From the NCBI RefSeq assembly GCF_028368995.1, contig NZ_JAQNDL010000002.1, positions 160,001 through 224,000 on the forward strand: DNA of 64,000 nucleotides, written 5' to 3'. This DNA comes from Nannocystis bainbridge (GTDB lineage Bacteria; Myxococcota_A; Polyangia; Nannocystales; Nannocystaceae). Positions 1-64,000 of this stretch are shown one piece after another. The notes under the pieces were generated by a model. It had not been told where the DNA came from and searched no databases. It saw nothing but the letters and a program-made list of their open reading frames with translations. Each line of letters starts with the position of its first letter. The stretch's first letter is position 1. Position numbers and translations under genes: made by a program.

Positions 1-85
1 TCTGGAGGGGCATGTCCCCAGGGGCATGTCTGCGGGGACATGTCTCAGAAGGGGCATGTCTGATGGGACATGTTCCAGAGGAACA
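1..85. repeat. Tandem array of 14-bp palindromic units (TGYYY-N4-RRRCA), truncated by the window edge
   Basis: CATG junctions at 11, 25, 39, 55, 69 (spacing 14,14,16,14); units such as TGTCC-CCAG-GGGCA and TGTCT-GATG-GGACA. Confidence 0.9.
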
Positions 86-174
86 GCAGCGGGCGTCACG
101 CCTGGCGGCGCCATCGCGTCACGCGTGGAGCGCGGGCGCCATCGCGTAGAGCGGCCTTCGGGGAGCGCCGGAGC

Positions 175-286
175 TGTTCACAGGGACATGCTCGATCGAG
201 CATGCCCTGGCGGGCATGTCTGAACAGACATGTCCTGGCGGACATGTCTGAACGGCCATGTCCTGGCGGACATGCCCGTTCGGGCA
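175..286. repeat. Tandem array of eight 14-bp palindromic units
   Basis: Units start at 175,189,203,217,231,245,259,273; six have perfect 5-bp inverted arms; ends 2 nt from the ggt stop codon. Confidence 0.95.
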
Positions 287-288
287 GC

Positions 289-1902
289 TCACTCGCCGCC
301 GAGGCAGACGCCGTCGCGGCGGGGGTCGCCGAAGCCGACCAGGCGGCCGTCCCGGGTGCGCTGGACGGTGTGCACGCCGCCGAAGAACATGTTGAGCTCG
401 GGCCAGGCGGTGGTGCGGGCGAACAGGCCGGCGAGGGCCTCGGCGGCGGCGGGCGAGAAGCCGGCCTCGAAGCTGACGTGGTCGTCCTCGACGTGGATCC
501 GCGGGGCGGCGATCGCCTCGGCCAGCGGCATGCCGAAGTCGAGCACGTTGGAGACGACCTGCAGGACGGCGGTGCGGATCCGCTTGGAGCCGCCGCTGCC
601 GCACACGAGCAGGCTGCCGTCGTCGCCGACGATCGCGGTCGGCGACATCATCGACGCCAGCCGCTGGTCGAGCGGCCAGGCGTGCGGGCCGGGCGGGTTC
701 ACGTCGTCCTCGCCGAGCATGTTGTTGAGCATCATGCCGGTGCCGGGCACGATCTCGCCGCAGCCCTCGCCGTTGCTGACGGTCACCGAAGCGGCGTTGC
801 CGGCGGCGTCGATGACGCTGATGTGGGTGGTGCCGCGGCTGCGCAGCGGGCCGGCCAGGGCGGCGGCGTGGGCCGCCAGCAGGTCGCCGCCGAGCCAGAC
901 CGCCTCGATGCCCTCGCGCGGCGGGCCGGCGGCCGCGCGGGCGCGCACGGTCTCGGCCTGGACGCGGGCCAGCAGGGCCGCGTGCTCGGCTGTCTGAAAG
1001 CCCATGGCCTTCGGGTCATGTCCCGAGAGCAAGGCGAGGGCAAAGGCGATCATCAGCCCGCCGGCGGCCGGCGGCGGGTTGGTCAGCAGGGTGGCGTCGC
1101 GGTAGCGCAGGCGCAGCGGGGCGCGGGCCTGGACGCGGTAGGCGGCGAGGTCGTCGGCGGTGAGGTGACCGCCGGCCTCGCGGTTCTGGCGGACGATCGC
1201 GGCGGCGACGTCGCCGCGGTAGAACAGGTCCTCGCCCTCGCGCGCGAGCTGCTCGAGCATGTCCCCGAGGACAGGATTGAAGAGGCGCGCGCCGGCCTTG
1301 GGCGGCGCCGGGGCGCCGCTCAGCGTGGCCGTGGGGTCGCCGAAGATCGCGCGCGCGGCCGGCTGCTCGAGGTAGATCGGCGCGACCAGCGTCATGAGGT
1401 ACGCCATGAACGGCGACACGGCGATGCCGTCGCGGGCAGCCTGCACGGCCGGGGCGGTGATGACGGGCATCGGCAGGCGCGCGAGCTCGCGGTGGACCGC
1501 GAACATGCCGGCGACGAGGCCCGGCGTGGCGGCGCAGCCGACCCCGACGTGGAACGCCTGCTGCGCGGTGCCCCAGTCGGTGACCACCTCGCGCGCGCAC
1601 GCCTCGGCCTGCGGCCGGCGCACCCGCGGGGTGTGCACGAAGGCGTCGTAGAGCCGCGGCTCCTGGCCGGCCGGGAGCGCGAGGATGAAGCCGCCGCCGC
1701 CGGGCGAGGCGAGCACCGGCTCGGCGACGCAGGCGGCCATCAGCGCCGCGAGCACGGCGTCGAACGCGTTGCCACCGGCCGCGAGCGCGTGCATCGCGGC
1801 CGCGGCGGTGACGGGGTGACCGGCAGCGACGCAGCCGCGGCGGTCGTGATGGATCTCGGGTGGCGTGTCCGGTGTGTAACGTGCGTGAGGGGTCGCGCGC
1901 AA
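289..1902 (-). CDS. ggt: Gamma-glutamyltransferase family protein
   Basis: GGNAFDA, EPVLASPGGGGF, autoproteolytic TTHISVID, NNMLGE, SMMSPT, GSGGSKRI and terminal DPRRDG motifs. Start codon uncertain. Confidence 0.92.
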   Translation of the reverse strand: MRATPHARYTPDTPPEIHHDRRGCVAAGHPVTAAAAMHALAAGGNAFDAVLAALMAACVAEPVLASPGGGGFILALPAGQEPRLYDAFVHTPRVRRPQAEACAREVVTDWGTAQQAFHVGVGCAATPGLVAGMFAVHRELARLPMPVITAPAVQAARDGIAVSPFMAYLMTLVAPIYLEQPAARAIFGDPTATLSGAPAPPKAGARLFNPVLGDMLEQLAREGEDLFYRGDVAAAIVRQNREAGGHLTADDLAAYRVQARAPLRLRYRDATLLTNPPPAAGGLMIAFALALLSGHDPKAMGFQTAEHAALLARVQAETVRARAAAGPPREGIEAVWLGGDLLAAHAAALAGPLRSRGTTHISVIDAAGNAASVTVSNGEGCGEIVPGTGMMLNNMLGEDDVNPPGPHAWPLDQRLASMMSPTAIVGDDGSLLVCGSGGSKRIRTAVLQVVSNVLDFGMPLAEAIAAPRIHVEDDHVSFEAGFSPAAAEALAGLFARTTAWPELNMFFGGVHTVQRTRDGRLVGFGDPRRDGVCLGGE

Positions 1903-1945
1903 CGGCGCTTGGCGCGTCGGGTAGGCGTCGGTATCCTCGCCGCCG

Positions 1946-2866
1946 ATGTCGACCCCGCATCCTGCTTCGCCCGAGGCCCGTGATCGTCTGGTGTTGGGAG
2001 TGGTCGGTGGCTCGGGGCTCTACGAGATCGAGGGGCTGCAGGAGGTCGAGCAGATCGCGCTCGAGACGCCGTTCGGACGACCGTCCGACTCCTACACCGT
2101 GGGGCTGCTGCCGCGGGACGGCGGGCTGCCGCCGGTGCGCGCGGTGTTCTTGCCGCGGCACGGGCGCGGGCACCTGTTGCTGCCGTCCGAGATCAACTTC
2201 CGCGCCAACGTCCACGGCTTCAAGCAGCTCGGCGTGACCCACCTGCTCAGCGTGTCGGCGGTCGGGTCGCTGCGCGAGGACATCGCCCCCGGCGACGTCG
2301 TCATCGCCGATCAGTTCATCGATCGCACGGCCGGTCGGGCCCAGACCTTCTTCGGCGGCGGGCTGGTCGCGCACGTGCAGATGGGCGACCCGGTCGACCC
2401 CGGCTTCTCGCGGCGGGTCGCCGGCGCGGCCGCGGCCGAGGGCGCGCGAGTCCACGAAGGCGGCACCTGCATCGTCATGGAGGGCCCGGCTTTCTCGACC
2501 CGCGCCGAGTCCAACCTGTACCGCTCGTGGGGCGCGCACGTGATCGGCATGACTGCGCTGCCGGAGGCCAAGCTGGCCCGCGAGGCCGAGATCGCCTACG
2601 CCGTGGTCGCGCTGGCCACCGACTACGACTGCTGGCACGAGGTCGAGGTCAGCGTCGAGGCCGTGATCGCGGTGGTCAAGGCCAACGTGGCGCTGTCGCG
2701 GCGGATCATCCGCCGCCTCGCGGCCGGGCTGCCCGAGGCCACCGCCGAGCTGCCGTACCCGCGCGCGCTGCAGTTCGCGACGATCACCGATCCGGCGCGC
2801 ATTCCGGCCGAGGCGCGCAGGCGGCTCGACCTGATCGCCGGCCACGTGCTGCCGCCGTCCGAATGA
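1946..2866 (+). CDS. mtnP: S-methyl-5'-thioadenosine phosphorylase
   Basis: GVVGGSGLY, FLPRHGRGH, NFRAN, EGPAFSTRAES, GMT, ATDYDCW motifs. Confidence 0.93.
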   Translation: MSTPHPASPEARDRLVLGVVGGSGLYEIEGLQEVEQIALETPFGRPSDSYTVGLLPRDGGLPPVRAVFLPRHGRGHLLLPSEINFRANVHGFKQLGVTHLLSVSAVGSLREDIAPGDVVIADQFIDRTAGRAQTFFGGGLVAHVQMGDPVDPGFSRRVAGAAAAEGARVHEGGTCIVMEGPAFSTRAESNLYRSWGAHVIGMTALPEAKLAREAEIAYAVVALATDYDCWHEVEVSVEAVIAVVKANVALSRRIIRRLAAGLPEATAELPYPRALQFATITDPARIPAEARRRLDLIAGHVLPPSE

Positions 2867-2868
2867 GA

Positions 2869-2938
2869 TGTCCCGTGGGACATGCGCCGATGGCCATGTC
2901 CCGCAGCGCCTGTCCCTACAGGCATGTCTGAACGAACA
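2869..2938. repeat. Array of five 14-bp units filling most of the mtnP-pfkB spacer
   Basis: Units at 2869 (TGTCC-CGTG-GGACA), 2883, 2897, 2911, 2925; starts 2 nt after the mtnP stop. Confidence 0.9.
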
Positions 2939-2955
2939 GGAACGAAGAGAGAGCC

Positions 2956-3897
<942 letters not shown>

Positions 3898-3938
3898 GCT
3901 GGAGCGTCGGTCCGCGAATTGCCGACTGCGCCTCGCGG

Positions 3939-4039
3939 GGGGTCCGGGGAAGGGGCGGCCGCGAGTTAACCGGCAGGATGGCTGCTCGCTCCTCGCGCCG
4001 TCCTGCCTCTAATTCGCGTCCGCCCCTTCCCCGGACCCC
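3939..4039. repeat. Long inverted repeat (~100-nt hairpin) between convergent genes
   Basis: Perfect 20-bp arms GGGGTCCGGGGAAGGGGCGG (3939-3958) and CCGCCCCTTCCCCGGACCCC (4020-4039); inner pairing continues (CGCGAGTTA/TAATTCGCG, GGCAGGATGGC/GCCGTCCTGCC). Confidence 0.85.
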
Positions 4040-4240
4040 TGGCACGGCTACAGCCGTGAGGAGCCGCCGCGCCGAGTTCGGCTTCGATGGGGAGCCTGAT
4101 CTTTGCAGCAGGACGTCGGCGTCGATGCGACGGCCAGGTCTGGCCGGCGCATCGACGCTTTCTCGCGTCCTCGCCCGGCGTGGCCCAGTCCGCGGTGCGG
4201 CCGATCTGTCGCGCGTGGCGCTGCCCTGCGGCTGCGCGGA

Positions 4241-4789
4241 TCAGGCCGTGACCAGCGAGTCGCGGGTGATCGCGCCCTCGACGGTGTCGCCGCCGATCGA
4301 GACGTAGAGCCGGCCGTCGGTGCGCACGAGCTCGAGCTTGGCCTTGCGGTCGAGCCGGGCCTCGAGGGCGTCGAGGAAGGCGGGCTCGAGCAGCCACACG
4401 GCGATCGTGTCGGCCTTGTGGATCGCGCCGCCGGCGGCGTCGCGGCGCAATTGCGTGAGCGAGGCGGCGGTGAACAGCGAGACCTGGCGCGCGGCCTTGG
4501 TGGCCTTGTGGAGGCGCTCGGCGGCGGGGGTGCCGACGTCGATCCACTCGAGCAGGATGCCGGTCGGATCGCGGATGGCGATCGGCGGGTCGTCGGTCGA
4601 GGCGATGCCGTCCTTGCTGAACGCGATGCCCTCGGCGTGGCTCAGGCAGTAGGCGATCGTCCGCGTCCACATGAAGCGCGGGCTCTCCGACGGGTGCCGG
4701 GCGATCCGCAGGTCGAGGTCCTCGTAGACGCCGCGGTCGATGTCCGAGAGGTTGATGTGCAGGTTGTAGAGCGTCGCGGTCAACGCCAT
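4241..4789 (-). CDS. yaeQ: YaeQ family protein
   Basis: MALTATLY...LSDIDRGVY...ARHPSES...WIDVGTP...RLHKA matches YaeQ; start trimmed to ATG 4789. Confidence 0.88.
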   Translation of the reverse strand: MALTATLYNLHINLSDIDRGVYEDLDLRIARHPSESPRFMWTRTIAYCLSHAEGIAFSKDGIASTDDPPIAIRDPTGILLEWIDVGTPAAERLHKATKAARQVSLFTAASLTQLRRDAAGGAIHKADTIAVWLLEPAFLDALEARLDRKAKLELVRTDGRLYVSIGGDTVEGAITRDSLVTA

Positions 4790-5023
4790 GCGCATGACTA
4801 CCACGGATGGTGGCGCCGCCGCCGGGCCGCCGGGCGTTCGGCGTGCGAGGGCTGGCGTCGAAGGTCGCGGGCGGGCCGCTCGGCGGTGCACGGGCCCGAC
4901 GAGCCCTTCGGCGCAGCACGCGGACGGGCGGGAGGCGAAGCCCGAGCGGAGCCTTGACGGACCGAGCCGCGGGTCTCCTCGGGTCCGGTGGCCTTCGATC
5001 CGCGGCCGCGCCACGCTGCTCGC

Positions 5024-8000
5024 ATGGGCGACGCAGGGACAGCGGACCCAGCCAAGTACCTCGTCACCGGGCTGCTCCGCGAGAGCTCCGGCGCCTGCAT
5101 CTACCGCGCGGTTCGAGTCGAGGACGATCGCGCGGTGGTCATCAAGACGGTCGACCCGCGGCTCTGTCCGGCGCGGGAGCTCGAGCGGCTGCGGGCGGAG
5201 TACGAGCTCGGGCGCGCGCTGGACCTCGCGGTCACTGTCAAGCCGATCGCGCTCGACACCTATCGCGGGCTGCCGGCGCTGGTGCTCGAGCACTTCGACG
5301 GGGTGTTCCTCGAGCAGCTGCTGACGACAGAGCCGCTGGCGATCGAGCGCTTCCTGACGCTGGCGATCGCCATCGCCGGCGCGGTCGAGGCGCTGCACCG
5401 GCGCGACGTGGTCCACATGGATCTCCGGCCGGACAACATCGTGGTCGATCCGGAGCGCGGCGAGGTCAAGCTCGCCAACCTGGGGAGCCCCGGTACGCTG
5501 CAGGACGCCTCGCGGCCGGCGCAGAGCCCCGGGATCCCGACCGAATCACTGGCGTACATGTCGCCCGAGCAGACCGGGCGGCTGAACCGCCCGCTCGACT
5601 GCCGCACCGACCTTTATTCGCTGGGCGTCACGTTCTATCGGATGCTGACGGGGCGCCTACCGTTCCGCGCCCGCGATCCGCTCGAGTGGGTGCACTGCCA
5701 CCTGGCGCGACGGGTGACGCCGCCGGCGTCGCTGCGGCCGGCGGTGCCGGCGGCGGTGTCGGCGATCGTGGTCAAGCTGCTGGCCAAGGTGGCGGAGGAC
5801 CGCTACCAGAGCGCGCGCGGGCTCCGTTGCGATCTCGAGCGGTGCCTGGCCGAGTGGCGGGAGCACGGGCGCGTCGAGGCGTTCCCGCTCGGCGAAGATG
5901 ACCTGTCCGAACGGCCATCCGAGCCGCAGGAGCTGGTCGGCCGCGAGCGCGAGCTGGCCGCCCTGACCGGCGCGTTCGAGGCGATGCTCGAGACCGGCGC
6001 GCCGGGGCTGGTGTGCGTGTCGGGTTATTCGGGGATCGGCAAGTCGTCGCTGGTCCACCGGCTGCGGCGGCCGATCGCGCAGGCGCGCGGCTATTTTCTC
6101 GCCGGCAAGTTCGATCAGTACCAGCGCGGCATCCCGTACGCGACGATCTCACAGGCGTTCCGCGGGCTGGTTCACGACATCCTCGCCGAGCCGGAGGCGC
6201 GGGTGGGCGAGTGGCGCGCACGACTGACGGCGGCGCTCGGGCTGAACGCGCGGCTGTGCGTCGACATCATCCCGGAGCTGGCGCTCATCGTCGGCGAGCA
6301 GCCGCCGGTGTCGGAGCTGTCGGGGACGGAGGCGCAGCTCCGGTTTCACCGCGTGTTCCGACAATTCGTCGCGGTGTTCGCGGCCCGGGAGCATCCGGTG
6401 GCGCTGTTCCTCGACGACCTGCAGTGGGTCGATCCGGCCAGCCTCGCGCTGCTCGTCGATCTGATCACGCACCCCGACGTGCACCACTTCTTGTGGATCG
6501 CGGCGTACCGCGACAACGAGGTGACGACCGGGCACCCGTTGCTGGCGGCGCTGGACGAGGTGCGAGCGGCGAAGGTGCCGGTCCGCGTCATCGAGCTCGC
6601 TCCGCTGACCGAAGAGAACGTCGTAGCGATCGTCAGCGCGACCTTCGGCGGCCGCGTGCGCGGGGCGGAGGACCTGGCGCGGCTCGTGCACGACAAGACC
6701 GGCGGCAACCCGTTCTTCGCCTTGCAGTTCCTGAGCATGCTGCACCGGGAGGGGCTGGTCGCGCTCGACCTGTCCTCGGGGACATGGTCCGGAGACCTGC
6801 CGCGGATCCGCGCCAAGACCTCGACGAGCAACGTCGCCGAGCTGGTGGTGGGCAACCTGCAGCAGCTGTCCGCGTCGGCGCAGGAGGCCCTCGAGCTCGC
6901 CGCGTGCCTCGGCGGCGTGACCGAGGTCGAGCTGCTCGCGGCGCTCGGCGGGCGGTCCGCGGAGGCGGTGCAGGGCGACCTGAAGGCGGCGGTCCGCGCG
7001 GGCCTGATGCTGCGCGACGGCGACGCCTACAAGTTCGCGCACGACCGGGTGCAGGAGGCGGCGTTCTCCCTCATGCCGGCGCACGAGCGGGCGGCGGTGC
7101 ACCTGCGGGTCGGGCGGCTGCTGCTGGATCGCCTGTCGCACGAGCAGCTGGAGGCGCGGGTGTTCGAGGTCGCCGGTCACTTCGAGCGCGGCGGGCACCT
7201 GCTCGACGGCGCGGAGGAGCGGGTTCGGGTCGCCGAGGTCCAGCTGGCGGCCGGGCGCAAGGCGAGGGCCTCGACCGCCTACGCGGCGGCCGTGCGCTAC
7301 TTCTCGGCGGGGATCGAGCTGCTCGGGCCGGAGGCGTGGGCCGAGCAGCACGCGCTGGCGTTCGCGCTGGGGTTCGGCCAGGCCGAATGTGAGTACCTGC
7401 AGGGCCGATTCGAAGCGGCGGAGGAGCGATTCGCGGCGCTGTTCGAGCGCGCCCGCACGCGCGGCGAACGGGCGGAGATCCGGCGGGTGGAGGTCGATCT
7501 TTTCACCAGCCGGCAGGAGCTGCGCACGGCGGTCGAGCGCGGGCTCGACGGCCTGCGACTGCTCGGCGTCGAGGTGGCGCCGCACCCGACGCGGGCGCAG
7601 GTGCTGGCCGAGGTGCAGGCGATCTGGGACGCCATGGGCGAGCGACGGATCGAGGACCTGATCGATCTGCCGCCGCTCACGGACCCGGACATGCGCGCGG
7701 CGCTGGCGATCCTCGCGGTGCTGTTCGCGCCGACGCTCAACACCGATCCCCATCTGCCGGCGCTCTGTTACTGCCGCATGGTCGAGATCAGCCTCCGCCA
7801 CGGCAACGGCGACGGCTCCGCGCTCGGCTACGCGTACTTCGGGATGGTGCTGGGCCCGGCGTTCGGCCGCTATCACGCGGGCTATCGCTTCGGCGAGCTC
7901 GGGTACGCGCTGGCCGAGCGCAGCGGGGTGATGGCGTACCGCGCCAAGCTTCACTTTATCTTCGGCGATTGCATCCGCTTCTGGACGCGACACCTGCGGG

Positions 8001-10723
8001 GCGCGCTCCGCTACCTCGAGATCGCGTTCCAGTCGGCGCGCGAGACCGGCGACCTCACCTTCGCCTGCTACTGCTGCAATCACTACGTGACCGACCTGCT
8101 GGTCCTCGGCGAGCCGCTCGATCAGGTCGAGCGCGAGACGGAGCGGCGGCTGAAGTTCACGCGCGACGCCAGGTTCGCCGGCTCGTCGCAGGTGCTGATC
8201 GGGATCCAGCGGCTGGTCCGCAACCTCCAGGGGCGGACGTCGAGCCCGGCGAGCTTCGGCGACGAGGCGTTCGACGACGTGGCCTATCAGGCGATGATCG
8301 ACGATTCGCCGTGGCGGGTGGTCGCGTGCTGGTATGCCATCCAGAAGCTGCAGGCGCGGTTCTTGTGGGGTGACCACGCGGGGGCGCTGGCGGCGGGCGA
8401 TCGCGCGGCGCCGCTGCTGTGGTGCTCGCTGGCGCATATCCAGGAGCCGGAGTACTGGTATTATTATGCGCTGGCGCTGGCGGCTTCGGTGTCGGGCGGG
8501 ACGCCGCAGCGGCAGCAGGAGGCGCTCACGGTGCTCGCGCGGCACGAGGCGAAGCTGGCCGGGTGGGCGGCAGCGGGTCCGGAGAACTTCGGCCACAAGC
8601 ACGCGCTGGTGGCCGCCGAGATCGCCCGACTCGAGGGCCGGGACCACGACGCGCTGGCTTGCTACGACCGCGCGATCGCGGGGGCGCGCGCGCACGGCTT
8701 CGTCAACAATCAGGCGGTCGGCGACGAGCTGCTGGCCGGCTTCTACCGCGAGCGCGGGCTGGCGGCGCTGGCGGTGACGCACTTGCGGGCCGCCCGGGCC
8801 GGCTACGCGCGGTGGGGGGCGCACGGCAAGGTCCGCCAGCTCGACGCGCAGGATCCGGGCGCGATCGACGTCGGCCAGCGCCGCGGCGGATTCGGCGACA
8901 CGGTCACGGCGGAGCACATCGATCTGCTGGCGGTGGCCCAGGCGTCGCAGTCGATCTCCAGCGAGATGGTGGAGGAGAAGCTGCTCCGCCGGCTGCTCGC
9001 GGTGGTGCTCGAGCAGAGCGGGGCGCGTACGGCCCACCTGATCGCGGTCCGGCACGGCGAGCTGACGCTGACGGCGAGCGCGACGCTCGACGAGTCAGGG
9101 ATGCGCGCCGATCTGCGACCGCGAGGCCCCGGCGAGCTGGGTCGCGTGGTGCCGTCGTCGATCGTGCAGTACGTCCACCGCACCGGCGAGCAGGTGCTCC
9201 TCGACGACGCGCGCGCCGACCCGGGTCGATTTGGCCGCGACGAGTACGTGGCGCAAGCGCAGCCGCGCTCGCTGCTGTGCTTCCCCATCCGCCGCCGCGG
9301 GGCGGTGCAGGATGTCCTCTGTCTCGAGAACAGCCTGGTCCCGAGCGCGTTCCGCCGCGAGCAGCTGACGGTGCTGGAGCTGCTCGCGGCCCAGGCGGCC
9401 ATCTCGCTGGAGAACGCGACGCTGCTGGCCCAGGAGCAGGCGGCCCGCCAGGCGGCCGAGGCGGACCAGCGGCGCGCGACGTTCCTCGGCGACGCGAGCA
9501 AGCTGCTCGGCGAGTCGCTCGATCACGAGGAGGTGCTGCATCGATTGGCCGATATGTGCGTGCGATCGTTCGCCGACTGGTGCGTCATCGATGTCGTCGA
9601 GGACGGCGCGATCCGCCGCTTGACGTGGCCGCCGGCCGATCCGGCGCAGGCGGCCCTGCTGGCCGAATTGCGCTCGCGCTACCCGCCGGGCATGCATTCG
9701 CCGCACCCGTCCGCGCACGCGATCCGTACCGGCGAGGCGCTCCGCCTCGAGAGGAGCGAGGAGACGCTGACGCGCTACTGCGTCGACGCGGGCCACGCCC
9801 GGATCCTGCGCGAGCTCGGGGTCGAGTCGGCGATCGTCGCGCCGCTGACGGTGGGCTCGCGGATCGTCGGCGCCATCACGCTCGCCTCGGCTCGGCCGGG
9901 CTTCCGCTACGCGCCCGCGGACCTCGAGCTGCTGATCGAGCTGGCCCGGCGCGCGGCGATCGCGATCGACAACGCCCGGCTGTATCGCCAGACCCAGGCG
10001 GCGCTGCGGCTGCGCGACGAGTTCCTGTCGGTCGCCTCGCACGAGCTGCGCACGCCGATGACATCGCTGACGCTCGCGCTGCAGACGCTCGCCAGGCGGA
10101 CGCCGGCCGGCACGCCGCTCGATCCGCAGGTGGCGGGCAAGCTGATCGACCTGGCCATCCGGCAGTCGGGGCGGATGAACCGTCTGATCGGCGACCTCCT
10201 CGATGTCTCGCGCATCGAGACCTGGCAGCTGGCGCTGGCGCTGGCGGAGGTCGAGCTGTGCGGCCTGGTGCGCGAGGTCGTGGCCCGGTTCCAGCCCGAC
10301 CTGGTGCGCGCCCGGAGTGCCGCGAAGATCCGCGCCGAGGGGCCGGTGATCGGCCGCTGGGACCGTTCGCGGATCGAGCAGGTCATCTCCAACATTTTGG
10401 CCAACGCGGCCAAGTTCGGGGCCGGCGCGCCGATCGAGATCGCGGTCGAGCGGGTCGACGATGTCGCGCGGGTGACGGTCCGCGACCACGGGATCGGCAT
10501 CGAACCGGACCGCATGCCGCGGATCTTCGAGCGCTTCGAACGCGGCGTGTCGGCCCAGAACTACGGCGGACTGGGGCTGGGGCTGTACATCGCCCGGAGG
10601 ATCGTCGAGGGTCACGGCGGCTCGCTGCGCGCCACCAGCACGCCGGGCGAGGGCTCGACCTTCACGCTCGAGCTGCCGTGCGAGCGGTCGCCGGGCGCGG
10701 CGGAGGGGGGCCTCGCGGCATGA
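5024..10723 (+). CDS. Multidomain Ser/Thr kinase-like / AAA ATPase / GAF-GAF / histidine kinase sensor
   Basis: N-terminal kinase fold (YMSPEQTGR, DLYSLG), Walker A GYSGIGKS, Walker B FLDDLQW, GGNPFF, two GAF-like regions, H-box SHELRTP, NAAKF, DHGIGI, GLGLGL. Start 5024 or 4988. Confidence 0.93.
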   Translation: MGDAGTADPAKYLVTGLLRESSGACIYRAVRVEDDRAVVIKTVDPRLCPARELERLRAEYELGRALDLAVTVKPIALDTYRGLPALVLEHFDGVFLEQLLTTEPLAIERFLTLAIAIAGAVEALHRRDVVHMDLRPDNIVVDPERGEVKLANLGSPGTLQDASRPAQSPGIPTESLAYMSPEQTGRLNRPLDCRTDLYSLGVTFYRMLTGRLPFRARDPLEWVHCHLARRVTPPASLRPAVPAAVSAIVVKLLAKVAEDRYQSARGLRCDLERCLAEWREHGRVEAFPLGEDDLSERPSEPQELVGRERELAALTGAFEAMLETGAPGLVCVSGYSGIGKSSLVHRLRRPIAQARGYFLAGKFDQYQRGIPYATISQAFRGLVHDILAEPEARVGEWRARLTAALGLNARLCVDIIPELALIVGEQPPVSELSGTEAQLRFHRVFRQFVAVFAAREHPVALFLDDLQWVDPASLALLVDLITHPDVHHFLWIAAYRDNEVTTGHPLLAALDEVRAAKVPVRVIELAPLTEENVVAIVSATFGGRVRGAEDLARLVHDKTGGNPFFALQFLSMLHREGLVALDLSSGTWSGDLPRIRAKTSTSNVAELVVGNLQQLSASAQEALELAACLGGVTEVELLAALGGRSAEAVQGDLKAAVRAGLMLRDGDAYKFAHDRVQEAAFSLMPAHERAAVHLRVGRLLLDRLSHEQLEARVFEVAGHFERGGHLLDGAEERVRVAEVQLAAGRKARASTAYAAAVRYFSAGIELLGPEAWAEQHALAFALGFGQAECEYLQGRFEAAEERFAALFERARTRGERAEIRRVEVDLFTSRQELRTAVERGLDGLRLLGVEVAPHPTRAQVLAEVQAIWDAMGERRIEDLIDLPPLTDPDMRAALAILAVLFAPTLNTDPHLPALCYCRMVEISLRHGNGDGSALGYAYFGMVLGPAFGRYHAGYRFGELGYALAERSGVMAYRAKLHFIFGDCIRFWTRHLRGALRYLEIAFQSARETGDLTFACYCCNHYVTDLLVLGEPLDQVERETERRLKFTRDARFAGSSQVLIGIQRLVRNLQGRTSSPASFGDEAFDDVAYQAMIDDSPWRVVACWYAIQKLQARFLWGDHAGALAAGDRAAPLLWCSLAHIQEPEYWYYYALALAASVSGGTPQRQQEALTVLARHEAKLAGWAAAGPENFGHKHALVAAEIARLEGRDHDALACYDRAIAGARAHGFVNNQAVGDELLAGFYRERGLAALAVTHLRAARAGYARWGAHGKVRQLDAQDPGAIDVGQRRGGFGDTVTAEHIDLLAVAQASQSISSEMVEEKLLRRLLAVVLEQSGARTAHLIAVRHGELTLTASATLDESGMRADLRPRGPGELGRVVPSSIVQYVHRTGEQVLLDDARADPGRFGRDEYVAQAQPRSLLCFPIRRRGAVQDVLCLENSLVPSAFRREQLTVLELLAAQAAISLENATLLAQEQAARQAAEADQRRATFLGDASKLLGESLDHEEVLHRLADMCVRSFADWCVIDVVEDGAIRRLTWPPADPAQAALLAELRSRYPPGMHSPHPSAHAIRTGEALRLERSEETLTRYCVDAGHARILRELGVESAIVAPLTVGSRIVGAITLASARPGFRYAPADLELLIELARRAAIAIDNARLYRQTQAALRLRDEFLSVASHELRTPMTSLTLALQTLARRTPAGTPLDPQVAGKLIDLAIRQSGRMNRLIGDLLDVSRIETWQLALALAEVELCGLVREVVARFQPDLVRARSAAKIRAEGPVIGRWDRSRIEQVISNILANAAKFGAGAPIEIAVERVDDVARVTVRDHGIGIEPDRMPRIFERFERGVSAQNYGGLGLGLYIARRIVEGHGGSLRATSTPGEGSTFTLELPCERSPGAAEGGLAA

Positions 10724-11130
10724 CGGACGGCGATCAAGCGGGCGGCCTGGTGCTGGTCGTCGACGACGATCTGGACGTGTGCGAGACGCTGCAGACGGTG
10801 CTCGAGGTGTCGGGCTATCGGGTGGTGGCCGCGAGCAACGGCCGCGAAGCGTTGATGACGCTGCGCAGCGGGGTCCGCCCCTGCCTGGTGCTGCTCGACC
10901 TGATGATGCCGGTGATGAACGGGATCGAGTTCCGCGCCGAGCAACGCGGCGATCCGAAGCTCGCGGAGGTGCCGGTGGTGGTGGTGTCGGGCGATCACGG
11001 CGTGGCCGAGAAGGCGACGGCGATGGGCCTCGAAGGGTTGAGCAAGCCGATCGACATCGACGACCTGCTGCAGGTGGTGGGCCGCTTCTGCGGGCCCCCG
11101 GCGTGCACGTGCGGAGGGGCCGGGGAGTAG
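10720..11130 (+). CDS. Single-domain response regulator
   Basis: VLVVDDD, LLDLMMP, SKPID; ATGA overlap with the upstream kinase stop. Confidence 0.92.
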   Translation: MTDGDQAGGLVLVVDDDLDVCETLQTVLEVSGYRVVAASNGREALMTLRSGVRPCLVLLDLMMPVMNGIEFRAEQRGDPKLAEVPVVVVSGDHGVAEKATAMGLEGLSKPIDIDDLLQVVGRFCGPPACTCGGAGE

Positions 11131-11143
11131 CTGATTCGCGCGC

Positions 11144-11172
11144 TTGACAACTAATAAGCATTGGCTTATGAG
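11144..11172 (+). promoter_or_regulatory. Sigma70-type promoter with overlapping palindromic operator (likely ArsR autoregulation)
   Basis: TTGACA (11144-11149), 17 nt, TATGAG (11167-11172); inverted repeat ATAAGC-N4-GCTTAT (11154-11169). Confidence 0.7.
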
Positions 11173-11178
11173 TTGGAC

Positions 11179-11508
11179 ATGCAGAGCGCGGCCGTGCTCG
11201 AGGACAGGGTTTTCCAGGCGCTGGCGGATCCCAGCCGTCGGGCCATCTTCGAGTCGCTCACGCGGGGCGAGGCGGCGGTGAAGGACCTCACCGCGCGCTT
11301 CGACATCTCGCAGCCCGCGGTGTCGCAGCACCTCGCCACGTTGAAGGACGCCGGCCTGGTCAACGGCCGGCGCGAGGGGCGTTGCGTCTACTACCGGGTC
11401 GAGCCGCGCGGCATGAAGCCTCTCATCGACTGGATCGAACACTACCGTGCCTTCTGGACGGAGCACGTCGATCGCCTCGATCAACTCCTCAAGAGGATGG
11501 AGCCATGA
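11179..11508 (+). CDS. ArsR/SmtB family transcriptional regulator
   Basis: FQALADPSRRAI, ISQPAVSQHL, GLV...REGR motifs. Confidence 0.92.
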   Translation: MQSAAVLEDRVFQALADPSRRAIFESLTRGEAAVKDLTARFDISQPAVSQHLATLKDAGLVNGRREGRCVYYRVEPRGMKPLIDWIEHYRAFWTEHVDRLDQLLKRMEP

Positions 11509-11945
11509 GTCTCACCGACAAGACCGAAGCATCGCAGACGGAAGCCCTCACCTTCGAATTCGACCTGGCGCACCCGCCCGAGAAGGTGTGGCGCGCGCTC
11601 ACCGACCCGGAGCTGCTCGCGGAGTGGCTCTTGCCCGTGACCGGGTTCCGGCTCGCGCCGGGGGCGGCGTTCACGTTCAAGACACAGGCCTATCCCGGCT
11701 GGGACGGCACCGTGAACTGCCGGCTCGTCGAGATCGAGGCCCAGCGCAAGATCAGCTACACGTGGAGCGTCCCGTTCCTCGACACCGTCGTGACCTTCAC
11801 GATCACGCCGACGACCGCGGGGACGCGGCTGTCGCTGGTGCAGTCGGGCTTCAAGTCGGACCAGAAGCAGGAATTCGGCGGCGCCCGCTACGGCTGGAAG
11901 ATGATGGGCGGCAGGCTCGTCGAGCTGCTCGACAAGATCGCGTGA
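11505..11945 (+). CDS. SRPBCC (AHSA1-like) domain protein
   Basis: HPPEKVWRALTDPELLAEW...GTRLSLVQSGF...GW; ATGA-coupled to ArsR, a common pairing. Confidence 0.88.
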   Translation: MSLTDKTEASQTEALTFEFDLAHPPEKVWRALTDPELLAEWLLPVTGFRLAPGAAFTFKTQAYPGWDGTVNCRLVEIEAQRKISYTWSVPFLDTVVTFTITPTTAGTRLSLVQSGFKSDQKQEFGGARYGWKMMGGRLVELLDKIA

Positions 11946-12103
11946 GCCGTCCGCGGCTCGCATCGATGACATGATCAAGGTCGGGCGTGGGGGCCACGAT
12001 GTTCGTGGTCCACGCGTCCCGTGCCCATGTACTGGGGTCGATCGGCGAGGCGCTCGGGTCCTCGTCGTGACTCCGCTTCACGCGTGTTCACAAGGAGGTT
12101 GCA

Positions 12104-12322
12104 ATGCGAACGAACAACTGGATTCGGCAGACCCATCGCTGGCTGTCGATCGCCTTCACGGTGGCTGTGCTCGTCAACATCATCGCCATGGGCGTCGGCT
12201 CGCAGGCGGTCTGGATCGGCCTCGTGGCCCTGTTTCCGTTGATCCTGCTGATGATCAGCGGGCTCTACCTGTTTGTGCTGCCGTACCTCGCCAAGGGACG
12301 CGGCGCCGCGGCTCGCGGGTGA
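12104..12322 (+). CDS. Small two-TM membrane protein
   Basis: RBS AAGGAGG upstream; RQTHRWLSIAFT followed by two hydrophobic helices. Confidence 0.75.
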   Translation: MRTNNWIRQTHRWLSIAFTVAVLVNIIAMGVGSQAVWIGLVALFPLILLMISGLYLFVLPYLAKGRGAAARG

Positions 12323-12369
12323 CCTGCGAAGTCAATCCGCACTTGACACTCCCCTGAGACTCGACGTTC

Positions 12370-14766
<2,397 letters not shown>

Positions 14767-14778
14767 GCTCGGAGGCGA

Positions 14779-14800
14779 GTGAGCGTCCCTGGACGCTCAC
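14779..14800. terminator. Hairpin between convergent genes (possible bidirectional terminator)
   Basis: GTGAGCGTCC-CT-GGACGCTCAC perfect inverted repeat 12 nt after the uvrA-like stop; no U-tract. Confidence 0.45.
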
Positions 14801-14865
14801 CGCGTGAGGCCGCGGCTCGCCGCGGAGTCGCGGATTGCCGGCGCTCCGTGGGCGCCCGCGGCTGC

Positions 14866-16722
14866 TCACGAGGGGTGCGTGGTCGAGGCTGGGGGAGCGT
14901 CGCGGAGGCGGGCCGGGAGGCCGACGCGCCAGAGGCTCGCCTGCAAATGCCAGCGCGCGCCCCCGTCGAGCTCCTGGGCGTCGAGGAAGGCGGTGATACG
15001 CGCGGGACCCAGCTCGGTGCAGCGCTTGACGGCTTGCTCGTGCTCGCGGGCTCGCTTGCGATCGGCCCACGGTTCGAGATCGTCGGCGCGGTGCAACATC
15101 GCCAGCCACAGCCGCGGGAGGGCCGCGGCGGGCAGTGACTCACTGCTGCGCTCGAGGGAGCGGCGGGCTGCGTCCGCGAGCTCGCGCGCGGCGTCGATGC
15201 GGCTCGCGGGCGCCCCCTCGAGGACGGGCAGTTGGTCGAGCCACTCGAGCGTCGCAACCACGCCGAAGGCGAGGTGGAAGGTCGGCGAGGCGAGGACCGG
15301 CGATTCGGCGAGCGCGCGGCCGAACGCGAGGATGATGCGAGGCTCGCGGGTGCGCTCCAGCAGGTCGAAGAGGTGCTCGCAAGCGAGATCGCGGACGGGG
15401 GCGCGGGGCGTCGCGCGGAGGGTCGCCATGGCCGCGTCGGCCCGCTTGCGGACGGCCGCGCGGCGTTTGGCCTCGCCGTCGTCGCGGTGGACGCTGGCGG
15501 CGAACAGCAGATCGACGGCCGCGTCGGCCGTGTCGCCGCGGGCCAGCGCGACGGCGGCCCGGCGTTCGGCGAGCTCGCGCGCGAGGTCGAGGAACCACCA
15601 GTCGCGCTTCTGCTTGCGGGCCGCGGCGAGCAATTGCTCGAGCTCCGCCGCGAGCCCGCCGGCGCCCTGCGGGGCGAGCTCGGCGAGGATCGCCGGCACC
15701 TCGGGTTGCTCGCCGGCGATCAGCGATCCGACGACCGCCGCCGCGTCGACGGTCGGCAGGGCGCGGAACTCGTCCCGCGTCCACACGCGCAATTCGCCGG
15801 CGTCGCCCTCGCAGAGCAGCGTGCCGCCGGCCGCGAGCGCGACGCGAGCCGCGGGCTTCGGCAACTGACGCGCGACCCGGCGACCCTGCGCGTCGACGAC
15901 CTCGACGAGCTGTGACCGGGCGCGCACGGCCGCCCAGCCGTTGGCGGCGAAGCAGGCGTGCTGCGGCGCGAACGGGACGGACAGCCAGGTGATCGCGGGG
16001 GTGCGGCCGCCGAGGCGCACGAGCGCCAGCGCGTCGGCGGTGCCGAGGAGCAGCTCGCGCTCGCGGACGGCGAAGATCCGCGGCGCGACCAGGCGCTTGT
16101 CATCGAAGCGGACCTCGGCGCCGCGATCGGGGCGCAGGAGCGCCTCCCCGGTCGCGCCGAAGATCACCAGCGCGCCGTCGACGAGGGCCAGCGCCGCGGC
16201 GGTGACATCGAGCGGGAGCTCGCGCGCGCCGGCAGGCGTGACCTCGAACAGCCGCGAGCCGGAGGCAGCCCTTCGTCGCGCGCCGCGAGGCTTCCGCTCG
16301 TCCGCCGCCGGGCTGACGCAGGCGAGGACGCGGGGCGCGGTGGCGTCGACGGCGAGCGCGACGAGCTCGGGCAAGCCGGCCTCGTCATCCCACTCCAGCG
16401 GGAGCGCGCCGCGGAGCTCCAGCTCGCCTGCGGGCCCGAAGCGCTCGATCCAGAGCTGCTGCTCGTCCCAGTACACGATCGCAAACGAGCGGCCGTCGGC
16501 GGCGTGGGCGAGCGCGAGGACCTCGCCGTGATAGGTGTCGCCGTCGCGCACGACGCGGCGGCGCCAGCGATCGCCGTCGCGTCGGTGATGCACGACGTCG
16601 CCGCCGCGGTGGTGCGGCACGAAGGCGTGGACGGCGACCAGTGATTCGCCGACCGGCAGCAGGTCGAGCAGCGCAGGGCTGCGGACGCCCGAGCGGAGGA
16701 TGGTTCGGGGGCGAGTGGGCAT
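14866..16722 (-). CDS. Hypothetical protein (beta-propeller-like N-half, helical C-half)
   Basis: Protein-like composition from MPTRPRTIL at ATG 16722; no recognisable motif. Confidence 0.65.
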   Translation of the reverse strand: MPTRPRTILRSGVRSPALLDLLPVGESLVAVHAFVPHHRGGDVVHHRRDGDRWRRRVVRDGDTYHGEVLALAHAADGRSFAIVYWDEQQLWIERFGPAGELELRGALPLEWDDEAGLPELVALAVDATAPRVLACVSPAADERKPRGARRRAASGSRLFEVTPAGARELPLDVTAAALALVDGALVIFGATGEALLRPDRGAEVRFDDKRLVAPRIFAVRERELLLGTADALALVRLGGRTPAITWLSVPFAPQHACFAANGWAAVRARSQLVEVVDAQGRRVARQLPKPAARVALAAGGTLLCEGDAGELRVWTRDEFRALPTVDAAAVVGSLIAGEQPEVPAILAELAPQGAGGLAAELEQLLAAARKQKRDWWFLDLARELAERRAAVALARGDTADAAVDLLFAASVHRDDGEAKRRAAVRKRADAAMATLRATPRAPVRDLACEHLFDLLERTREPRIILAFGRALAESPVLASPTFHLAFGVVATLEWLDQLPVLEGAPASRIDAARELADAARRSLERSSESLPAAALPRLWLAMLHRADDLEPWADRKRAREHEQAVKRCTELGPARITAFLDAQELDGGARWHLQASLWRVGLPARLRDAPPASTTHPS

Positions 16723-16757
16723 GCGACCTCGCCATTGTATGGCGCGAGGCCGTCCGG

Positions 16758-18221
16758 TCAGTCGAGTCGGCCGTGCCAGATCGATCGGTCGCCGACCTGG
16801 TACTGGCCGCACACCGCGAACTCGAGCGCGCCGGCCTGGCCCTGCTGATAGGTTGGAGATTCGACGTAGATGGCCGAGGGCGCGGCGAAGCCGGGGCCGG
16901 GGCTGGCGACCTCGAGGACCTCGGCGTCCGCCCACGCGACCGGGCCGCCCGGCGCGGGGGCCCGCAACAGCTCGACGCCCTGGCCACTGAGGCTGCCGCG
17001 GATCAGCCACAGGGGAGCGCCGGCCGGCCGGGCGAAGCGGGCGCGGTAGGTGTCGGCGAACACGTGCAGCGGGGAGGTGTGGGTGTCCCAGGCGGCGCCG
17101 GCGGGGCGGTGGTAGTAGGCGACGACGTCGTCGAAGTAGGCCAGCACGTGGGTGTCGCCGGCCGGATCGTGGAACAGATCGGCGCCGCTCTGGACCTGGG
17201 CGGCTGGATCGGGTGGCTCCAAGGACATGTACTTCGGGACCTGTCCCATGGTGACATCGGCGACCACCGCGGCGTAGCTGCCGTCGGGGTAGTTGCCGGT
17301 GAAGGTCTGGCCGACCAGCGCCAATTCGCCGCCGGGCGTGGCCATGGCGTGCACGTAGCCGAGGTCGTTGGCGCCGCCGAGATCGACCTGGACCGGGCCG
17401 TTCCAGCCGCCGCCGTAATTGTACGTGTAGATCCATTGACCGGGCCCGCCGCCCGCGCCGACGACGGTAAACCACACGACCCGCGCGCCCGGGCCGAGCA
17501 CCGCGGCGCCGACGTAATTGGAGGAGGGCGGGGTGGTGTAGACATTGCCGCTGACGAGCACCGCGTTGCAGGCCCGCAGCGCCGGATCGGCGGTGTCCAG
17601 ATAGCACTCCTCGAGGAACTGCTGCTGAATGTTGACGCCGTAGGTGTAGAGCATCGAGCCGACGAGGATGCTGGCGGCGTTCTGCTGCACGCCGTCGGTG
17701 TGCGGCTGCTCGGCGACGAGGCTCCACGCGGGTTCGTCGGGGCCGCGGCGGAAGTAGCGGATGGTGCGGTTGTGAAGCACGTCCTCGCCGGCGTCGACGT
17801 GGAACCACAGGCTGCCGTCGGGCGCGCGCATGAGGCCGCGCAGGTGCGGGCCCCAGCCGCCGTGCATCTCGACGTAGGCGCGGTTGTCGTCGGTGATGAG
17901 CGTCAGCGCGACGTTCGGCGGCGGCTCGGTCCCGGTGGTGCTCGTTGTTGAAGTGTCGGTGGTGGCAGTGCCCGTGGTGGTTGCATCGGGCCCGTCGCTG
18001 GTGGTGGTGGGAGCCGCGGTGGTGGTCGTGCTGGTCGTCGTCGTGGTGTCGGCGCTGGTGCTGGGCGGAGCGGTCGCGGTGGTGGTCGTGGTCGTCGGTG
18101 TGTCGGTGGTGCCCGCGTCGCCGGCGGGGCAGGCGGTGAGCCCCACGGCGAGGCATGCACCTGCGGCCAGGCCGGCGAGGGTTTCACGAGGGGGGCGCAG
18201 GCCAGCCGCGGCGAGGGTCAT
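16758..18221 (-). CDS. Lipoprotein with Thr-rich stalk and beta-rich (propeller-like) domain
   Basis: Lipobox GLTAC, ~75-aa Thr-rich linker, aromatic/Gly-rich globular domain. Start uncertain. Confidence 0.8.
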   Translation of the reverse strand: MTLAAAGLRPPRETLAGLAAGACLAVGLTACPAGDAGTTDTPTTTTTTATAPPSTSADTTTTTSTTTTAAPTTTSDGPDATTTGTATTDTSTTSTTGTEPPPNVALTLITDDNRAYVEMHGGWGPHLRGLMRAPDGSLWFHVDAGEDVLHNRTIRYFRRGPDEPAWSLVAEQPHTDGVQQNAASILVGSMLYTYGVNIQQQFLEECYLDTADPALRACNAVLVSGNVYTTPPSSNYVGAAVLGPGARVVWFTVVGAGGGPGQWIYTYNYGGGWNGPVQVDLGGANDLGYVHAMATPGGELALVGQTFTGNYPDGSYAAVVADVTMGQVPKYMSLEPPDPAAQVQSGADLFHDPAGDTHVLAYFDDVVAYYHRPAGAAWDTHTSPLHVFADTYRARFARPAGAPLWLIRGSLSGQGVELLRAPAPGGPVAWADAEVLEVASPGPGFAAPSAIYVESPTYQQGQAGALEFAVCGQYQVGDRSIWHGRLD

Positions 18222-18284
18222 GGCGCCATGGTGACGCGTCGCCGGGCGCGAGGGCGCGCCCGGCGACATGCGAAAAAACCGGCG

Positions 18285-19031
18285 TCAGAAGCCGCAGCAG
18301 CGAGCGGCCTCGGCGAGCACCGCGTCGCCCGTGGCGCACACGTCCTCGGAGGCGCACTCACCGAGCTCCACGCCGCCCTCGAGGCAGGTGCAGGTCGAGC
18401 CGTCGCAGATCATCTGCCGCAGCGGCGCATCCATGCACTCGATCTGCAACTCGCACGCGTCGTCGCTGGTGGACATGCTCTGCGAGCATTCGTCCCCGGC
18501 GCAGACGTCGGTCACGGCGGCCTCCTGCTCGCTGCACGGCCCGCCTTGCTCGATCGAGCCCAGCAGATCTTCGCAGCCGAGGGCGGTGAAGCAGCCGAGG
18601 ACTTCGAGGTTGGCCTGCTTGCAAGCGCCGGCGAGGCCGATCTGGTTGTCGGCGCAGCCTTCGATGCAGCCGGCGAGGTCGGGCTGAAAGCCGCACGCCT
18701 CCCACCGCTCGCAGTAGGCCTGGCAGGCGCTCAGGGCGTCGGGATCGACCTCGCCGGTGGTGGTGTCGGGCCCGGTGGTGGCGTCGCCGGTGGTGGCGTC
18801 GCCGGTGGTGGTGTCACCGGTGGTGCCGTCGCCGGTAGTCTCGCCGTCCTCGGTGGTCGAGGTGGTGGGCGCTTCGGTGGTGGTGGGCGCGGTCTCGGTC
18901 GTGGAAGACGCCGCGTCGGTGGTCGATGCTTCGGCGGTCGCGTCGGTGGTCTCCGGGGCGTCGTCGTCGTCGCCGCACGCGCCGGTGAAGAGGAGCAGGG
19001 CGAGGGTGGATACGTAGGATCGTGAGGTCAT
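18285..19031 (-). CDS. Lipoprotein with Thr-rich stalk and Cys-rich domain
   Basis: LALLLFTGAC lipobox, TTGD repeats, C-terminal domain with many paired Cys. Confidence 0.85.
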   Translation of the reverse strand: MTSRSYVSTLALLLFTGACGDDDDAPETTDATAEASTTDAASSTTETAPTTTEAPTTSTTEDGETTGDGTTGDTTTGDATTGDATTGPDTTTGEVDPDALSACQAYCERWEACGFQPDLAGCIEGCADNQIGLAGACKQANLEVLGCFTALGCEDLLGSIEQGGPCSEQEAAVTDVCAGDECSQSMSTSDDACELQIECMDAPLRQMICDGSTCTCLEGGVELGECASEDVCATGDAVLAEAARCCGF

Positions 19032-19317
19032 GATAATTCCAGGCGGTGCCGCGATTCGCGGGGCCATCGGGCCCCCGTCGCTGCGCCGCACGGGAGTAGC
19101 TGCGTCGGTAGCGACGAAGGATCACGGCGGTGATGCGGAGCGGCCGTTCGCAGCCGCACGTCGAAAGCGTGGGCGAACGAGCCGAGCCAGTGAAACCAAT
19201 CGGGCCGGGTCGAGGGCGGCGAAAGGTTTCGCGCGGAGGTCGAAGTTTGCCGCTCGCTCGCGTTCGTGGACGGGTCGAGCGGTCGAGAGCGCGAGCTCGA
19301 CGAAGGTGAGCCGACGA

Positions 19318-19403
19318 TGTCGAGGTAGCGGCATGTCCACGAGGACATGTCTAAAAAGAAATGTGCTTAGGAGCATGTCGATGAAGACATGTCGAATGGG
19401 ACA
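19318..19403. repeat. Array of 14-bp units in a divergent intergenic region
   Basis: Units at 19334 (TGTCC-ACGA-GGACA), 19348, 19362, 19376, 19390, preceded by a 16-bp variant. Confidence 0.9.
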
Positions 19404-19560
19404 TACTGGTGCGTTCGTCCGTGCGGCGATCCGGCATTAAAGGAGGGATGCCGGAGGGCTGCGCTGGATGCGCGTCGACAGCGCGACCTGCCCGAAAGAG
19501 CAGGTCGGAGCGTAACCGCCCACCTGCTCTGGAAGGCCGCGAGGGGCCACAGATTCTCGC

Positions 19561-19598
19561 TTGACGCCTTACTACACCTGTAGTACTACGCTTGTCGT
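19561..19598 (+). promoter_or_regulatory. Promoter with tandem BlaI/CopY-type operators
   Basis: TTGACG at 19561; ACTACA-CC-TGTAGT (19571-19584) contains the TACA-NN-TGTA core of BlaI/MecI/CopY operators; imperfect second copy ACTACG-CT-TGTCGT (19585-19598). Confidence 0.85.
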
Positions 19599-19600
19599 TC

Positions 19601-20002
19601 ATGGGTGAGGACCACCAGCTCAGCGACTCGCAGCTCGGCCTGCTGCGGATCTTGTGGGGCCGCGGCGAGGCGACGGCGCTCGAGGTGCACGCCGTTCTGG
19701 CCGAGGGGGACCTCGGGCTCGCGCCGACCACCGTGTCGACGATGCTGTCGCGGCTGGAGAAGAAGGGGCTCCTCGCCCACCGAACGGAGGGCCGGCAATT
19801 CATCTATCGCGCGCTCGTCTGCGAGGCGGATGTGCGGCGGTCGATGCTCGGTCGGGTCACTGATTTTTTCTTCGGCGGGGACGTGCCATTGCTGGTCAGT
19901 CACCTCGTCGAGGGCCGCGGCGTCGATCCGGACGACCTCGCGCGCCTGCAACAATGTTTGGCGGAACGATCCGGTGAAGCTGAGGAACACGACGATGCTT
20001 GA
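19601..20002 (+). CDS. BlaI/MecI/CopY family repressor
   Basis: LRILWGRGEAT...LAPTTVSTMLSRLEKKGLL...GRQFIYRAL...FFGG. Confidence 0.93.
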   Translation: MGEDHQLSDSQLGLLRILWGRGEATALEVHAVLAEGDLGLAPTTVSTMLSRLEKKGLLAHRTEGRQFIYRALVCEADVRRSMLGRVTDFFFGGDVPLLVSHLVEGRGVDPDDLARLQQCLAERSGEAEEHDDA

Positions 20003-22193
20003 CCTTGCGATCGATCCTGCCGGCCTCGCCGGTCTCGCCGCGCCTGCGGCTCACAAGACGGTGAGCTGGCTCGGCACCTACTTCGTCCACAGCACCGTGA
20101 TGATCGGCGGCGTGTGGGCGTTCAGCCGCTTTTTGCCGCTCGACGCGCTGACCCGCAGCTTGCTGTGGAAGATGTCGCTGGTCGGCGGGCTGTTCACGGC
20201 GACGCTGCAGACCGGGCTCGGGGTCGAGCCGATGTTCGGCCGCGTCAACGTGGCTACCAACGAGGCGCCGACCACGGCCCCGCCGATGATCGCCGCGCCG
20301 CCGCCCCCGCTCGTGGAGGAGCCAGCGACGCTGCTGCTGCCGTTCACGCGCGCGTGCGTCGGTTGTGAGTCGCACCTGGTGGTGATCAGCGACGACGACA
20401 TGACGGCGGTGTTCGCCGCGCCGCCGCTGTTCGTCGACGTGCCGGGGTGGGCGGTCGCGCCGCCGCAGCCGCCGATGGCCGCGCCGGCGCCGCTCCAGAT
20501 GGCGACCGCGGGGCCGGTCGGGGGCGTGAGCGCGGCGGTGTGGGCGTTCGCGGGGCTGTTCGTGTTCGGGGCTGCGGCCTCGCTCGGGCGGGTCGGGCTG
20601 TCGTTCCGTCGCATGCGTCGCGGGCTCGCCGACCGGCGGGTGCTGGGCTCGGGTCCGCTGCGCGAGCGGCTGACGCGGCTCCTGGCCTCCGCGCGGGCCC
20701 CGGGCGCGAGCGTGCAGCTCAGCATGTCGGACGTGATCACCTCGCCGATCGCCATGGCGGGCCGCGAGATCGTGGTGCCGGAGCAGGCGCGCGAGCTGGC
20801 GCCGCGGCAACAGGAGGCGATGTTGGCCCACGAGCTGGCCCACGTGCTGCGCCGCGATCCGGCGTGGCAGATGCTGGCGGCGGTGGTCGAGGCGGTGCTG
20901 TTCTTCCAGCCGCTCAATCGCGTGGCCCGCCGCGGGATGCAGGAGGCGGCCGAGGAGCTGTGCGACGACTGGGCGGTGCGCCACACCGGCTCGGAGGTGC
21001 ACCTGGCGCGCTGCCTGGCCGAGGTCGCGGCGTGGCCTGGTCATCGGGACATGTCGACGTTCGCCAGCCCGATGGCGGGGCACGCGTCACAGCTGGCGCG
21101 GCGGGTGCAGCGGCTGCTGCACGTGCACCTGCGCGACCGCGGGCAGTGGGCCCGCCGCTGGCGCGTGGGCCTGGCGGCGGCGCTGCTGATGATGGTGACG
21201 TTCGGCGCGCCGGGGCTGTCGATCGCGGCGACGACCGGGCCGCACGAGCCGCAGGAGTGGCCGACGGCGCCCGACAACGGGCCGGCGCCGCAGCCTTCGC
21301 TGGCGTTCGTGCACGTGCCCGAGTCGCCGGTCGTGGTCGTGCGCACGCCCCACGATCACGCGGTGCACGGGCACGAGGTCATCGTCGTCCAGCAGTCGCA
21401 GGAGCTGACGCGCAAGCAGAAGCGACTGCTGCGCCGCGCCGAGCGTCACGCCAAGAAGGCGGCCAAGCTGCGGGCCAAGAGCGGGTACTACGCGGCGCCG
21501 GCGGTGTACGTGCCGGTGTCGCACGTCTCGCACGTCTCGCACGTCTCGCACGTCTCGCACGTGGCACCGCCGACGCCGCCGACGCCGCCCAGGCCGCCGA
21601 CGCCGCCGACGCCGCCGACGCCGCCGAGCTTCAAGGTGGTGATCGGGCACGACCACGACGACTGCGACGACGACGATCACGACGTGATGGCGCTGGCGGT
21701 GCCGCACGTGGCGGTGCATCCGGGGGCGTTCCACGTCTCGGGCTTCGACGAGGAGGCGCTGGCGGCCCATGCCGAGGCGCTGGCCGCCCAGGTCGACGCG
21801 CAGCTCCAGGGCCTCGACGAACAGATCGAGCGCGAGCTGGCCGGGGTCGATTTCGAGAAGATCGCGGCGGACGTCCAGCGCGGGGTCGCAGCCTCGCTCC
21901 AGGGAGTCCAGCGGGCGCGCGAGCAGGCGGATCGGGCCCGCGAGCAGGCGGACCGGGCGCGCGAGCAGGGCGAGCGGGCGCGCGAGCGGGGCGAGCGAGC
22001 GCGTGAGCGGGCCGAGCGGGCGCGCGAGCGGGCCGAGCAGCACTCCGACCGGGATCGCCGGCGGGGCGAGGCGGCCAGGGCCGCCGGCGCGGCCGTGCGC
22101 AGCGCGGTCGACGAGGCGCTGCGCGACGGGGTGATCGACGCCGAGGAGCAGCGCAAGATCAGCGAGGCGGCCCGCAAGGCCCGCGCGAAGTGA
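19995..22193 (+). CDS. BlaR1-like M56 metallopeptidase with low-complexity C-terminal region
   Basis: TM helices, HELAH zinc motif, FFQPL, EELCDD; overlaps the BlaI-like stop; C-terminus has VSH, PPT and heptad repeats. Confidence 0.9.
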   Translation: MLDLAIDPAGLAGLAAPAAHKTVSWLGTYFVHSTVMIGGVWAFSRFLPLDALTRSLLWKMSLVGGLFTATLQTGLGVEPMFGRVNVATNEAPTTAPPMIAAPPPPLVEEPATLLLPFTRACVGCESHLVVISDDDMTAVFAAPPLFVDVPGWAVAPPQPPMAAPAPLQMATAGPVGGVSAAVWAFAGLFVFGAAASLGRVGLSFRRMRRGLADRRVLGSGPLRERLTRLLASARAPGASVQLSMSDVITSPIAMAGREIVVPEQARELAPRQQEAMLAHELAHVLRRDPAWQMLAAVVEAVLFFQPLNRVARRGMQEAAEELCDDWAVRHTGSEVHLARCLAEVAAWPGHRDMSTFASPMAGHASQLARRVQRLLHVHLRDRGQWARRWRVGLAAALLMMVTFGAPGLSIAATTGPHEPQEWPTAPDNGPAPQPSLAFVHVPESPVVVVRTPHDHAVHGHEVIVVQQSQELTRKQKRLLRRAERHAKKAAKLRAKSGYYAAPAVYVPVSHVSHVSHVSHVSHVAPPTPPTPPRPPTPPTPPTPPSFKVVIGHDHDDCDDDDHDVMALAVPHVAVHPGAFHVSGFDEEALAAHAEALAAQVDAQLQGLDEQIERELAGVDFEKIAADVQRGVAASLQGVQRAREQADRAREQADRAREQGERARERGERARERAERARERAEQHSDRDRRRGEAARAAGAAVRSAVDEALRDGVIDAEEQRKISEAARKARAK
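21516..22040 (+). repeat. Intragenic tandem repeats in the M56 gene
   Basis: 9-nt GTCTCGCAC x5 (VSH, 21516-21560), 9-nt PPT repeats (~21567-21626), 21-nt RAREQAD-type repeats (~21911-22040). Confidence 0.85.
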
Positions 22194-22203
22194 TCTCGTA
22201 AGG

Positions 22204-22273
22204 TGTCGGAAGGGACATGCTCGTGAGAGCATGTCCCTTTATTTATGGTCGAAGGGGCATGCCCGATGGGGCA
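22204..22273. repeat. Array of five 14-bp units
   Basis: Units at 22204, 22218 (TGCTC-GTGA-GAGCA), 22232, 22246, 22260 (TGCCC-GATG-GGGCA); starts 10 nt after the M56 stop. Confidence 0.9.
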
Positions 22274-22384
22274 GCCTTCGCGGACTGTCGCAATGTGGCG
22301 GCGCTCCGGAGGCCGTCGAGCGCGGCGGCCCCGGCGAATCCCGGCCGGACTTTCGCCGCGGGGCGTCCGCTCACGCGGGCGCGG

Positions 22385-22939
22385 TCACGGAGACTTCCAG
22401 GTGCACGGATCGGGCGTGGCCTCGCCGCCGGCGTCCGGGTCGGCGGGCAGGTCGAGGGCGACGACCAGGCGGTCCTGCAGCTTGATCGCGCCGGCCAGCG
22501 CCTTGTAGGGCGCGATGCCCCACTGCGAGGGCACGAGGGTGAACTCGGCGTGCAGGCGATCGCCTTCGACGCGGACGGGGGCGCGGACCGGGACGGTCTT
22601 GCCGAGCATGACCAGCCGGCCGTCCAGGACCCCGCCCGGGGTGAGCGCGCCGGCGAAGCTGACCTCCGGGTGCTGCGCCGTCAGCAAGATCTCGTCGGTG
22701 ATGTTGCGCTGGATCTTGGCCTTGTCGCTGGCGCCGAGGCCCTCGACGTCGACCCGGCCGTCCTTGCCGACGACGCCGTCGACCTTCAGCGAGGCCGGCC
22801 AGAAGCGACCGCTGAGCGCGGTGCCATCGCGGCGGATCTCGAAGCGCCCCAGCGACAGCCGCAGATCGTGGGCGAGCCGCGCGAGCAGGCCGTCCTTGAA
22901 CGTGAACACCGTGATCTGGGCCGGTTCTGGCGTGCTCAT
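22385..22939 (-). CDS. YceI-like lipid/polyisoprenoid-binding protein
   Basis: VFTFKDGLLARLAHDL...ILLTAQHPEVSF...SQWGIAPYKALAGAIKLQD pattern. Confidence 0.75.
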   Translation of the reverse strand: MSTPEPAQITVFTFKDGLLARLAHDLRLSLGRFEIRRDGTALSGRFWPASLKVDGVVGKDGRVDVEGLGASDKAKIQRNITDEILLTAQHPEVSFAGALTPGGVLDGRLVMLGKTVPVRAPVRVEGDRLHAEFTLVPSQWGIAPYKALAGAIKLQDRLVVALDLPADPDAGGEATPDPCTWKSP

Positions 22940-23114
22940 CGAAATCCCCTGTCCGTGGCTCGGTCGCCGACGGGGGCCGGCGAGCGTGTGGCCGAAGGCT
23001 AGCACAGCCCGGGCGGGGCGCGACCGTCGGGCCGGTCGTCGGCGGCGCGAGGCGTCGAGGGTCGGGGCGGGTACGGGGCTCATCCGTGGCTCGCAGGGGA
23101 CCGCGCGATCGGGA

Positions 23115-23218
23115 TGCTTCATGGGACATGTAGAGAGGCATGTTTGATAGGACATGTCTTTAAGGGCATGTCTTTGGAGGCGTCGAATAATGTCCTTAAG
23201 GACATGTTCCGAAGGTCA
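23115..23218. repeat. Array of about seven 14-bp units in a divergent intergenic region
   Basis: Units at 23115, 23129 (12-bp variant), 23141, 23155, 23169, an 8-nt gap, then 23191 (TGTCC-TTAA-GGACA) and 23205. Confidence 0.9.
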
Positions 23219-23538
23219 CGCTCGCGCGGCGGTACGACCCGCGACGATCGCCTCGGGGACGCGCGGGCCTCGACGCGGCCGGGGTGCCGGCGCGGCAGGT
23301 CCTGCGGGGTCTCCATGCGCGCGAAACGATCACGACCGCCGATGTGGACGCGGCGCGTGACGCGTCCGCGGATGGGTCGCGTCGTGCTCCAGATTTGGGC
23401 GCCGCCGTTGGGATCCCGCGTACGGTGAATCCGGTGCACGCGGCTTCATCGGGCCTGCTCCGAGCCTGCGGGCGGCAGCGGTCGGAGCGCTGGCCACGCC
23501 GGGGGTCATCGTCGACGGATCGTGATACGTAGGGGCAC

Positions 23539-25962
<2,424 letters not shown>

Positions 25963-26008
25963 ATCTCGCCGCCGTTGCCAGCGCCGCGGTCATGGCCTAT
26001 GACCGGGC

Positions 26009-27160
26009 GTGCGCATGCTTTGTCGGATCCGTCATTCGTCGTTGTGGGCAGCGCTGGCCGTCGCCGCCCCCGGTTGCTTCCTGCTGGACGGTGAAGCGAG
26101 CCCCGTCGAGCACACCCTCGCGCTCTCGACCGGCATCGACCTGGCCTACCACGAGCTCGGCGATCCCGACGGCGACGCGGTCATCTTCCTCCACGGGTAC
26201 ACCGACACCTCGCGCTCGTTCATGCCGACGGCGCTGGCGCTGCATGAGCTCGACGACGACTATCGCCTGTACGTGCTCGACCAGCGCGGCCACGGCGGCT
26301 CGTCGATGCCGCCGGCGTCAGCGTGCGCGGCCGCGCCGGAGCAGTGCTTCGCGCCGGCCGAGCTCGCCGCCGACGTGATCGCGTTCATGGACGCCAAGGG
26401 CATCGCCCGCGCCTCGATCGTCGGCCACTCGATGGGCAGCTTCGTGGCCCAGGAGCTGGGCCTGTCGCACCCGCAGCGGGTCGACAAGCTGGTCCTGATC
26501 GGCACCGCGGCGGGCGTGGCCGGCAACGTGGTGCTGCAGGACTACGTGCTCGCCGATCCGGTCGAGGGCGCGTGGAAGGCCGGCTTCGAGGCCCAGGGCC
26601 TGCAGTTCCCGGAGGACGTGTACGAGCTCGATCCGCTCGACGCCGAGGCCGACGCGCAGGCGTGGATCGAGGGCGCGTGGGTGGTCGACCCGGCGGCCGA
26701 CCCGGCGTTCCTGGCCGCGATCGCGGCGGAGACGGCGGCGACGCGCATGGGCACGTGGATCGGCGCGGCCCGGGCGCTGCTGCAGACCGACAACACCACC
26801 CGCCTGCACGACCTGAGCGTGCCGACGCTGATCCTGTGGGCCACCCAGGACGGCTTCTTCCCCGACGACCCCGACCAGCAGGCGCTGCGCGCCGCCCTCG
26901 ACGTCGCGGTCGACGCCTGCAAGCTCGAGTACTGGTTCAAGCAGTACGGCAAGCGCCCGCTCGCGCCCGACGGGGTGCAGGTCGACGACCTCGGCCACAA
27001 CACGCAGTGGGCCGCGCCCGCCGAGGTGGCCCGCGACCTCAGGGCCTACCTCGACACCGGCAAGCCGACGAAGGACTGGTACTACTCGGCCGACGGCGAT
27101 CCGCAGGACATCGTCACCCAGAAGAAGGCCGCGCCGCTGATCCACGGCAAGTGCGAGTGA
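26009..27160 (+). CDS. Secreted/lipoprotein alpha/beta hydrolase
   Basis: FLHGY, DQRGHGGS, GHSMG nucleophile elbow, C-terminal GHN; hydrophobic N-terminus ending in Cys. Confidence 0.88.
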   Translation: MRMLCRIRHSSLWAALAVAAPGCFLLDGEASPVEHTLALSTGIDLAYHELGDPDGDAVIFLHGYTDTSRSFMPTALALHELDDDYRLYVLDQRGHGGSSMPPASACAAAPEQCFAPAELAADVIAFMDAKGIARASIVGHSMGSFVAQELGLSHPQRVDKLVLIGTAAGVAGNVVLQDYVLADPVEGAWKAGFEAQGLQFPEDVYELDPLDAEADAQAWIEGAWVVDPAADPAFLAAIAAETAATRMGTWIGAARALLQTDNTTRLHDLSVPTLILWATQDGFFPDDPDQQALRAALDVAVDACKLEYWFKQYGKRPLAPDGVQVDDLGHNTQWAAPAEVARDLRAYLDTGKPTKDWYYSADGDPQDIVTQKKAAPLIHGKCE

Positions 27161-27198
27161 CTCGCGGGCGCCTGGCGCGCTCGCTCATGAAACCGAGA

Positions 27199-27282
27199 TG
27201 TCCGAAAGGACATGTTTGATGAGGCATGTCGCTTCGAGCATGGCTCTTCGGACATGCCTGAACAGGCATGTCCGAAAGCCCA
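27199..27282. repeat. Array of six 14-bp units between convergent genes
   Basis: Units at 27199 (TGTCC-GAAA-GGACA), 27213, 27227, 27241, 27255 (TGCCT-GAAC-AGGCA), 27269. Confidence 0.93.
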
Positions 27283-27289
27283 GGCGGCC

Positions 27290-28267
27290 TCAGACGTACT
27301 CGATCTCGATCGCCAGGTCCGGGCCCGCGGGCAGGCGGGTCACGCGGCAGTCGTACGGGTACGTCGCGTGCCAGCGGGCGAACCCGTGGCACAGCGTCTG
27401 GACCGCGCGCAGCCAGCGGGTCACCGCCTCGACGCGGGGGAACTCGGCGCGCAGCAGCTGCGACGCGCCGGTCAGGCCACACAGGCTCTCGTCGTGCAGC
27501 GCCTCGACCTCGGCGGCGGCGGCGGCCGGGCTCAGGCCCTCGTTGTAGAGCATGCAGCCGAGCAGGTTGGGGCGGTGCGAGGCCAGGTCCTCGGCCACGC
27601 CGACCAGGTCGTCCTGGACGGCGACCAGGCGGGCGGCGTAGCGGCGGACCGCGGCGTGGGCCGGGTGGCTGCGGACCGCCAGCGGCAGCGGACAGTCGCC
27701 GACGTACTCGAGGAAATCGATGGCCGGGGCCACGCCGACGCTGGCGACCCGGATCGGCAGCAGGTCCTGGCGCGCCGGGTAGGCCGCGTCGGCCTCGAGC
27801 TTGGCGCGCCAGTGCGCCTCGCAGCGGCCCGCGTCGAGCCAGTCGGCGAAGTCCTCGGCCAGCCGGCCGCACCAGGCCGGGCCCATCGCCGTGCGGCAGC
27901 GCCGGGCCACCTCCCACCACGCGCGCAGAGCCGCCGGGGTGCTCGTCGGCAGGTCGTCGCTGCCGCGCACCGCCGCCAGCAGCTCGGCCTCGGGGAAGCC
28001 GACCTCCTCGCCGAGGAGAGCCCAGAAGGTCAAAAATCGCAGGGCCGTGGCGGCGCGCTGCGGGTCGGCGGCGAGCGTCGGCCAGCCGCCGAGGCGGGCG
28101 ACCGCGAGGCCGCGGAAGCCGGAGCCGCCGAGCAGACGCGGGCCCGGGCTCAGGAGCTCTTGCAGGCCGAGGTCGCCGGGTGAAAACCAAGGCAACGGAT
28201 AACGCAGCGTCACCTCGATCGCCAGCTCGGCCGTCATCCGTGATCGATCGTCGCTTGGGAACTTCAT
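27290..28267 (-). CDS. Class I terpene-cyclase-like protein with degenerate metal-binding motifs
   Basis: Layout resembles bacterial terpene synthases (IRVASVG, FLEY, HP, QDDLVGVAED, NL, WHATYPY), but DDxxD, NSE and RY are altered. Confidence 0.6.
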   Translation of the reverse strand: MKFPSDDRSRMTAELAIEVTLRYPLPWFSPGDLGLQELLSPGPRLLGGSGFRGLAVARLGGWPTLAADPQRAATALRFLTFWALLGEEVGFPEAELLAAVRGSDDLPTSTPAALRAWWEVARRCRTAMGPAWCGRLAEDFADWLDAGRCEAHWRAKLEADAAYPARQDLLPIRVASVGVAPAIDFLEYVGDCPLPLAVRSHPAHAAVRRYAARLVAVQDDLVGVAEDLASHRPNLLGCMLYNEGLSPAAAAAEVEALHDESLCGLTGASQLLRAEFPRVEAVTRWLRAVQTLCHGFARWHATYPYDCRVTRLPAGPDLAIEIEYV

Positions 28268-28654
28268 GCTGGGAGGAGGTGGGGAGGGAGGGTCCGCCCC
28301 GACGCCCGAGACCGGCGCCCTCGGGCCCGGAGCGCCGGCGAATTGTCCTCGGCTGGATCGATGGCCAGGACGTGGTCGAACCCGTGCGAGTCCGGGTCAC
28401 GACACGAGAAATGCTCCCGGTCGTCCAGTGAGCGACACCACCGGGCCTTTCGGATCACGGCGATCACGGGTCCGCGAGGCGGAGACGTTGGGAAGCCAAT
28501 TTGTCGCTCCAAGCCCCCATTTAGGGGCTTTGCGTGCATTCTGTCGCGAAGGCGAGACGACGCAAGTTTTTCGACCGGACGTCGTGTCGCAGATCAGACC
28601 GAGGTTCACGGTCGCCGCGGACGGCTGTCCTCCGGGCGAGGACTGAGCGGCCGA

Positions 28655-29788
28655 TCAGGGCGCCGACAGAGGCCCGGCGGACGTCGTCGAGGTGTCGGCC
28701 GTCGCGGAGGGTACGTGGACCACCCGCTGTGGCAGCGGGATCACGAGGCCCTCGCGGCGCAGGCGGATCAGCAGGCGCTTGACCATGGCGGTGGTCAGCG
28801 GGTTGCGGTCGACGAAGTTCTGGATCGGCACGAACAGGCGGACCTCGAGCGACCACTCGCCGACGCGCAGGCGCATGGCCGGGGCCACCTCGCGCAGGCC
28901 GGGCAGGACCTCGCGGGCCTTCCGGACCTCGTCGAGCAGGATCGCCTCGAGCGCCTCGGGGTCGACGTCGAGGCCGACGCGGAACGGGACCTCGATCCAC
29001 ATGGTCGGGTCCGGCCGGCTGAAGTTGGTCATCATCGCCTCGCCGAGGCGCTTGTTGGGGATGAAGATCAGCAGGTCGTCGAGCGTGCGCAGGGTCGTGG
29101 TGCGCCAGCCGATGTCGGCGACGAAGCCCTCCATCTTGGCGTCGACGCTGATGAAGTCGCCGACCCGGATCTGCCGCGAGGCGGTCAGGTTGACGCCCGC
29201 GAACACGTTGGCGAGCGTGTCCTGGAAGGCCAGCGCGACCGCGAGGCCGCCGACCCCGAGGGCCGTCAGGGCCGGGAACACCGACACGCCGAACAGGCCG
29301 AGGATCGCGCCGCCGCCGAGCAGCAGCAGCACCGAGTTGATGATGTACTTGATGAGGGTCGTGCCGCCGCCGGCCGGCGATTGATTGCGGCCGACGACCT
29401 CGGACACGATCCGCATCAGCGTCAGCGTCACCGACAGGGCCAGCAGCGCGAACGTGACCTTCTCGCCGAAGGCGATCGAGCGGGCCTTCCACGGCATGTC
29501 GGGCAGCGCCGAGAGCAGGCCGCCGAGCAGCGCCCACAGCAGAGCCCGGTCGCGCAGGCGCGCCGTGATGATGTCGTCGATGACCCACTCGTTCTTGGCG
29601 CTGGCGCGGACCAGCAGCGGCAAGACGATGAACCGCAGCAGGAGTCCGAGCAGCAGCGCGAACGTCAGCTCGGCCGCGACGTCGGCGTAGCCGCGCGCAG
29701 CCTTGGGCAAGATCTCGAGCGCGACCCATTGCAGCTGCGGCAACGGGAAGATCGCGTCGTCCATCGGGGCGGTCAGAAATTCGATCAC
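28655..29788 (-). CDS. mscS: Small-conductance mechanosensitive channel family protein
   Basis: ALGVGGLAVALAFQDTLANVFAG, IRVGDFI, IGWRTT, IPN; GTG start overlaps the pilD stop. Confidence 0.92.
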   Translation of the reverse strand: MIEFLTAPMDDAIFPLPQLQWVALEILPKAARGYADVAAELTFALLLGLLLRFIVLPLLVRASAKNEWVIDDIITARLRDRALLWALLGGLLSALPDMPWKARSIAFGEKVTFALLALSVTLTLMRIVSEVVGRNQSPAGGGTTLIKYIINSVLLLLGGGAILGLFGVSVFPALTALGVGGLAVALAFQDTLANVFAGVNLTASRQIRVGDFISVDAKMEGFVADIGWRTTTLRTLDDLLIFIPNKRLGEAMMTNFSRPDPTMWIEVPFRVGLDVDPEALEAILLDEVRKAREVLPGLREVAPAMRLRVGEWSLEVRLFVPIQNFVDRNPLTTAMVKRLLIRLRREGLVIPLPQRVVHVPSATADTSTTSAGPLSAP

Positions 29789-30750
29789 GGCGAAACGAGC
29801 GCGGCCCACAGGCCTTCGATGTGCTCGCGGAGGAACATATACTCGAAGGCCGCGAGCGCCAGGAAGGGCCCGAACGGGACGCGCGCCCCGAGCACGCCGT
29901 CGTCCGGGTCTTCGTCGCCGAGCTCGGGGTCGTCGCCGTGGACCTCGGCGAGCGCGGTGTTGGCCACGCCCCGCCCGAGCAGCAGCATCGGCACGGCGAC
30001 GAGGAGGCCCTGGATCGCCCCGGCCGCGAGGGTCCACATCAGCCCGCGCGCGCCGGCGAAGGCGCCGACCATGCACAGCAGCTTGCCGTCGCCGAGCCCG
30101 AGCGCCTCGATGCCGCGGAAGCGCAGGTAGACCCAGCGCAGCCCGGCGATCAGCAAGTAACCGCACGCGGCCGCGAGGCCCGCCTCGAGGATGCCGACGC
30201 CGAGCGTGGCCGGGCTGGCCGCGGCGACCACCAGGCCGAGGCCGGCGATCGGCAGCACGACCTCGTCGGGGATGATCCACACGTCGAGGTCGGTGTACGT
30301 GGCGATCAGCAGGCCGAGGCCGAAGCAGAACCACAGCAGCCACGCGAGCAGGCCGGGTGGGCCGCCCTGGACCATCGGCCGCAGCACGAACTGCAGGTAG
30401 AGCGTGAAGCTGAGCACGCCGCCGAGCAGCTCGACGACGAGGTAGCGCAGGGCGAACGGCTCGCCGCAGCGGCGGCAGCGCCCGCGCAGCAACAGGTACG
30501 AGAGGATCGGGATGTTGTCGTACCAGGCGATCGGGTGCTCGCACGCGGGGCAGGCCGAGCCCGGACGGACGACCGACAGTCCGCGCGGCAGGCGCCAGAT
30601 CGCCACGTTGGCGAAGCTGCCCCACAGCGAACCGAAGAGAAACGCCAACCACGGCGCCCAGGGGGCCATCAGGGCCTGCACCAGGACCGGATGGGTCTCG
30701 ACCAATTCGAGGGTCTCCGGGCCCTGGAACATCAGCAGCGGCTCGAGCAT
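29785..30750 (-). CDS. pilD: Prepilin peptidase (A24)
   Basis: GSFANVAIWRLP, SACPAC, WYDNIPILSYLLLRGRCRRC, TDL, LGLGDGKL, PFGPFL. Confidence 0.95.
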   Translation of the reverse strand: MLEPLLMFQGPETLELVETHPVLVQALMAPWAPWLAFLFGSLWGSFANVAIWRLPRGLSVVRPGSACPACEHPIAWYDNIPILSYLLLRGRCRRCGEPFALRYLVVELLGGVLSFTLYLQFVLRPMVQGGPPGLLAWLLWFCFGLGLLIATYTDLDVWIIPDEVVLPIAGLGLVVAAASPATLGVGILEAGLAAACGYLLIAGLRWVYLRFRGIEALGLGDGKLLCMVGAFAGARGLMWTLAAGAIQGLLVAVPMLLLGRGVANTALAEVHGDDPELGDEDPDDGVLGARVPFGPFLALAAFEYMFLREHIEGLWAALVSP

Positions 30751-30807
30751 CGGGTGGCCCGGATCCTACGCGATCCGGCCCGCGCTTGTTCCTGTTATCC
30801 TCCGCGC

Positions 30808-31779
30808 GTGCCAGCGCCCTCGATCCGGCCGGTCCGCGGCCTCGCCCTCGCGCTCGTGCTCGCGGGCGGGCCCGCCTGCGGCGGCGACGACGACGACAAC
30901 CTGCCGGTCGCCGAACCCGCCGCCCTGCCGCCCCGCCCCGGGGCCGAGCACAAGAGCCAGGAGGAGCAGGCCCGCGCCGGGGTCGACGCCCTGCTGGCGA
31001 CCCCGAGCCCGGCGACCCTGCTGGCGGTGCTCGGCCAGAGCCACGCCGTCGCCCGCGCGCTGCTCGGCCGCCACACCCTCAAGTACACCGCGGAGTTCAG
31101 CCTCACGCCGGTCGAGCCGGTGCGTCCCGCGGTCGATACGCCGGTGCTGCTGGCGCAGAAGGTCGTCGACGAGCTCGATCTGCAGTGGGCCGCCGGGGCC
31201 GGTGAACCTGTCCGTTTCTACCTGTCCCAACATACCGATCAGCACCGCGGCCGCGAGCTCGTGGTGATCGACGAGACGGCCTACACGCGGCTGATGCACC
31301 GCGCCTGGCACGTGCGCCCGCTCGACGCCGACCTCCACCAGCGCTGGCTCGACGAGGCCCAGCGCAGCGTGCACGACGTGGTCGAGCTGGCCGCGCCGGC
31401 GCTGGCCGTGGCCGCGGCCGACGAGGGCGAGACGGTGCGGGTGACGCTGTCGCTGGCCGAGCCGGGCGCGCGCGTGCCGGTGCCCGCGGGTGCGGCGCCT
31501 GGCCGGGAGTGGCGTGAGAAGGCCGAGCTCACCGCGATCGAGGGCACGCTGACGATCGAGCGCGCCACGGGGCTGTGGCAGTCGGCCGAGGTCCGCGTCG
31601 GCTACGGCGTCCGCGACGAGCTCGAGCGAGCGCTGGTCGGCGAGACCCACCTCACCGGCACCGCGGCTCGCACCCCGGAGCTCGAGCTCCAGGCGCCCGA
31701 GCACGTCCTGCCGCTGCCCGAGCGGGTCCGCTACGAGAGCGAGCGACGGCGGCTGCTCGACGGCCTCGCCGGCACCTGA
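30808..31779 (+). CDS. Hypothetical lipoprotein
   Basis: LALALVLAGGPAC lipobox after GTG 30808; beta-rich body. Confidence 0.75.
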   Translation: MPAPSIRPVRGLALALVLAGGPACGGDDDDNLPVAEPAALPPRPGAEHKSQEEQARAGVDALLATPSPATLLAVLGQSHAVARALLGRHTLKYTAEFSLTPVEPVRPAVDTPVLLAQKVVDELDLQWAAGAGEPVRFYLSQHTDQHRGRELVVIDETAYTRLMHRAWHVRPLDADLHQRWLDEAQRSVHDVVELAAPALAVAAADEGETVRVTLSLAEPGARVPVPAGAAPGREWREKAELTAIEGTLTIERATGLWQSAEVRVGYGVRDELERALVGETHLTGTAARTPELELQAPEHVLPLPERVRYESERRRLLDGLAGT

Positions 31780-31997
31780 GCGCGAGCTCGCGTGACGCGG
31801 GCGCGGCCCGAGGGCGCGAGGAGCCTGCACCGCGTCGGCGAGGTCGGGCGTGAGCGGGCGCGGGCCCGAGGGCGAGCGAGGCTCCGCCACGAAGCCACGG
31901 CTCCCGCGGGGGAGCGGGCGCCTCCGCGTGAGCTGACGCGCCCGCGTCCGAACCGGGGGCCTTTGCGGCGCCGCTCGCCCGCGCTAAAAGGCCACGC

Positions 31998-32738
31998 GTG
32001 ACGAAGCCTGCTCTCTCGCGCGCGGCCCTGCCGCCCGCCATCCAGCGCGCCCTCGACCTCGCCGTCGACGCCAAGGCCGCTGCGCCCGTCGTCCTCCAGC
32101 TCACCGACGTGGCCGGTTACACCGACTGGGCGCTGGTCGTGTCCGGCCGATCCGACCGCCACGTCGGCGGCATCACCGAGGCGATCATGGCCGGTCTCAA
32201 GGACCAGCAGCGGTCGCCGATCGGCACCGACGGCCTCGAGGAGCACCTGTGGGACCTCCTCGATTACGACGATTTCCTGGTCCACGTGTTTTACCACCCG
32301 GTGCGCAAGCACTACGACCTCGAGAGCATGTGGCGCGACGCGCCGCGGGTCGAGCTCGGGCTGCCTGAAGATGTCATGGACACCTCGGCGCTCGAGGGCC
32401 TGACGCCGCCGACCGACATGCCGCCGTTCCGCGGCGGCAGCTTCGGCGCGTTCCCGGGCGAGCTCGAGGACGAGGAAGAGCTGGCCGACGCGCCGGGTGA
32501 GCTGCCCGAGGGCGCCGAGGACGAGGAGCCCGAGGAGGGCGACGAGGACGAGGCCGCCGAGTACGACGAGCCCGACGACTTCGCCGACGAAGAGGGCGAG
32601 TACGCCTACGACGAGGGCGACGAGGGCGACGAGGACGACGACGCGCTGGCGGCCGAGGACCCGGACAGCGACGCGGCCCCGGCCGACGCGCCCCCGGCCG
32701 ACGCGCCCCCGGCCGACGTGCCCCCGCGGCGCAAGTGA
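31998..32738 (+). CDS. rsfS: Ribosome silencing factor with long acidic C-terminal tail
   Basis: DAKA...VSGRSDRHV...WDLLDYDDFLVHVF...RKHYDLESMWRDA; directly upstream of rlmH as usual. Confidence 0.92.
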   Translation: MTKPALSRAALPPAIQRALDLAVDAKAAAPVVLQLTDVAGYTDWALVVSGRSDRHVGGITEAIMAGLKDQQRSPIGTDGLEEHLWDLLDYDDFLVHVFYHPVRKHYDLESMWRDAPRVELGLPEDVMDTSALEGLTPPTDMPPFRGGSFGAFPGELEDEEELADAPGELPEGAEDEEPEEGDEDEAAEYDEPDDFADEEGEYAYDEGDEGDEDDDALAAEDPDSDAAPADAPPADAPPADVPPRRK

Positions 32739-32748
32739 GCGTTCGCCC

Positions 32749-33174
32749 GTGAAGATCAGCGTCGTCGCCGCCGGCAAGCTCAAGGACACCGCGCTCGTCG
32801 CGTTGTGCGCCGACTATGCTCGGCGCGTGCAGCCGTTCGTCACCGTCGAGACGCTCGAGGTGCGCGACCTGGCGGCTATCCGCGCCCACTGGACCCGCCA
32901 CGAGGGCGCGCGCGTGCTGCTCGACGAGCGCGGCGAACAGATCGCCACCCGCGAGCTGGCGCAGTGGATCGACCGCTGGCGCCGCGACGCCCGCGACGTC
33001 GCGCTCTACATCGGCGACGCCGACGGCTTCACCGTCACCGACCGCACTCAGGCGGACCGCCTGATGGCCCTGTCTCGCCTGACCCTGCCGCACCGGCTGG
33101 TCCGGCTGATCCTGCTCGAGCAGCTCTACCGCGCCGGCAGCCTGCTGGCGGGTCACCCGTACCACCACGGGTGA
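32749..33174 (+). CDS. rlmH: 23S rRNA (pseudouridine1915-N3)-methyltransferase
   Basis: GKLK, LDERG, IGDADG, LSRLTLPHRLVRLILLEQLYRA, GHPYH. Confidence 0.95.
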   Translation: MKISVVAAGKLKDTALVALCADYARRVQPFVTVETLEVRDLAAIRAHWTRHEGARVLLDERGEQIATRELAQWIDRWRRDARDVALYIGDADGFTVTDRTQADRLMALSRLTLPHRLVRLILLEQLYRAGSLLAGHPYHHG

Positions 33175-33177
33175 GGC

Positions 33178-33275
33178 TGTCCGAGCGGGCATGTCCCGAA
33201 GGGCATGTCTCGAAGGGCATGTGTTGGAGGGCATGCCCGAAAGAGCATGTTTGAAAGGACATGTTCAAAAGGCGA
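33178..33275. repeat. Array of seven 14-bp units
   Basis: Units at 33178,33192,33206,33220,33234,33248,33262; loops include CGAA x2 and GAAA x2; starts 3 nt after the rlmH stop. Confidence 0.95.
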
Positions 33276-33399
33276 GCCGACGTCGTCTGGACGCAAGCGC
33301 GACTCGTGACGGGCGGCGTGGCCCGCGTGTCCGCGTCTCCCTGCGCTGCCCAGGCGTCCTCCGCCTCGCCGCGGTCGCGCCTCGCGCCTCGGCCCGTCG

Positions 33400-34326
33400 G
33401 TGGTTTATCCTGCGCTCGCCGTGGACCAGCCGCCGCGCGGACAGCCCGACCTGCTCGCCCTCGTCGCGCGCCACGCGACGAGCGAGGGGCGGACCGACTC
33501 GCCGTACCCGGGCCTGTGGTTTTGGCGCGCCGATCGGCCGTTCAGCGGGCGCAAGTCGCAGGCGCTCACGCTGTCGCTGCTGGTGGTCGTCCAGGGCCGC
33601 AAGACCGCCAACTTCGGCGCGCAGGCCCTCACCTACGATCCGCTCCACTACCTCCTGCTCACCGGCGAGGGCGAGTTCGAGAGCGCCGTGATCGAGGCCG
33701 ACCCGGAGCGACCGTACCTGTCGCTCAGCGTCGCCATGCCGCCCGATGTCGTCGCTCGCACCCTGATCGCCCTGGCCGACAGCGAAGTCGGCGGCGGCGA
33801 CGAGCCGGCGCCCGCGTACGTGTCGCGGCTCGACGCCCCGATCGTCGGCGCCCTGTGTCGCTTGCTCGAGGCAGTCGGCGATCCGGCCGAGCGGACCGTG
33901 CTGGCGCCGCTCATCGTCGAGGAGATCGTGTTCCGCCTGCTGCGCTCCGAGGCGGCGGCGGTGCTGCGCCGGGCCGTGCGTCGCGGCGACGAGGCCCGGA
34001 TCCAGGAGTCGATGGCGTTCATCCGCGCCCACGCGAGCGACCGCCTGACCGTCGAGGAGCTGGCCCGCCGCGCCGCCATGAGCCCGTCCCACTTCGCCCA
34101 CCGCTTCCGCGCCGTCGCTCGCGTCAGCCCGATGCGCTACGTCAAGCACGTCCGCCTGCACGAGGCGCGCGCGCTGCTGCTCCGCGGCGCGCGAGCCGGC
34201 GAGGCCGCCGATCAGGTCGGCTACGCCAGCGCCTCGCACTTCACCCGCGACTTCAAGAGTTACTTCGGCGTCCCGCCGGCCGAGTACGCCCGCCGTCTGC
34301 ACGCCGCGCCCGGGCAGCCCGCCTAG
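33400..34326 (+). CDS. AraC family regulator (YqhC-like)
   Basis: VVQGRK N-domain, [21 protein letters not shown]...SPMRY...[14 protein letters not shown]. Start may be GTG 33421. Confidence 0.92.
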
Positions 34327-34343
34327 CTCGCGCGGCCCGCGGA

Positions 34344-34414
34344 TCGCAGGATCGGGCCGGCGTAGCGCCGCGCCCGTCCTCGCTGGTGCGTGCCTGCGTC
34401 TCGCAGGATCGGGC
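34344..34414 (+). promoter_or_regulatory. Direct repeat, probable AraC binding sites
   Basis: TCGCAGGATCGGGC at 34344-34357 and 34401-34414, between the AraC gene and its likely target. Confidence 0.6.
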
Positions 34415-34472
34415 AAGAGAAGCGCAGCGGTCGGCGTGGCGGCCGCGGGGGCTGTCGCATACACAGGAGGCC

Positions 34473-35459
<987 letters not shown>

Positions 35460-35722
35460 GCCAGCGGCCGGCGAGGGCGCGGTGGCCGGCCGAGCGAGCG
35501 GGACGCCGAGGTGGAGCGTACCTGTCCGATGGGACAGGCCGAATCCGATGTTTGCGAGGTCGTCCGCTCGCGCGATCGTGACGCCGCGATCGTCGCCGCA
35601 GGTCTGCTCGTGGTGCGGCCGCCGGTCGAGCGAGCAGCTCGCCGGGGAGCTCTGCAGGCCCGGGCGCCCGGGTTGCGAGAGGTGCTGTCGCGGTTCTGCG
35701 GCAGCGGTCGCGTGGGGCCGCA

Positions 35723-35783
35723 GGACATGTCTGTTTGGATATGTGCGAATGGACATGTCGTCATGAACATGTCCTGAGTTTTC
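35723..35783. repeat. Array of about four 14-bp units
   Basis: Junctions at 35726, 35740, 35754, 35768 (14-bp period); a solo perfect unit lies at 35523-35536. Confidence 0.85.
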
Positions 35784-36012
35784 GTCCGGGCGCCGCCGGT
35801 CGGTGCATCCCGCGCGAGCAGGGTCGGTGACGCGCCCGTCACCGGGATGTCGCCCGCCCGTGGTCCGGCGCCGCGGCTCACGCGCGGGCGGTCCGCGGCG
35901 ACGGACGGGCGTGCGCGCGCGATCGCGGGTGTACGCGCGAACGCGGCGCGTGGGGCTGCAGCAAAAGCGGCGCGGGCTTCCCGGGGCCCGAAGGACGCGC
36001 TAGACGACCCGC

Positions 36013-36864
36013 ATGCCTGCACGCTTCGCTTCCTCCGCGCTCCTGCTGTCCGTCGCCGTCCTGCTCGCCTGCAGCCCGAGCGAGCCCGCGACCACCGACG
36101 ACACGACGGGCGGCACCGGCACCGGTGAGACCGACGCGACGACGACCACCGGCACGCCGACGACCACCGCCGCGCCGACCAGCACGAGCGACACGAGCAC
36201 CAGCGACGGCACCACCTCCGAGGGCACGACCTCGCCGGTCGACACCACGACGGACGCCGAGACGACGACGACGACGACCGGCGAGACGACGACCGGCGAG
36301 GCGACGACCGGCGAGACGACGACCGGCGACGAGACGACCACCACGACCACCGGCTCGACCACCGACGACACCGGCGAGACCACCAGCGGTACCACCGGCG
36401 ACGAGGGCCTCGGGCCCGACGCCCAAGCGGCGATCGACGCCCTCGAGCTGGTCGTCGACGGCGTGCTGTGGACCAGCGAGTCCGACTACCCGTGGACCGT
36501 GTTCGGCCTGCCCGACGCTGCGCCGATCGGCGTCGACAACCTCAAGGAGCTGCTCGCCCCGCAGATCGTGGTCGAGAACGGCGAGGCCCCGCTCGAGGAG
36601 CAGACGATCGAGCAGAAGCCGTGGGACAAGATCTTCCTCGACATGACGACGCCGCAGGACTGGTGGACCGACTACGAGATCCAGCGCGCCGAGCAATACC
36701 AGGCGATCCAGGACGTGCTGGAGGGCCACCTCGTGAACCTGAAGATGTTCCGGATCGGCGAGAAGTCCGGCAACTGGCTGTCGGGCGCGATCGACATGTT
36801 CGTGATCGGCGAGACGGTCGACGGCGACCTGGTCGGGATCCAGACGATCACCGTCGAGACCTGA
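36013..36864 (+). CDS. Lipoprotein with Thr-rich stalk and NuiA (nuclease A inhibitor)-like domain
   Basis: VLLAC lipobox, TTTGE repeats, then GVLWTSESDYPW...FRIGE...FVIGETVDGDLVGIQTITVET, resembling NuiA (SESxYPF, C-terminal VET). Confidence 0.8.
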   Translation: MPARFASSALLLSVAVLLACSPSEPATTDDTTGGTGTGETDATTTTGTPTTTAAPTSTSDTSTSDGTTSEGTTSPVDTTTDAETTTTTTGETTTGEATTGETTTGDETTTTTTGSTTDDTGETTSGTTGDEGLGPDAQAAIDALELVVDGVLWTSESDYPWTVFGLPDAAPIGVDNLKELLAPQIVVENGEAPLEEQTIEQKPWDKIFLDMTTPQDWWTDYEIQRAEQYQAIQDVLEGHLVNLKMFRIGEKSGNWLSGAIDMFVIGETVDGDLVGIQTITVET

Positions 36865-36869
36865 GCCCC

Positions 36870-36939
36870 TGGCGCTCAGGGCATGTCCGAAGACACAGGG
36901 CCTTTCAGGCATGCCCTTTCGGACATGCCCGAAACGCCA
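36870..36939. repeat. Array of five 14-bp units filling a convergent intergenic gap
   Basis: Units at 36870,36884,36898,36912,36926; 5 nt and 7 nt from the two flanking stop codons. Confidence 0.88.
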
Positions 36940-36946
36940 GGCAGCC

Positions 36947-37387
36947 TCACTGCTTGCGGACCACGCCCCCGTCGTCGACCGTGAACGTCAGCTCCTCGCG
37001 CAGCAGCTGGTTGCTGTCCTGCGAGCGCGACAGCATCACGGTCGCCGTGGCCTCCTCGAAGCCCTCGGCGACCGACAGCAGCACGCGGAAGGTCTGGGGC
37101 GTGCGCGGCGGGACGAAGCCGTCCCAGCGGGTCGTGCCGCCCTCGACGTTGAAGCCCTTGATGTAGATCTCGGCGACCAGCTTGTTGGTCTCGACGATGC
37201 CGGCGACCCGCATCTTGAGCACGAGCTCGACCTGGCGCGGGCCCTTGGGTTCGTAGGTGAGGTCGAGCTGGAGGTCGGCGGCGTCCTCCTTGACCGACTC
37301 GCTGCGCAGGGAGACCGGGCCGGCTGCCGGCTTGTGGGCGCAGCCGAGGAGCGACGCGGCGAGGGCCAGGGACACGAAGAGGCGCAT
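36947..37387 (-). CDS. Hypothetical lipoprotein
   Basis: MRLFVSLALAASLLGC lipobox; beta-sandwich-like composition. Confidence 0.8.
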   Translation of the reverse strand: MRLFVSLALAASLLGCAHKPAAGPVSLRSESVKEDAADLQLDLTYEPKGPRQVELVLKMRVAGIVETNKLVAEIYIKGFNVEGGTTRWDGFVPPRTPQTFRVLLSVAEGFEEATATVMLSRSQDSNQLLREELTFTVDDGGVVRKQ

Positions 37388-37420
37388 GGGGGCCGGTTTT
37401 ACCCCGACGCCGCCGCGGCG

Positions 37421-38587
37421 TCAGCGGGGCCCGAGCCCGAACTGCAGCGCGAGCTCCAGCCCGAGCGACAGCTCGAGGCCGCCGACGCGGAAGCGGGGCA
37501 CGCCGACCGCGTCGGCCAGGCCGACCACCCGCGGCCCGTCGTGGTCGTCGATCCCGAAGCTGCCGCCGAGCTCGATCCGCGGGCCCACGCGCAGGCCGAG
37601 CCGCGGCGACGGCCGAGCCCGCCAGCCCGGCGACAGCCGCAGGAACCCGCCCAGCAGCGGCGGACGGGCCACCGTGTCGTCGTCGCCCGACGCCGCCAGC
37701 GGCGCTCGCTCGCCCGCGCGCGTGACCCACCACGGCTCGATCGCCAGCCCGACCAGGATCGGCAGCTCGAACCGACCGCGGCGCAGGGCGTAGCCGGCCG
37801 CGATCGCCACGCGCAGGCGGCCGAGGCCGACCCCTGCCTCGGCCTGGCCGATCGCGCGGGTCTCGAGCGCCGCGGCGAGGCCCCGCGGACTGCGGACCTC
37901 GAGGCCGAGCCCGCCGCCGCCGCCGCCCAGGGCGCCGCCGTACGCTGGCGGACCGAGGCCGAGCACCGCCGCGGCGTGCAGGCCGACGCCGAGCTCCCAG
38001 CGTGGCCGATCGGACATGTCCTTTTGGACCTGCGCTTTTGGGCCTGTCTCTTCGGCCATGTCGAGGGGCGGCGACGGCTCGGGAGGTGGCGGCTCCGGCG
38101 GGGCCGGCTCGGGTGGCACCAGCTCGGGAGCGGCTGCGGGCGGTGGGATCGCCACGTCCTCCTGGTCGGGGATCACCGCGCCTTGCTCGACGGCGAAGAT
38201 CAGGTTCGCGGCGGTGCTGGCGACCACGCGGACCTCTTGCCCGATCTCGACCGCGAAGCTGCGCTCGTACGCGCGGCCGTCGGAGGTGATCACGCGGATC
38301 GTCCCGCGGTCGTCGGCGGCGCGGGTGAGCTGGAGATAGAGGTACGGCGCCTCGGTCGGGGCCGCGCCGCCGTGGCGCTCGATCGGCAGCCGCGGCAGGC
38401 GCAGGGCCAGGGCCGCCAGCACGGCGGCCTCGTCGAACCCGCGGATGTCGGCCCGCGCGGCCCGGAACTCTTGCGGCTCGCCGGTTGTCGCGTCACCTGT
38501 CCCCGGGGACATGCCCGAAGCGACACCCGGCTCGGCCGCGGGGGCGACCAGCACCGTGACGAGCGCGCATGTCGAGGCGAGGAGCAC
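37421..38587 (-). CDS. Exported protein with Pro-rich linker and C-terminal beta-barrel-like domain
   Basis: Signal peptide, PEPAPPEPPPP linker, alternating Gly/hydrophobic strands ending LELALQF. Confidence 0.7.
   Translation of the reverse strand: MLLASTCALVTVLVAPAAEPGVASGMSPGTGDATTGEPQEFRAARADIRGFDEAAVLAALALRLPRLPIERHGGAAPTEAPYLYLQLTRAADDRGTIRVITSDGRAYERSFAVEIGQEVRVVASTAANLIFAVEQGAVIPDQEDVAIPPPAAAPELVPPEPAPPEPPPPEPSPPLDMAEETGPKAQVQKDMSDRPRWELGVGLHAAAVLGLGPPAYGGALGGGGGGLGLEVRSPRGLAAALETRAIGQAEAGVGLGRLRVAIAAGYALRRGRFELPILVGLAIEPWWVTRAGERAPLAASGDDDTVARPPLLGGFLRLSPGWRARPSPRLGLRVGPRIELGGSFGIDDHDGPRVVGLADAVGVPRFRVGGLELSLGLELALQFGLGPR
38003..38058. repeat. Intragenic array of four 14-bp units
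   Basis: Units at 38003, 38017, 38031, 38045, inside the linker DMAEETGPKAQVQKDMSD. Confidence 0.8.
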
Positions 38588-38606
38588 GGGGCGAGCCTAG
38601 CGTGTT

Positions 38607-39605
38607 TCAGCCGCAGCCGTTGTCGACGCACACCGCCGCGCCGAGGTAGGCGGAGTCGCAGCAGACTTCGAGGTCGCCGGCGCAGGCCGACGGGCACGGG
38701 CAGGTCAGGCAGGCGCCCGCGTAGGCGAACGGGCGGCAGTCGCCCGCCAGGCACAGCTCGTCGCCGGGGCACGCGCTGCCGCAGTCGTCGCAGTGCAGCG
38801 GGTCCTCGGCGAGCACCACGCAGGCGCCGTCGCAGTCGACGCGGCCGTCGCCGCAGCCCTCGGCGCACTTGCTGGCGTTGCACACGCCCTGGTCGCCGCA
38901 GTCGTTGTCGCACTCGCCGCAGTGGCGCGGGTCGCTGCGGGTGTCGACGCAGGTCTCGCCGCAGCGGACCAGGCCGTCGCGGCAGCGACACTCGCCGCCG
39001 TCGCAGCGCTCGCGCTGGGCGTCGCAGGTGCCGTCGCAGCAGGCGTCCGCGGCCACGCAGCCCTCCCCGCACTGGACCTGGCCCTCGGGGCACGGCGACT
39101 CGCCGCAGGCGGTCGAACAGGTCGGATCGCAACCTTCCTGGCCTTCGGGACAGGCGGTGTCCTCGCCGCAACCTTCCTGGCCCTCGGGACAGGTCTCGGA
39201 GTCGTGCGAGGTGTCGTCGCTGTCGTGATCGCTGTCGTTGTGGTTGTCGTCGGTCGAGCCGGCGCCGCCGATGGTGTACTCCTTGAGGCAAGCCGGAGCG
39301 CCGAGGAGCAGGGTCAGGGCAGCGAGGCGGCGGAGCGCGCCTGGAAGGTCGAGGACGGGGGCGGGCGCGAGGCGGCGGAGCGGGCTCGGGGGGCTCGCGG
39401 TGGTGGCCGGATCGAGGGGGGCGGCGGCGAGGCTGCGGCGCGCGTTCATCGGGCACGGGGAGCTCGGGGAGCTCGCGGTGGTGGCCGGCTCGAGGGGCGC
39501 GCAGGCGAGGTCGCGCAGGCTCACCTCGCTCGCCTCGCGCGCTCGAGCGGCCGGGCGGAGCGGGCTCGCCGGGCGGGCCGGCCTCGCGCAGGCGTCGTGG
39601 GTCAC
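38607..39605 (-). CDS. Cys-rich lipoprotein with Stig1-like DPxHCGxC repeats
   Basis: LLLGAPAC lipobox; CVDTRSDPRHCGEC and EDPLHCDDCGSAC. Start uncertain (GTG 39605 overlaps the upstream stop; ATG 39449 is an alternative). Confidence 0.75.
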   Translation of the reverse strand: MTHDACARPARPASPLRPAARAREASEVSLRDLACAPLEPATTASSPSSPCPMNARRSLAAAPLDPATTASPPSPLRRLAPAPVLDLPGALRRLAALTLLLGAPACLKEYTIGGAGSTDDNHNDSDHDSDDTSHDSETCPEGQEGCGEDTACPEGQEGCDPTCSTACGESPCPEGQVQCGEGCVAADACCDGTCDAQRERCDGGECRCRDGLVRCGETCVDTRSDPRHCGECDNDCGDQGVCNASKCAEGCGDGRVDCDGACVVLAEDPLHCDDCGSACPGDELCLAGDCRPFAYAGACLTCPCPSACAGDLEVCCDSAYLGAAVCVDNGCG

Positions 39606-40699
39606 GGCGTCTCCCCGCCGGCGAGGGCGGCGTCGGCTTGCTTGCGGTGGGCGCCGGTCGGGTGGTGCTCGAGATAGTCCTGCCAGCAGGCAGCGCGGGC
39701 GTCGGCGGGGCTGCGACGGCACAGACCGGCGCGCGCGTCGTCGGCGAAGCGGCCGGCGGGGAAGCGGCCCAGGTACTCGCGCCACGCGGCGGCCTGGCCG
39801 TCGCCGCCGCGCAACTGGCGGGTCAGCGCGAACAGATCGCCGTAGGCCAGCTCGGCCCGCGCGCCGGCGCCGGGCAGGGCGAGGATCTCCCGGAACTTGC
39901 GCTCGGCGGCCGCGAGCTCGCCCTTCTGCCACAGCTGTTGCGCCTCGTCCTCGAGCGACAATCCGGGCGCGGCGTCCTCCTGCGACTTGCGCCGGCGGGG
40001 GCCGTCCTTGGCGAGGGCTTTGCGCGGGCGCGTTTCGTCCGGGACGTCGACAGTCGGTGATGTCCCTCGGGACATGTCCTCGGGGGCACTTTCACGTGTC
40101 GTTTTGGGCATGTCCTGGGGGACATTCGTGACTGTCTCTTGGGACATGTCATTCCGGTCCGCGGCCCGCTCGGCGGCGCCGTCGGTGTGGACCTCGGTGG
40201 TGCCGCCGAAGCGCGCCTCGCCGTGACGCCCGCCCGCGCCGTCGAGGGCCGCCGCGGTGCCGCGCTCGCCGGCCCGCTCGGCCACGAGATCGGGGCCGAC
40301 GACGGCGAGCAGCACGGCCGCGGCGAGGGCCGCGACGACGCCGAACACCACGCCGAGGCGGCGGCGCCCGGGGACGGGGGCCGGCGGGATGCTGGCCAGG
40401 CGCCGCTCGGCCAGCTTGCCGTCGAGCTCGGCCTTCAGCGCGGTGGTGAACGGCGCCAGCGCCCCGGCGTCGCCGCGCCCGTGGCCCGGCGCGAGCGGGA
40501 CCACGGGCGGCAGGACGCCGGCGCGCGCGACCGCGTCGGCCGGGACGGCGGCGGGGTCGAGCTCGCGGGCGCGGGCCAACATGGCCGCAAAGTCAGGTGC
40601 GGGTCGGGCCCTGGCGACCAGGCGATCGAGGTGCTCGGCGGTGTCGCGGGCGAACGGCGCGAGCGCGGGCGGGGTGCCGTCTTCGTCATGCGTCGCCAT
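39602..40699 (-). CDS. Putative anti-sigma factor: single TM plus C-terminal TPR-like domain
   Basis: Overlaps the ECF sigma stop; TM LGVVFGVVAALAAAVLLAVV; C-terminal YLGRFPAGRFADDA and YLEHHPTGAH repeats. Confidence 0.75.
   Translation of the reverse strand: MATHDEDGTPPALAPFARDTAEHLDRLVARARPAPDFAAMLARARELDPAAVPADAVARAGVLPPVVPLAPGHGRGDAGALAPFTTALKAELDGKLAERRLASIPPAPVPGRRRLGVVFGVVAALAAAVLLAVVGPDLVAERAGERGTAAALDGAGGRHGEARFGGTTEVHTDGAAERAADRNDMSQETVTNVPQDMPKTTRESAPEDMSRGTSPTVDVPDETRPRKALAKDGPRRRKSQEDAAPGLSLEDEAQQLWQKGELAAAERKFREILALPGAGARAELAYGDLFALTRQLRGGDGQAAAWREYLGRFPAGRFADDARAGLCRRSPADARAACWQDYLEHHPTGAHRKQADAALAGGETP
40061..40150. repeat. Intragenic array of 14-bp units with 36-nt super-period
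   Basis: Units at 40061, 40075, 8-nt gap, 40097, 40111, 8-nt gap, 40133; 14+14+8 = 12 codons. Confidence 0.85.
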
Positions 40700-41342
40700 G
40701 GTCGCGCTCCTTGTCGGCCGAGTCCTCGGTGAGCCAGCCGAGCCGCACGAGCTCGCTGCGGATCCGCGCACGCGCCCGGGTGGCGCGCACGCGGAGGTTG
40801 CCGGGCGAGATGCCGAGCTCGGCGGCGGCCTGCGGCGCCGGCATGTCCTGCAGGTCGCACAGCACGAACGCCTCGCGCAGCTGCGCGGGCAAGGTGTCGA
40901 GCACGGCGAGCAAGACCTCGGCGCGGCGCTGCCGGAGGTGCGCGCCCTCGGGGTCGGCGTCGGTGCCGACGCTGCTCTGGGCGCTGACGACCTCGAGGCG
41001 ATCCATGGCCTGGTCGCCACGGTAGCGCGAGCGCCAGTGCTTGCGCACGATGTTGACGGCGATCCCCCGCAGCCACCCGGCGAAGGCGCCGCGGCCCTCG
41101 AACTGGGCCAGGCCGACGAAGGCCCGCGCGAAGGTCTCCTGGACCAGGTCCTCGGCGGCCGCGGTGTCGCCGGTGAGGTAGGCGAGGTGGCGGAACACGC
41201 GGTCGAAGTGCTCCTGATAGAGGCGCGACCAGGCTTCGATGTCGCCGCCGCGGGCGCGATGAAGGAGCTCGGCCTCGCGGTCCTCCGCTTCGGAGGCGCT
41301 CGGCGCGGAGCCCGGACGTAACAGTTGCAGGAGCGAACCCAC
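40686..41342 (-). CDS. ECF RNA polymerase sigma factor
   Basis: GDIEAWSRLY, AEDLVQETF, WLRGIAVN, LPAQLREAFVL, LGISPGNLRVRATRAR. Confidence 0.93.
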   Translation of the reverse strand: MGSLLQLLRPGSAPSASEAEDREAELLHRARGGDIEAWSRLYQEHFDRVFRHLAYLTGDTAAAEDLVQETFARAFVGLAQFEGRGAFAGWLRGIAVNIVRKHWRSRYRGDQAMDRLEVVSAQSSVGTDADPEGAHLRQRRAEVLLAVLDTLPAQLREAFVLCDLQDMPAPQAAAELGISPGNLRVRATRARARIRSELVRLGWLTEDSADKERDHGDA

Positions 41343-41351
41343 TCAGCCCCC

Positions 41352-41466
41352 AGGTACCCGATCGCACCGCGGTGTTACAGGGAATCGCAGGCGCGAAAGC
41401 GCACTGTGGGGAGGGCGAAAAGTTTTTTGACCAGCGGCTGTAACAGGCCGGCCGCGGCGGGGACTC
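41352..41466. promoter_or_regulatory. Back-to-back ECF-type promoters
   Basis: CTGTAACA on the - strand (41380-41373) facing the sigma gene and on the + strand (41438-41445) facing the repeat lipoprotein; each TGTAAC is followed after 16 nt by G(T/G)AC. Confidence 0.55.
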
Positions 41467-41486
41467 GGGGCGGGAGACCCAACATC

Positions 41487-42257
41487 ATGCGCATCCTCGG
41501 CACCGCGATCCTTTCCCTTTCCACGACCCTGTTCCTGTTCGGCTGTGACATCGACCTGAACGGCAAGAACGCCGACGACCAGGCCGATGACGACAAGGAG
41601 GGAGACGGGGACGGCGAGGGTGGCGGGGACGGCGACGGTGGCGGGGACGGGGAGTCGCAGGGCGATGGCGAGTCGCAGGGCGATGGCGAGTCGCAAGGTG
41701 ACAATGAGTCGCAAGGCGACGGCGAGTCGCAAGGCGAGACGCAGGGCGACGGCGAGTCACAAGGCGAGACGCAGGGCGACGGTGAATCGCAAGGCGACAC
41801 GCAGGGCGACGGCGAGTCGCAAGGCGACACGCAGGGCGATGGCGAATCGCAGGGCGACACGCAGGGCGATGGCGACACGCAGGGAGACGGCGAGTCGCAG
41901 GGCGATGGCGACACGCAGGGCGACGGCGGTGAGTCGCAAGGCGACACGCAGGGCGACGGCGGTGAGTCGCAAGGCGACACGCAGGGTGATGGCGGCGAGT
42001 CGGAGGGCGACACGCAGGGTGATGGCGGTGAGTCGCAGGGCGACACGCAGGGCGACGGCGGCGAGTCGGAGGGCGACACGCAGGGCGACGGTGGCGAGTC
42101 GCAAGGCGACACGCAGGGCGATGGCGAGTCGCAAGGCGACGGCGAGTCGCAAGGCGACACGCAGGGCGATGGCGAGTCGCAGGGTGACACGCAGGGCGAT
42201 GGCGAGTCCGAGGGCGACACGCAGGGCGACGGCGAGTCCGAGGGCGACACGCTCTGA
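41487..42257 (+). CDS. Lipoprotein made almost wholly of GDGESQ/GDTQ repeats
   Basis: LFLFGC lipobox, then ~220 aa composed essentially of G, D, E, S, Q, T. Confidence 0.85.
   Translation: MRILGTAILSLSTTLFLFGCDIDLNGKNADDQADDDKEGDGDGEGGGDGDGGGDGESQGDGESQGDGESQGDNESQGDGESQGETQGDGESQGETQGDGESQGDTQGDGESQGDTQGDGESQGDTQGDGDTQGDGESQGDGDTQGDGGESQGDTQGDGGESQGDTQGDGGESEGDTQGDGGESQGDTQGDGGESEGDTQGDGGESQGDTQGDGESQGDGESQGDTQGDGESQGDTQGDGESEGDTQGDGESEGDTL
41602..42254 (+). repeat. Coding minisatellite built from 12/18/21-nt modules
   Basis: GGCGACACGCAG and GGCGAYGGCGAGTCGCAR modules repeated many times with synonymous variation. Confidence 0.9.
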
Positions 42258-42513
42258 TCGCTTCGGAGCGCCCAGTGCATGCGCCTCGCACTTCGAGGCG
42301 CGGCCCTTCGAGGCGTTACCGTGAGCTCGTCATTGTCAGCCACGACGGCGATCCTCGCGGACACGCGATGCCTCGCATCTGAAGAAATGCGGCGTCGCGT
42401 CTCGCCATCTTCGTGAAGCAACACCGATCGACGTCTCCGAACGCGACGACGCGCCGGAATCGACCTCGACGAGGTCGATCCGGCGCGGGCACCGTCACTC
42501 GGACTGCAGGGGC

Positions 42514-42774
42514 TCAGCGGTTCTGCTGATCCTTGCGCATCGGATCGCGCTGATCCGTCTCGACGTCCTGGCCCACGCCGGTGCGGCCACGGTTCGGGTC
42601 CTGCTGCTGCTGCTGCTGGTCCCGGTCGGTGCGCGGCGTGCTGGCCGGCATGTCGGGCTGCTGGCGGCCGCCCTGCTGCGGGTTGCGCTGACGATCGTCC
42701 TGCGTCTGGCCGACACCGCGGTCGCGGCGGTTGTCGTCCTGCTGCTGCGGGTTCTTCTGATTCGGGGTCGTCAT
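42514..42774 (-). CDS. Small Gln/Asp/Arg-rich hydrophilic protein
   Basis: RBS AGGAG before ATG 42774; 86 aa MTTPNQKNPQQQDD... with internal GVGQ repeat. Confidence 0.7.
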   Translation of the reverse strand: MTTPNQKNPQQQDDNRRDRGVGQTQDDRQRNPQQGGRQQPDMPASTPRTDRDQQQQQQDPNRGRTGVGQDVETDQRDPMRKDQQNR

Positions 42775-43058
42775 GGATCGTTCTCCTGAACATGTCCCTC
42801 GGGACAGGGCGGTGATTCGCCCGTCCGGGGCTCGGCGTCGGGAGCATGGTCGGCAGCGCGAGGCGGGCAAGTGATTTGGTGACGGTCGAAGCGCGGCGCG
42901 CCGTGCGACGATGCGACTTCGACGCGGTCCGCCTGCGAAACCGTTGTACCGCGGTGGCAGGGTCCGCTCGGGTGATCGGACCGGACTCGGCCTCGTGCGG
43001 CGCCGCGGCCACGCCGTCCGCGCGGACGGCGTGGCGTGCTCGACTGCCGCGCCCGGGC

Positions 43059-43916
43059 TCAGGTCACCAGCTCGGCGAAGATCCGCAGCATCGGTTCGGT
43101 GAACAGCGGCGACGGCAGGATCGTGCCGCCGAGGGCCCACGCGCGCGCCAACGGCAGCGGCCAGCGGCGCACTCCCAGCGGGCCCTCGACCGCCAGCAGC
43201 AAGCCCTGCAGCGAGAAGAACGCGGCCGTCCGCACGACCATGTCGAGGTCGAGCGCGGCGGCGACGATCCAGGTGTGGAGGGCGACGCTGACGGCGAAGG
43301 CGAGCGCGAGGCCGGCGCCGGGGCGGCCGCGGCGCGCCAGCGGGACGAAGCAGTGCTGCCGGAGCCAGCGGTTGACCACGAGGTTCCAGCGCTCGCCCCA
43401 GAAGTCGCGCAGGCTGCGGGCGAGGATCGGGTGGCGCTGGACCGGCGGCACGCGGGCCCCGAGCAGGCGGCCGATGCCCTCGAGCAGGCCGGCGGCGGTC
43501 TCGGCGAAGCCGTAGAGGAAGGCGCAGCCGGCCAGCCAGCGCAGCGGCAGCCCGCCGACCTGCGGGGCCAGGACGACGCCTGTCCACAAGGACATGAACA
43601 TAAAGACAGCCGCGGCCGCGGTCCGCGACCACACCGCGGGGTCGAAGCGCGGCGGGACCCACTCGCAGCGGCGGCTGTCGACGATCGCCAGCACGTGCAC
43701 GACCCGGCGCAGCGGGCTGAACTCACGCGGCTCGCGGGCGAGGTCGATCAGGCGCGCGAAGCCCCAGAACGCCAGCGCCGCCAGGAGCGCGCGGGAGAAC
43801 GGGGTGCTGGCGGCGAACGGGGCGAGGAACGCGGGCAGGGCGACGCACAGCCCGAGCGCGCGCCGCAGCGGCGAACCAGCGGTCACGAGGGCGGCGAGGA
43901 CGAGGAGCGCGAGCAT
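43059..43916 (-). CDS. Membrane-bound O-acyltransferase (wax-synthase type MBOAT)
   Basis: Multi-TM; PILARSLRDFWGERWN and FAVSVALH motifs. Confidence 0.85.
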   Translation of the reverse strand: MLALLVLAALVTAGSPLRRALGLCVALPAFLAPFAASTPFSRALLAALAFWGFARLIDLAREPREFSPLRRVVHVLAIVDSRRCEWVPPRFDPAVWSRTAAAAVFMFMSLWTGVVLAPQVGGLPLRWLAGCAFLYGFAETAAGLLEGIGRLLGARVPPVQRHPILARSLRDFWGERWNLVVNRWLRQHCFVPLARRGRPGAGLALAFAVSVALHTWIVAAALDLDMVVRTAAFFSLQGLLLAVEGPLGVRRWPLPLARAWALGGTILPSPLFTEPMLRIFAELVT

Positions 43917-44083
43917 CGTCGCGCGCAGTGTACCCGGCCGGCGCCGCGCTCGACCAGCTGGCTCGTGGGACAGGTCACAGCACCGCTGCGCCGACGCACC
44001 GCAGCGACGATCCCGCGGCGCGCACGCGCGAGCGCACCCGCTCGAGATCGCGGCTCAGCCCGTTCGAAGCGCACGCCTCGCGC

Positions 44084-45409
44084 TCACGGGCAGAAGTTGC
44101 CGTGGGGGTTCTCCGAGGTGCAGGTGTTGAGGGTCGCGCCTTGACCCTTGGGCACGCTGACGGTCTCGAGGTGGATGTGCGGGGCCGACGAGCAGCCGGA
44201 GTTGCCGCTGTAGGCGACGAGCTGGCCCTGATCGACGTGGCTGCCGTTCTGGATCCCGGGGCCGAGTCCCTCGATGTGGAGGTAGTAGACGAACAGGTCG
44301 TTGGCCGGGTTGTTCGGGTCGCCGCAGTCGGACTTCAACTTGACGTAGTTGAAGGCATTCCAGCACTGCATCGTGCAGCCCATGTCGTAGCAGTTGGGCA
44401 GGCCGGTCTGCTGGCCGACCACGGTGCCGCCGATGCCGGCGTAGATCGGGGTGCCGAGCGCGACGCCGTAGTCGATGCCGTAGTGCGAGCCGCCGTTGCC
44501 GCAGGCCGAGAAGCCCTGGGTGACCACGCCCGGCGGGACCTGCAAGCAGCACTCGCCGCCGTTCGGCACCGCCTTGCACGCGTCGGCGACGCCAGGCGCG
44601 TTGACCTGGCAGCCGTCGGGGCACACGGTCTTGTTCACCGTCTTGCCGCCGGCGCAGTCGTAGAGATCGTTCGCATCACCCGCGGGCAAGCTCTGGCCGC
44701 AGTAGAGACCGTCGCCGCTCATCGCGCCCTGGCACGGATCGCTCTCGGGGTTGCACGCGTCGGCGACGCCGGGCGGGTTGACCTTGCAGCCGGCGTTGCA
44801 CGCGGTCTGACTGGCGGTGGCGCCGTTCTGACAGTCGTAGAGGACGGCCGCGTCGCCGCCCATGAGCGTGCCGCCGCAGTAGAGGCCGTTGCCGCTCATG
44901 GCCGAGGCGCACGGATCTTGCGCGATCGCCTTGCACGCGCCGGCCTCGCAGCCGGCCGGGCAAGGCGTGACCGATCCGGTGAGGCCGCCGCTGCACTGGT
45001 AGAGGCTGTTGTGATCGGCGAGACCGCCGAGCTCGCCGCCGCAGTGCGGACCGTCGCCGAGGCCGTCGCACGGATCGGCGGGCAAGTTCGGGTCGGTGGT
45101 GCTGGTGGTGAGCGGACCCTGCGTGGTGCCGTCGCTGGTGGTGGTGAGCGTGGTGCTCGTCGGTTCGCCGGACGTCGTGGTCGGTGGACACAGCGTGAGC
45201 TGGTCGCACGGCGCAGCGGTGGTCGCGCTGTCGGTCGTGGTCGCTCCGCCCGTGCTGCCGGAATCGCTCGTCGCGGCGTCGGTGGCCGTCAGCGCCGACG
45301 CGCTCGTGATCGTGCCCACCGACAGGCCCGATGGCCCCGCGGAGTCACCGCAAGCGAGCGTGAAGCTGACGAGCAGGACAGGCGACAGGAGCGCGGTCGA
45401 GCGAGTCAT
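44084..45409 (-). CDS. Lipoprotein: Thr stalk, three Cys-rich repeats, M23 metallopeptidase
   Basis: FTLAC lipobox; DPC...GLYCG...LYDC...C.AGC x3; HYGID, YLH, SGNSG, PHIH M23 motifs. Confidence 0.88.
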   Translation of the reverse strand: MTRSTALLSPVLLVSFTLACGDSAGPSGLSVGTITSASALTATDAATSDSGSTGGATTTDSATTAAPCDQLTLCPPTTTSGEPTSTTLTTTSDGTTQGPLTTSTTDPNLPADPCDGLGDGPHCGGELGGLADHNSLYQCSGGLTGSVTPCPAGCEAGACKAIAQDPCASAMSGNGLYCGGTLMGGDAAVLYDCQNGATASQTACNAGCKVNPPGVADACNPESDPCQGAMSGDGLYCGQSLPAGDANDLYDCAGGKTVNKTVCPDGCQVNAPGVADACKAVPNGGECCLQVPPGVVTQGFSACGNGGSHYGIDYGVALGTPIYAGIGGTVVGQQTGLPNCYDMGCTMQCWNAFNYVKLKSDCGDPNNPANDLFVYYLHIEGLGPGIQNGSHVDQGQLVAYSGNSGCSSAPHIHLETVSVPKGQGATLNTCTSENPHGNFCP

Positions 45410-45491
45410 CGTCGTCGACGATACGCGCGCGCTGCACCGGGGGACAAGGCAGGGCTGGGCGAGCCTCGGCGAATTCGCGAAGCTAGGCCGC

Positions 45492-46850
45492 ATGCGCATT
45501 ACGTTATCGCTCGCTCGCGTGTTCGTCGTGTCGCTCGCCGCCGCTGGAGCGGGGGCGTGCGGCGACGACGAGAAGGGCAGCGCCTCGGGGTTCGCGACCG
45601 GGACAGGGACGACGGTGACGAGCGACGACTCGACGACGGCGCCGACGACCGAAGCTCCGACGACGACGACCTCGACCTCGACCAGTTCGACTTCGACTTC
45701 GAGTTCGACGAGCACGAGCACGAGCGAGCCGGTGGTCCCGACCGCCGGCATGACGACCGACGAGACGACCGACGAGACGACCTCGACCTCGACGACGGAC
45801 GGCAGCAGCGGCACGACGGGGACCGAGGAGTGCGGGGCGCCCGGCATCTTGCTGGTGTGCGACAAGGGCGACGACGTCGATCCGTTCCACGCGATCGGCG
45901 TCGGTTGTCCGGGCGCCGCGGAGAACACCATCCCGATCACGAGCCCCGTGTTCAACTCGCAGCCGATCGCCTGGCGAGCGGCGCGAGGCTTCGGCACCGC
46001 CGAAGATCCGAATGCGCCGGGCGAGCTGCTGTTCCGCCCGCGCGAGGGCGAGAAGTTTTTGGTCCTCAGCACCGGCCGGGTCGAGAAGCTCGACGGCGAC
46101 GGCGTGCTGGTCGAGACCGTGCCGCAGTTCGACAACGACAACAACTTCAACCCCGACGAGCCGAACGCCCTGCCAGCGCCGATGAGCCACCTGGTCGGCT
46201 CGGACAACGGCCAGGGCGGGACCCCGTTCGCCGGGTGCGACGGGGTCCACGACTGCTCGGACAGCATCGAGCCCAACTGGACGCTCGGCAACGGCGACCC
46301 GAACGACATGCTGTCCGGCGCGTTCACGGTCGAGGTCCCGCCGGGGGTCGACGGCTTTTTGTTCGACGCGGTGTTCTTCTCCTCGGAGTACCCGGCGTTC
46401 GTCGGCGACACCTACAACGACATGTTCATCGGCTGGTCGACGAGCGAGGCGTACACCGGCAACGTCACGTTCTTCGACGGTCAGCCGTTCACGGTCACGT
46501 CGCTGGCAGAGGCGATGGAGACCGCCGGCTACGTCGCCGACGCGCCCGAGCTGGCGGGCACCGGGTTCGAGACCCACGGCACCACCGGCTGGGTGACGAT
46601 CCAGGCCCAGGTGGTCCCCGGCGAGACTTTCACGTTCGCGTTCGCGTTGATGGACATGGGCGACAGCAGCAAGGCGACCGTGACGGTGGTCGACCACTGG
46701 CGCTGGGACTGCAAGGGCTGCGTGCCGCTCGAGGTCGATCCGCTGTGCGGCACCGAGGGCCACCCGAAATGCTGCGGCCTGTGCGTCGATCCGGCCGACG
46801 ATCCGCAGTGCGGGAGCGAGGGTCACCCGGCCTGCTGCACCGCGGGCTGA
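45492..46850 (+). CDS. Lipoprotein with Thr/Ser stalk and choice-of-anchor-L-like domain
   Basis: AGAGAC lipobox; FLVLSTG, FFSSEYPAFVGDTYNDMF, TTGWV, VVPGETFT, DMGD; two C-terminal DPxCGxEGHPxCC repeats. Confidence 0.8.
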   Translation: MRITLSLARVFVVSLAAAGAGACGDDEKGSASGFATGTGTTVTSDDSTTAPTTEAPTTTTSTSTSSTSTSSSTSTSTSEPVVPTAGMTTDETTDETTSTSTTDGSSGTTGTEECGAPGILLVCDKGDDVDPFHAIGVGCPGAAENTIPITSPVFNSQPIAWRAARGFGTAEDPNAPGELLFRPREGEKFLVLSTGRVEKLDGDGVLVETVPQFDNDNNFNPDEPNALPAPMSHLVGSDNGQGGTPFAGCDGVHDCSDSIEPNWTLGNGDPNDMLSGAFTVEVPPGVDGFLFDAVFFSSEYPAFVGDTYNDMFIGWSTSEAYTGNVTFFDGQPFTVTSLAEAMETAGYVADAPELAGTGFETHGTTGWVTIQAQVVPGETFTFAFALMDMGDSSKATVTVVDHWRWDCKGCVPLEVDPLCGTEGHPKCCGLCVDPADDPQCGSEGHPACCTAG

Positions 46851-47015
46851 CCCGCCGTCATCGCCATCGCGGAGGCCCGGATCGGGAGATCCACCCGGGC
46901 CGGCGGTGGGCCCGGGGCTCTCGCGGGCGAGGGGGCGCGTCCGCGCGGAGGTCTCCACGGCCGGCTCCGGCGGCGACAGTGGTTCTCACGTCGGCGATAC
47001 GATAGGGTGGCGGCC

Positions 47016-48428
47016 ATGGCTGTTCGCTCTGGCTTTCGTCACCTGTCTCTTGGCACATGTTCTCTCGTATTCGCGCTGGCTGGCTGTTCGACGGCCGCGA
47101 GCGGCACCGGCGGGTCGACCGACGGGCTGACCGACGCCGACTCGGGCGGTAACAACTCGACCGGCCAACCGGGCACCGGCTCGGACACGGCGGTGCCGAC
47201 GGGCGGGAGCAGCGAGACCTCGCCGACGACCAGCGACGACGGCGTCACGTTCGGCTCCACCGACGCGACCGCGACGGAGGGCGTGACCAGCACGACCGAG
47301 GCCGGCACGACCGAAGGCCCGCAGACGACCTCGGGCACCGACTCGGACACCGCCACCACCGCCGTCGACACCACCGACGGCACGAGCACCACGGGTGAGA
47401 GCTCCGACGGCACGACGTCCTCGACGACCGAGCCGGTCGACGATGACGACGACGACGACGACATGGTGCCCGACGTCGACGACAACTGCCCGAACGACGC
47501 CAACCCGCTGCAGGAAGACACCGACGGCGACGGCATGGGCGACGCCTGCGACGACGACGACGACAACGACACCATCCCCGACGACGTCGACAACTGCCCG
47601 CTGGTCCCCAACCAGGATCAGAAGAACACCGACAACGACGCGTTCGGCGACGCCTGCGACGGCGACCTCGACGGCGACGGGATCCCCAACGGAGACGACC
47701 CGTTCGCCAACGACGGCAACCTGCCGGGCGTGACGACGCCGTTCAAGATCTACGCCCACTCGTCGGGCAACCTCTACACCGTCGACGTCACCGACCCGTA
47801 CGCGGTGTCGATGGTCAGCAACTTCAAGTTCTCCAACGACAACTGCGACCACTCGGTGACCGACGTGGCGATCGATCGCTGGGGCGTGCTGTACGCGGTC
47901 ACGTTCGGGTGCGGCTACGTCATCAACCCGCAGACGGCCCAGGCGTACAAGCTCGGGACCCTGCCGCAGAGCTTCAACGGGCTGACGCTGATCCCGAAGG
48001 GCATCCTCGACCCCAACAAGGACGCGCTGGTCGGCATCGCCAACACGGGTCAGTGGTACCAGCTGACGCTGCAGAACGGGATGTTCGCCATCCAGCAGAT
48101 CGGCCAGTACGGCGCCGGCTACACCTCGGCGGGCGACGCGTTCTCGATCGAGAACGTCGGCACCTACGGCGCGGTCAACAAGCAGGGCGTCGCCGGCACG
48201 GTGATCGTGCAGGTCGACCCGAAGACCGGCGCGGTCCAGAGCGAGCTGGCGACGCTGCCCCAGAACCCCGCCGTCTACGGGCTGGCCGGCTGGGAGGGGC
48301 TGATCCTGGCGTTCGACTCGAGCGGGCAGATGTTCCGCATCGACCCGCAGACCAAGGTCGTCACGCCGCTCGGCAACAAGGGCGTGGCGTGGTGGGGCGC
48401 CGGCGTCGGCACCGTGATCCCGCAGTAA
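47016..48428 (+). CDS. Lipoprotein with Thr stalk, thrombospondin type-3 Ca-binding repeats and propeller domain
   Basis: ALAGC lipobox; DNCP...NxxQxDTDGDGxGDAC repeats; C-terminal TDVAID, FNGLT, YGLA, WWGAG. Confidence 0.88.
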
Positions 48429-48702
48429 ACAGCAGGGCGAGGGCGGCCCAGCCGCCCGCCTCGCCCCCGCTGTTGCAGCCGCACGGCTCGTAGACCGGCG
48501 GCATCGAGGCGGTGTCGCCGGTGGCATCGCCGGCGGTGCCGTCAGTCGCAGTGCCGGTCGTGGCCTCGTCCACGACGGTGTCGCTGACCGTGCCCATCGT
48601 CGGCGAGGTGCCCCACGCCGGCTCGTCCTCGGCCTTCAAGACCCCCGTGGTGGTGGCGGACGGCGCGAGCAGGGCGAGGGCGAAGACGAGGGGGTGGACC
48701 AT
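48361..48702 (-). CDS. Small exported protein with MYXO-CTERM-like tail
   Basis: Signal peptide, Thr-rich body, [18 protein letters not shown]...RRRR; overlaps the convergent gene by 68 nt. Confidence 0.65.
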
Positions 48703-48773
48703 GCCCGCGAGCATAGGCGGGCGCGCGCCCGCCTGTCCACCGCGAACGTCCGGGCCGTGAGGGCTCGGAAGAG

Positions 48774-48857
48774 CACCCGAACGGACATGTCACGGAGGAC
48801 ATGTCGCATGGGCTATGTCGCCGAGGACATGTCCATATCAACATGTCCTCGACGCCA
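48774..48857. repeat. Array of six 14-bp units
   Basis: Junctions at 48786,48800,48814,48828,48842,48856; 11 nt from the stop at 48869. Confidence 0.9.
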
Positions 48858-48868
48858 TGCGCGCGCGG

Positions 48869-49819
48869 TCAGGCCGGCTTGCGGATCGCCCAGTGGGCCT
48901 CGAGCGGGGCGTCGCACAGGCCGCTGCGGTGCGACTCGAAGTTGATGGCGTTGCGCGGGCCGAGCGGGGCGCTCTCGCCCTCGCTCAGCGTGATGTCGGC
49001 GCCGCCGAGGGTGAACTGCAGCTCCCACAGCTCGGCGTCCTGGCAGCAGCCCTCGCAAGCGCAGGTCTCGAGGCTGTGCGGGGTGACGGTGAGCTCGCCG
49101 GCGGCGGCCTGGGTCGGGGTGAAGCCGCGGCCGGCGTGGTAGACGGCGGGCTCGCCGGGCGCGCCGAGGTCCCACACCGAGATGGCGGCGAACTGACAGC
49201 CGCCGAAGCCCTCGACGCGGTCGACGACGATCCGCGGGCAGGCCGGCATGAGCGGCAGCCAGGCGGCGGGGGCGGAGACGTTGAGGGTCCAGGGGTCGGG
49301 GATCAGGCAGTTCTGACCGCAGGCGCAGCCGTCGAGCTGCCACAGGGGGCCTTTCTCGGGGCTGATGCGGGTGCCGGTGAACTCGAGCGGACCGCACGCG
49401 ACGGGCTTGCCCTGCTGCACGAGCTCGGCGCCGAGGTCGTCGCCGTCGACGCCGCACACGCCTCCGCCGGTGGTGGTGTCGGTGGTGTCGGTGGTGGCGG
49501 TGGTGCCGGGCTCGGAGGTGCTGGTGGTGGTGCCGTCGGTGGTGGTGGTGCCGGTGGCGTCGGTGGTGGTGGTGCCCGGCCCGGTGGTGCCCGTGGAGGT
49601 GGAGGTGCTGGTGACCGTGCTGGCGCCGGTCGGCTCGGGCGTGGTCGTCGGCGCGTCGGAGGTGGCGTCGGGCCCGGTGGTCGGCCCGCTGGTGTTGTCA
49701 GGGCCGGTCGCGTTGGCGGTGGTCGAGGGGTCGCCGCCGGTGGTCATGGCGGTGGTGTCGTCGGCGCAGGCGACCGCGAGCGCGGCGAACATGGATAGGG
49801 CGAGTTCAAGGCGAGGCAT
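48869..49819 (-). CDS. Lipoprotein with Thr stalk and Cys-containing domain
   Basis: ALAVAC lipobox, ~90-aa Thr-rich linker, Cys-paired globular domain. Confidence 0.82.
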   Translation of the reverse strand: MPRLELALSMFAALAVACADDTTAMTTGGDPSTTANATGPDNTSGPTTGPDATSDAPTTTPEPTGASTVTSTSTSTGTTGPGTTTTDATGTTTTDGTTTSTSEPGTTATTDTTDTTTGGGVCGVDGDDLGAELVQQGKPVACGPLEFTGTRISPEKGPLWQLDGCACGQNCLIPDPWTLNVSAPAAWLPLMPACPRIVVDRVEGFGGCQFAAISVWDLGAPGEPAVYHAGRGFTPTQAAAGELTVTPHSLETCACEGCCQDAELWELQFTLGGADITLSEGESAPLGPRNAINFESHRSGLCDAPLEAHWAIRKPA

Positions 49820-49960
49820 GCTGCAAGGGTAGCGAGTCAGGGCGCGGATGGCCCGTCGCGTCCGCGAACGGACCGATGTGCGCGGCGCACTGCGGGCCCG
49901 CGAGCCCGGTGCGCGGAGGGTCCAGGGCCCGTCGGCCCACGAGCACGAAAGGTCGCGCGC

Positions 49961-50112
49961 GTGAGCTCCGAGGGCGTGATGGGCGTGACGCGGCGGCTCC
50001 GCGGAGTCGCGCGGGTGAGCTCCGGGAGCGTGACGGGGCACTACGCGGAGGTTCCGCGGAGTCGCGGATGAGCTCCGGGCGCGTGACGGGCACGACAGGA
50101 CGCGGGCTCCGG
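49961..50112. repeat. Degenerate ~54-bp tandem repeat (about 3 copies)
   Basis: TGAGCTCCG at 49962, 50016, 50069, each followed by GCGTGA and (twice) TCCGCGGAGTCGCG. Confidence 0.75.
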
Positions 50113-50232
50113 TGCGCGTGGTGGCCGGGGCGCGGACGTTCCGTCGCGGTCATGCCCGGGACCGCGAGCGAGGTTGCCGGGCAGTCAGAGAAGACGCCGC
50201 GAGTGACGGTGGCCACGCGCGTGGGCGCGGCT

Positions 50233-51156
50233 TCAGGGCGACTTCTCGCCGGCGGGGACGGCGAACGGGAGACGGTTCTCGGCCAGCGGGACAGGGCAGG
50301 TGGCGTAGGCCGTGAAGGCGCAGGGGGGATTGTGGGCGCGGTTGAAGTCGAGCAGGACGCTGCCGTCGACCGGCAGCTCGGCGAGCAGGAAGCGGCCGCC
50401 GTGGTAGGTCTCGCGGCCGCTGGTGCGATCGCTGAAGACGAACAACAAGGAGTCGCCGTCGGGGCCGTGCTCGAGGATCGGGGTGAGGCGATGCTCCTGG
50501 CCGGCGATCGTGAAGACGGCGACGCCGGGGACCTGGACCGGCTGGACGGTGCCGAGCACGGTGGGATGCTCGAGGGTCCGCGGGCTCGCCAGCGCCTCGA
50601 AGCGAGCGTGGACCTGCCAGGCCGGATCGAGGGCGAACGTGGCGATGCCGGCGAACTCGCGCCGCTCGGGGGCCTGCAGGTCGTAGAGGCGCAGGCCGAG
50701 GCGCTCGCCGCGGGCGATGATCAGGAAGGTGAAGCGATCGCCGAGCACGACGCGATCGGCGGGCTGCGATGGATCGATGTCGGAGCGCAGCGAGACGTCG
50801 GTGATGGCCTCGCCGCGCAGGCGAGCGTCGACGCCCGGGGCGAGGCGCAGGCGGACGCGGCCGGCGGCGAGGGCGAGCACGCCGACCTCGGCAGGGGCGC
50901 CGTCGGGGAAGACGATGTCGGCCCCCGGATCGGCGCCGAGCCGGTAGTCGCCGTCCCGCAGCCAGTAGAGCCCGGCGAGCGCGAGCCAGCCCTGCGGCTG
51001 CGTCAGCGCCTCGATCCGCGCGGCGTGCCAGCGGGCGTGATCGGCGGCGAAGGCCGGATCGGCGGCGGGCGGCGGCGGCGGCTGCGGGCGACAGGCGGCG
51101 AGGGTCACGCCGAGCGCGAGCGTCACCCGGGCCTTTTTAAAGAATGTGGGTCGCAT
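50233..51156 (-). CDS. DUF1684 family lipoprotein
   Basis: GWLALAGLYWL, FSDRTSGRETYHGGRFL, LDFNRAHNPPCAFTAYATCP, ENRL, AGEK. Confidence 0.9.
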   Translation of the reverse strand: MRPTFFKKARVTLALGVTLAACRPQPPPPPAADPAFAADHARWHAARIEALTQPQGWLALAGLYWLRDGDYRLGADPGADIVFPDGAPAEVGVLALAAGRVRLRLAPGVDARLRGEAITDVSLRSDIDPSQPADRVVLGDRFTFLIIARGERLGLRLYDLQAPERREFAGIATFALDPAWQVHARFEALASPRTLEHPTVLGTVQPVQVPGVAVFTIAGQEHRLTPILEHGPDGDSLLFVFSDRTSGRETYHGGRFLLAELPVDGSVLLDFNRAHNPPCAFTAYATCPVPLAENRLPFAVPAGEKSP

Positions 51157-51186
51157 GGGTACGCGAGGGGGCGGCCTTGACAGATG

Positions 51187-51270
51187 TGTCCTGAAGGACA
51201 TGTCGTGGAGAGCATGGCCTTCGAGGCATGTCGCAGGGAGCATGCCCTTCGGGGCATGTCCCGACGGTCA
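51187..51270. repeat. Array of six 14-bp units between tamA-like and DUF1684 genes
   Basis: Units at 51187,51201,51215,51229,51243,51257; two TTCG loops; the last unit contains the tamA stop codon. Confidence 0.93.
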
Positions 51271-54200
51271 GAAGGTGATGCCGACGTCGAAGATGAAGCG
51301 GCCGTTGCGGTCGTCGATCGGCTTGACGTTGCCGGGGGCGATCGAGTTGGGCAGCAGGATCGCGTAGCCGAGGGCCAGGGTGACCAGCTTGATGTCCCAC
51401 TTGACGAAGTTGATGCCGACGCTGCGGCGGAAATCGCGGGCCAGCTGCACCTGCGACCAGCGCTGGGTCAGGATGCCGAAGTCGAAGAACAGCGAGTGGT
51501 GGATCTTGCCGCCGAGGAAATCGTTGAGCGAGGTGACCTGCAGGGCGATGGTGGCGAGGGCCCGGATGTGGCCGCCCTGGGCGGTGTAGTGCAGGCGCTT
51601 GAAGCCGTCGCCGGTGTCGATCGCCTCGATGTCGACCAGCATCGTCTCGGGGAAGATGCCGCGCAGGCCGAGGTCGGCCGTGCCGCCGCCCCAGTAGCGC
51701 CAGATCTCGGGCACGCCCGCCGCGCCCGAGCCGCCCGGCAGGTTCGGCAGCGGGATGGCGTGGCCGTAGCGCAGGGCGTAGCGGAAGTTGAGGCGGTTCG
51801 CCGTGCGCGGGATCGGGATGAAGTGCTGGAACGCGAGGTCGGTGCGCAGGAACCAGTCCTGGCCGCCGAAGTAGGGCGAGGCGAAGCGCACGTCGCCCTG
51901 GATGATGATGCCCTTGTCGGGGTTCGAGGGGTTCTCGGTGTTGTTGTAGGTGAAGCCGGCCGTGAGCGCGCCGGTGCGATCGGAGACGATGGCGTCGCGG
52001 CGGTTGACGACGGTGGGCAGGCCGAGCTCGGTGTCGGGGGTGAACGCCGGCTTGGAGATGTCCTGCGAGATGTTGCTCTTCTGGATCAGGTAGCCGACGT
52101 AGAGCTGGAGCGCGCGGCTGCGGCTGTAGCTGAGGGTGATGTTGCCGACGGCGAGCTCGATAGGTCCGCGCGCCGGGGTGACGCGGCGCTGGTACTGGCC
52201 GTTGATCTCGAGCGTGAGCGGGGTGGCGAAGATCCGCGGGCGGGCCAGGCGGCCGCGGACGCTGCGCTCGTAGCAGGGCTGGCCGGCGCAGTCGCCGAGG
52301 AACGGCACGTTGGACGAGAAGCGCTGGGTGTTGAAGCCGTAGTGGCCGAGGATGTCGAAGTCCCAGGCGGTGCCGAACAGGTTGGGGAAGATCGGGTGGA
52401 GGAACACGTAGAACGGGTCGAGCGTGGCCAGGCCGACGCCGCCCTGCAGCTTGACCGAGACGTCCTTCGACTCGCGCATCTCGAGCACCTGGTGGACGGC
52501 GCAGCGCTCGTTGGGGTCGTCGTCGAGGTCGCAGCCGGTCGGGTAGGCGGTGAGCTCGGTGCTCTCGGCGACGTCGAGGCCGTCGACGTTGGCGCGCGAC
52601 TCGTCGGCCTTGGCCCGCGAGTACACGCCGCCGGTCTTGTGGGCGAACTGGCGCCGCAAGATCCAGTTGTGGGTCTTGAAGTTGCCGCGCACGACGGTGT
52701 CGCCGAACACGCCGGGGCGGCCCTCGTAGACGCTGATCTCGGCCTCGACCTCGACGGCGGAGCCGCTCTTGTACGCCTGGCACAGGCCGATCTCGGGGTC
52801 GACGAGGCGCCTGGCGTTCGGGACAGGTTTGACCTCTTTGGTGCGCGGGTCGGTGTAAAGCCAGCGCAGCTCGGCGTCGGCGACCGGGAAGCCGTCGTTG
52901 CGGTAGTTGTCGACGATGCCCTGCTCGGTGTCGCGGTCGAGCGAGGTGGCGAGCGGGATGTTGCCGGGGCGGTCGTCGCCCTTGTGGCGCAGGGCGGTGC
53001 CGCGGAGCATGCGGGTCGCGCCCCACTCGCCGCGGTCGTGGTGCGGCTGGCCCTCGATCTCGCGGTCGCCGGGGACCGGGCCGTCGAGGTAGCGGACGAC
53101 CTCGGGCTTGCGCGAGGTGAACACGCGCGGGCCCGGCTCGACGCTGACGCGCACGTAGAGCTCGGCGCGCGACTGCTTGCGCAGGGCCGCGAGGCCGCGG
53201 GGGTCGAGGTCGCGCACGGCCCAGGCGGCGAACGAGTCGCGGCGCAGGATCGTCTCGACGTCGACGTCGGCGTACTCGCCCTTCTTGTCGAGGCCGTCGG
53301 GCCAGAAGGCGACGCGCACGCCGGCCTGGGCGCACAGGTAGCCGGCGTCGGCGAACTTGGCGAGCAAGGCCGAGAGGTGGTCGACGACGGCGGCCTCGGT
53401 GAAGGTGCCGGGGGCCCGCAGCACGCGCTCGTCGGCGAACTCGCGCTCGAGCCGCTCGCGCACGCCGCGAGGGACGCCGCGGCCGACCACGAGGTCGAGC
53501 TTCTTCATGCGCACGACCGGGCCCTCCTTGATCTGGAAGGTGAGGGCGCCGGGGGCGTTGCCGTAGTCGTCGTAGCGGCCGTCGATCTCGGCCAGCAGGA
53601 AGCCCTTGCCCTGATAGAAGCCGCGCAGGTTGGCGGCCTCGCGCTGGGCCGTCTGCGCGCTCGGGGCCTCCCGGCGCGAGAACAGCTGCAGCTCGCTGCG
53701 CAGGCGCTGCTCGGAGTAGCTGCGGCGGCCGATGAAGGACGTCTTGACGCCGGGGCCGAGGTCGACGTCGACGGTCAGCGGCAGCTTGCCGGTCTTCGGG
53801 ATGTCCTCGGGCTTGAGGTCGTCGTAGCTGGTGCCGACCTGGACCTGCGGGTAGGGCAGGGCGAGCCGCGAGGTAGCGGTGCGGCGGATGATGGCGTCGC
53901 GCGGCTCGGCGAACTGCCGCTCGACGCGCTCGCGGCTCTCCTCGATGCGCTCGCGGGTGATCCGGGCCGGGAACGGGGTGGCCTTGACGCGCGGCCAGAA
54001 GGCGCGGCGGATCCAGCCCTTGTCGTCCTCGGAGACCTTGCCGACGACCTTCACCTGGCGCATCGGCACGCGGAAGGCGGGGCCCTTGTCGAGGTACACG
54101 TAGAGGTCGACCTCGTCGCTGGCGCGCCCGCACGTGAGCCCGAGCGAGGCGTTGCCGCGCAGGTAGCCCTTGTCGTAGAGGTAGCGCTTCAGCCGATCGA

Positions 54201-55401
54201 TCTCGTCGGCCTCCCACTTGGTGCAGGCGGCGTCGCCCGGCTCGCACACGGACGGCCGCTCCTTGCGCTGCTGTCGCGGCGAGACGCACTTGCCTCGCGA
54301 CAGCGAGCCGGGGCGCGAGTTGATGCTGAGCTCGCGCTGGACCTCGGTCTTCGACAGCGGCAGGTGGCCGCGGACCCGCACGCGGCGGATGCTCTGGCCC
54401 GGCTCGACGCGGATCGACAGCAGGTTGGCGCCGTCGGGCTCGAACTGGGCCCGGTAGCCGAGCTGCTGCAGCTGGGCGGAGATGGCGGCCGGGATCAGGT
54501 AGCCGGTGCCGAGGTTCAAGATCTTGCGCAGGCGGACGCCGTCGTCACCGGGCAAGAACTTGTCGCCGACGACGCGCGAGCGCTCGATGCGGGCGAACAC
54601 GACGCCGGGGTCCTCGCCCTCGAGCACGGGGCGGACGCTGAGCTCGACCTCGCCGGCGCCCTTGGGCTCGAGGGCGATGACGTAGCTGCCCTCCTCGGCG
54701 GTGAGCTCGAGCTGGTAGTAGAGGAGGGCGTAGTCCTTGCCGCGCAGGTCGACGACGCAGGCGGTGCCGCGCAGGGTGGTGCCGCGCTCGCGCGTGCCGA
54801 CCTCGAAGCCGCCGCGGTCGCGCAGGCTGTCGAGCGCGCGGTCGATGAGGCCGAACGGGTCGGCGCCGGCGTCGACGCGGGCGCAGGTCGGGCCGCTGGT
54901 GACGACGCTCGGGGCCTGGATCTCGGGCGCCTCGGTGGTGGTGGTCGGCGCGGCCAGCTCGCTGCCCTCCGGTGGCAGCTCCTTGTCGGGGGCGGGCGCG
55001 GACTCGATCGGCACGTCGGTGATGCCGACCGGCGCGGCCGGCGGGGCCGGCTGGTCGGGCTTGGCCGCCGGCCCCGCGTTCACGCCCTGCGGCTTGCCGA
55101 CCGGGGTCCGGCTGTCCTTGGGGGCAGGTTCTTCGGGACCTGTCCCTTCGCTACTGTCGTGGGGGGCAGGTGCTTTGGGACCTGTCCCATCGTTGCTGGT
55201 CTTCGGGGCAGGCCCCTTGGGGCTCGCGCCGGAGTCGTCGGGGCTCGGGGCCGGCGTGGTGGTGATCGGCGCCTGCGATCCGGGCGGCGGGCCCGGGGGC
55301 GCGGCGGCCCACGCCGGCGCGGCGCTCGTCCACGCGAGCGCGAGGGCGGCGAGCAGGCGCGCGAGGCGGCGGTCAGCGCAGGCTGGGAAGCTGGTATTCA
55401 A
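51268..55401 (-). CDS. tamA: Omp85/BamA-TamA family outer-membrane protein with POTRA domains
   Basis: Signal peptide, POTRA motifs (YLYDKGY, FYQGKGF, RGNFKT), barrel with GG...LRG lid motif, terminal Phe; follows a TamB-like gene. Confidence 0.85.
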   Translation of the reverse strand: MNTSFPACADRRLARLLAALALAWTSAAPAWAAAPPGPPPGSQAPITTTPAPSPDDSGASPKGPAPKTSNDGTGPKAPAPHDSSEGTGPEEPAPKDSRTPVGKPQGVNAGPAAKPDQPAPPAAPVGITDVPIESAPAPDKELPPEGSELAAPTTTTEAPEIQAPSVVTSGPTCARVDAGADPFGLIDRALDSLRDRGGFEVGTRERGTTLRGTACVVDLRGKDYALLYYQLELTAEEGSYVIALEPKGAGEVELSVRPVLEGEDPGVVFARIERSRVVGDKFLPGDDGVRLRKILNLGTGYLIPAAISAQLQQLGYRAQFEPDGANLLSIRVEPGQSIRRVRVRGHLPLSKTEVQRELSINSRPGSLSRGKCVSPRQQRKERPSVCEPGDAACTKWEADEIDRLKRYLYDKGYLRGNASLGLTCGRASDEVDLYVYLDKGPAFRVPMRQVKVVGKVSEDDKGWIRRAFWPRVKATPFPARITRERIEESRERVERQFAEPRDAIIRRTATSRLALPYPQVQVGTSYDDLKPEDIPKTGKLPLTVDVDLGPGVKTSFIGRRSYSEQRLRSELQLFSRREAPSAQTAQREAANLRGFYQGKGFLLAEIDGRYDDYGNAPGALTFQIKEGPVVRMKKLDLVVGRGVPRGVRERLEREFADERVLRAPGTFTEAAVVDHLSALLAKFADAGYLCAQAGVRVAFWPDGLDKKGEYADVDVETILRRDSFAAWAVRDLDPRGLAALRKQSRAELYVRVSVEPGPRVFTSRKPEVVRYLDGPVPGDREIEGQPHHDRGEWGATRMLRGTALRHKGDDRPGNIPLATSLDRDTEQGIVDNYRNDGFPVADAELRWLYTDPRTKEVKPVPNARRLVDPEIGLCQAYKSGSAVEVEAEISVYEGRPGVFGDTVVRGNFKTHNWILRRQFAHKTGGVYSRAKADESRANVDGLDVAESTELTAYPTGCDLDDDPNERCAVHQVLEMRESKDVSVKLQGGVGLATLDPFYVFLHPIFPNLFGTAWDFDILGHYGFNTQRFSSNVPFLGDCAGQPCYERSVRGRLARPRIFATPLTLEINGQYQRRVTPARGPIELAVGNITLSYSRSRALQLYVGYLIQKSNISQDISKPAFTPDTELGLPTVVNRRDAIVSDRTGALTAGFTYNNTENPSNPDKGIIIQGDVRFASPYFGGQDWFLRTDLAFQHFIPIPRTANRLNFRYALRYGHAIPLPNLPGGSGAAGVPEIWRYWGGGTADLGLRGIFPETMLVDIEAIDTGDGFKRLHYTAQGGHIRALATIALQVTSLNDFLGGKIHHSLFFDFGILTQRWSQVQLARDFRRSVGINFVKWDIKLVTLALGYAILLPNSIAPGNVKPIDDRNGRFIFDVGITF
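55113..55224. repeat. Intragenic array of eight 14-bp units (42-nt super-period) in the TamA linker
   Basis: Units at 55113,55127,...,55211; encodes PKGPAPKTSNDGTG / PKAPAPHDSSEGTG / PEEPAPKDS. Confidence 0.85.
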
Positions 55402-58400
55402 GGCGCAGCTCGAGCGAACGCTGGCGGAGAGGGTCGAAGATGATGCGCTCGTTGAAGTAAGAGCGGCGGTTGTCGCGGAACTCGAGGACGGCGGAGTCGA
55501 GCAGGCGGAAGCGGACGCGCCAGTCGTAGCTGTTGCGCAGGAGCAGGCCCGGGTAGCCGCGGGTGTAGCCGGCGCCGATCGTCATGTTGCCCCAGTCGGT
55601 GCGGAACCACGGGCGCGGGGTCTCGGCGTTGACCTCGACGCCGAGCTGACCGAGCTGGGCGCCGACCTGCGGCAGGTAGGGGGCGAGGCGCGGGACCGAC
55701 TTCTCGACGTAGCGGTTGAGGTTGATCTCGGTGAGGTTGCCGACCAGGCCGAGCGGGCGCCCGAGCAGGCCGCCGGAGCCGTAGCGGCGGACGTTGGCGT
55801 CGGCGACCTCGCGGTTGCCGCTGCCGAGGATGGCGTAGTCGACACACTCGCGCTGGGTCCGGCTGCGCGCGCGCGTGTCGCCGAGCACGGCGCAGCGGAA
55901 GGTGATGGCGTCGAGGGTGCCGCCGAGGATCAGCGACATCTGCCGCGGCTGGTTCTCGATGTAGACCGGCTCCTGCCGCTGGGCGCGGACGTCGACCTTG
56001 CTCGACGACAGGTTGTTCTCGAGCAGGACGCGGCCGAAGGTGATGTCGTAGGCGCCGTTGAGGATGGCGACGTCGAGCACGCCGGCGGTGACGTCGACGC
56101 GGCCCGACATCTCGAGGTCGGCGATCGAGCCGCCGATCGCCAGCGAGACCTGACCCTCGACGCCCTTCATGATGTTGTTGTCGACCCGGAATGGCGTGGT
56201 CGTGCGGAGCCGGAGGTCGAGGTTCATGTCGCGCAGGATCTCGGGCGGCGGAGCGGACGGCGCGGAGCTCGGATCGGCGAAGGATAGCACCTTGACGCCC
56301 TGCTGCGCGTCGCGCACCCAGCGGCCGCGCGCGACCTGCACGTCGCCGCGCAGGGTCTGGACGTCGCGCCCCTCGAGGACGATGCCCTTGCCCGAGATCG
56401 CCGCGTAGAGCTGCGGGCGACCCGAGTTGTCGAACATCTTGTACTGCACCTCCTCGAGGTCGACCCGCAGGCTGCTGCTCTCGAGGCGCGAGAAGTCGGG
56501 CGCGAGCACGACGTTGCCCCACAGCGACAGCGAGCCGCGGTCGCCGACGCGGGCCGCGAGGTGGCCCTCGGGCGCGACGAGGTCGTCGATCGCGGCCGTG
56601 CGACCGCCGACGATCACCGCGAAGCCTTCCTGCTTGCCCGGGCACGGGTCGGACTCGTTGCAGCGCTGGATCTCGATCACGCCGTTGTCGAGCTCGATCG
56701 CCTCGAGGCCGAGGCCCGCGAGCTCCATCATCAGGCCGCCGGGCGCGGGCTGCAGGCGGGCGCGCACGGTCTTGAGATCGAGGCTGTCGCCGACGCGGCC
56801 GGCGGCGTGGGCGTCGGCGATCTGCAGGCCGCCCGAGCTGGCCGCGAAGGTGTCGGGCAGGAACTCGCGCAGCAGCCGACCGTCGAGGCGGCCGCGCGCG
56901 GCGGCGGAGAAGCTGCCGCCGCACTCGCCGCCGAGCACGTAGAAAGTGCGGTGGCCGTTGAGGTCGCCGAACTGCACGGTCTGGCCGCGCACCGACAGCT
57001 CGCCCGAGGCGAGCAGGGCGTCCTGGGCCCACTGCAGCGACAGCTTGGGCACGGCGAAGGTGGTGCCGGCGGCCTTGGCGGTGACGGGCTTCTGCGGGTC
57101 GGGGACGCTGAAGCTGCCGGTGATGATCGGGTCGCTGACGTGGCCGTCGAGCTTGACGTCGAGGCCGATCTTGCCGGCGATGCCGGACACGGCGGTGCCG
57201 GCGACGAAGGGGTGGAGGCCGGCGAGGTCGAGCTCGCCGGCGACGCGGGCGCTGGCGCCGGTGGCCGGGGGCGTGCGCGCGGCGGTGGGCGGCTCGCTGC
57301 AGTCGCGCTTCTCGTCCTTCTTCGGCGCCTCGGGCGAGGCCGACAGCTCGACGTCGCCGGACACGGTGAGGGTCTTGCCGACGGCGACGCCGCCCGAGCG
57401 CAGCTCCCAGCCGTCGCGCAGGCTGAGGCGCGTGCCCTGCAGGGTGGCGACCAGGCGGTTGGCGGTGCACAGCGAGTCGGACTCGCGGCACGGGTCGCCG
57501 GGCAGGTTGCTGCCGGCGGCGACGCCCGAGCTCGGCGAGCGACCGGCGGCCCACAGGCGATCGAGCTCGACGAGGATCTTGAGGTCGCGGTCGCCCTGGT
57601 CGTCGTGCCACAGGCACGAGGTGATCAGCGGCTGTCCCGGAGGACAGGTACGGGCTGTGACCGTCAGGCCCTCGGCCTGGCCGTGCAGGCCCTCGCCGGG
57701 CTCGATGCCTGCGGCGCCGAGGAGGTTGCGCAGCGGCAGGTTGGCGAAGTGGACCGCGAGGTCGGCGGCGTACGGCGGGCCGGCCTTGCTGCCGCGCGGC
57801 TTCTCGCCGATGGCGACGATGGCGTCGACGTCCCACTCGTACGGGGCGCGGCGCCGGCGGCCGCCGTCGTCGCCGAAGCGGCCCTTGACGACGATCTCGC
57901 GCCGCGCGGCCAGGCCGTCGCCGGCGGGGCGGTCGTTGCTGTCGAGCTGCAGCTCGCCGCTGCCGAGCGGGATGCCGACGGCGTTGATGGCGGTCAGCTC
58001 GACGGTGCCGTGCACGCTCGGGCGCGTCAGCGTGCCGGTGATCTCGAGGTCGGTGCCGCGATCGATCTGGGCCCCGGCGGGCAGGTCGGTGAGGCCGGCG
58101 ATCGCGGCGAAGGTGCTGATCGGCAGGCGGCGGCCGCTGATCTTGAGGTCGAGCTGCGGGTCGCTGTCGAAGCTGACCGAGCCCTTGCCGGTCAAGGAGC
58201 CGACCGGGACGGTGAGGTCGGGCGCGGCCGAGGGGCTGGGCCGGCGGTGCTGGCGGGCCACGAACTCGTCGATGTTGACGCCGTCGCGGGTGAGGCTGAA
58301 GCGGGCCTCGGTGTCGCGCAGCTCGCCGTGGCCGACCTTGAGCTCGGGCACCGAGGCGGCGCCGCGGGCCTGGAATTTGGAGAGCGGGACCGGGCGCTTG

Positions 58401-61288
58401 GCGTCGTCGCCGACCTCGAGCCGGATGTCGGCCTTGCCGGCGACGCTGTCGCCAGCGACGCGCTCGAGCTCGACGCCGGTGAGGTCGATGGTGGCGCGCA
58501 GGGTCGGATCGCTGCTGACGCCCTTGCCGTCGAACAGGCCGACGTCGACGTCGAGCGCCCCGGCGCCGCCGAGCACGGTCGCCCGCTCGCTCTTGAGGCT
58601 GAGCACGCCGTCGCGCAGGCCGAGCGAGACGTCGCGGATGTTCTGCACCGCGAACTGACCCTGGCCGACGTCAGACAATTGCAGCGACCCGTTGCGGCCG
58701 CTCGGGCGACCGAGCGGGCCGTGGACGGTGAGGCCGGCCTGCAGCCGCTCGACGAACGGGCTCATGCCGAGGCTGGCGAAGAAGCTCTTGCCGTCGGTGA
58801 TCTTGAGCTTGATGTCGGTCGGCTTGAGGTGGGCGAACTTGGCGTCGAGGCCGCCGTCGACGCTGAGGCTGGCGCCGTCGACGGTGACGAGCAGGTCGGC
58901 GAGGTCGAGGCCCTCGACGCGGTCGAGGACGACGCCGCCGTCGATGCGGATCCGTCGCGGCAAGCCGTCATGGGTGCGCCGGCGCTCGATCTTGAGGCCG
59001 CCGATCTCGAGCACGATGCGGTCGAGCGGCGAGGCCTCCTCGGCGGGTGGAGTGCTCGCGGCGGCCGAGGCGAGGGCGTCGGCGACCGGCTCGGCGGCCT
59101 CGCCTCGCGCCTTGGGCCGGGTGGCCTTGCCCGACTTCTTGGGCGGCGGCGCAGCGGGAGCGAGGGCGTAGGTGACGTCGGCCGGGGTGGCGGCCGGGGC
59201 AGGCGCGGTGTCGTCGCTGCTGGTCGGGGCCGGGGCGCTGAGCTCGAGCGCGAACTCGCGGAGGTCGAGCTTGCCCGAAGCGGTGCCGGCGAGCATCGCC
59301 CGGGTGCCGCCGGCGGCCACGAGCTCGCCGGGGTCGATGCCTTGCAGCTCGGTCTGCGCGGTCAGCAGCATGCGCCGCTCGGGGCCGGTGCCGAGCACGA
59401 GGTGGTTGCGGGCCTCGTGCTCGCGCAGGTGGAAGCTGCCCCCGAGGACATGTCCTTCGAAGCGGGCGATGTCGAGGATCCACCGCTCCTCGCCGGCCGG
59501 GATGTACTGCGACCAGGCGACGGGCACGGGGTCGCGGCCGAGGGTGGCGTCGATGGCGGCGTCCTTGATCGCCCAGTCGACGTTCGGGTCGGTGAAGAAA
59601 TTGAGGCCGACGCCGGAGGCGGCGATGGCGATGCGGATGTCGTCGAAGGGGCCGCGGAAGGCCAGCTGCGCCGGGGCGCCGAAGGCGTCGATCATCGGGT
59701 CGGCGAGGCCGTGGACGCGGGTGATGAGGCGACCGATCGGGCCGGCGTCGGTGAACAGGGCGGTGACGTCGACGCTGCGCTTGCCGGCGGTGAAGATGTC
59801 GCGCAACCACCCGCGCAGGATGCCGTGCGAGCCGCCGATCTCGCCCTCGGCGCGGATCCGGATGTCGCCGAGCGGGCCGTCGCCGCCGGAGGCGAACTCC
59901 TCGAGCTTGAGGTTCTGGATCGGGAGTTCGTAGCCGAGCGCGGTGATCCGCGCGAAGCCGGTGGTGGCGAGCGCGCTGAGGCCGAATTGCAGCGGCTTCT
60001 TGAGCGGCGGCGGCTCCTTGGGGTGCTGACCCTCGAACAGGAGGACGGCGCCGACATCCTCGAGCGCGAGCTGGGTCTGCCAGCCGGTCTGGCCGCGGAA
60101 ATCGAGGTCGAGCGCGAGCTCGGCGAGGTCGGTGTGGTCGATGCGGATGCTCAGCGCGCGGGTGTGGACCTCCGGGTAAGGTCCAGGGCCGGGCCCGAAA
60201 GCCTCGACGAGGTCGACGATCCAGGCCTCGGTGCCGTCGCCGTAATGGGTCTTGATCTCGGACACGTTGAGCCGCATCGGCGCTTCGGTCCAGATGTCGG
60301 TGAAGTGCAAGACCCACGGGACCTCGAGCACGGCCGGCACGAGGAAGCGGTTCCACGGGATGATCTCGTGCAGGATGATCTCGGCGTCGATCGGGCCGTC
60401 GCACTCGGCGATGACGGTGTCCGGCTCCGGCATGTCCTGCTTCATGTAGCCGCGCCACAGCTTGAGGCCGGTGACGGTGGCGTGGTGCGGACGGCCCGTG
60501 ATGAGATCGAGGATGAGGTCGGGGCCCCAATGGACGCTGCCGAGCTCGAGCCGGCCGTTGACCTGCTTGTCGATGACGACGGTGAGGATCCGGCCGAGAG
60601 TGGCGTCGTTGACGAAGAAGTAGGCGACGACGTAGACGACGCTGAAGAGGCCGAGGAAGCCGAGGACGAACGAGATCGGCAGCTTGATCAGGAGGAACCG
60701 CAGCAGCGGGTTCTGGCGCCGGACCGGCTGCGGCGAGGCGGCGAAGCGGACGATCTGGGGGTGCAGCGCGCCGATCTCGTCAGGGTGCGCGAGCGCGTGG
60801 AACAGCAGGGCCTCGCGCAGCTGGCCGAAGCCGTGGTGCAGCCGCGGATCGACGTCGGGGCCGGGGACGTCGCCGTCGACGCGGCCGAGCACGTGGTCGC
60901 GGATCCGCGGCTCGACGTCGTCGTCGACGGCCTCGAGCGCCTTCTCGACGATCGGCGGCAGCTCGGCCCGGAAGGGCCGCGGGCGGGCCAGCGGGATCCG
61001 GTAGGCGAGCCGCAAGGAGCGCTCGACGGCCTCCTCTCGCACGCGTCGCCGCAGCTGCTTGCGCAAGGTACGGCGTGCGCTGCGCAGGTCGCCGGCGGCG
61101 ATCCGGCCGACGAGGCGCTGGCGCCCCAGGTCCTGGTAGGCGTCGAGCAGGAGGGCGAGGCTCGGTCCGCCAGGGAAGAGGTGACGGAAGCGTCGGGAGT
61201 TGCACAGCCGTTCGAGGCGCACCCGCCCGTCAGCGAGGAGATCGGCCTCCTGCTGCCATGCGCTGCCCGTTACCCCGGCGTTGGCCAC
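55373..61288 (-). CDS. tamB: TamB/AsmA-like translocation-assembly protein with N-terminal extension
   Basis: Single TM near aa 200, long beta-rich body (ITGTLTRPSVHGTV, LDGHVSDPIITG), DUF490-like C-terminus; upstream of an Omp85 gene. Confidence 0.82.
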   Translation of the reverse strand: MANAGVTGSAWQQEADLLADGRVRLERLCNSRRFRHLFPGGPSLALLLDAYQDLGRQRLVGRIAAGDLRSARRTLRKQLRRRVREEAVERSLRLAYRIPLARPRPFRAELPPIVEKALEAVDDDVEPRIRDHVLGRVDGDVPGPDVDPRLHHGFGQLREALLFHALAHPDEIGALHPQIVRFAASPQPVRRQNPLLRFLLIKLPISFVLGFLGLFSVVYVVAYFFVNDATLGRILTVVIDKQVNGRLELGSVHWGPDLILDLITGRPHHATVTGLKLWRGYMKQDMPEPDTVIAECDGPIDAEIILHEIIPWNRFLVPAVLEVPWVLHFTDIWTEAPMRLNVSEIKTHYGDGTEAWIVDLVEAFGPGPGPYPEVHTRALSIRIDHTDLAELALDLDFRGQTGWQTQLALEDVGAVLLFEGQHPKEPPPLKKPLQFGLSALATTGFARITALGYELPIQNLKLEEFASGGDGPLGDIRIRAEGEIGGSHGILRGWLRDIFTAGKRSVDVTALFTDAGPIGRLITRVHGLADPMIDAFGAPAQLAFRGPFDDIRIAIAASGVGLNFFTDPNVDWAIKDAAIDATLGRDPVPVAWSQYIPAGEERWILDIARFEGHVLGGSFHLREHEARNHLVLGTGPERRMLLTAQTELQGIDPGELVAAGGTRAMLAGTASGKLDLREFALELSAPAPTSSDDTAPAPAATPADVTYALAPAAPPPKKSGKATRPKARGEAAEPVADALASAAASTPPAEEASPLDRIVLEIGGLKIERRRTHDGLPRRIRIDGGVVLDRVEGLDLADLLVTVDGASLSVDGGLDAKFAHLKPTDIKLKITDGKSFFASLGMSPFVERLQAGLTVHGPLGRPSGRNGSLQLSDVGQGQFAVQNIRDVSLGLRDGVLSLKSERATVLGGAGALDVDVGLFDGKGVSSDPTLRATIDLTGVELERVAGDSVAGKADIRLEVGDDAKRPVPLSKFQARGAASVPELKVGHGELRDTEARFSLTRDGVNIDEFVARQHRRPSPSAAPDLTVPVGSLTGKGSVSFDSDPQLDLKISGRRLPISTFAAIAGLTDLPAGAQIDRGTDLEITGTLTRPSVHGTVELTAINAVGIPLGSGELQLDSNDRPAGDGLAARREIVVKGRFGDDGGRRRRAPYEWDVDAIVAIGEKPRGSKAGPPYAADLAVHFANLPLRNLLGAAGIEPGEGLHGQAEGLTVTARTCPPGQPLITSCLWHDDQGDRDLKILVELDRLWAAGRSPSSGVAAGSNLPGDPCRESDSLCTANRLVATLQGTRLSLRDGWELRSGGVAVGKTLTVSGDVELSASPEAPKKDEKRDCSEPPTAARTPPATGASARVAGELDLAGLHPFVAGTAVSGIAGKIGLDVKLDGHVSDPIITGSFSVPDPQKPVTAKAAGTTFAVPKLSLQWAQDALLASGELSVRGQTVQFGDLNGHRTFYVLGGECGGSFSAAARGRLDGRLLREFLPDTFAASSGGLQIADAHAAGRVGDSLDLKTVRARLQPAPGGLMMELAGLGLEAIELDNGVIEIQRCNESDPCPGKQEGFAVIVGGRTAAIDDLVAPEGHLAARVGDRGSLSLWGNVVLAPDFSRLESSSLRVDLEEVQYKMFDNSGRPQLYAAISGKGIVLEGRDVQTLRGDVQVARGRWVRDAQQGVKVLSFADPSSAPSAPPPEILRDMNLDLRLRTTTPFRVDNNIMKGVEGQVSLAIGGSIADLEMSGRVDVTAGVLDVAILNGAYDITFGRVLLENNLSSSKVDVRAQRQEPVYIENQPRQMSLILGGTLDAITFRCAVLGDTRARSRTQRECVDYAILGSGNREVADANVRRYGSGGLLGRPLGLVGNLTEINLNRYVEKSVPRLAPYLPQVGAQLGQLGVEVNAETPRPWFRTDWGNMTIGAGYTRGYPGLLLRNSYDWRVRFRLLDSAVLEFRDNRRSYFNERIIFDPLRQRSLELRLEYQLPSLR

Positions 61289-61291
61289 GGT

Positions 61292-61687
61292 TCAGGGCTC
61301 TAGCCTATCATCCGCGGCACCACCAGGGCCGGACGGCGGGGCAGAAGTTGCACCCCCCGACGCGGCGGCCGGGCGGCCCCACGCAGGATGATGGAGCCGG
61401 ACCCGCTCGCCCGTCGCAGGCAGCGCGACTTGACAGGCGAGGCGACTCGGCCCCGTGAAGCCGAATCGCGCCTCGATCGCGGTCGGCTGCGAGAGGGCCG
61501 CGAGCCCGACCTCGACTTCGACGGCGCAGCTGCGACAGACACCCTCGCCGCGGCAGCTCTGGCCGAGCGGCAAGCGAGCCGTTCGCACGGCGTCGAGCAG
61601 GGTCGGCGGGAGCTCGTCGTCCGCGGCGACGATGTCGGCGACCTCGAGGACGATCTGCCGCGTCGCGGTGAAGAACTCGATCGCCAC
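61292..61687 (-). CDS. 2Fe-2S ferredoxin (adrenodoxin type)
   Basis: TLLDA, C-x5-C-x2-C (CRGEGVCRSC), RLACQ. Confidence 0.85.
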   Translation of the reverse strand: MAIEFFTATRQIVLEVADIVAADDELPPTLLDAVRTARLPLGQSCRGEGVCRSCAVEVEVGLAALSQPTAIEARFGFTGPSRLACQVALPATGERVRLHHPAWGRPAAASGGATSAPPSGPGGAADDRLEP

Positions 61688-61842
61688 GCGGGATCGAGTG
61701 TGGCCCAATCTCGCGGGACGGCGCTGCTAAATCCGTGGCGCCCGCGAGGGGCGATCCGCGGCGTCGCGTGCTCGCCGCGCGGCGTGCAGGAGGGCGAGCC
61801 TCGGCGCGCTCAGCCGCAGCGGGCGCGGCCGCTTCGCGGCAC

Positions 61843-61879
61843 AAAAAAAGAAGGGCCCGTTCGTGAGAACGGGCCCTTC
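61843..61879 (-). terminator. Rho-independent terminator of the tRNA
   Basis: 13-bp stem GAAGGGCCCGTTC/GAACGGGCCCTTC, 4-nt loop, then T7 on the - strand. Confidence 0.92.
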
Positions 61880-61884
61880 AAGAG

Positions 61885-61958
61885 TAGCGGGGACGGGATT
61901 TGAACCCATGACCTCCGGGTTATGAGCCCGGCGAGCTACCTGGCTGCTCCACCCCGCA
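61885..61958 (-). tRNA. Initiator tRNA-fMet (CAT)
   Basis: TGCGGGGTGGAGCAGCCAGGTAGCTCGCCGGGCTCATAACCCGG...TTCAAATC...CCCCGCTA; three G-C pairs in the anticodon stem, 1:72 mismatch; CCA not encoded. Confidence 0.96.
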
Positions 61959-61970
61959 GCGAGGACTTGC

Positions 61971-61999
61971 CTTGTACTTCTCTGGCGTCGGCGCGTCAA
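61971..61999 (-). promoter_or_regulatory. Sigma70 promoter of the tRNA
   Basis: TTGACG (61999-61994), 17 nt, TACAAG (61976-61971), 12 nt upstream of the tRNA. Confidence 0.65.
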
Positions 62000-62101
62000 C
62001 GAAATTGTGTTGGCCCTCGGTCGATTTGGATCTGGGCATGGGGCGAAATCGCGCAGAGAGGGTCTCGAGACAGGGGACAGGCGGGGCCTGGTGGTCCTGA
62101 A

Positions 62102-62665
62102 TCAGCGAATTGGCCCCGGATCGGGCTCGCGGGCGAGGTCGGCGAGGTCGACGCGGACGGGCGAGAGATCCCCGGTACCGTCCGCACGATCCCAGAGGGT
62201 CGCCAGGACGGCGAGCGGCTGATTGACGGCGTCGAGGCGCAAGACGCTCTCCCGCGGCGGCGGGCCCGCGGTGAAGTTGAGGGGGCAGTGGTCGACGCGC
62301 GGGGTGGGGTCGGCGACGGCGACCGGCAGGCCGTGCGAGCGGCAGATCAGCGGGCGCTCGGCGTAGACGGCGCAGGCGCCATCTACGAGGAGGGCGCAGT
62401 GGTGCTGGTGAGCCGGGTCGTCGGCTTGCTCGCGGACCCTGTTCCGAAGGACAGGTGTCCGGACGGACAGGTCGGCCAGCGCGCGACGGATGGGCTCGGC
62501 CTCGGCGGCGTAGACGCCGAAGCGGTGGTGACAGCAGCTGTCGCAGCCCGCGCGACAGGCGAAGGCCGCGGGGGTGCGCGCCTCGGCGGCGGCGAAGTGG
62601 GCGTCGACGCGGCCGCGCAGCTGGACGAGGATGGCCGCGAGGGCAGGTCGGTCCGGGTCGCTCAC
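62102..62665 (-). CDS. YkgJ-family cysteine cluster protein
   Basis: CRAGCDSCC, CALL, CAVYAERPLICRSHG, CPLNF. Confidence 0.9.
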   Translation of the reverse strand: MSDPDRPALAAILVQLRGRVDAHFAAAEARTPAAFACRAGCDSCCHHRFGVYAAEAEPIRRALADLSVRTPVLRNRVREQADDPAHQHHCALLVDGACAVYAERPLICRSHGLPVAVADPTPRVDHCPLNFTAGPPPRESVLRLDAVNQPLAVLATLWDRADGTGDLSPVRVDLADLAREPDPGPIR

Positions 62666-62695
62666 GCAGGCGACGGGATACCAGAGGCCGCGGGC

Positions 62696-63700
62696 TCAGG
62701 CGCCGGAATGCGCGCGCGCGGCCGTGAGGGGGGCGGCGGGCCGGCTGCTGCGGAGCGTGGCGGTGATGGCGCGCTGGACGGCGACGGCGCGGTCCTCGTC
62801 GTCGGCGGCGAAGGTGCAGCCGGCGACGTAGGGGTGGCCGCCGCCGCCGTGCGGCTCGAGCAGCGCGGCCATGCTGTGCTCGCGAGCGTCGCGCGGGAGC
62901 CAGGGGTTGTAACCGGCGGTCAGCTTGATCCGGCGGTCGGGGCCGCGGGTGAGGGCGACGACGTAGCGGATCCGCGGGTGGTGGTAGTACGGGATGAACT
63001 TGTTGTAAGCGCGGACCGGCTGGTCGATGAGGCTGTAATGAAGGACGTCGCCCTCGACCACGGCGGTCTCGCCGATCAGCCGGATGTCGTGGCGGTTCTG
63101 CTCGAGCCGCGGGCGCAGGAGGGCCTGGACGTAGTCGGCGGCGGCCAGGCCCGCGAGCGAGCAGACGAGCAGGTCGTGGATGAAGCGCTCGCCGAGCTCG
63201 CGGTCGTGGTTGTTCTCGACGAAGGTCATCAGCAGCAGCGCCGGTTCGGTCAGCTCGACCGGCATGCGCGGGTCGGGGAAGGCGGCGCTGTCGATGATCT
63301 CGGCCCAGCGGATCAACTCCGCGTGGGCCGACAGGTCGCAGGCGAACCGCTCGCGCACGACGCGGGCCAGATAGCCGGCGCAGCTGCTTGCGGTCGGGTC
63401 GTGGAACTTCTGGCCGCTGGTGTCGGCGAGGAAATGTTCGCGGTCGCCGGGCAGCTGGAAGGCGCTGGCGTGGTGGTCGAAGTACCAGGCGAGCCGCGGA
63501 TCCTGGCTGTAGCGAAAGTCGACGCTGGCGACGTCGTCGGCCTCGAAGTCTTCGGGGTCGTAGGGGTCGCCAGGCCGGTGATCCTTGGGGATCAGGCGGC
63601 AGGGGCGGGGGCCATGGCGCTGGCGATCGAAGGCGGCGAACAGCGCGGCCGAGGCGGCGCCGTCGAAGCACCAGCCGTGATGGAGGATATGAACCGCCAT
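62696..63700 (-). CDS. DHH-family phosphoesterase
   Basis: HGWCFDGAASAA, VDF, FDHH, GGGGHPYVAG. Confidence 0.88.
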   Translation of the reverse strand: MAVHILHHGWCFDGAASAALFAAFDRQRHGPRPCRLIPKDHRPGDPYDPEDFEADDVASVDFRYSQDPRLAWYFDHHASAFQLPGDREHFLADTSGQKFHDPTASSCAGYLARVVRERFACDLSAHAELIRWAEIIDSAAFPDPRMPVELTEPALLLMTFVENNHDRELGERFIHDLLVCSLAGLAAADYVQALLRPRLEQNRHDIRLIGETAVVEGDVLHYSLIDQPVRAYNKFIPYYHHPRIRYVVALTRGPDRRIKLTAGYNPWLPRDAREHSMAALLEPHGGGGHPYVAGCTFAADDEDRAVAVQRAITATLRSSRPAAPLTAARAHSGA

Positions 63701-63746
63701 GCGGCGGCCCTTATACCGGCGGCGTCCGGCGCCGTCTCCAAAGCGG

Positions 63747-63998
63747 CTATTCGTCGCGCTCGACCTGGCCGGGCTGGCGCGCGTGGAGCGTGAAGATCCC
63801 CTCGGGCAGGCGGCGCAGCTCGGCGCCCTCGGGCGCGGGCGGCAGGTCCGCCGGGCCATCGTCGTGGATCAGCAGGGAGGCCTGGACCCGCGATTCGGGG
63901 CCGTGGGCGAGGGTCCGCCGCGAGCCGGCCGGGGCCGGGGCGTCGGCCACGAGCAGCCGGCCGCCGCGGTGGATCACGCCGACGGTGCGGCCGTCGCA
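63747..63998 (-). CDS. 3' end of a hypothetical protein (5' part outside the window)
   Basis: Frame open to the window edge and co-oriented with neighbours. Confidence 0.5.
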   Translation of the reverse strand, partial: CDGRTVGVIHRGGRLLVADAPAPAGSRRTLAHGPESRVQASLLIHDDGPADLPPAPEGAELRRLPEGIFTLHARQPGQVERDE

Positions 63999-64000
63999 GA

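Follow-up and report, generated by a model that had tools for sequence, protein, structure and literature searches.

Among the closest described systems are the REP/BIME elements (the REPIN-RAYT system of Enterobacteria, Pseudomonas and Stenotrophomonas), which are short, G+C-rich palindromes present in hundreds to thousands of copies and which, according to the published account (PMC3733652), lie mostly downstream of genes in convergent or unidirectional contexts, are often clustered and lineage-specific, and have predicted RNA folds. Another is the HIP1 palindrome (GCGATCGC) of cyanobacteria, described (PMC5861425) as lineage-specific, in 15- to 300-fold excess and conserved both in ORFs and between them, its function being open. 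The repeat analysed here resembles the REP of E. coli, yet our search of the accessible literature for it returned no description. The original prediction spoke of an undescribed code; the adjective agrees with this search, but the wording as a whole is overstated, because palindromic repeat families that hug stop codons are already known as a class.

The repeat is a 14-bp palindrome that occurs in thousands of copies, both as abutting stacks just past gene ends and as scattered intragenic copies. In the window, i.e. the entire 64,000-nt stretch of Nannocystis DNA that was analysed, the exact form TGTCC-N4-GGACA is found at all 17 of the coordinates originally given for it, compared to 0.06 expected copies (mean of 100 dinucleotide-preserving shuffles, with a maximum of 2). 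All 12 predicted arrays were likewise confirmed, with 2 to 7 consecutive CATG cores keeping strictly to the 14-bp register, but two clusters had been missed (38010-38065 and 40049-40150). The G+C content of the window, estimated by eye at about 74%, is 72.1%, and the units are not exclusively intergenic: 9 of the 28 strict units of the window lie within gene calls, among them the one at 51187, where the ORF start is overcalled. The features of the window, none of which is assigned a strand, are the following (G001, G005 and G007 denote comparison genomes):

1..85, array with 4+2 CATG cores in two registers, running off the left edge of the window
175..286, array with 7 cores, immediately past the stop codon of a gamma-glutamyltranspeptidase gene (289-1902, minus strand); contains a 28-bp (two-unit) tandem duplication of 91% identity
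1260..1273, exact unit within the gamma-glutamyltranspeptidase gene; identical in G005 and G007
2869..2938, array of 5 units, beginning 2 nt past the stop of a PNP/UDP phosphorylase gene and ending 18 nt ahead of the start of a pfkB-family kinase gene; all five units are common to Nannocystis pusilla (L013), G005 and G007
6771..6784, exact unit within a kinase/histidine-kinase gene (4988-10723); the G005 and G007 versions are diverged and of equal length, hence the difference came by substitution
19318..19403, array of about 6 units, the gap being divergent by the gene calls; a small uncalled gene may lie after it
22204..22273, array just past the stop of an M56/BlaR1-like gene (19605-22193), in convergent context; the orthologous arrays of G005 and G007 have other unit numbers
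23115..23218, array upstream of the longest-ORF start of a YceI-like gene (22385-23155, minus strand) and also upstream of a histidine kinase gene (23539-25962); its flanks, sought in G005 and G007, gave no match
27199..27282, array filling the convergent gap between a hydrolase gene (26009-27160, plus strand) and a terpene synthase gene (27290-28267, minus strand); in G001 and G007 it stays with the terpene synthase gene
33178..33275, array with 6 cores and a predicted RNA fold of z = -6.6; the orthologues in G005 and G007 have a common register and different spacers
35523..35536, exact unit; an orthologous match was sought and none retrieved
35723..35783, short array with 3 cores across 4 unit lengths
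36870..36939, array filling the convergent gap between a NuiA-domain gene (36013-36864, plus strand) and a gene at 36947-37387 (minus strand)
38010..38065, degenerate 4-unit stretch within an ORF call (37421-38587), one of the missed clusters
38498..38511, exact unit; one half-site position is changed in G005 and G007, where the degenerate consensus still applies
40049..40150, the other missed cluster; a 36-bp repeat here carries the exact units 40061 and 40111
42793..42806, exact unit; the G005 and G007 versions are degenerate
43581..43594, exact unit within an MBOAT-family gene; identical in G005 and G007
48774..48857, array with 5 cores; in G005 and G007 several separate short unit clusters occupy the orthologous gap of 238-326 bp
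51187..51270, array just past the stop of an Omp85-family gene (51268-55401, minus strand); the gap in G005 and G007 has separated single units and no contiguous array
57633..57646, exact unit within a 1971-aa gene (55373-61288); identical in G005 and G007
62456..62469, exact unit within a CxxCxxCC-domain gene (62102-62665)

The suggestion that the family is chromosome-wide proved correct. The 11-Mb genome contains 1987 copies of TGTCC-N4-GGACA and 988 phased arrays, and the strict units (19 to 99 per full 250-kb bin) are spread evenly along all five contigs. Pairs of CATG cores occur 3736 times at a distance of 14 bp, 2073 times at 28 bp, 1586 at 42 bp, 751 at 56 bp and 383 at 70 bp, compared to 72 at 13 bp, 262 at 15 bp and about 100 at other distances. 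An unbiased scan of the periods of all 256 tetramers ranks period 14 of ACAT, ATGT and CATG highest; the other strong periods are all multiples of 3 and thus point to coding repeats. The geometry of the unit is rigid: the start-to-start distance from TGTCC to GGACA is 9 in the 1987 cases, 8 in 16 and 10 in 5, with at most 19 cases at any remaining distance within 5-22, and GGACA directly abuts TGTCC in 956 cases and lies one base wider in 11.

The half-sites behave as a weight matrix rather than as a stem. No compensatory changes between them were found, and they vary independently, with mutual information of 0.008-0.013 bits for the pairing columns of 2770 unit pairs; in oriented arrays, C/A mismatches at the Y/R column number 87, exactly as expected under independence (87). 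Strict units exhibit some T-A/C-G covariation at this column (odds ratio 2.8-3.0), which could be due to the mixing of array and non-array units. The spacer disfavours A at position 1 and T at position 4, a bias with two-fold symmetry that extends to the intragenic units, where transcription runs one way only. Spacers are nearly all distinct, the commonest accounting for 87 of 2770, in accordance with the earlier view that period and symmetry are conserved rather than sequence. Adjacent units have the same spacer in 4.5% of cases versus 1.2% at random, and there is some local duplication of units within arrays. Enrichment is confined to the paired, N4-spaced form, as TGTCC alone, with paired units excluded, is barely enriched (12351 versus 7356 expected). 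The logos of array ends reveal one further TGYCC half-site and nothing else conserved beyond it, which identifies the unit as an interrupted palindrome, found also singly, and upholds the claim that the arrays have no termini, target duplications or cargo in common.

The arrays sit at the 3' ends of genes. Per 100 kb of gap there are 78 arrays between convergent, 22 between tandem and 6.3 between divergent genes (a 12-fold difference between the convergent and divergent classes), and at least one 9-of-10 unit is present in 62% of convergent and 20% of divergent gaps, all these counts being approximate because the gene calls come from a crude GC3-based ORF filter, which covers 76% of the genome and makes starts over-long. 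The array usually starts within about 20 bp of the stop codon (median 26 bp, lower quartile 9 bp), and in 233 of 317 tandem cases the stop is nearer to it than the next start is.

About 30% of the strict units lie in genes. In trimmed coding sequence (7.18 Mb) there are 644 exact units compared to 20.2 +/- 3.4 after synonymous-codon shuffling, a 32-fold excess, and to 4.8 expected from codon-order shuffling, while scrambled control palindromes occur 1 to 13 times. For the 8 aligned coding units of the window, with phase-matched controls, the motif positions are identical in 77/80 versus 401/480 cases in G007 (Fisher p = 0.0018) and in 72/80 versus 398/480 in G005 (p = 0.14), and the unit is retained in 6/8 and 5/8 cases, respectively, versus about 1.3 expected. 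The five-unit array after the PNP gene differs from that of N. pusilla at 6/50 half-site and 10/20 spacer positions (counted manually on the two sequences); since in orthologous arrays the half-sites are kept and the spacers have diverged, the arrays themselves look constrained. The number and arrangement of units at orthologous arrays differ between close species.

Units are present in three genera of one family, and phased arrays only in the genus of the window. A search for the three-unit pattern gave 240 matches in this genome, 81 to 143 in each of five other large congeneric genomes and 0 for the reversed control, and arrays are also seen in the isolate record Nannocystis pusilla Na p29 (L013), so that a locus-restricted feature or an assembly artefact is not what was found. 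The sister genera g2 and g4 have mostly single units (87-169 and 67-696 per genome) and no three-in-phase arrays. The restriction of the units to this lineage fits a dedicated reader.

We propose, with a probability of roughly 0.4, that the units are recognition sites of a putative dimeric sequence-specific factor, which would polymerise on the arrays at gene ends. Whereas the motif, its rigid geometry, its excess in and between genes, its conservation, its 3'-end placement and its taxonomic range are observed, we infer a protein as the reader, its action on duplex DNA, its polymerisation and its role at gene ends. The consensus TGYCC-N4-GGRCA would be read by a factor restricted to a small clade of the Nannocystis-containing family, with the two 5-bp half-sites recognized independently at a fixed distance, most simply by a dimeric protein of the helix-turn-helix type. 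The half-site centres are 9 bp apart, and the resulting 5-4-5 layout is also that of FNR-type sites. Selection would keep single sites across the chromosome, genes included; in the window's genus they may have multiplied into abutting arrays, partly via slippage of one or two units. An array would thereby offer 3 to 20 sites, one per 14 bp, so that successive dimers would stand 120 degrees apart around the helix. Arrays would persist nearly only where promoters are unharmed, i.e. directly past stop codons and chiefly between convergent genes, and the coated array and/or its stable RNA hairpins could act as a two-way barrier to transcriptional read-through or as a protector of the 3' end. The 3'-end location is, however, equally expected for RNA hairpins or for any tolerated selfish or drifting palindrome. 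As for the identity of the reader, 59 small genes have an upstream unit in a non-3' context and include one MarR, one ArsR, one TetR and one response regulator, about the background level. PadR, whose ATGT-N8-ACAT operator is similar to the unit, had 0 matches in the genome in a search that was positive in 14/14 controls.

It is possible, though rather doubtful, that the units matter instead as hairpins in 3' untranslated RNA, in the manner of REP/BIME. Adjacent decamers would pair across the 4-nt loop, the hairpins would block 3'-to-5' exonucleases or aid termination in a 72% G+C genome, where U-tracts are hard to form, and the common sequence would be a legacy of the spread of the element, with no reader. 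The proximity to stop codons and the strong enrichment between convergent genes agree with this explanation, and so do the predicted structures, whose stems of 9-13 bp closed by 4-nt loops are very stable (z -2.6 to -6.6 in 6 folds). A 20-kb test region held 6 canonical hairpin-plus-T-run terminators where 4.3 are expected, hence no enrichment, and 2 of these 6 are arrays; the array at 2869-2938 lies within a likely operon, like REPs of E. coli. Transposase-less REP families and intragenic REPs are on record (PMC3733652). The raw difference in stability between the strands tracks replication skew and not transcription, as the sense strand is the more stable one in 76/87 arrays if G-rich and in 34/120 if C-rich. 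With the skew regressed out, the sense strand folds better by 0.026 kcal per nt in 207 tandem arrays (t = -4.2), which hints at an RNA-level or transcription-linked effect; in 431 convergent arrays there is no such offset. On the other hand, compensatory covariation is lacking and C/A mismatches are not avoided, the loop of exactly 4 is far more rigid than structure alone demands, a hairpin in the 644 intragenic units would have no 3'-end role, and the arrays are not followed by a U-tract or T-run. Pure structure also fails to account for the persistence of a single sequence in three genera. No Rfam match was found for the units.

We consider it unlikely that the unit is a hyper-abundant palindrome of the HIP1 or uptake-sequence type, kept frequent everywhere by a genome-wide pressure (chromosome organisation, a preference in DNA uptake or recombination, or a repair bias), with arrays as jobless by-products of slippage that persist only where they do least harm. 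The intragenic excess and conservation do recall those of cyanobacterial HIP1 (PMC5861425). The even spread of units, the predominance of single units in the sister genera and the evident duplication of units would also be accounted for; however, arrays look constrained rather than jobless and a unit is present in most convergent gaps. Lone half-sites are barely enriched, unlike uptake sequences. Moreover, Vsr-type repair does not track the motif: its genes were matched in 1/7 genomes of g1 (not counting the window's own genome, which also had no match), 0/5 of g2, 0/7 of g4 and 3/7 of g26.

A MITE or REPIN spread by a transposase encoded elsewhere is very improbable. The REP/BIME-like element with a remote enzyme that had been put forward agrees with the position at gene 3' ends, mostly convergent ones, and high copy number, palindromic build and the shifts of unit number between close species would suit such an element, but no RAYT/Y1 transposase was found in the genome (the same search was positive in 6/14 controls) and no family of genes was met repeatedly next to the units (of 70 genes flanked on both sides, only 2 weak pairs emerged). 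Array ends have no GTAG/CGTC tag, conserved termini or target duplication, and no insertion sequence with matching terminal repeats was found. Copy-and-paste spread is further disfavoured by the diversity of spacers and by the intragenic units, since inserting 14 bp into a gene would change its reading frame; one of these units arose through substitution. A self-DNA mark, suggested by the earlier reader, is a further candidate, neither favoured nor disfavoured by these results. Least probable is a region-specific nucleoid or segregation site like matS, Noc-binding sites or parS. Noc-binding sites do share the 14-bp palindrome format and phased arrays would suit spreading, but the units number thousands rather than tens and their density has no link to ori or ter. 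Our best guess is a polymerising DNA-binding protein of another kind than the matS/Noc/parS readers.

Compared to REP/BIME, the Nannocystis units are similarly palindromic, clustered, lineage-specific and located 3' of genes, with predicted RNA folds, but the unit is 14 bp long (20 with flanks) rather than 20-40 bp and lacks the GTAG/CGTC tag and RAYT, the spacers vary freely, the arrays are strictly phased and abutting where REP/BIME form inverted doublets with variable linkers, and a substantial share of strict units is intragenic and conserved there. HIP1, reportedly tied to two methyltransferases (PMC4390886), is comparable in its coding excess and conservation; however, it is an uninterrupted octamer without phased gene-end arrays, whereas the Nannocystis unit is interrupted and phased. 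The DUS of Neisseria and the USS of Pasteurellaceae form genus or family "dialects" of thousands of copies, intragenic and in inverted pairs that double as terminators, but they are asymmetric words enriched singly, whereas in Nannocystis only the paired form is enriched. The TRIT motif of Mycobacterium and other stop-codon-hugging repeats of high-G+C bacteria are, like the Nannocystis repeat, conserved-sequence hairpins at gene 3' ends, in genomes poor in U-tracts, but they are much longer single hairpins without 14-bp phasing and are not known to be in excess inside genes. Finally, the met-boxes of MetJ, the heptads of the omega protein and ParR/parC are short symmetric sites with a fixed sub-helical period, on which dimers stack cooperatively round the helix; such arrays serve a handful of promoters or centromeres, whereas those of Nannocystis, with their postulated reader, occupy about 1000 gene ends.

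The family of palindromic units is real, genome-wide and restricted to one lineage. All 17 positions at which the original prediction placed the exact unit (TGTCC-N4-GGACA) are correct, against a mean of 0.06 in 100 dinucleotide shuffles, and its 12 arrays consist of CATG cores that succeed each other in a strict 14-bp register. In the whole assembly of Nannocystis bainbridge (11.05 Mb in five contigs, G+C 71-72%) the exact unit occurs 1987 times, and the 14-bp phasing claimed for the window is evident in the distances between CATG tetramers, with 3736 pairs at 14 bp compared to 72 at 13 bp and 262 at 15 bp, and further peaks at 28, 42, 56 and 70 bp. A blind scan of all tetramers at any period returned this 14-bp CATG family at the top, while the remaining strong periods were all multiples of three. 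With an array defined as a chain of phased CATGs comprising at least three cores, the genome contains 988 arrays, the longest of which has 16 cores over 20 unit lengths, and the array consensus is GGRCATGYCC followed by a 4-nt spacer that is richer in A+T.

The CATG core is a product of the junction between abutting units. The unit itself is an interrupted palindrome, as originally proposed, because the logos of 1242 array ends reveal one further TGYCC half-site beyond the last spacer (and no conserved position past it), and because solitary TGTCC-N4-GGACA elements are present in relatives and within genes. Its length is 14 bp, or about 20 bp if the preferred flanks are counted. The geometry is rigid: genome-wide, the spacer measures 4 nt in 1987 pairs, 3 nt in 16 and 5 nt in 5, and units abut directly in 956 cases and lie one base apart in 11. 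Most spacers in one array are unrelated to each other; identical neighbouring spacers amount to 4.5%, compared to 1.2% for random pairs, and duplications of 28 bp are also visible.

Genes were called by a GC3-based ORF filter, which covers 76% of the genome and yields over-long starts, and the arrays are distributed with respect to these calls as follows.

Table. Location of arrays relative to GC3-based ORF calls
Convergent gaps: 431 of 988
Tandem gaps: 317 of 988
Divergent gaps: 39 of 988
Within called ORFs: 200 of 988
Contig edge: 1 of 988

Of the 200 arrays within ORFs, 96 fall in the initial 10% of the ORF and are therefore probably overcalls of the start. Per 100 kb of gap, the density of arrays is 78 in convergent, 22 in tandem and 6.3 in divergent gaps, and the fraction of gaps with at least one unit, if one half-site mismatch is allowed (9 of 10 positions), is 62%, 33% and 20%, respectively. 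The median distance from an array to the stop codon is 26 bp (lower quartile 9 bp), in 233 of the 317 tandem cases the array is nearer to the stop than to the following start codon, and several convergent gaps are filled by an array that begins 4 bp past one stop and ends 4 bp short of the other. The idea of segregation sites fares poorly, with no bias of density relative to ori/ter and 2828 strict units spread over all five contigs (19-99 per full 250-kb bin).

The intergenic picture drawn in the original prediction missed the units inside genes. The exact unit occurs 644 times in 7.18 Mb of trimmed coding sequence, which also holds 813 of the 2828 strict units, and this excess withstands shuffling that preserves codons (20.2 +/- 3.4 copies expected from synonymous-codon and 4.8 from codon-order shuffles); six control palindromes of like composition are present there in 1 to 13 copies each. 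The coding units are spread evenly along the gene length, occupy the three reading frames in 389, 188 and 70 cases, and in the window are located in genes with Pfam support. At the eight coding units that could be aligned, motif positions are identical to those of the related genome G007 in 77 of 80 cases, compared to 401 of 480 phase-matched neighbours (p = 0.0018), and to those of another relative, G005, in 72 of 80 compared to 398 of 480 (p = 0.14). An intact unit is retained at six of these eight sites in G007 and at five in G005, with about 1.3 expected. The coding unit at 6771 is perfect in N. bainbridge only, and its orthologues differ through substitutions, without an insertion.

Intergenic arrays can likewise be followed among relatives. 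The PNP/UDP phosphorylase of the window has its closest named record in Nannocystis pusilla Na p29 (88% amino-acid identity), and the array downstream of this gene is made up of the same five units there as well as in G005 and G007; by hand count on the sequences, the half-sites differ at 6 of 50 positions and the spacers at 10 of 20. The array downstream of the terpene synthase gene is retained in two relatives (G001 and G007) with changed spacers, and the hydrolase gene that faces it has no array beside it in four relatives, where its neighbour differs. The hydrolase and terpene synthase genes, convergent neighbours in the window (26009-28267), are non-syntenic in G001, G003, G005, G007 and G010: 10 kb separates them in G001, and in the remaining four they are distant from each other or on different contigs; therefore, their junction was created by rearrangement. 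The number of units varies between orthologous gaps, and the contiguous array at 51187 corresponds to separated single units in G005 and G007.

Arrays are not confined to this locus or this genome. A three-unit pattern was found in nine of ten other genomes of the genus (81-143 copies in each of five genomes that are large and closely related, 0-5 in another five that are smaller, more distantly related or fragmented), with no occurrence of the reversed control pattern, and was absent from all 20 genomes of other genera. A census of the exact unit in 61 genomes, in which the reversed control gave 0-10 copies, covered a wider range.

Table. Exact units per genome
Genus of the window, g1 (seven genomes besides N. 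bainbridge): 333-2090
Sister genus g2: 87-169
Sister genus g4: 67-696
14 other genera of the family: 0-20

A sample of 260 kb from a g4 genome contains 31 strict units, single or paired, of which 12 are in genes and many others adjoin stop codons. Since g2 and g4 carry the unit mostly singly, the unit predates the arrays, which only the window's genus has. We considered that sister genera might have repeat dialects of their own, but samples of G011 (166 kb) and G013 (99 kb) yielded only periods that are multiples of three, as opposed to samples of equal size from N. bainbridge, and the same word was later found in these genera as single units. In a sister-genus genome (G067, contig C3, about 257.0-257.4 kb) the unit is part of a longer repeat (about 80-150 bp, conserved flanks), of which there are four consecutive copies.

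The genes of the window are ordinary for a myxobacterial chromosome (Ser/Thr and histidine kinases, an Omp85-family protein, prepilin peptidase, RsfS, a sigma factor), with Pfam matches in 23 of the 33 ORFs scanned. The sequencing runs in which the window occurs come from soil metagenomes. Other features of the window are listed below.

Table. Further features of the window
61885-61958, minus strand: tRNA gene, the sole feature of the window that reaches an Rfam gathering score
3898-4200: dispersed repeat, about 260 bp long and containing an internal hairpin of about 100 nt, unrelated to the 14-bp unit
21519-21627 and 21910-22038: in-frame coding minisatellites with 9-bp and 21-bp units, within an M56/BlaR1-like gene
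41598-42252: in-frame coding minisatellite, a long run of 18/30/33-bp units

The repeat at 3898-4200 has 13 more whole or partial copies in the genome (71-92% identity), and G005 and G007 hold dozens of copies as well; it reaches the gathering score of no Rfam family and could be a MITE or a gene for a small RNA.

The position of the arrays raises the question of whether they act as DNA or as RNA. Several observations speak for a role in RNA at gene ends: the predicted array hairpins are very stable, the arrays coincide with 3' untranslated RNA, canonical terminators are not locally enriched, and one array (2869-2938) lies within a probable operon, as REPs do in E. coli. However, hairpin pairing arises from the consensus alone, with no covariation between pairing columns and no avoidance of C/A mismatches, the loop length is fixed, and the units are conserved inside genes. 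Furthermore, there is no T-run downstream of 207 oriented arrays (T makes up 13-17% of 60 nt). GNRA and UUCG loops are no commoner in oriented arrays than their complements. The raw difference in folding between sense and antisense strands tracks the strong replication G/C skew; with the skew regressed out, the sense strand is better by 0.026 kcal per nt (t = -4.2), an offset that convergent arrays do not exhibit. This residual advantage could equally well reflect selection at the RNA level or mutation linked to transcription. As to the skew itself, it amounts to 5-10% across all contigs and switches sign near 4.3-4.5 Mb of C1 and 1.5 Mb of C3, and genes do not favour the G-rich strand (620 vs 667 in a one-in-five sample). 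Because of the absent covariation, the fixed loop, the missing T-run and the conservation within genes, we favour a sequence-specific reader acting on duplex DNA, with which an RNA role at gene ends would be compatible.

The boldest reading, to which we give a probability of roughly 15%, is that the clade around Nannocystis evolved a dedicated dimeric DNA-binding protein with a private 14-bp word. Such a protein would polymerise along the phased arrays that directly follow the stop codons of about 1000 genes or gene pairs, forming a roadblock that ends or insulates transcription in both directions, and would organise the nucleoid through about 2000 solitary sites, both genic and intergenic. 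If true, this would be the bacterial equivalent of termination by bound proteins such as mTERF in mitochondria and Reb1 in yeast.

Several candidates for a reader or mobiliser were tried and set aside. The RAYT/HUH partner envisaged originally did not materialise, as the PF01797 profile has no match in the 90%-complete genome (the control was positive in 6 of 14 genomes), and no gene family recurs among 70 genes with units on both sides. PadR, whose operator presumably resembles the unit, is rejected by the lack of PF03551 matches in the genome (control positive in 14 of 14). The decamer GGRCATGYCC equals the p53 half-site, and among the matches listed for papers containing GGACATGTCC no bacterial repeat was named, the top ones being p53 work; the p53 DNA-binding domain (PF00870) and mTERF (PF02536) have no matches in the genome and likewise none in any control genome, so that their absence carries no weight. 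Autoregulation (nothing recurrent among 59 small genes that have a unit upstream) and a repair bias driven by Vsr, whose distribution is uncorrelated with the motif-bearing genera, were also discarded. A search for transposon ends, by 22-nt inverted matches from the half-site 0.4-4 kb apart, returned only array-array pairs and fold-backs at contig ends. The ends of contigs C1 (about 4.522-4.535 Mb) and C2 (about 3.028-3.032 Mb) hold long, perfect inverted duplications, with sequence in common between the two contigs; these are genuine long inverted repeats or else fold-back artefacts of the assembly.

The clear distribution over g1, g2 and g4 is the best handle on the reader gene. The gradient from single units to arrays over these three genera makes it findable by phylogenetic profiling, and because cultured Nannocystis strains exist, mapping of 3' ends and pull-downs are feasible. 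The ends of transcription units in very G+C-rich bacteria are poorly understood, U-tract terminators being hard to build there, and why certain lineages are saturated with a single short palindrome, as with REP, HIP1 or uptake sequences, has been an open question for decades. The arrays are also likely break points in short-read assemblies of these genomes, which are rich in natural products.

With respect to known families, several can be dismissed briefly. CRISPR arrays have unique spacers of about 30 bp and cas genes, as opposed to 4-nt spacers at about 1000 loci here; matS, Noc-binding and parS sites number tens in one domain; uptake sequences (DUS/USS) are asymmetric words enriched singly, whereas here it is the N4-spaced pair that is enriched, other spacings being at background. 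An intrinsic Rho-independent terminator would match the predicted hairpin but not the absence of a U-tract, and a MITE is contradicted by the lack of conserved termini, target-site duplication and transposon ends, by the diverse spacers and by coding copies that arise through substitution. We found no description of such a repeat family from Nannocystis or other myxobacteria in open-access papers and preprints. Cognate orphan DNA methyltransferases serve as a criterion for HIP1-like palindromes. Work on HIP1 describes a conserved excess both in and between genes (PMC5861425). The present family shares with HIP1 a coding excess beyond codon usage and conservation above the surroundings (at eight coding sites), but differs in having phased arrays. 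By location, downstream of genes and mainly in convergent and tandem gaps, it belongs to the REP/BIME kind. REP/REPIN palindromes are imperfect, 20-40 bp long and able to form a hairpin, the length here being 14 bp or, with flanks, about 20 bp. However, the GTAG/CGTC end tag of REPs is lacking from the array-end logos, the extragenic restriction is not shared, and the cognate Y1 HUH transposase of the REPIN-RAYT system, whose gene usually has REPs on either side, was not found in the genome. The consulted parts of a REP survey put on record REPs within genes and a REP superfamily without transposase, and do not mention myxobacteria (PMC3733652). What sets the family apart from REP/BIME is the tiny unit, the strict phasing, the variation resembling that of a weight matrix and the conserved copies in genes, so that traits usually separate, namely REP-like placement, HIP1-like coding excess and operator-like rigid 14-bp phasing, are joined in a single family.

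Follow-up and report, generated by a model that had tools for sequence, protein, structure and literature searches.

Lone copies of the palindrome TGTCC-N4-GGACA inside ordinary genes of Nannocystis bainbridge are members of a family of palindromic boxes, thousands strong, that occurs in Nannocystis and in two sister genera. The window, a 64,000-nucleotide stretch of this genome, holds 17 perfect copies versus 0.06 expected (none of 100 dinucleotide shuffles of the window reached 17, the largest count being 2) and 41 copies with at most one mismatch versus 1.68 expected. The 11-Mb genome as a whole has 1987 perfect copies at the N4 spacing versus 0 to 16 at each other spacing from N0 to N12, and the ratio of perfect to one-off copies, obtained by summing separate spacing and mismatch counts, is 1987:4258 (0.47) versus 24:615 (0.04) at control spacings. 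Around the TGTCC-N4-GGACA core, the full box is MTGNCC-N4-GGNCAK, with about 4000 copies per genome and spacers highly diverse in sequence. Called coding sequences (CDSs), taken from a crude GC3 caller that covered 82% of the genome, contain 796 of the copies (40%), and 59% are noncoding. Gaps between sites have a coefficient of variation (CV) of 1.19, indicating an uneven spread without regular spacing, and low-GC deserts of 70 to 130 kb contain few or zero sites.

Enrichment of the motif is limited to Nannocystis and two sister genera of the Nannocystaceae: 114 to 2090 copies were counted in 11 g1 genomes (G000 included), 87 to 169 in g2, and 67 to 295 in g4, versus 0 to 20 in 38 other genera sampled (reversed-pattern control, 0 to 10).

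Lone sites in the window

An exact copy lies at every position named in a preliminary description of the window (1260, 6771, 38498, 43581, 57633, 62456, 35523, and 42793; Table 1), the intragenic ones in genes on both strands, and the near-perfect neighbor described at 62440 is a one-mismatch copy. The gene names given there hold by Pfam for ggt (G_glu_transpept), the giant kinase (Pkinase+AAA_16+GAF+HisKA/HATPase), MBOAT (MBOAT_2), and YkgJ (a YkgJ-like CxxCxxCC protein), whereas the “tamB” and “barrel” ORFs, both long and GC3 supported, had no Pfam match at 1e-3. Position 42793 does lie just upstream of a ribosome-binding site (RBS), GGAGA, 19 nt before the start of its ORF, and 35523 is intergenic as described, according to the crude GC3 gene calls.

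Table 1. Boxes and arrays in the window, and the candidate reader gene
Feature	Position	Gene or context	Strand	Frame
Lone perfect site	1260..1273	ggt, CDS 289-1794	minus	2
Lone perfect site	6771..6784	1911-aa Ser/Thr-kinase/His-kinase gene, 4988-10723	plus	1
Lone perfect site	38498..38511	“barrel gene” ORF, near 5' end, 37421-38587	minus	
Lone perfect site	43581..43594	MBOAT_2 gene, 43059-43916	minus	1
Lone perfect site	57633..57646	1971-aa “tamB” ORF, 55373-61288	minus	0
Perfect site (62456-62469) plus one-mismatch site (62440-62453)	62440..62469	CxxCxxCC/YkgJ-like gene, 62102-62665	minus	
Lone intergenic site	35523..35536	convergent spacer, 64 nt past aldo/keto reductase gene stop		
Lone intergenic site	42793..42806	directly upstream of RBS and start of 86-aa ORF, 42514-42774	minus	
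CATG-type box array (perfect at 231 and 259, several one-mismatch)	1..290	just 3' of ggt stop		
Array of three to four boxes	40040..40160	inside ORF 39602-41020	minus	
Intergenic site	2869..2882	3 nt past stop of phosphorylase-family gene 1991-2866		
Intergenic site (one-mismatch partner at 19390)	19334..19347	258 nt upstream of BlaI/Penicillinase_R-type repressor gene		
Intergenic site (spacer TTAA)	23191..23204	divergent spacer		
Intergenic site	27199..27212	convergent spacer, 39 nt past hydrolase gene stop		
Intergenic site	51187..51200	between two minus-strand genes, 68 nt past Omp85-family gene stop		
Candidate reader, 179-aa PAS-like+HTH	G000:C3:1036254-1036793		minus	

Origin and conservation of intragenic boxes

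The ggt site, read CCT GTC CTC GGG GAC ATG (P V L G D M), is identical in five close Nannocystis genomes, and distant orthologues have CCC GAG CTC GGC GAC CTG at its position without an indel. The kinase site is perfect in G000 only, having been gained via the synonymous changes TCG>TCC and ACG>ACA (ACA is a rare codon), and five sister genomes carry near-sites, e.g., TGTCG..GGACG. The MBOAT_2 site (ATG TCC TTG TGG ACA) has arms and spacer identical in five close sister genomes, six including G000, and is absent from the aligned position in three divergent-clade orthologues, where there is likewise no indel. The “tamB” site (TGT CCT CCG GGA CAG, with rare codons TGT and GGA) keeps its arms in five of five named Nannocystis species, and a Nannocystaceae outgroup has TGC GAT CCG CGG AGC. 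At 38498, where the G007 row is partly aligned, the arms in five sister genomes are either retained or one mismatch away, and the spacer and flanks vary. Three species have TGGCC, a change at the tolerated position 3, in the YkgJ-like gene, and the outgroups lack both of its sites. As for the intergenic sites, the one at 42793 is kept in six genomes, varying at tolerated positions 3 and 8 with an extra change at position 4 in G010, and the one at 35523 has C-type flanks, ACCTGTCC..GGACAGGC.

None of the six window sites examined has an indel relative to orthologues lacking the site. The alignments show that the intragenic boxes arose where the sequence already came close to the motif, through simple point substitutions; the box-creating changes include GAG>GTC (E>V), CTG>ATG, TGC>TGT, and ACG>ACA. 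In one species pair, in which 37 lone CDS sites were aligned to the sister species G005, the arms were conserved at 360 of 370 positions (97%) versus 0.860 expected (p=1.9e-13), and the spacers (130/148 versus 0.871 expected) and outer flanks were at background. The T before GTC, a silent rare-codon position, was conserved at 1.00 versus 0.74 expected. This comparison shows boxes that appear to be held by purifying selection despite rare codons and some amino acid changes.

The 796 CDS copies compare with a mean of 22.9 (range, 16 to 28) in 10 synonymous shuffles, a 35-fold enrichment, and each frame is in excess (61/285/450 versus 1.65/1.9/20.55 in 20 synonymous shuffles). The intragenic counts are therefore far above the synonymous-shuffle expectation rather than matching it, and this enrichment, the substitution births, and the arm conservation support the earlier proposal that coding context does not determine whether the motif is kept. 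Enrichment extends to all three frames and to both strands; frame 2 is commonest, and the box is most frequent in the least costly reading frame. Deep in strongly supported genes, 561 sites are evenly distributed over gene length. The preliminary description also asked about coding cost: rare codons are indeed forced (TGT, 10% of Cys; GGA, 2.8% of Gly; ACA, 2.3% of Thr; CCT, 3.7% of Pro), and some residues are changed.

Architecture and placement of the box

Within the half-site, the G at position 2 hardly varies and the C at position 4 ranks second in constraint; position 3 is unconstrained. An A or C flank is present at 94% of the sites in CDSs, with 13 copies having a G flank and 0 a T flank. 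Half-sites and flanks vary independently in CDSs, with compensated pairs at the expected level, and G.T and A.C mismatches (320 versus 279, p=0.10) reveal no transcription-strand bias. Taken together, the independent half-sites, free position 3, A/C flank, and lack of strand bias point to a box that a symmetric dimer recognizes on duplex DNA rather than to a hairpin, a REP element, or a peptide motif.

Boxes are densest just past stop codons and rare in promoter regions: we found 13 to 21 per 10 kb after stops versus about 5 mid-spacer and 2.5 near starts, and 2.1 per 10 kb in divergent versus 12.9 in convergent spacers. Intergenic copies have modest arm covariation (C-G, 120 versus 71 expected) and longer stems, and there is no T-tract. 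The intergenic covariation and the peak past stops would be accounted for as well by a hairpin or by a role in RNA.

A putative reader of the box

We consider it slightly better than an even bet that the boxes are a clade-wide, substitution-born, selected family recognized as duplex by a dimer, each box being a docking site on double-stranded DNA for a symmetric protein dimer. The reader might be a LuxR/GerE-type helix-turn-helix (HTH) dimer, an identity that we advance tentatively from sequence likeness. This lead arose from likeness to one published box, the ideal CviR box CTGNCCNNNNGGNCAG, a LuxR-type quorum-sensing operator (Stauff and Bassler, cited in PMC12114271). The 16-bp dyad architecture, specified bases, and free position are all the same, and the exact ideal CviR pattern occurs 1103 times in the genome versus 38 to 57 at other spacings. 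However, CviR boxes are few and lie in quorum-regulated promoters, whereas Nannocystis boxes number thousands, are mostly nonpromoter, and accept either A or C as the flank. The distribution of the motif is not matched by that of any AHL-binding LuxR; Autoind_bind occurs in 4 of 61 genomes, and the g1 matches are marginal only. LuxR-type boxes are normally in promoters, and the promoter depletion of the boxes counts against a LuxR-type reader.

G000 has nine GerE/LuxR genes. The best candidate would be a 179-aa PAS-like+HTH protein confined to the three motif-bearing genera (9/10 genomes of g1, 5/5 of g2, and 7/7 of g4; 0/159 other genera, in 401 genomes of the class); none of the other eight fits the motif's phyletic pattern. 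In 25 homologues, whose overall identity to the query is only 45 to 97%, the recognition helix FSTVRTYVRQIYRR does not vary, and the modeled structure is similar to EL222, VqmA, TraR, and CviR-type sensor+HTH regulators. We nonetheless regard its assignment as the putative box reader as doubtful. G006, an 84%-complete g1 metagenome-assembled genome, has 450 motif copies and no match to the candidate, and the candidate gene has no box closer than 2.8 kb and thus lacks the customary mark of autoregulation. The phyletic match amounts to one evolutionary event (the three genera are related and may form one clade), and many clade-specific genes would share the pattern.

With thousands of sites, the reader would be a sequence-specific nucleoid-associated factor or a stoperator-like transcription roadblock rather than a promoter regulator, a predicted role that is more speculative and is drawn by analogy. 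Stoperators of Cluster A mycobacteriophages are repressor operators outside promoters at which bound repressor blocks elongation, numbering 20 to 30 per phage, asymmetric, and transcription oriented (Mavrich and Hatfull 2019, PMC6550527). The boxes resemble them in having many copies of putative operator type outside promoters, in and between genes, but are symmetric, number thousands, and sit on a bacterial chromosome, and their roadblock effect is hypothetical.

Comparison with other abundant motifs

Besides stoperators, the closest analogues of the box are uptake sequences and HIP1. The preliminary description, whose interpretation as a whole is partly supported, had also likened it to Chi/KOPS, which are asymmetric, replication-oriented words and do not match a strict palindrome. 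Its comparison with nucleoid-occlusion sites is closest in mechanism, these being protein-binding palindromes, but the box has thousands of copies.

The box might instead be a preferred substrate of a DNA-uptake/recombination machinery, single sites bringing no benefit to the cell; box-bearing alleles could then be transferred more often and accumulate wherever tolerated. The USS/DUS of Pasteurellaceae and Neisseriaceae number from hundreds to thousands, of which one-third to two-thirds lie in ORFs, with frame bias set by codon preference, placement at poorly conserved residues, and accumulation by point mutation (Findlay and Redfield 2009, PMC2817400). The boxes show the same features, with thousands of copies in and between genes, a frame bias that tracks codon cost, substitution-born sites often at poorly conserved residues, and a motif common to a group of related genera; the nearly site-free low-GC deserts also agree. 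Yet we judge this drive unlikely, since almost all half-sites are in strict N4 inverted pairs, unlike USS/DUS, and the spread is uneven. Known uptake sequences are asymmetric, nonpalindromic single words recognized during uptake, and we know of no uptake bias for the box or sequence-specific competence in Nannocystis. Arm conservation fits selection and an uptake-type drive equally.

Quite unlikely, in our estimate, are REP-like hairpins, i.e., stem-loops formed at the ends of genes by RNA or single-stranded DNA, which would stabilize mRNA 3' ends or act as terminators and would owe their spread to a transposase-like enzyme, with intragenic copies as strays. The boxes are, like REP/BIME, short species- or genus-specific palindromes with variable arrays just 3' of genes that turn over fast between species, and the peak past stops and the intergenic covariation and longer stems are in keeping. 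REPs, however, are extragenic and RAYT associated, whereas two-fifths of the boxes are intragenic, all six examined were substitution born rather than inserted, and Y1 transposase (RAYT) was found in 0/11 genus genomes (the control was positive in 6/14 named genomes). The lack of covariation in CDSs, the free central stem position, the absence of sense-strand G.U bias, and the diverse spacers also argue against hairpins, as do a count of just 2 sites in the 15.3 kb that follow 102 tRNA genes (Poisson p=0.006 versus the intergenic mean) and the absence from the window of Rfam families beyond one tRNA.

It is very unlikely that the box is kept for an epigenetic or repair role, with an orphan DNA methyltransferase or a methylation-dependent repair system acting on it. 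Cyanobacterial HIP1, GCGATCGC, is 15- to 300-fold over-represented within and between ORFs and is conserved between genomes over background, from which selection rather than neutral replenishment was inferred, with no RNA or peptide role found (Xu, Lawrence and Durand 2018, PMC5861425); another study links it to orphan methyltransferases (PMC4390886). The box is likewise a hyperabundant short palindrome inside and between ORFs, conserved over background. However, HIP1 is an uninterrupted, periodic, methyltransferase-linked 8-mer, whereas the box is a 5-N4-5 dyad (16 to 18 bp) whose degenerate inner and flank positions are more typical of HTH dimers and which has a peak past stops, tandem arrays, no regular spacing, a candidate HTH reader, and a range of three Nannocystaceae genera only. 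Repair-bias effects on word frequency are small, and the box excess is >100-fold.

A peptide-level motif or an artefact of 72% G+C has almost no chance of being correct: frame 2 predominates and PVPxD(M/I/S) repeats in disordered regions are encoded by the box in 15 genes with at least four sites, but the spacing, synonymous-shuffle, and arm-conservation results (0 to 16 copies at other spacings, 23 in peptide-preserving shuffles, and the conserved silent T) refute both, as do the enrichment in every frame and on both strands and the noncoding majority.

Arrays and dispersed sites

The array 3' of ggt is present in all sister species, which differ in unit number, spacers, and sequence. The array at 40040..40160 translates to a DMS/DMP-rich disordered linker, in which sister-species indels are of 3 to 30 nt, every one a multiple of three. 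A divergent clade lacking CATG-type arrays speaks against lone sites being satellites of such arrays, with 38 of 61 sampled sites intragenic. It thus seems that the dispersed sites came first and that the arrays were amplified later.

Excess of a fixed-spacing palindrome within and between genes

The genome of Nannocystis bainbridge (11.05 Mb, 71.5% G+C, 5 contigs) carries the interrupted palindrome TGTCC-N4-GGACA (the box) in large excess. The window holds 17 exact copies versus 0.06 expected, a count reached in 0 of 100 shuffles, and 41 copies with at most one mismatch versus 1.68 expected. All eight coordinates named in the preliminary description are exact matches, and the near-perfect neighbor at 62440 is among the 41. 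Of the host genes named there, ggt, the 1911-aa kinase, MBOAT, and the CxxCxxCC protein are backed by Pfam, whereas the ORFs called "tamB" and "barrel" have no Pfam match; Rfam identified only a tRNA in the window. Genome-wide, we counted 1987 perfect copies at the N4 spacing versus 0 to 16 at every other spacing from N0 to N12.

Genes were called by GC3 periodicity, a crude method whose 7785 genes take up 82% of the genome, and on this basis 796 perfect boxes lie wholly within coding sequences (CDSs), 1169 are intergenic, and 22 lie across a gene end (0.88 boxes per 10 kb in CDSs and 5.9 per 10 kb between genes). The preliminary description had supposed that the box is kept or generated regardless of coding context, and synonymous shuffling agrees: 10 within-gene shuffles gave a mean of 22.9 CDS boxes (16 to 28) against the 796 observed, and the excess holds in all three reading frames (61, 285, and 450 boxes versus 1.65, 1.9, and 20.55 in 20 shuffles, the largest total being 33). 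The commonest frame is the one that uses GTC and GAC. The box forces rare codons in each frame, judged by the codon usage of the genome: TGT (10% of Cys codons) and GGA (2.8% of Gly) in frame 0, ACA (2.3% of Thr) in frame 1, and a T-ending codon, such as CCT (3.7%), GCT (2.8%), or CAT (10%), in frame 2. In strongly scored genes, 561 CDS boxes lie more than 150 nt from either gene end, evenly along the gene length. Lone boxes, defined as having no relaxed box within 60 nt, make up 1057 of the 1987, 544 of them in CDSs. Exactly one box occurs in 487 genes and four or more in 15, where the box is read as P-V-P-x-D-(M/I/S) repeats in disordered regions. The box thus shares with HIP1 an over-representation of at least 15-fold within and between ORFs.

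Anatomy of the box

The flanks extend the palindrome to R-C-M-TGTCC-N4-GGACA-K-G-Y. One-mismatch variants are likewise in excess at N4 only, and the positions are unequal: position 2 (G) is almost fixed, position 4 (C) varies little, position 3 accepts any base, and position 5 accepts T more than G. There are 4525 copies of TGNCC-N4-GGNCA genome-wide, and the relaxed form MTGNCC-N4-GGNCAK occurs 4008 times (1677 in CDSs, 2182 intergenic) versus 84 to 121 times at other spacings. A or C stands 5' of the core in 747 of the 796 CDS boxes and 1121 of the 1169 intergenic ones; the N4 counts for boxes with G or T flanks are 13 and 0. Within CDSs the half-sites are independent (22 compensated C-G pairs at positions 3/8 versus 19 expected), and flank pairs such as CC..GC and CC..TC are equally frequent. 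Between genes the arms covary modestly (120 C-G pairs versus 71 expected), and in tandem spacers oriented by transcription there are 320 G.T mismatches and 279 A.C mismatches (p = 0.10). As regards stem pairing of the kind kept in REP elements, covariation is modest between genes and missing in CDSs, and the central stem position is free.

The flanks of the box are symmetric and without a T-tract. Taken together, position tolerance, independent halves, A/C flanks, symmetric flanks, and the absent T-tract form the pattern expected where duplex DNA is read by a symmetric dimer. From these sequence patterns we infer that the box is a duplex-DNA site for such a dimer and that a hairpin is disfavored, although the arrays near stop codons may have a hairpin role.

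Intragenic boxes arose by substitution and are under purifying selection

In all six window boxes compared in codon-aligned orthologues, the box originated without indels. The ggt box reads CCT GTC CTC GGG GAC ATG in five close sister genomes versus CCC GAG CTC GGC GAC CTG in three divergent ones, and the box of the tamB-like ORF reads TGT CCT CCG GGA CAG in five named species versus TGC GAT CCG CGG AGC in a Nannocystaceae outgroup. The MBOAT box is present in the five close sister genomes and missing at the aligned position in the three divergent ones; the arms of the "barrel" box are intact or one-off in the five sister genomes, among which G007 is only partly aligned there. The kinase box is perfect in N. 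bainbridge only, where two synonymous changes turned a near-site into it and one of the two introduced the rare codon ACA. Amino acid changes linked to the box, a possibility raised at the outset, are seen in the YkgJ-like gene, where T(ACA) and PV(CCT GTC) stand against D(GAC) and PE(CCC GAG). A search with the YkgJ-like protein brought up as relatives Nannocystis pusilla, N. punicea, N. exedens, and N. radixulma and, farther off, Plesiocystis and Enhygromyxa.

Conservation was measured in one species pair by aligning 1.2 Mb of a related genome (G005) to N. bainbridge, of which 0.90 Mb aligned. This DNA contains 90 of the 1987 boxes; after 3 edge, 22 non-lone, and 25 gapped sites were dropped, 37 CDS and 3 intergenic lone boxes were left. 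In the 37 CDS boxes, 360 of 370 arm positions are conserved (0.973), versus the 0.860 that codon position and base would predict (p = 1.9e-13), a conservation beyond background between genomes like that of HIP1. The first T of the box (1.00 versus an expected 0.74) and the last A (0.95 versus 0.62) are conserved above expectation, whereas the spacer (0.878 versus 0.871) and the outer flanks (0.890 versus 0.902) are at background level. Twenty-nine of the 37 are perfect in both genomes. Furthermore, the ratio of perfect to one-off boxes is 1987:4258 at N4 versus 24:615 at N3, N5, and N6 summed. An apparent hypermutation of the spacer in unfiltered sites (23/48 intergenic, 21/34 at CDS codon position 1) was due to arrays and misregistered units and was gone from lone, gap-free, well-flanked sites (130/148 versus 0.871). 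We conclude that the box is a genuine feature of the sequence, with specificity in both spacing and position, and that intragenic boxes are born by substitution and kept by purifying selection.

Boxes are depleted at starts and enriched after stops

Between genes, convergent spacers are the richest in boxes (12.9 per 10 kb), followed by tandem (5.95) and divergent (2.1) spacers. Within tandem spacers of 500 to 900 nt, the density falls from 18.2 and 13.5 per 10 kb in the first two deciles after the stop codon to about 5 in the middle and 2.5 in the last decile before the start. Depletion near starts extends over about 60 nt, and behind stops boxes are enriched, a preference also seen, on smaller numbers, in lone boxes and in both flank types. 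A general terminator role was rejected, since there is no T-tract and only 2 boxes lie in the 15.3 kb downstream of 102 tRNA genes (Poisson p = 0.006). By gap statistics, boxes are near-randomly spaced along contigs (CV 1.19, near-exponential quantiles). Nor do intragenic boxes occupy the gaps left by intergenic ones: their nearest non-CDS box lies at a median of 4052 nt versus 4302 nt for random positions, a difference (p = 0.05) opposite in direction to gap filling, and by the gap statistics box spacing does not look regular.

Four low-G+C deserts of 70 to 130 kb (G+C 0.68 to 0.71) hold one or no perfect box (see the table) and may be recently acquired islands; the GerE-TPR gene L293 sits within one of them. 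The intergenic box at window position 42793 lies just upstream of the RBS of a short ORF, where true use as an operator is possible.

Phylogenetic range and age of the arrays

The core 14-mer occurs 1550 to 2090 times in each of six large Nannocystis genomes, 114 to 959 times in five further genomes that GTDB places in this genus and that are divergent or incomplete (959 in G009, of the divergent clade), and, in five genomes each of two sister genera, 87 to 169 (g2) and 67 to 295 (g4) times. In a further genus (g32) the counts are 20 and 6, and in genomes sampled from 37 other genera they are 0 to 8; a reversed-pattern control gave 0 to 10. High counts of the CATG-flanked 18-mer are confined to the large Nannocystis genomes. 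This had hinted at a gradual rise of the motif along the lineage, a reading we rejected because the core 14-mer is abundant in the divergent clade too; flank preference and arrays alone distinguish that clade (G009 flanks are ACCTGTCC..GGACAGGT).

The preliminary description had proposed to look for the motif in orthologues from genera lacking the arrays; outside the large Nannocystis genomes, sampled boxes lie mostly in CDSs (38 of 61 in G009 and 5 of 7 in G013, of g4). In N. bainbridge, C-flanked boxes are mostly intragenic (677 of 1103) and A-flanked ones mostly intergenic (1165 of 1475). From these two observations, the scattered box, mostly within genes, looks like the ancestral form, with the CATG arrays apparently amplified later. 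Intergenic arrays do not follow the pattern of the lone CDS boxes: every sister species has another unit number, other spacers, and another sequence in the array 3' of ggt. In the divergent G009, G006, and G008 the spacer after ggt (L005 to L007) has repeated TTGCAAT or CTGCAA-type words in place of box arrays. The top candidate for a second, analogous palindrome in G013 proved to be a CRISPR repeat. Carriage of the box by phages was also rejected: 102 viral contigs match, and all 80 listed have one site each, an apparent chance scatter.

A candidate reader of the box

The ideal site of the LuxR-type receptor CviR, as published in PMC12114271, is CTGNCCNNNNGGNCAG, which specifies the bases that the box specifies and leaves free the position that the box leaves free. 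CTGNCC-N4-GGNCAG occurs 1103 times in N. bainbridge versus 38 to 57 times at other spacings. The box thus resembles a CviR-type lux box, a dyad of 16 to 20 bp with CTG..CAG as outer bases, and agrees with the degeneracy published for CviR in its free position 3 and in its constrained positions; its dimer is probably of the LuxR type. Unlike lux boxes in promoters, boxes are depleted in divergent spacers and near starts and are present in CDSs. The autoinducer-binding domain of lux-box receptors is a further difference: PF03472 turned up in 4 of 61 genomes, g2 and g4 have no match, and the Nannocystis genus has only two marginal ones (23.7 and 24.9 bits). An AHL-type LuxR protein was rejected as the reader because the AHL-binding domain does not track the motif.

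N. bainbridge has nine GerE-domain genes at E ≤ 1e-5 (see the table). One of them, L300, is present in 9/10 genomes of the Nannocystis genus, 5/5 of g2, and 7/7 of g4, and in 0 of 159 other genera (401 genomes searched); this phyletic match amounts to three related genera, perhaps one clade, and one motif-bearing MAG has no L300 match. In close species L300 is 97% identical. Its 149 database homologues come from Nannocystis, Nannocystaceae, and Myxococcales, the named ones being LuxR C-terminal-related proteins, and across 25 homologues with 45 to 97% overall identity to L300 the HTH and recognition helix are invariant. The AlphaFold model (pLDDT 75) has a small alpha/beta domain and a four-helix HTH, with EL222, VqmA, TraR, NarL, and CviR as the nearest folds. 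No box was found near the L300 gene. On these sequence comparisons, L300 is a lead as the reader of the box.

Features referred to in the text (G000, N. bainbridge; G001 to G013, related genomes; window coordinates where stated)
Feature	Location	Strand	Description
Box desert	G000:C1:1138240-1268209
Box desert	G000:C1:1807160-1885541
Box desert	G000:C2:1831094-1907030
Box desert	G000:C5:420759-493832
Box at 42793 and ORF beside it	window 42514-42806		ORF of 86 aa, no Pfam family; box kept in six genomes
ORF with coding array	window 39602-41020	minus	array at 40040-40160
Box-rich ORF	G000:C3:712626-717846
Box-rich ORF	G000:C2:1216679-1218890
Box-rich ORF	G000:C5:658300-661411
Kinase paralogue	G000:C5:708201-709202
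Kinase paralogue	G000:C5:718704-719705
CRISPR array (L246-L265)	G013:C22:700001-1100000		36-nt repeat, 69-80 nt spacing
L291, L292			NarL-type regulators; orthologues in 5/5 motif-poor genera
L293			GerE+TPR; not found in G001, G005, G011, G013
L294			FHA-GerE; widespread
L295			NarL-type regulator; Nannocystis genus only
L296			NarL-type regulator; ambiguous, 41-48% matches in 3/5 motif-poor genera (only motif-poor genera searched)
L297			NarL-type regulator; missing from G009
L298			2xGerE; patchy
L300	G000:C3:1036254-1036793	minus	179-aa PAS-like+GerE

Possible roles and comparison with known systems

We speculate that the mass of boxes would act as roadblock or boundary elements, in the manner of the stoperators described in PMC6550527, or alternatively would have a nucleoid-associated role, as is argued for HIP1 in PMC5861425. 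Either role fits boxes that are depleted at promoters, tolerated within genes, and densest just behind stop codons. Like stoperators, box copies lie outside promoters, within and between genes, whereas stoperators are oriented with transcription and the box is symmetric. That the candidate LuxR-family one-component sensor (PAS-like domain plus GerE HTH) is itself a sequence-specific nucleoid-associated protein or global roadblock acting at more than 4000 boxes strikes us as rather unlikely. If it were true, the frozen DNA specificity of a sensor would have shaped codons, and even amino acids, in hundreds of genes of Nannocystis and two sister genera, the boxes would be a bacterial-chromosome counterpart of phage stoperators, and a signal would possibly switch transcription or compaction genome-wide.

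An uptake-type drive may instead maintain the box (compare PMC2817400). The analogy with uptake sequences, drawn in the preliminary description, stands as regards frame bias by codon cost and birth by point mutation at weakly conserved residues, but the box is a strict N4 inverted pair and not an asymmetric single word. REP/RAYT elements resemble the box arrays clustered just 3' of genes (as at window 1-290 and in sister species), yet they are extragenic, whereas two-fifths of perfect boxes are in CDSs, including those of the four Pfam-backed window genes. A Y1 (IS200/IS605-like) transposase of the REP/RAYT kind was rejected, PF01797 being found in 0 of 11 genomes of the genus at E ≤ 0.001, with a positive control in 6 of 14 named genomes and genome completeness of 64 to 91%. 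The suggested likeness to Chi or KOPS fails, as these are asymmetric, replication-oriented words and the box and its flanks are palindromic.

Hyper-abundant genomic words (HIP1, uptake sequences, REP, Chi) are few, and several are unexplained decades on. No description of the motif was found in the open-access literature on myxobacterial repetitive extragenic palindromes or Nannocystis palindromes. The box is as strong as HIP1, with a more than 100-fold excess, selection at silent sites, and amino acid changes, and it offers handles that HIP1 lacked: the box architecture of a known protein family, a clear onset in three genera, and a single candidate reader with an invariant recognition helix. 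With these three handles, the question of why a genome would write one and the same operator thousands of times into its genes becomes directly testable in culturable myxobacteria. There is also a warning here for annotators: in these genomes it is DNA, not protein, that drives clusters of rare codons and P-V-P-x-D repeats.

Coding arrays and other observations

Three large ORFs carry 10 to 12 perfect boxes each, all in frame 2, and are translated there as P-V-P/L-x-D-(M/I/S) repeats within regions that are disordered, acidic, and rich in proline; since the frame-2 boxes encode these repeats, the DNA box generates the peptide repeat. An array in an open frame of the window forms a DMS/DMP-rich linker from a transmembrane helix to a C-terminal domain. 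Its indels in sister species are of 3 to 30 nt, all multiples of three, and thus it evolves as coding DNA. The ggt orthologue is matched as two overlapping pieces (residues 1-293 and 281-501) in G010 (L008/L017) and G007 (L010/L016), which suggests a frameshift or a split gene. Finally, two kinase paralogues about 10 kb apart on opposite strands gave identical scores to the same query, suggesting an inverted duplication near the contig end.
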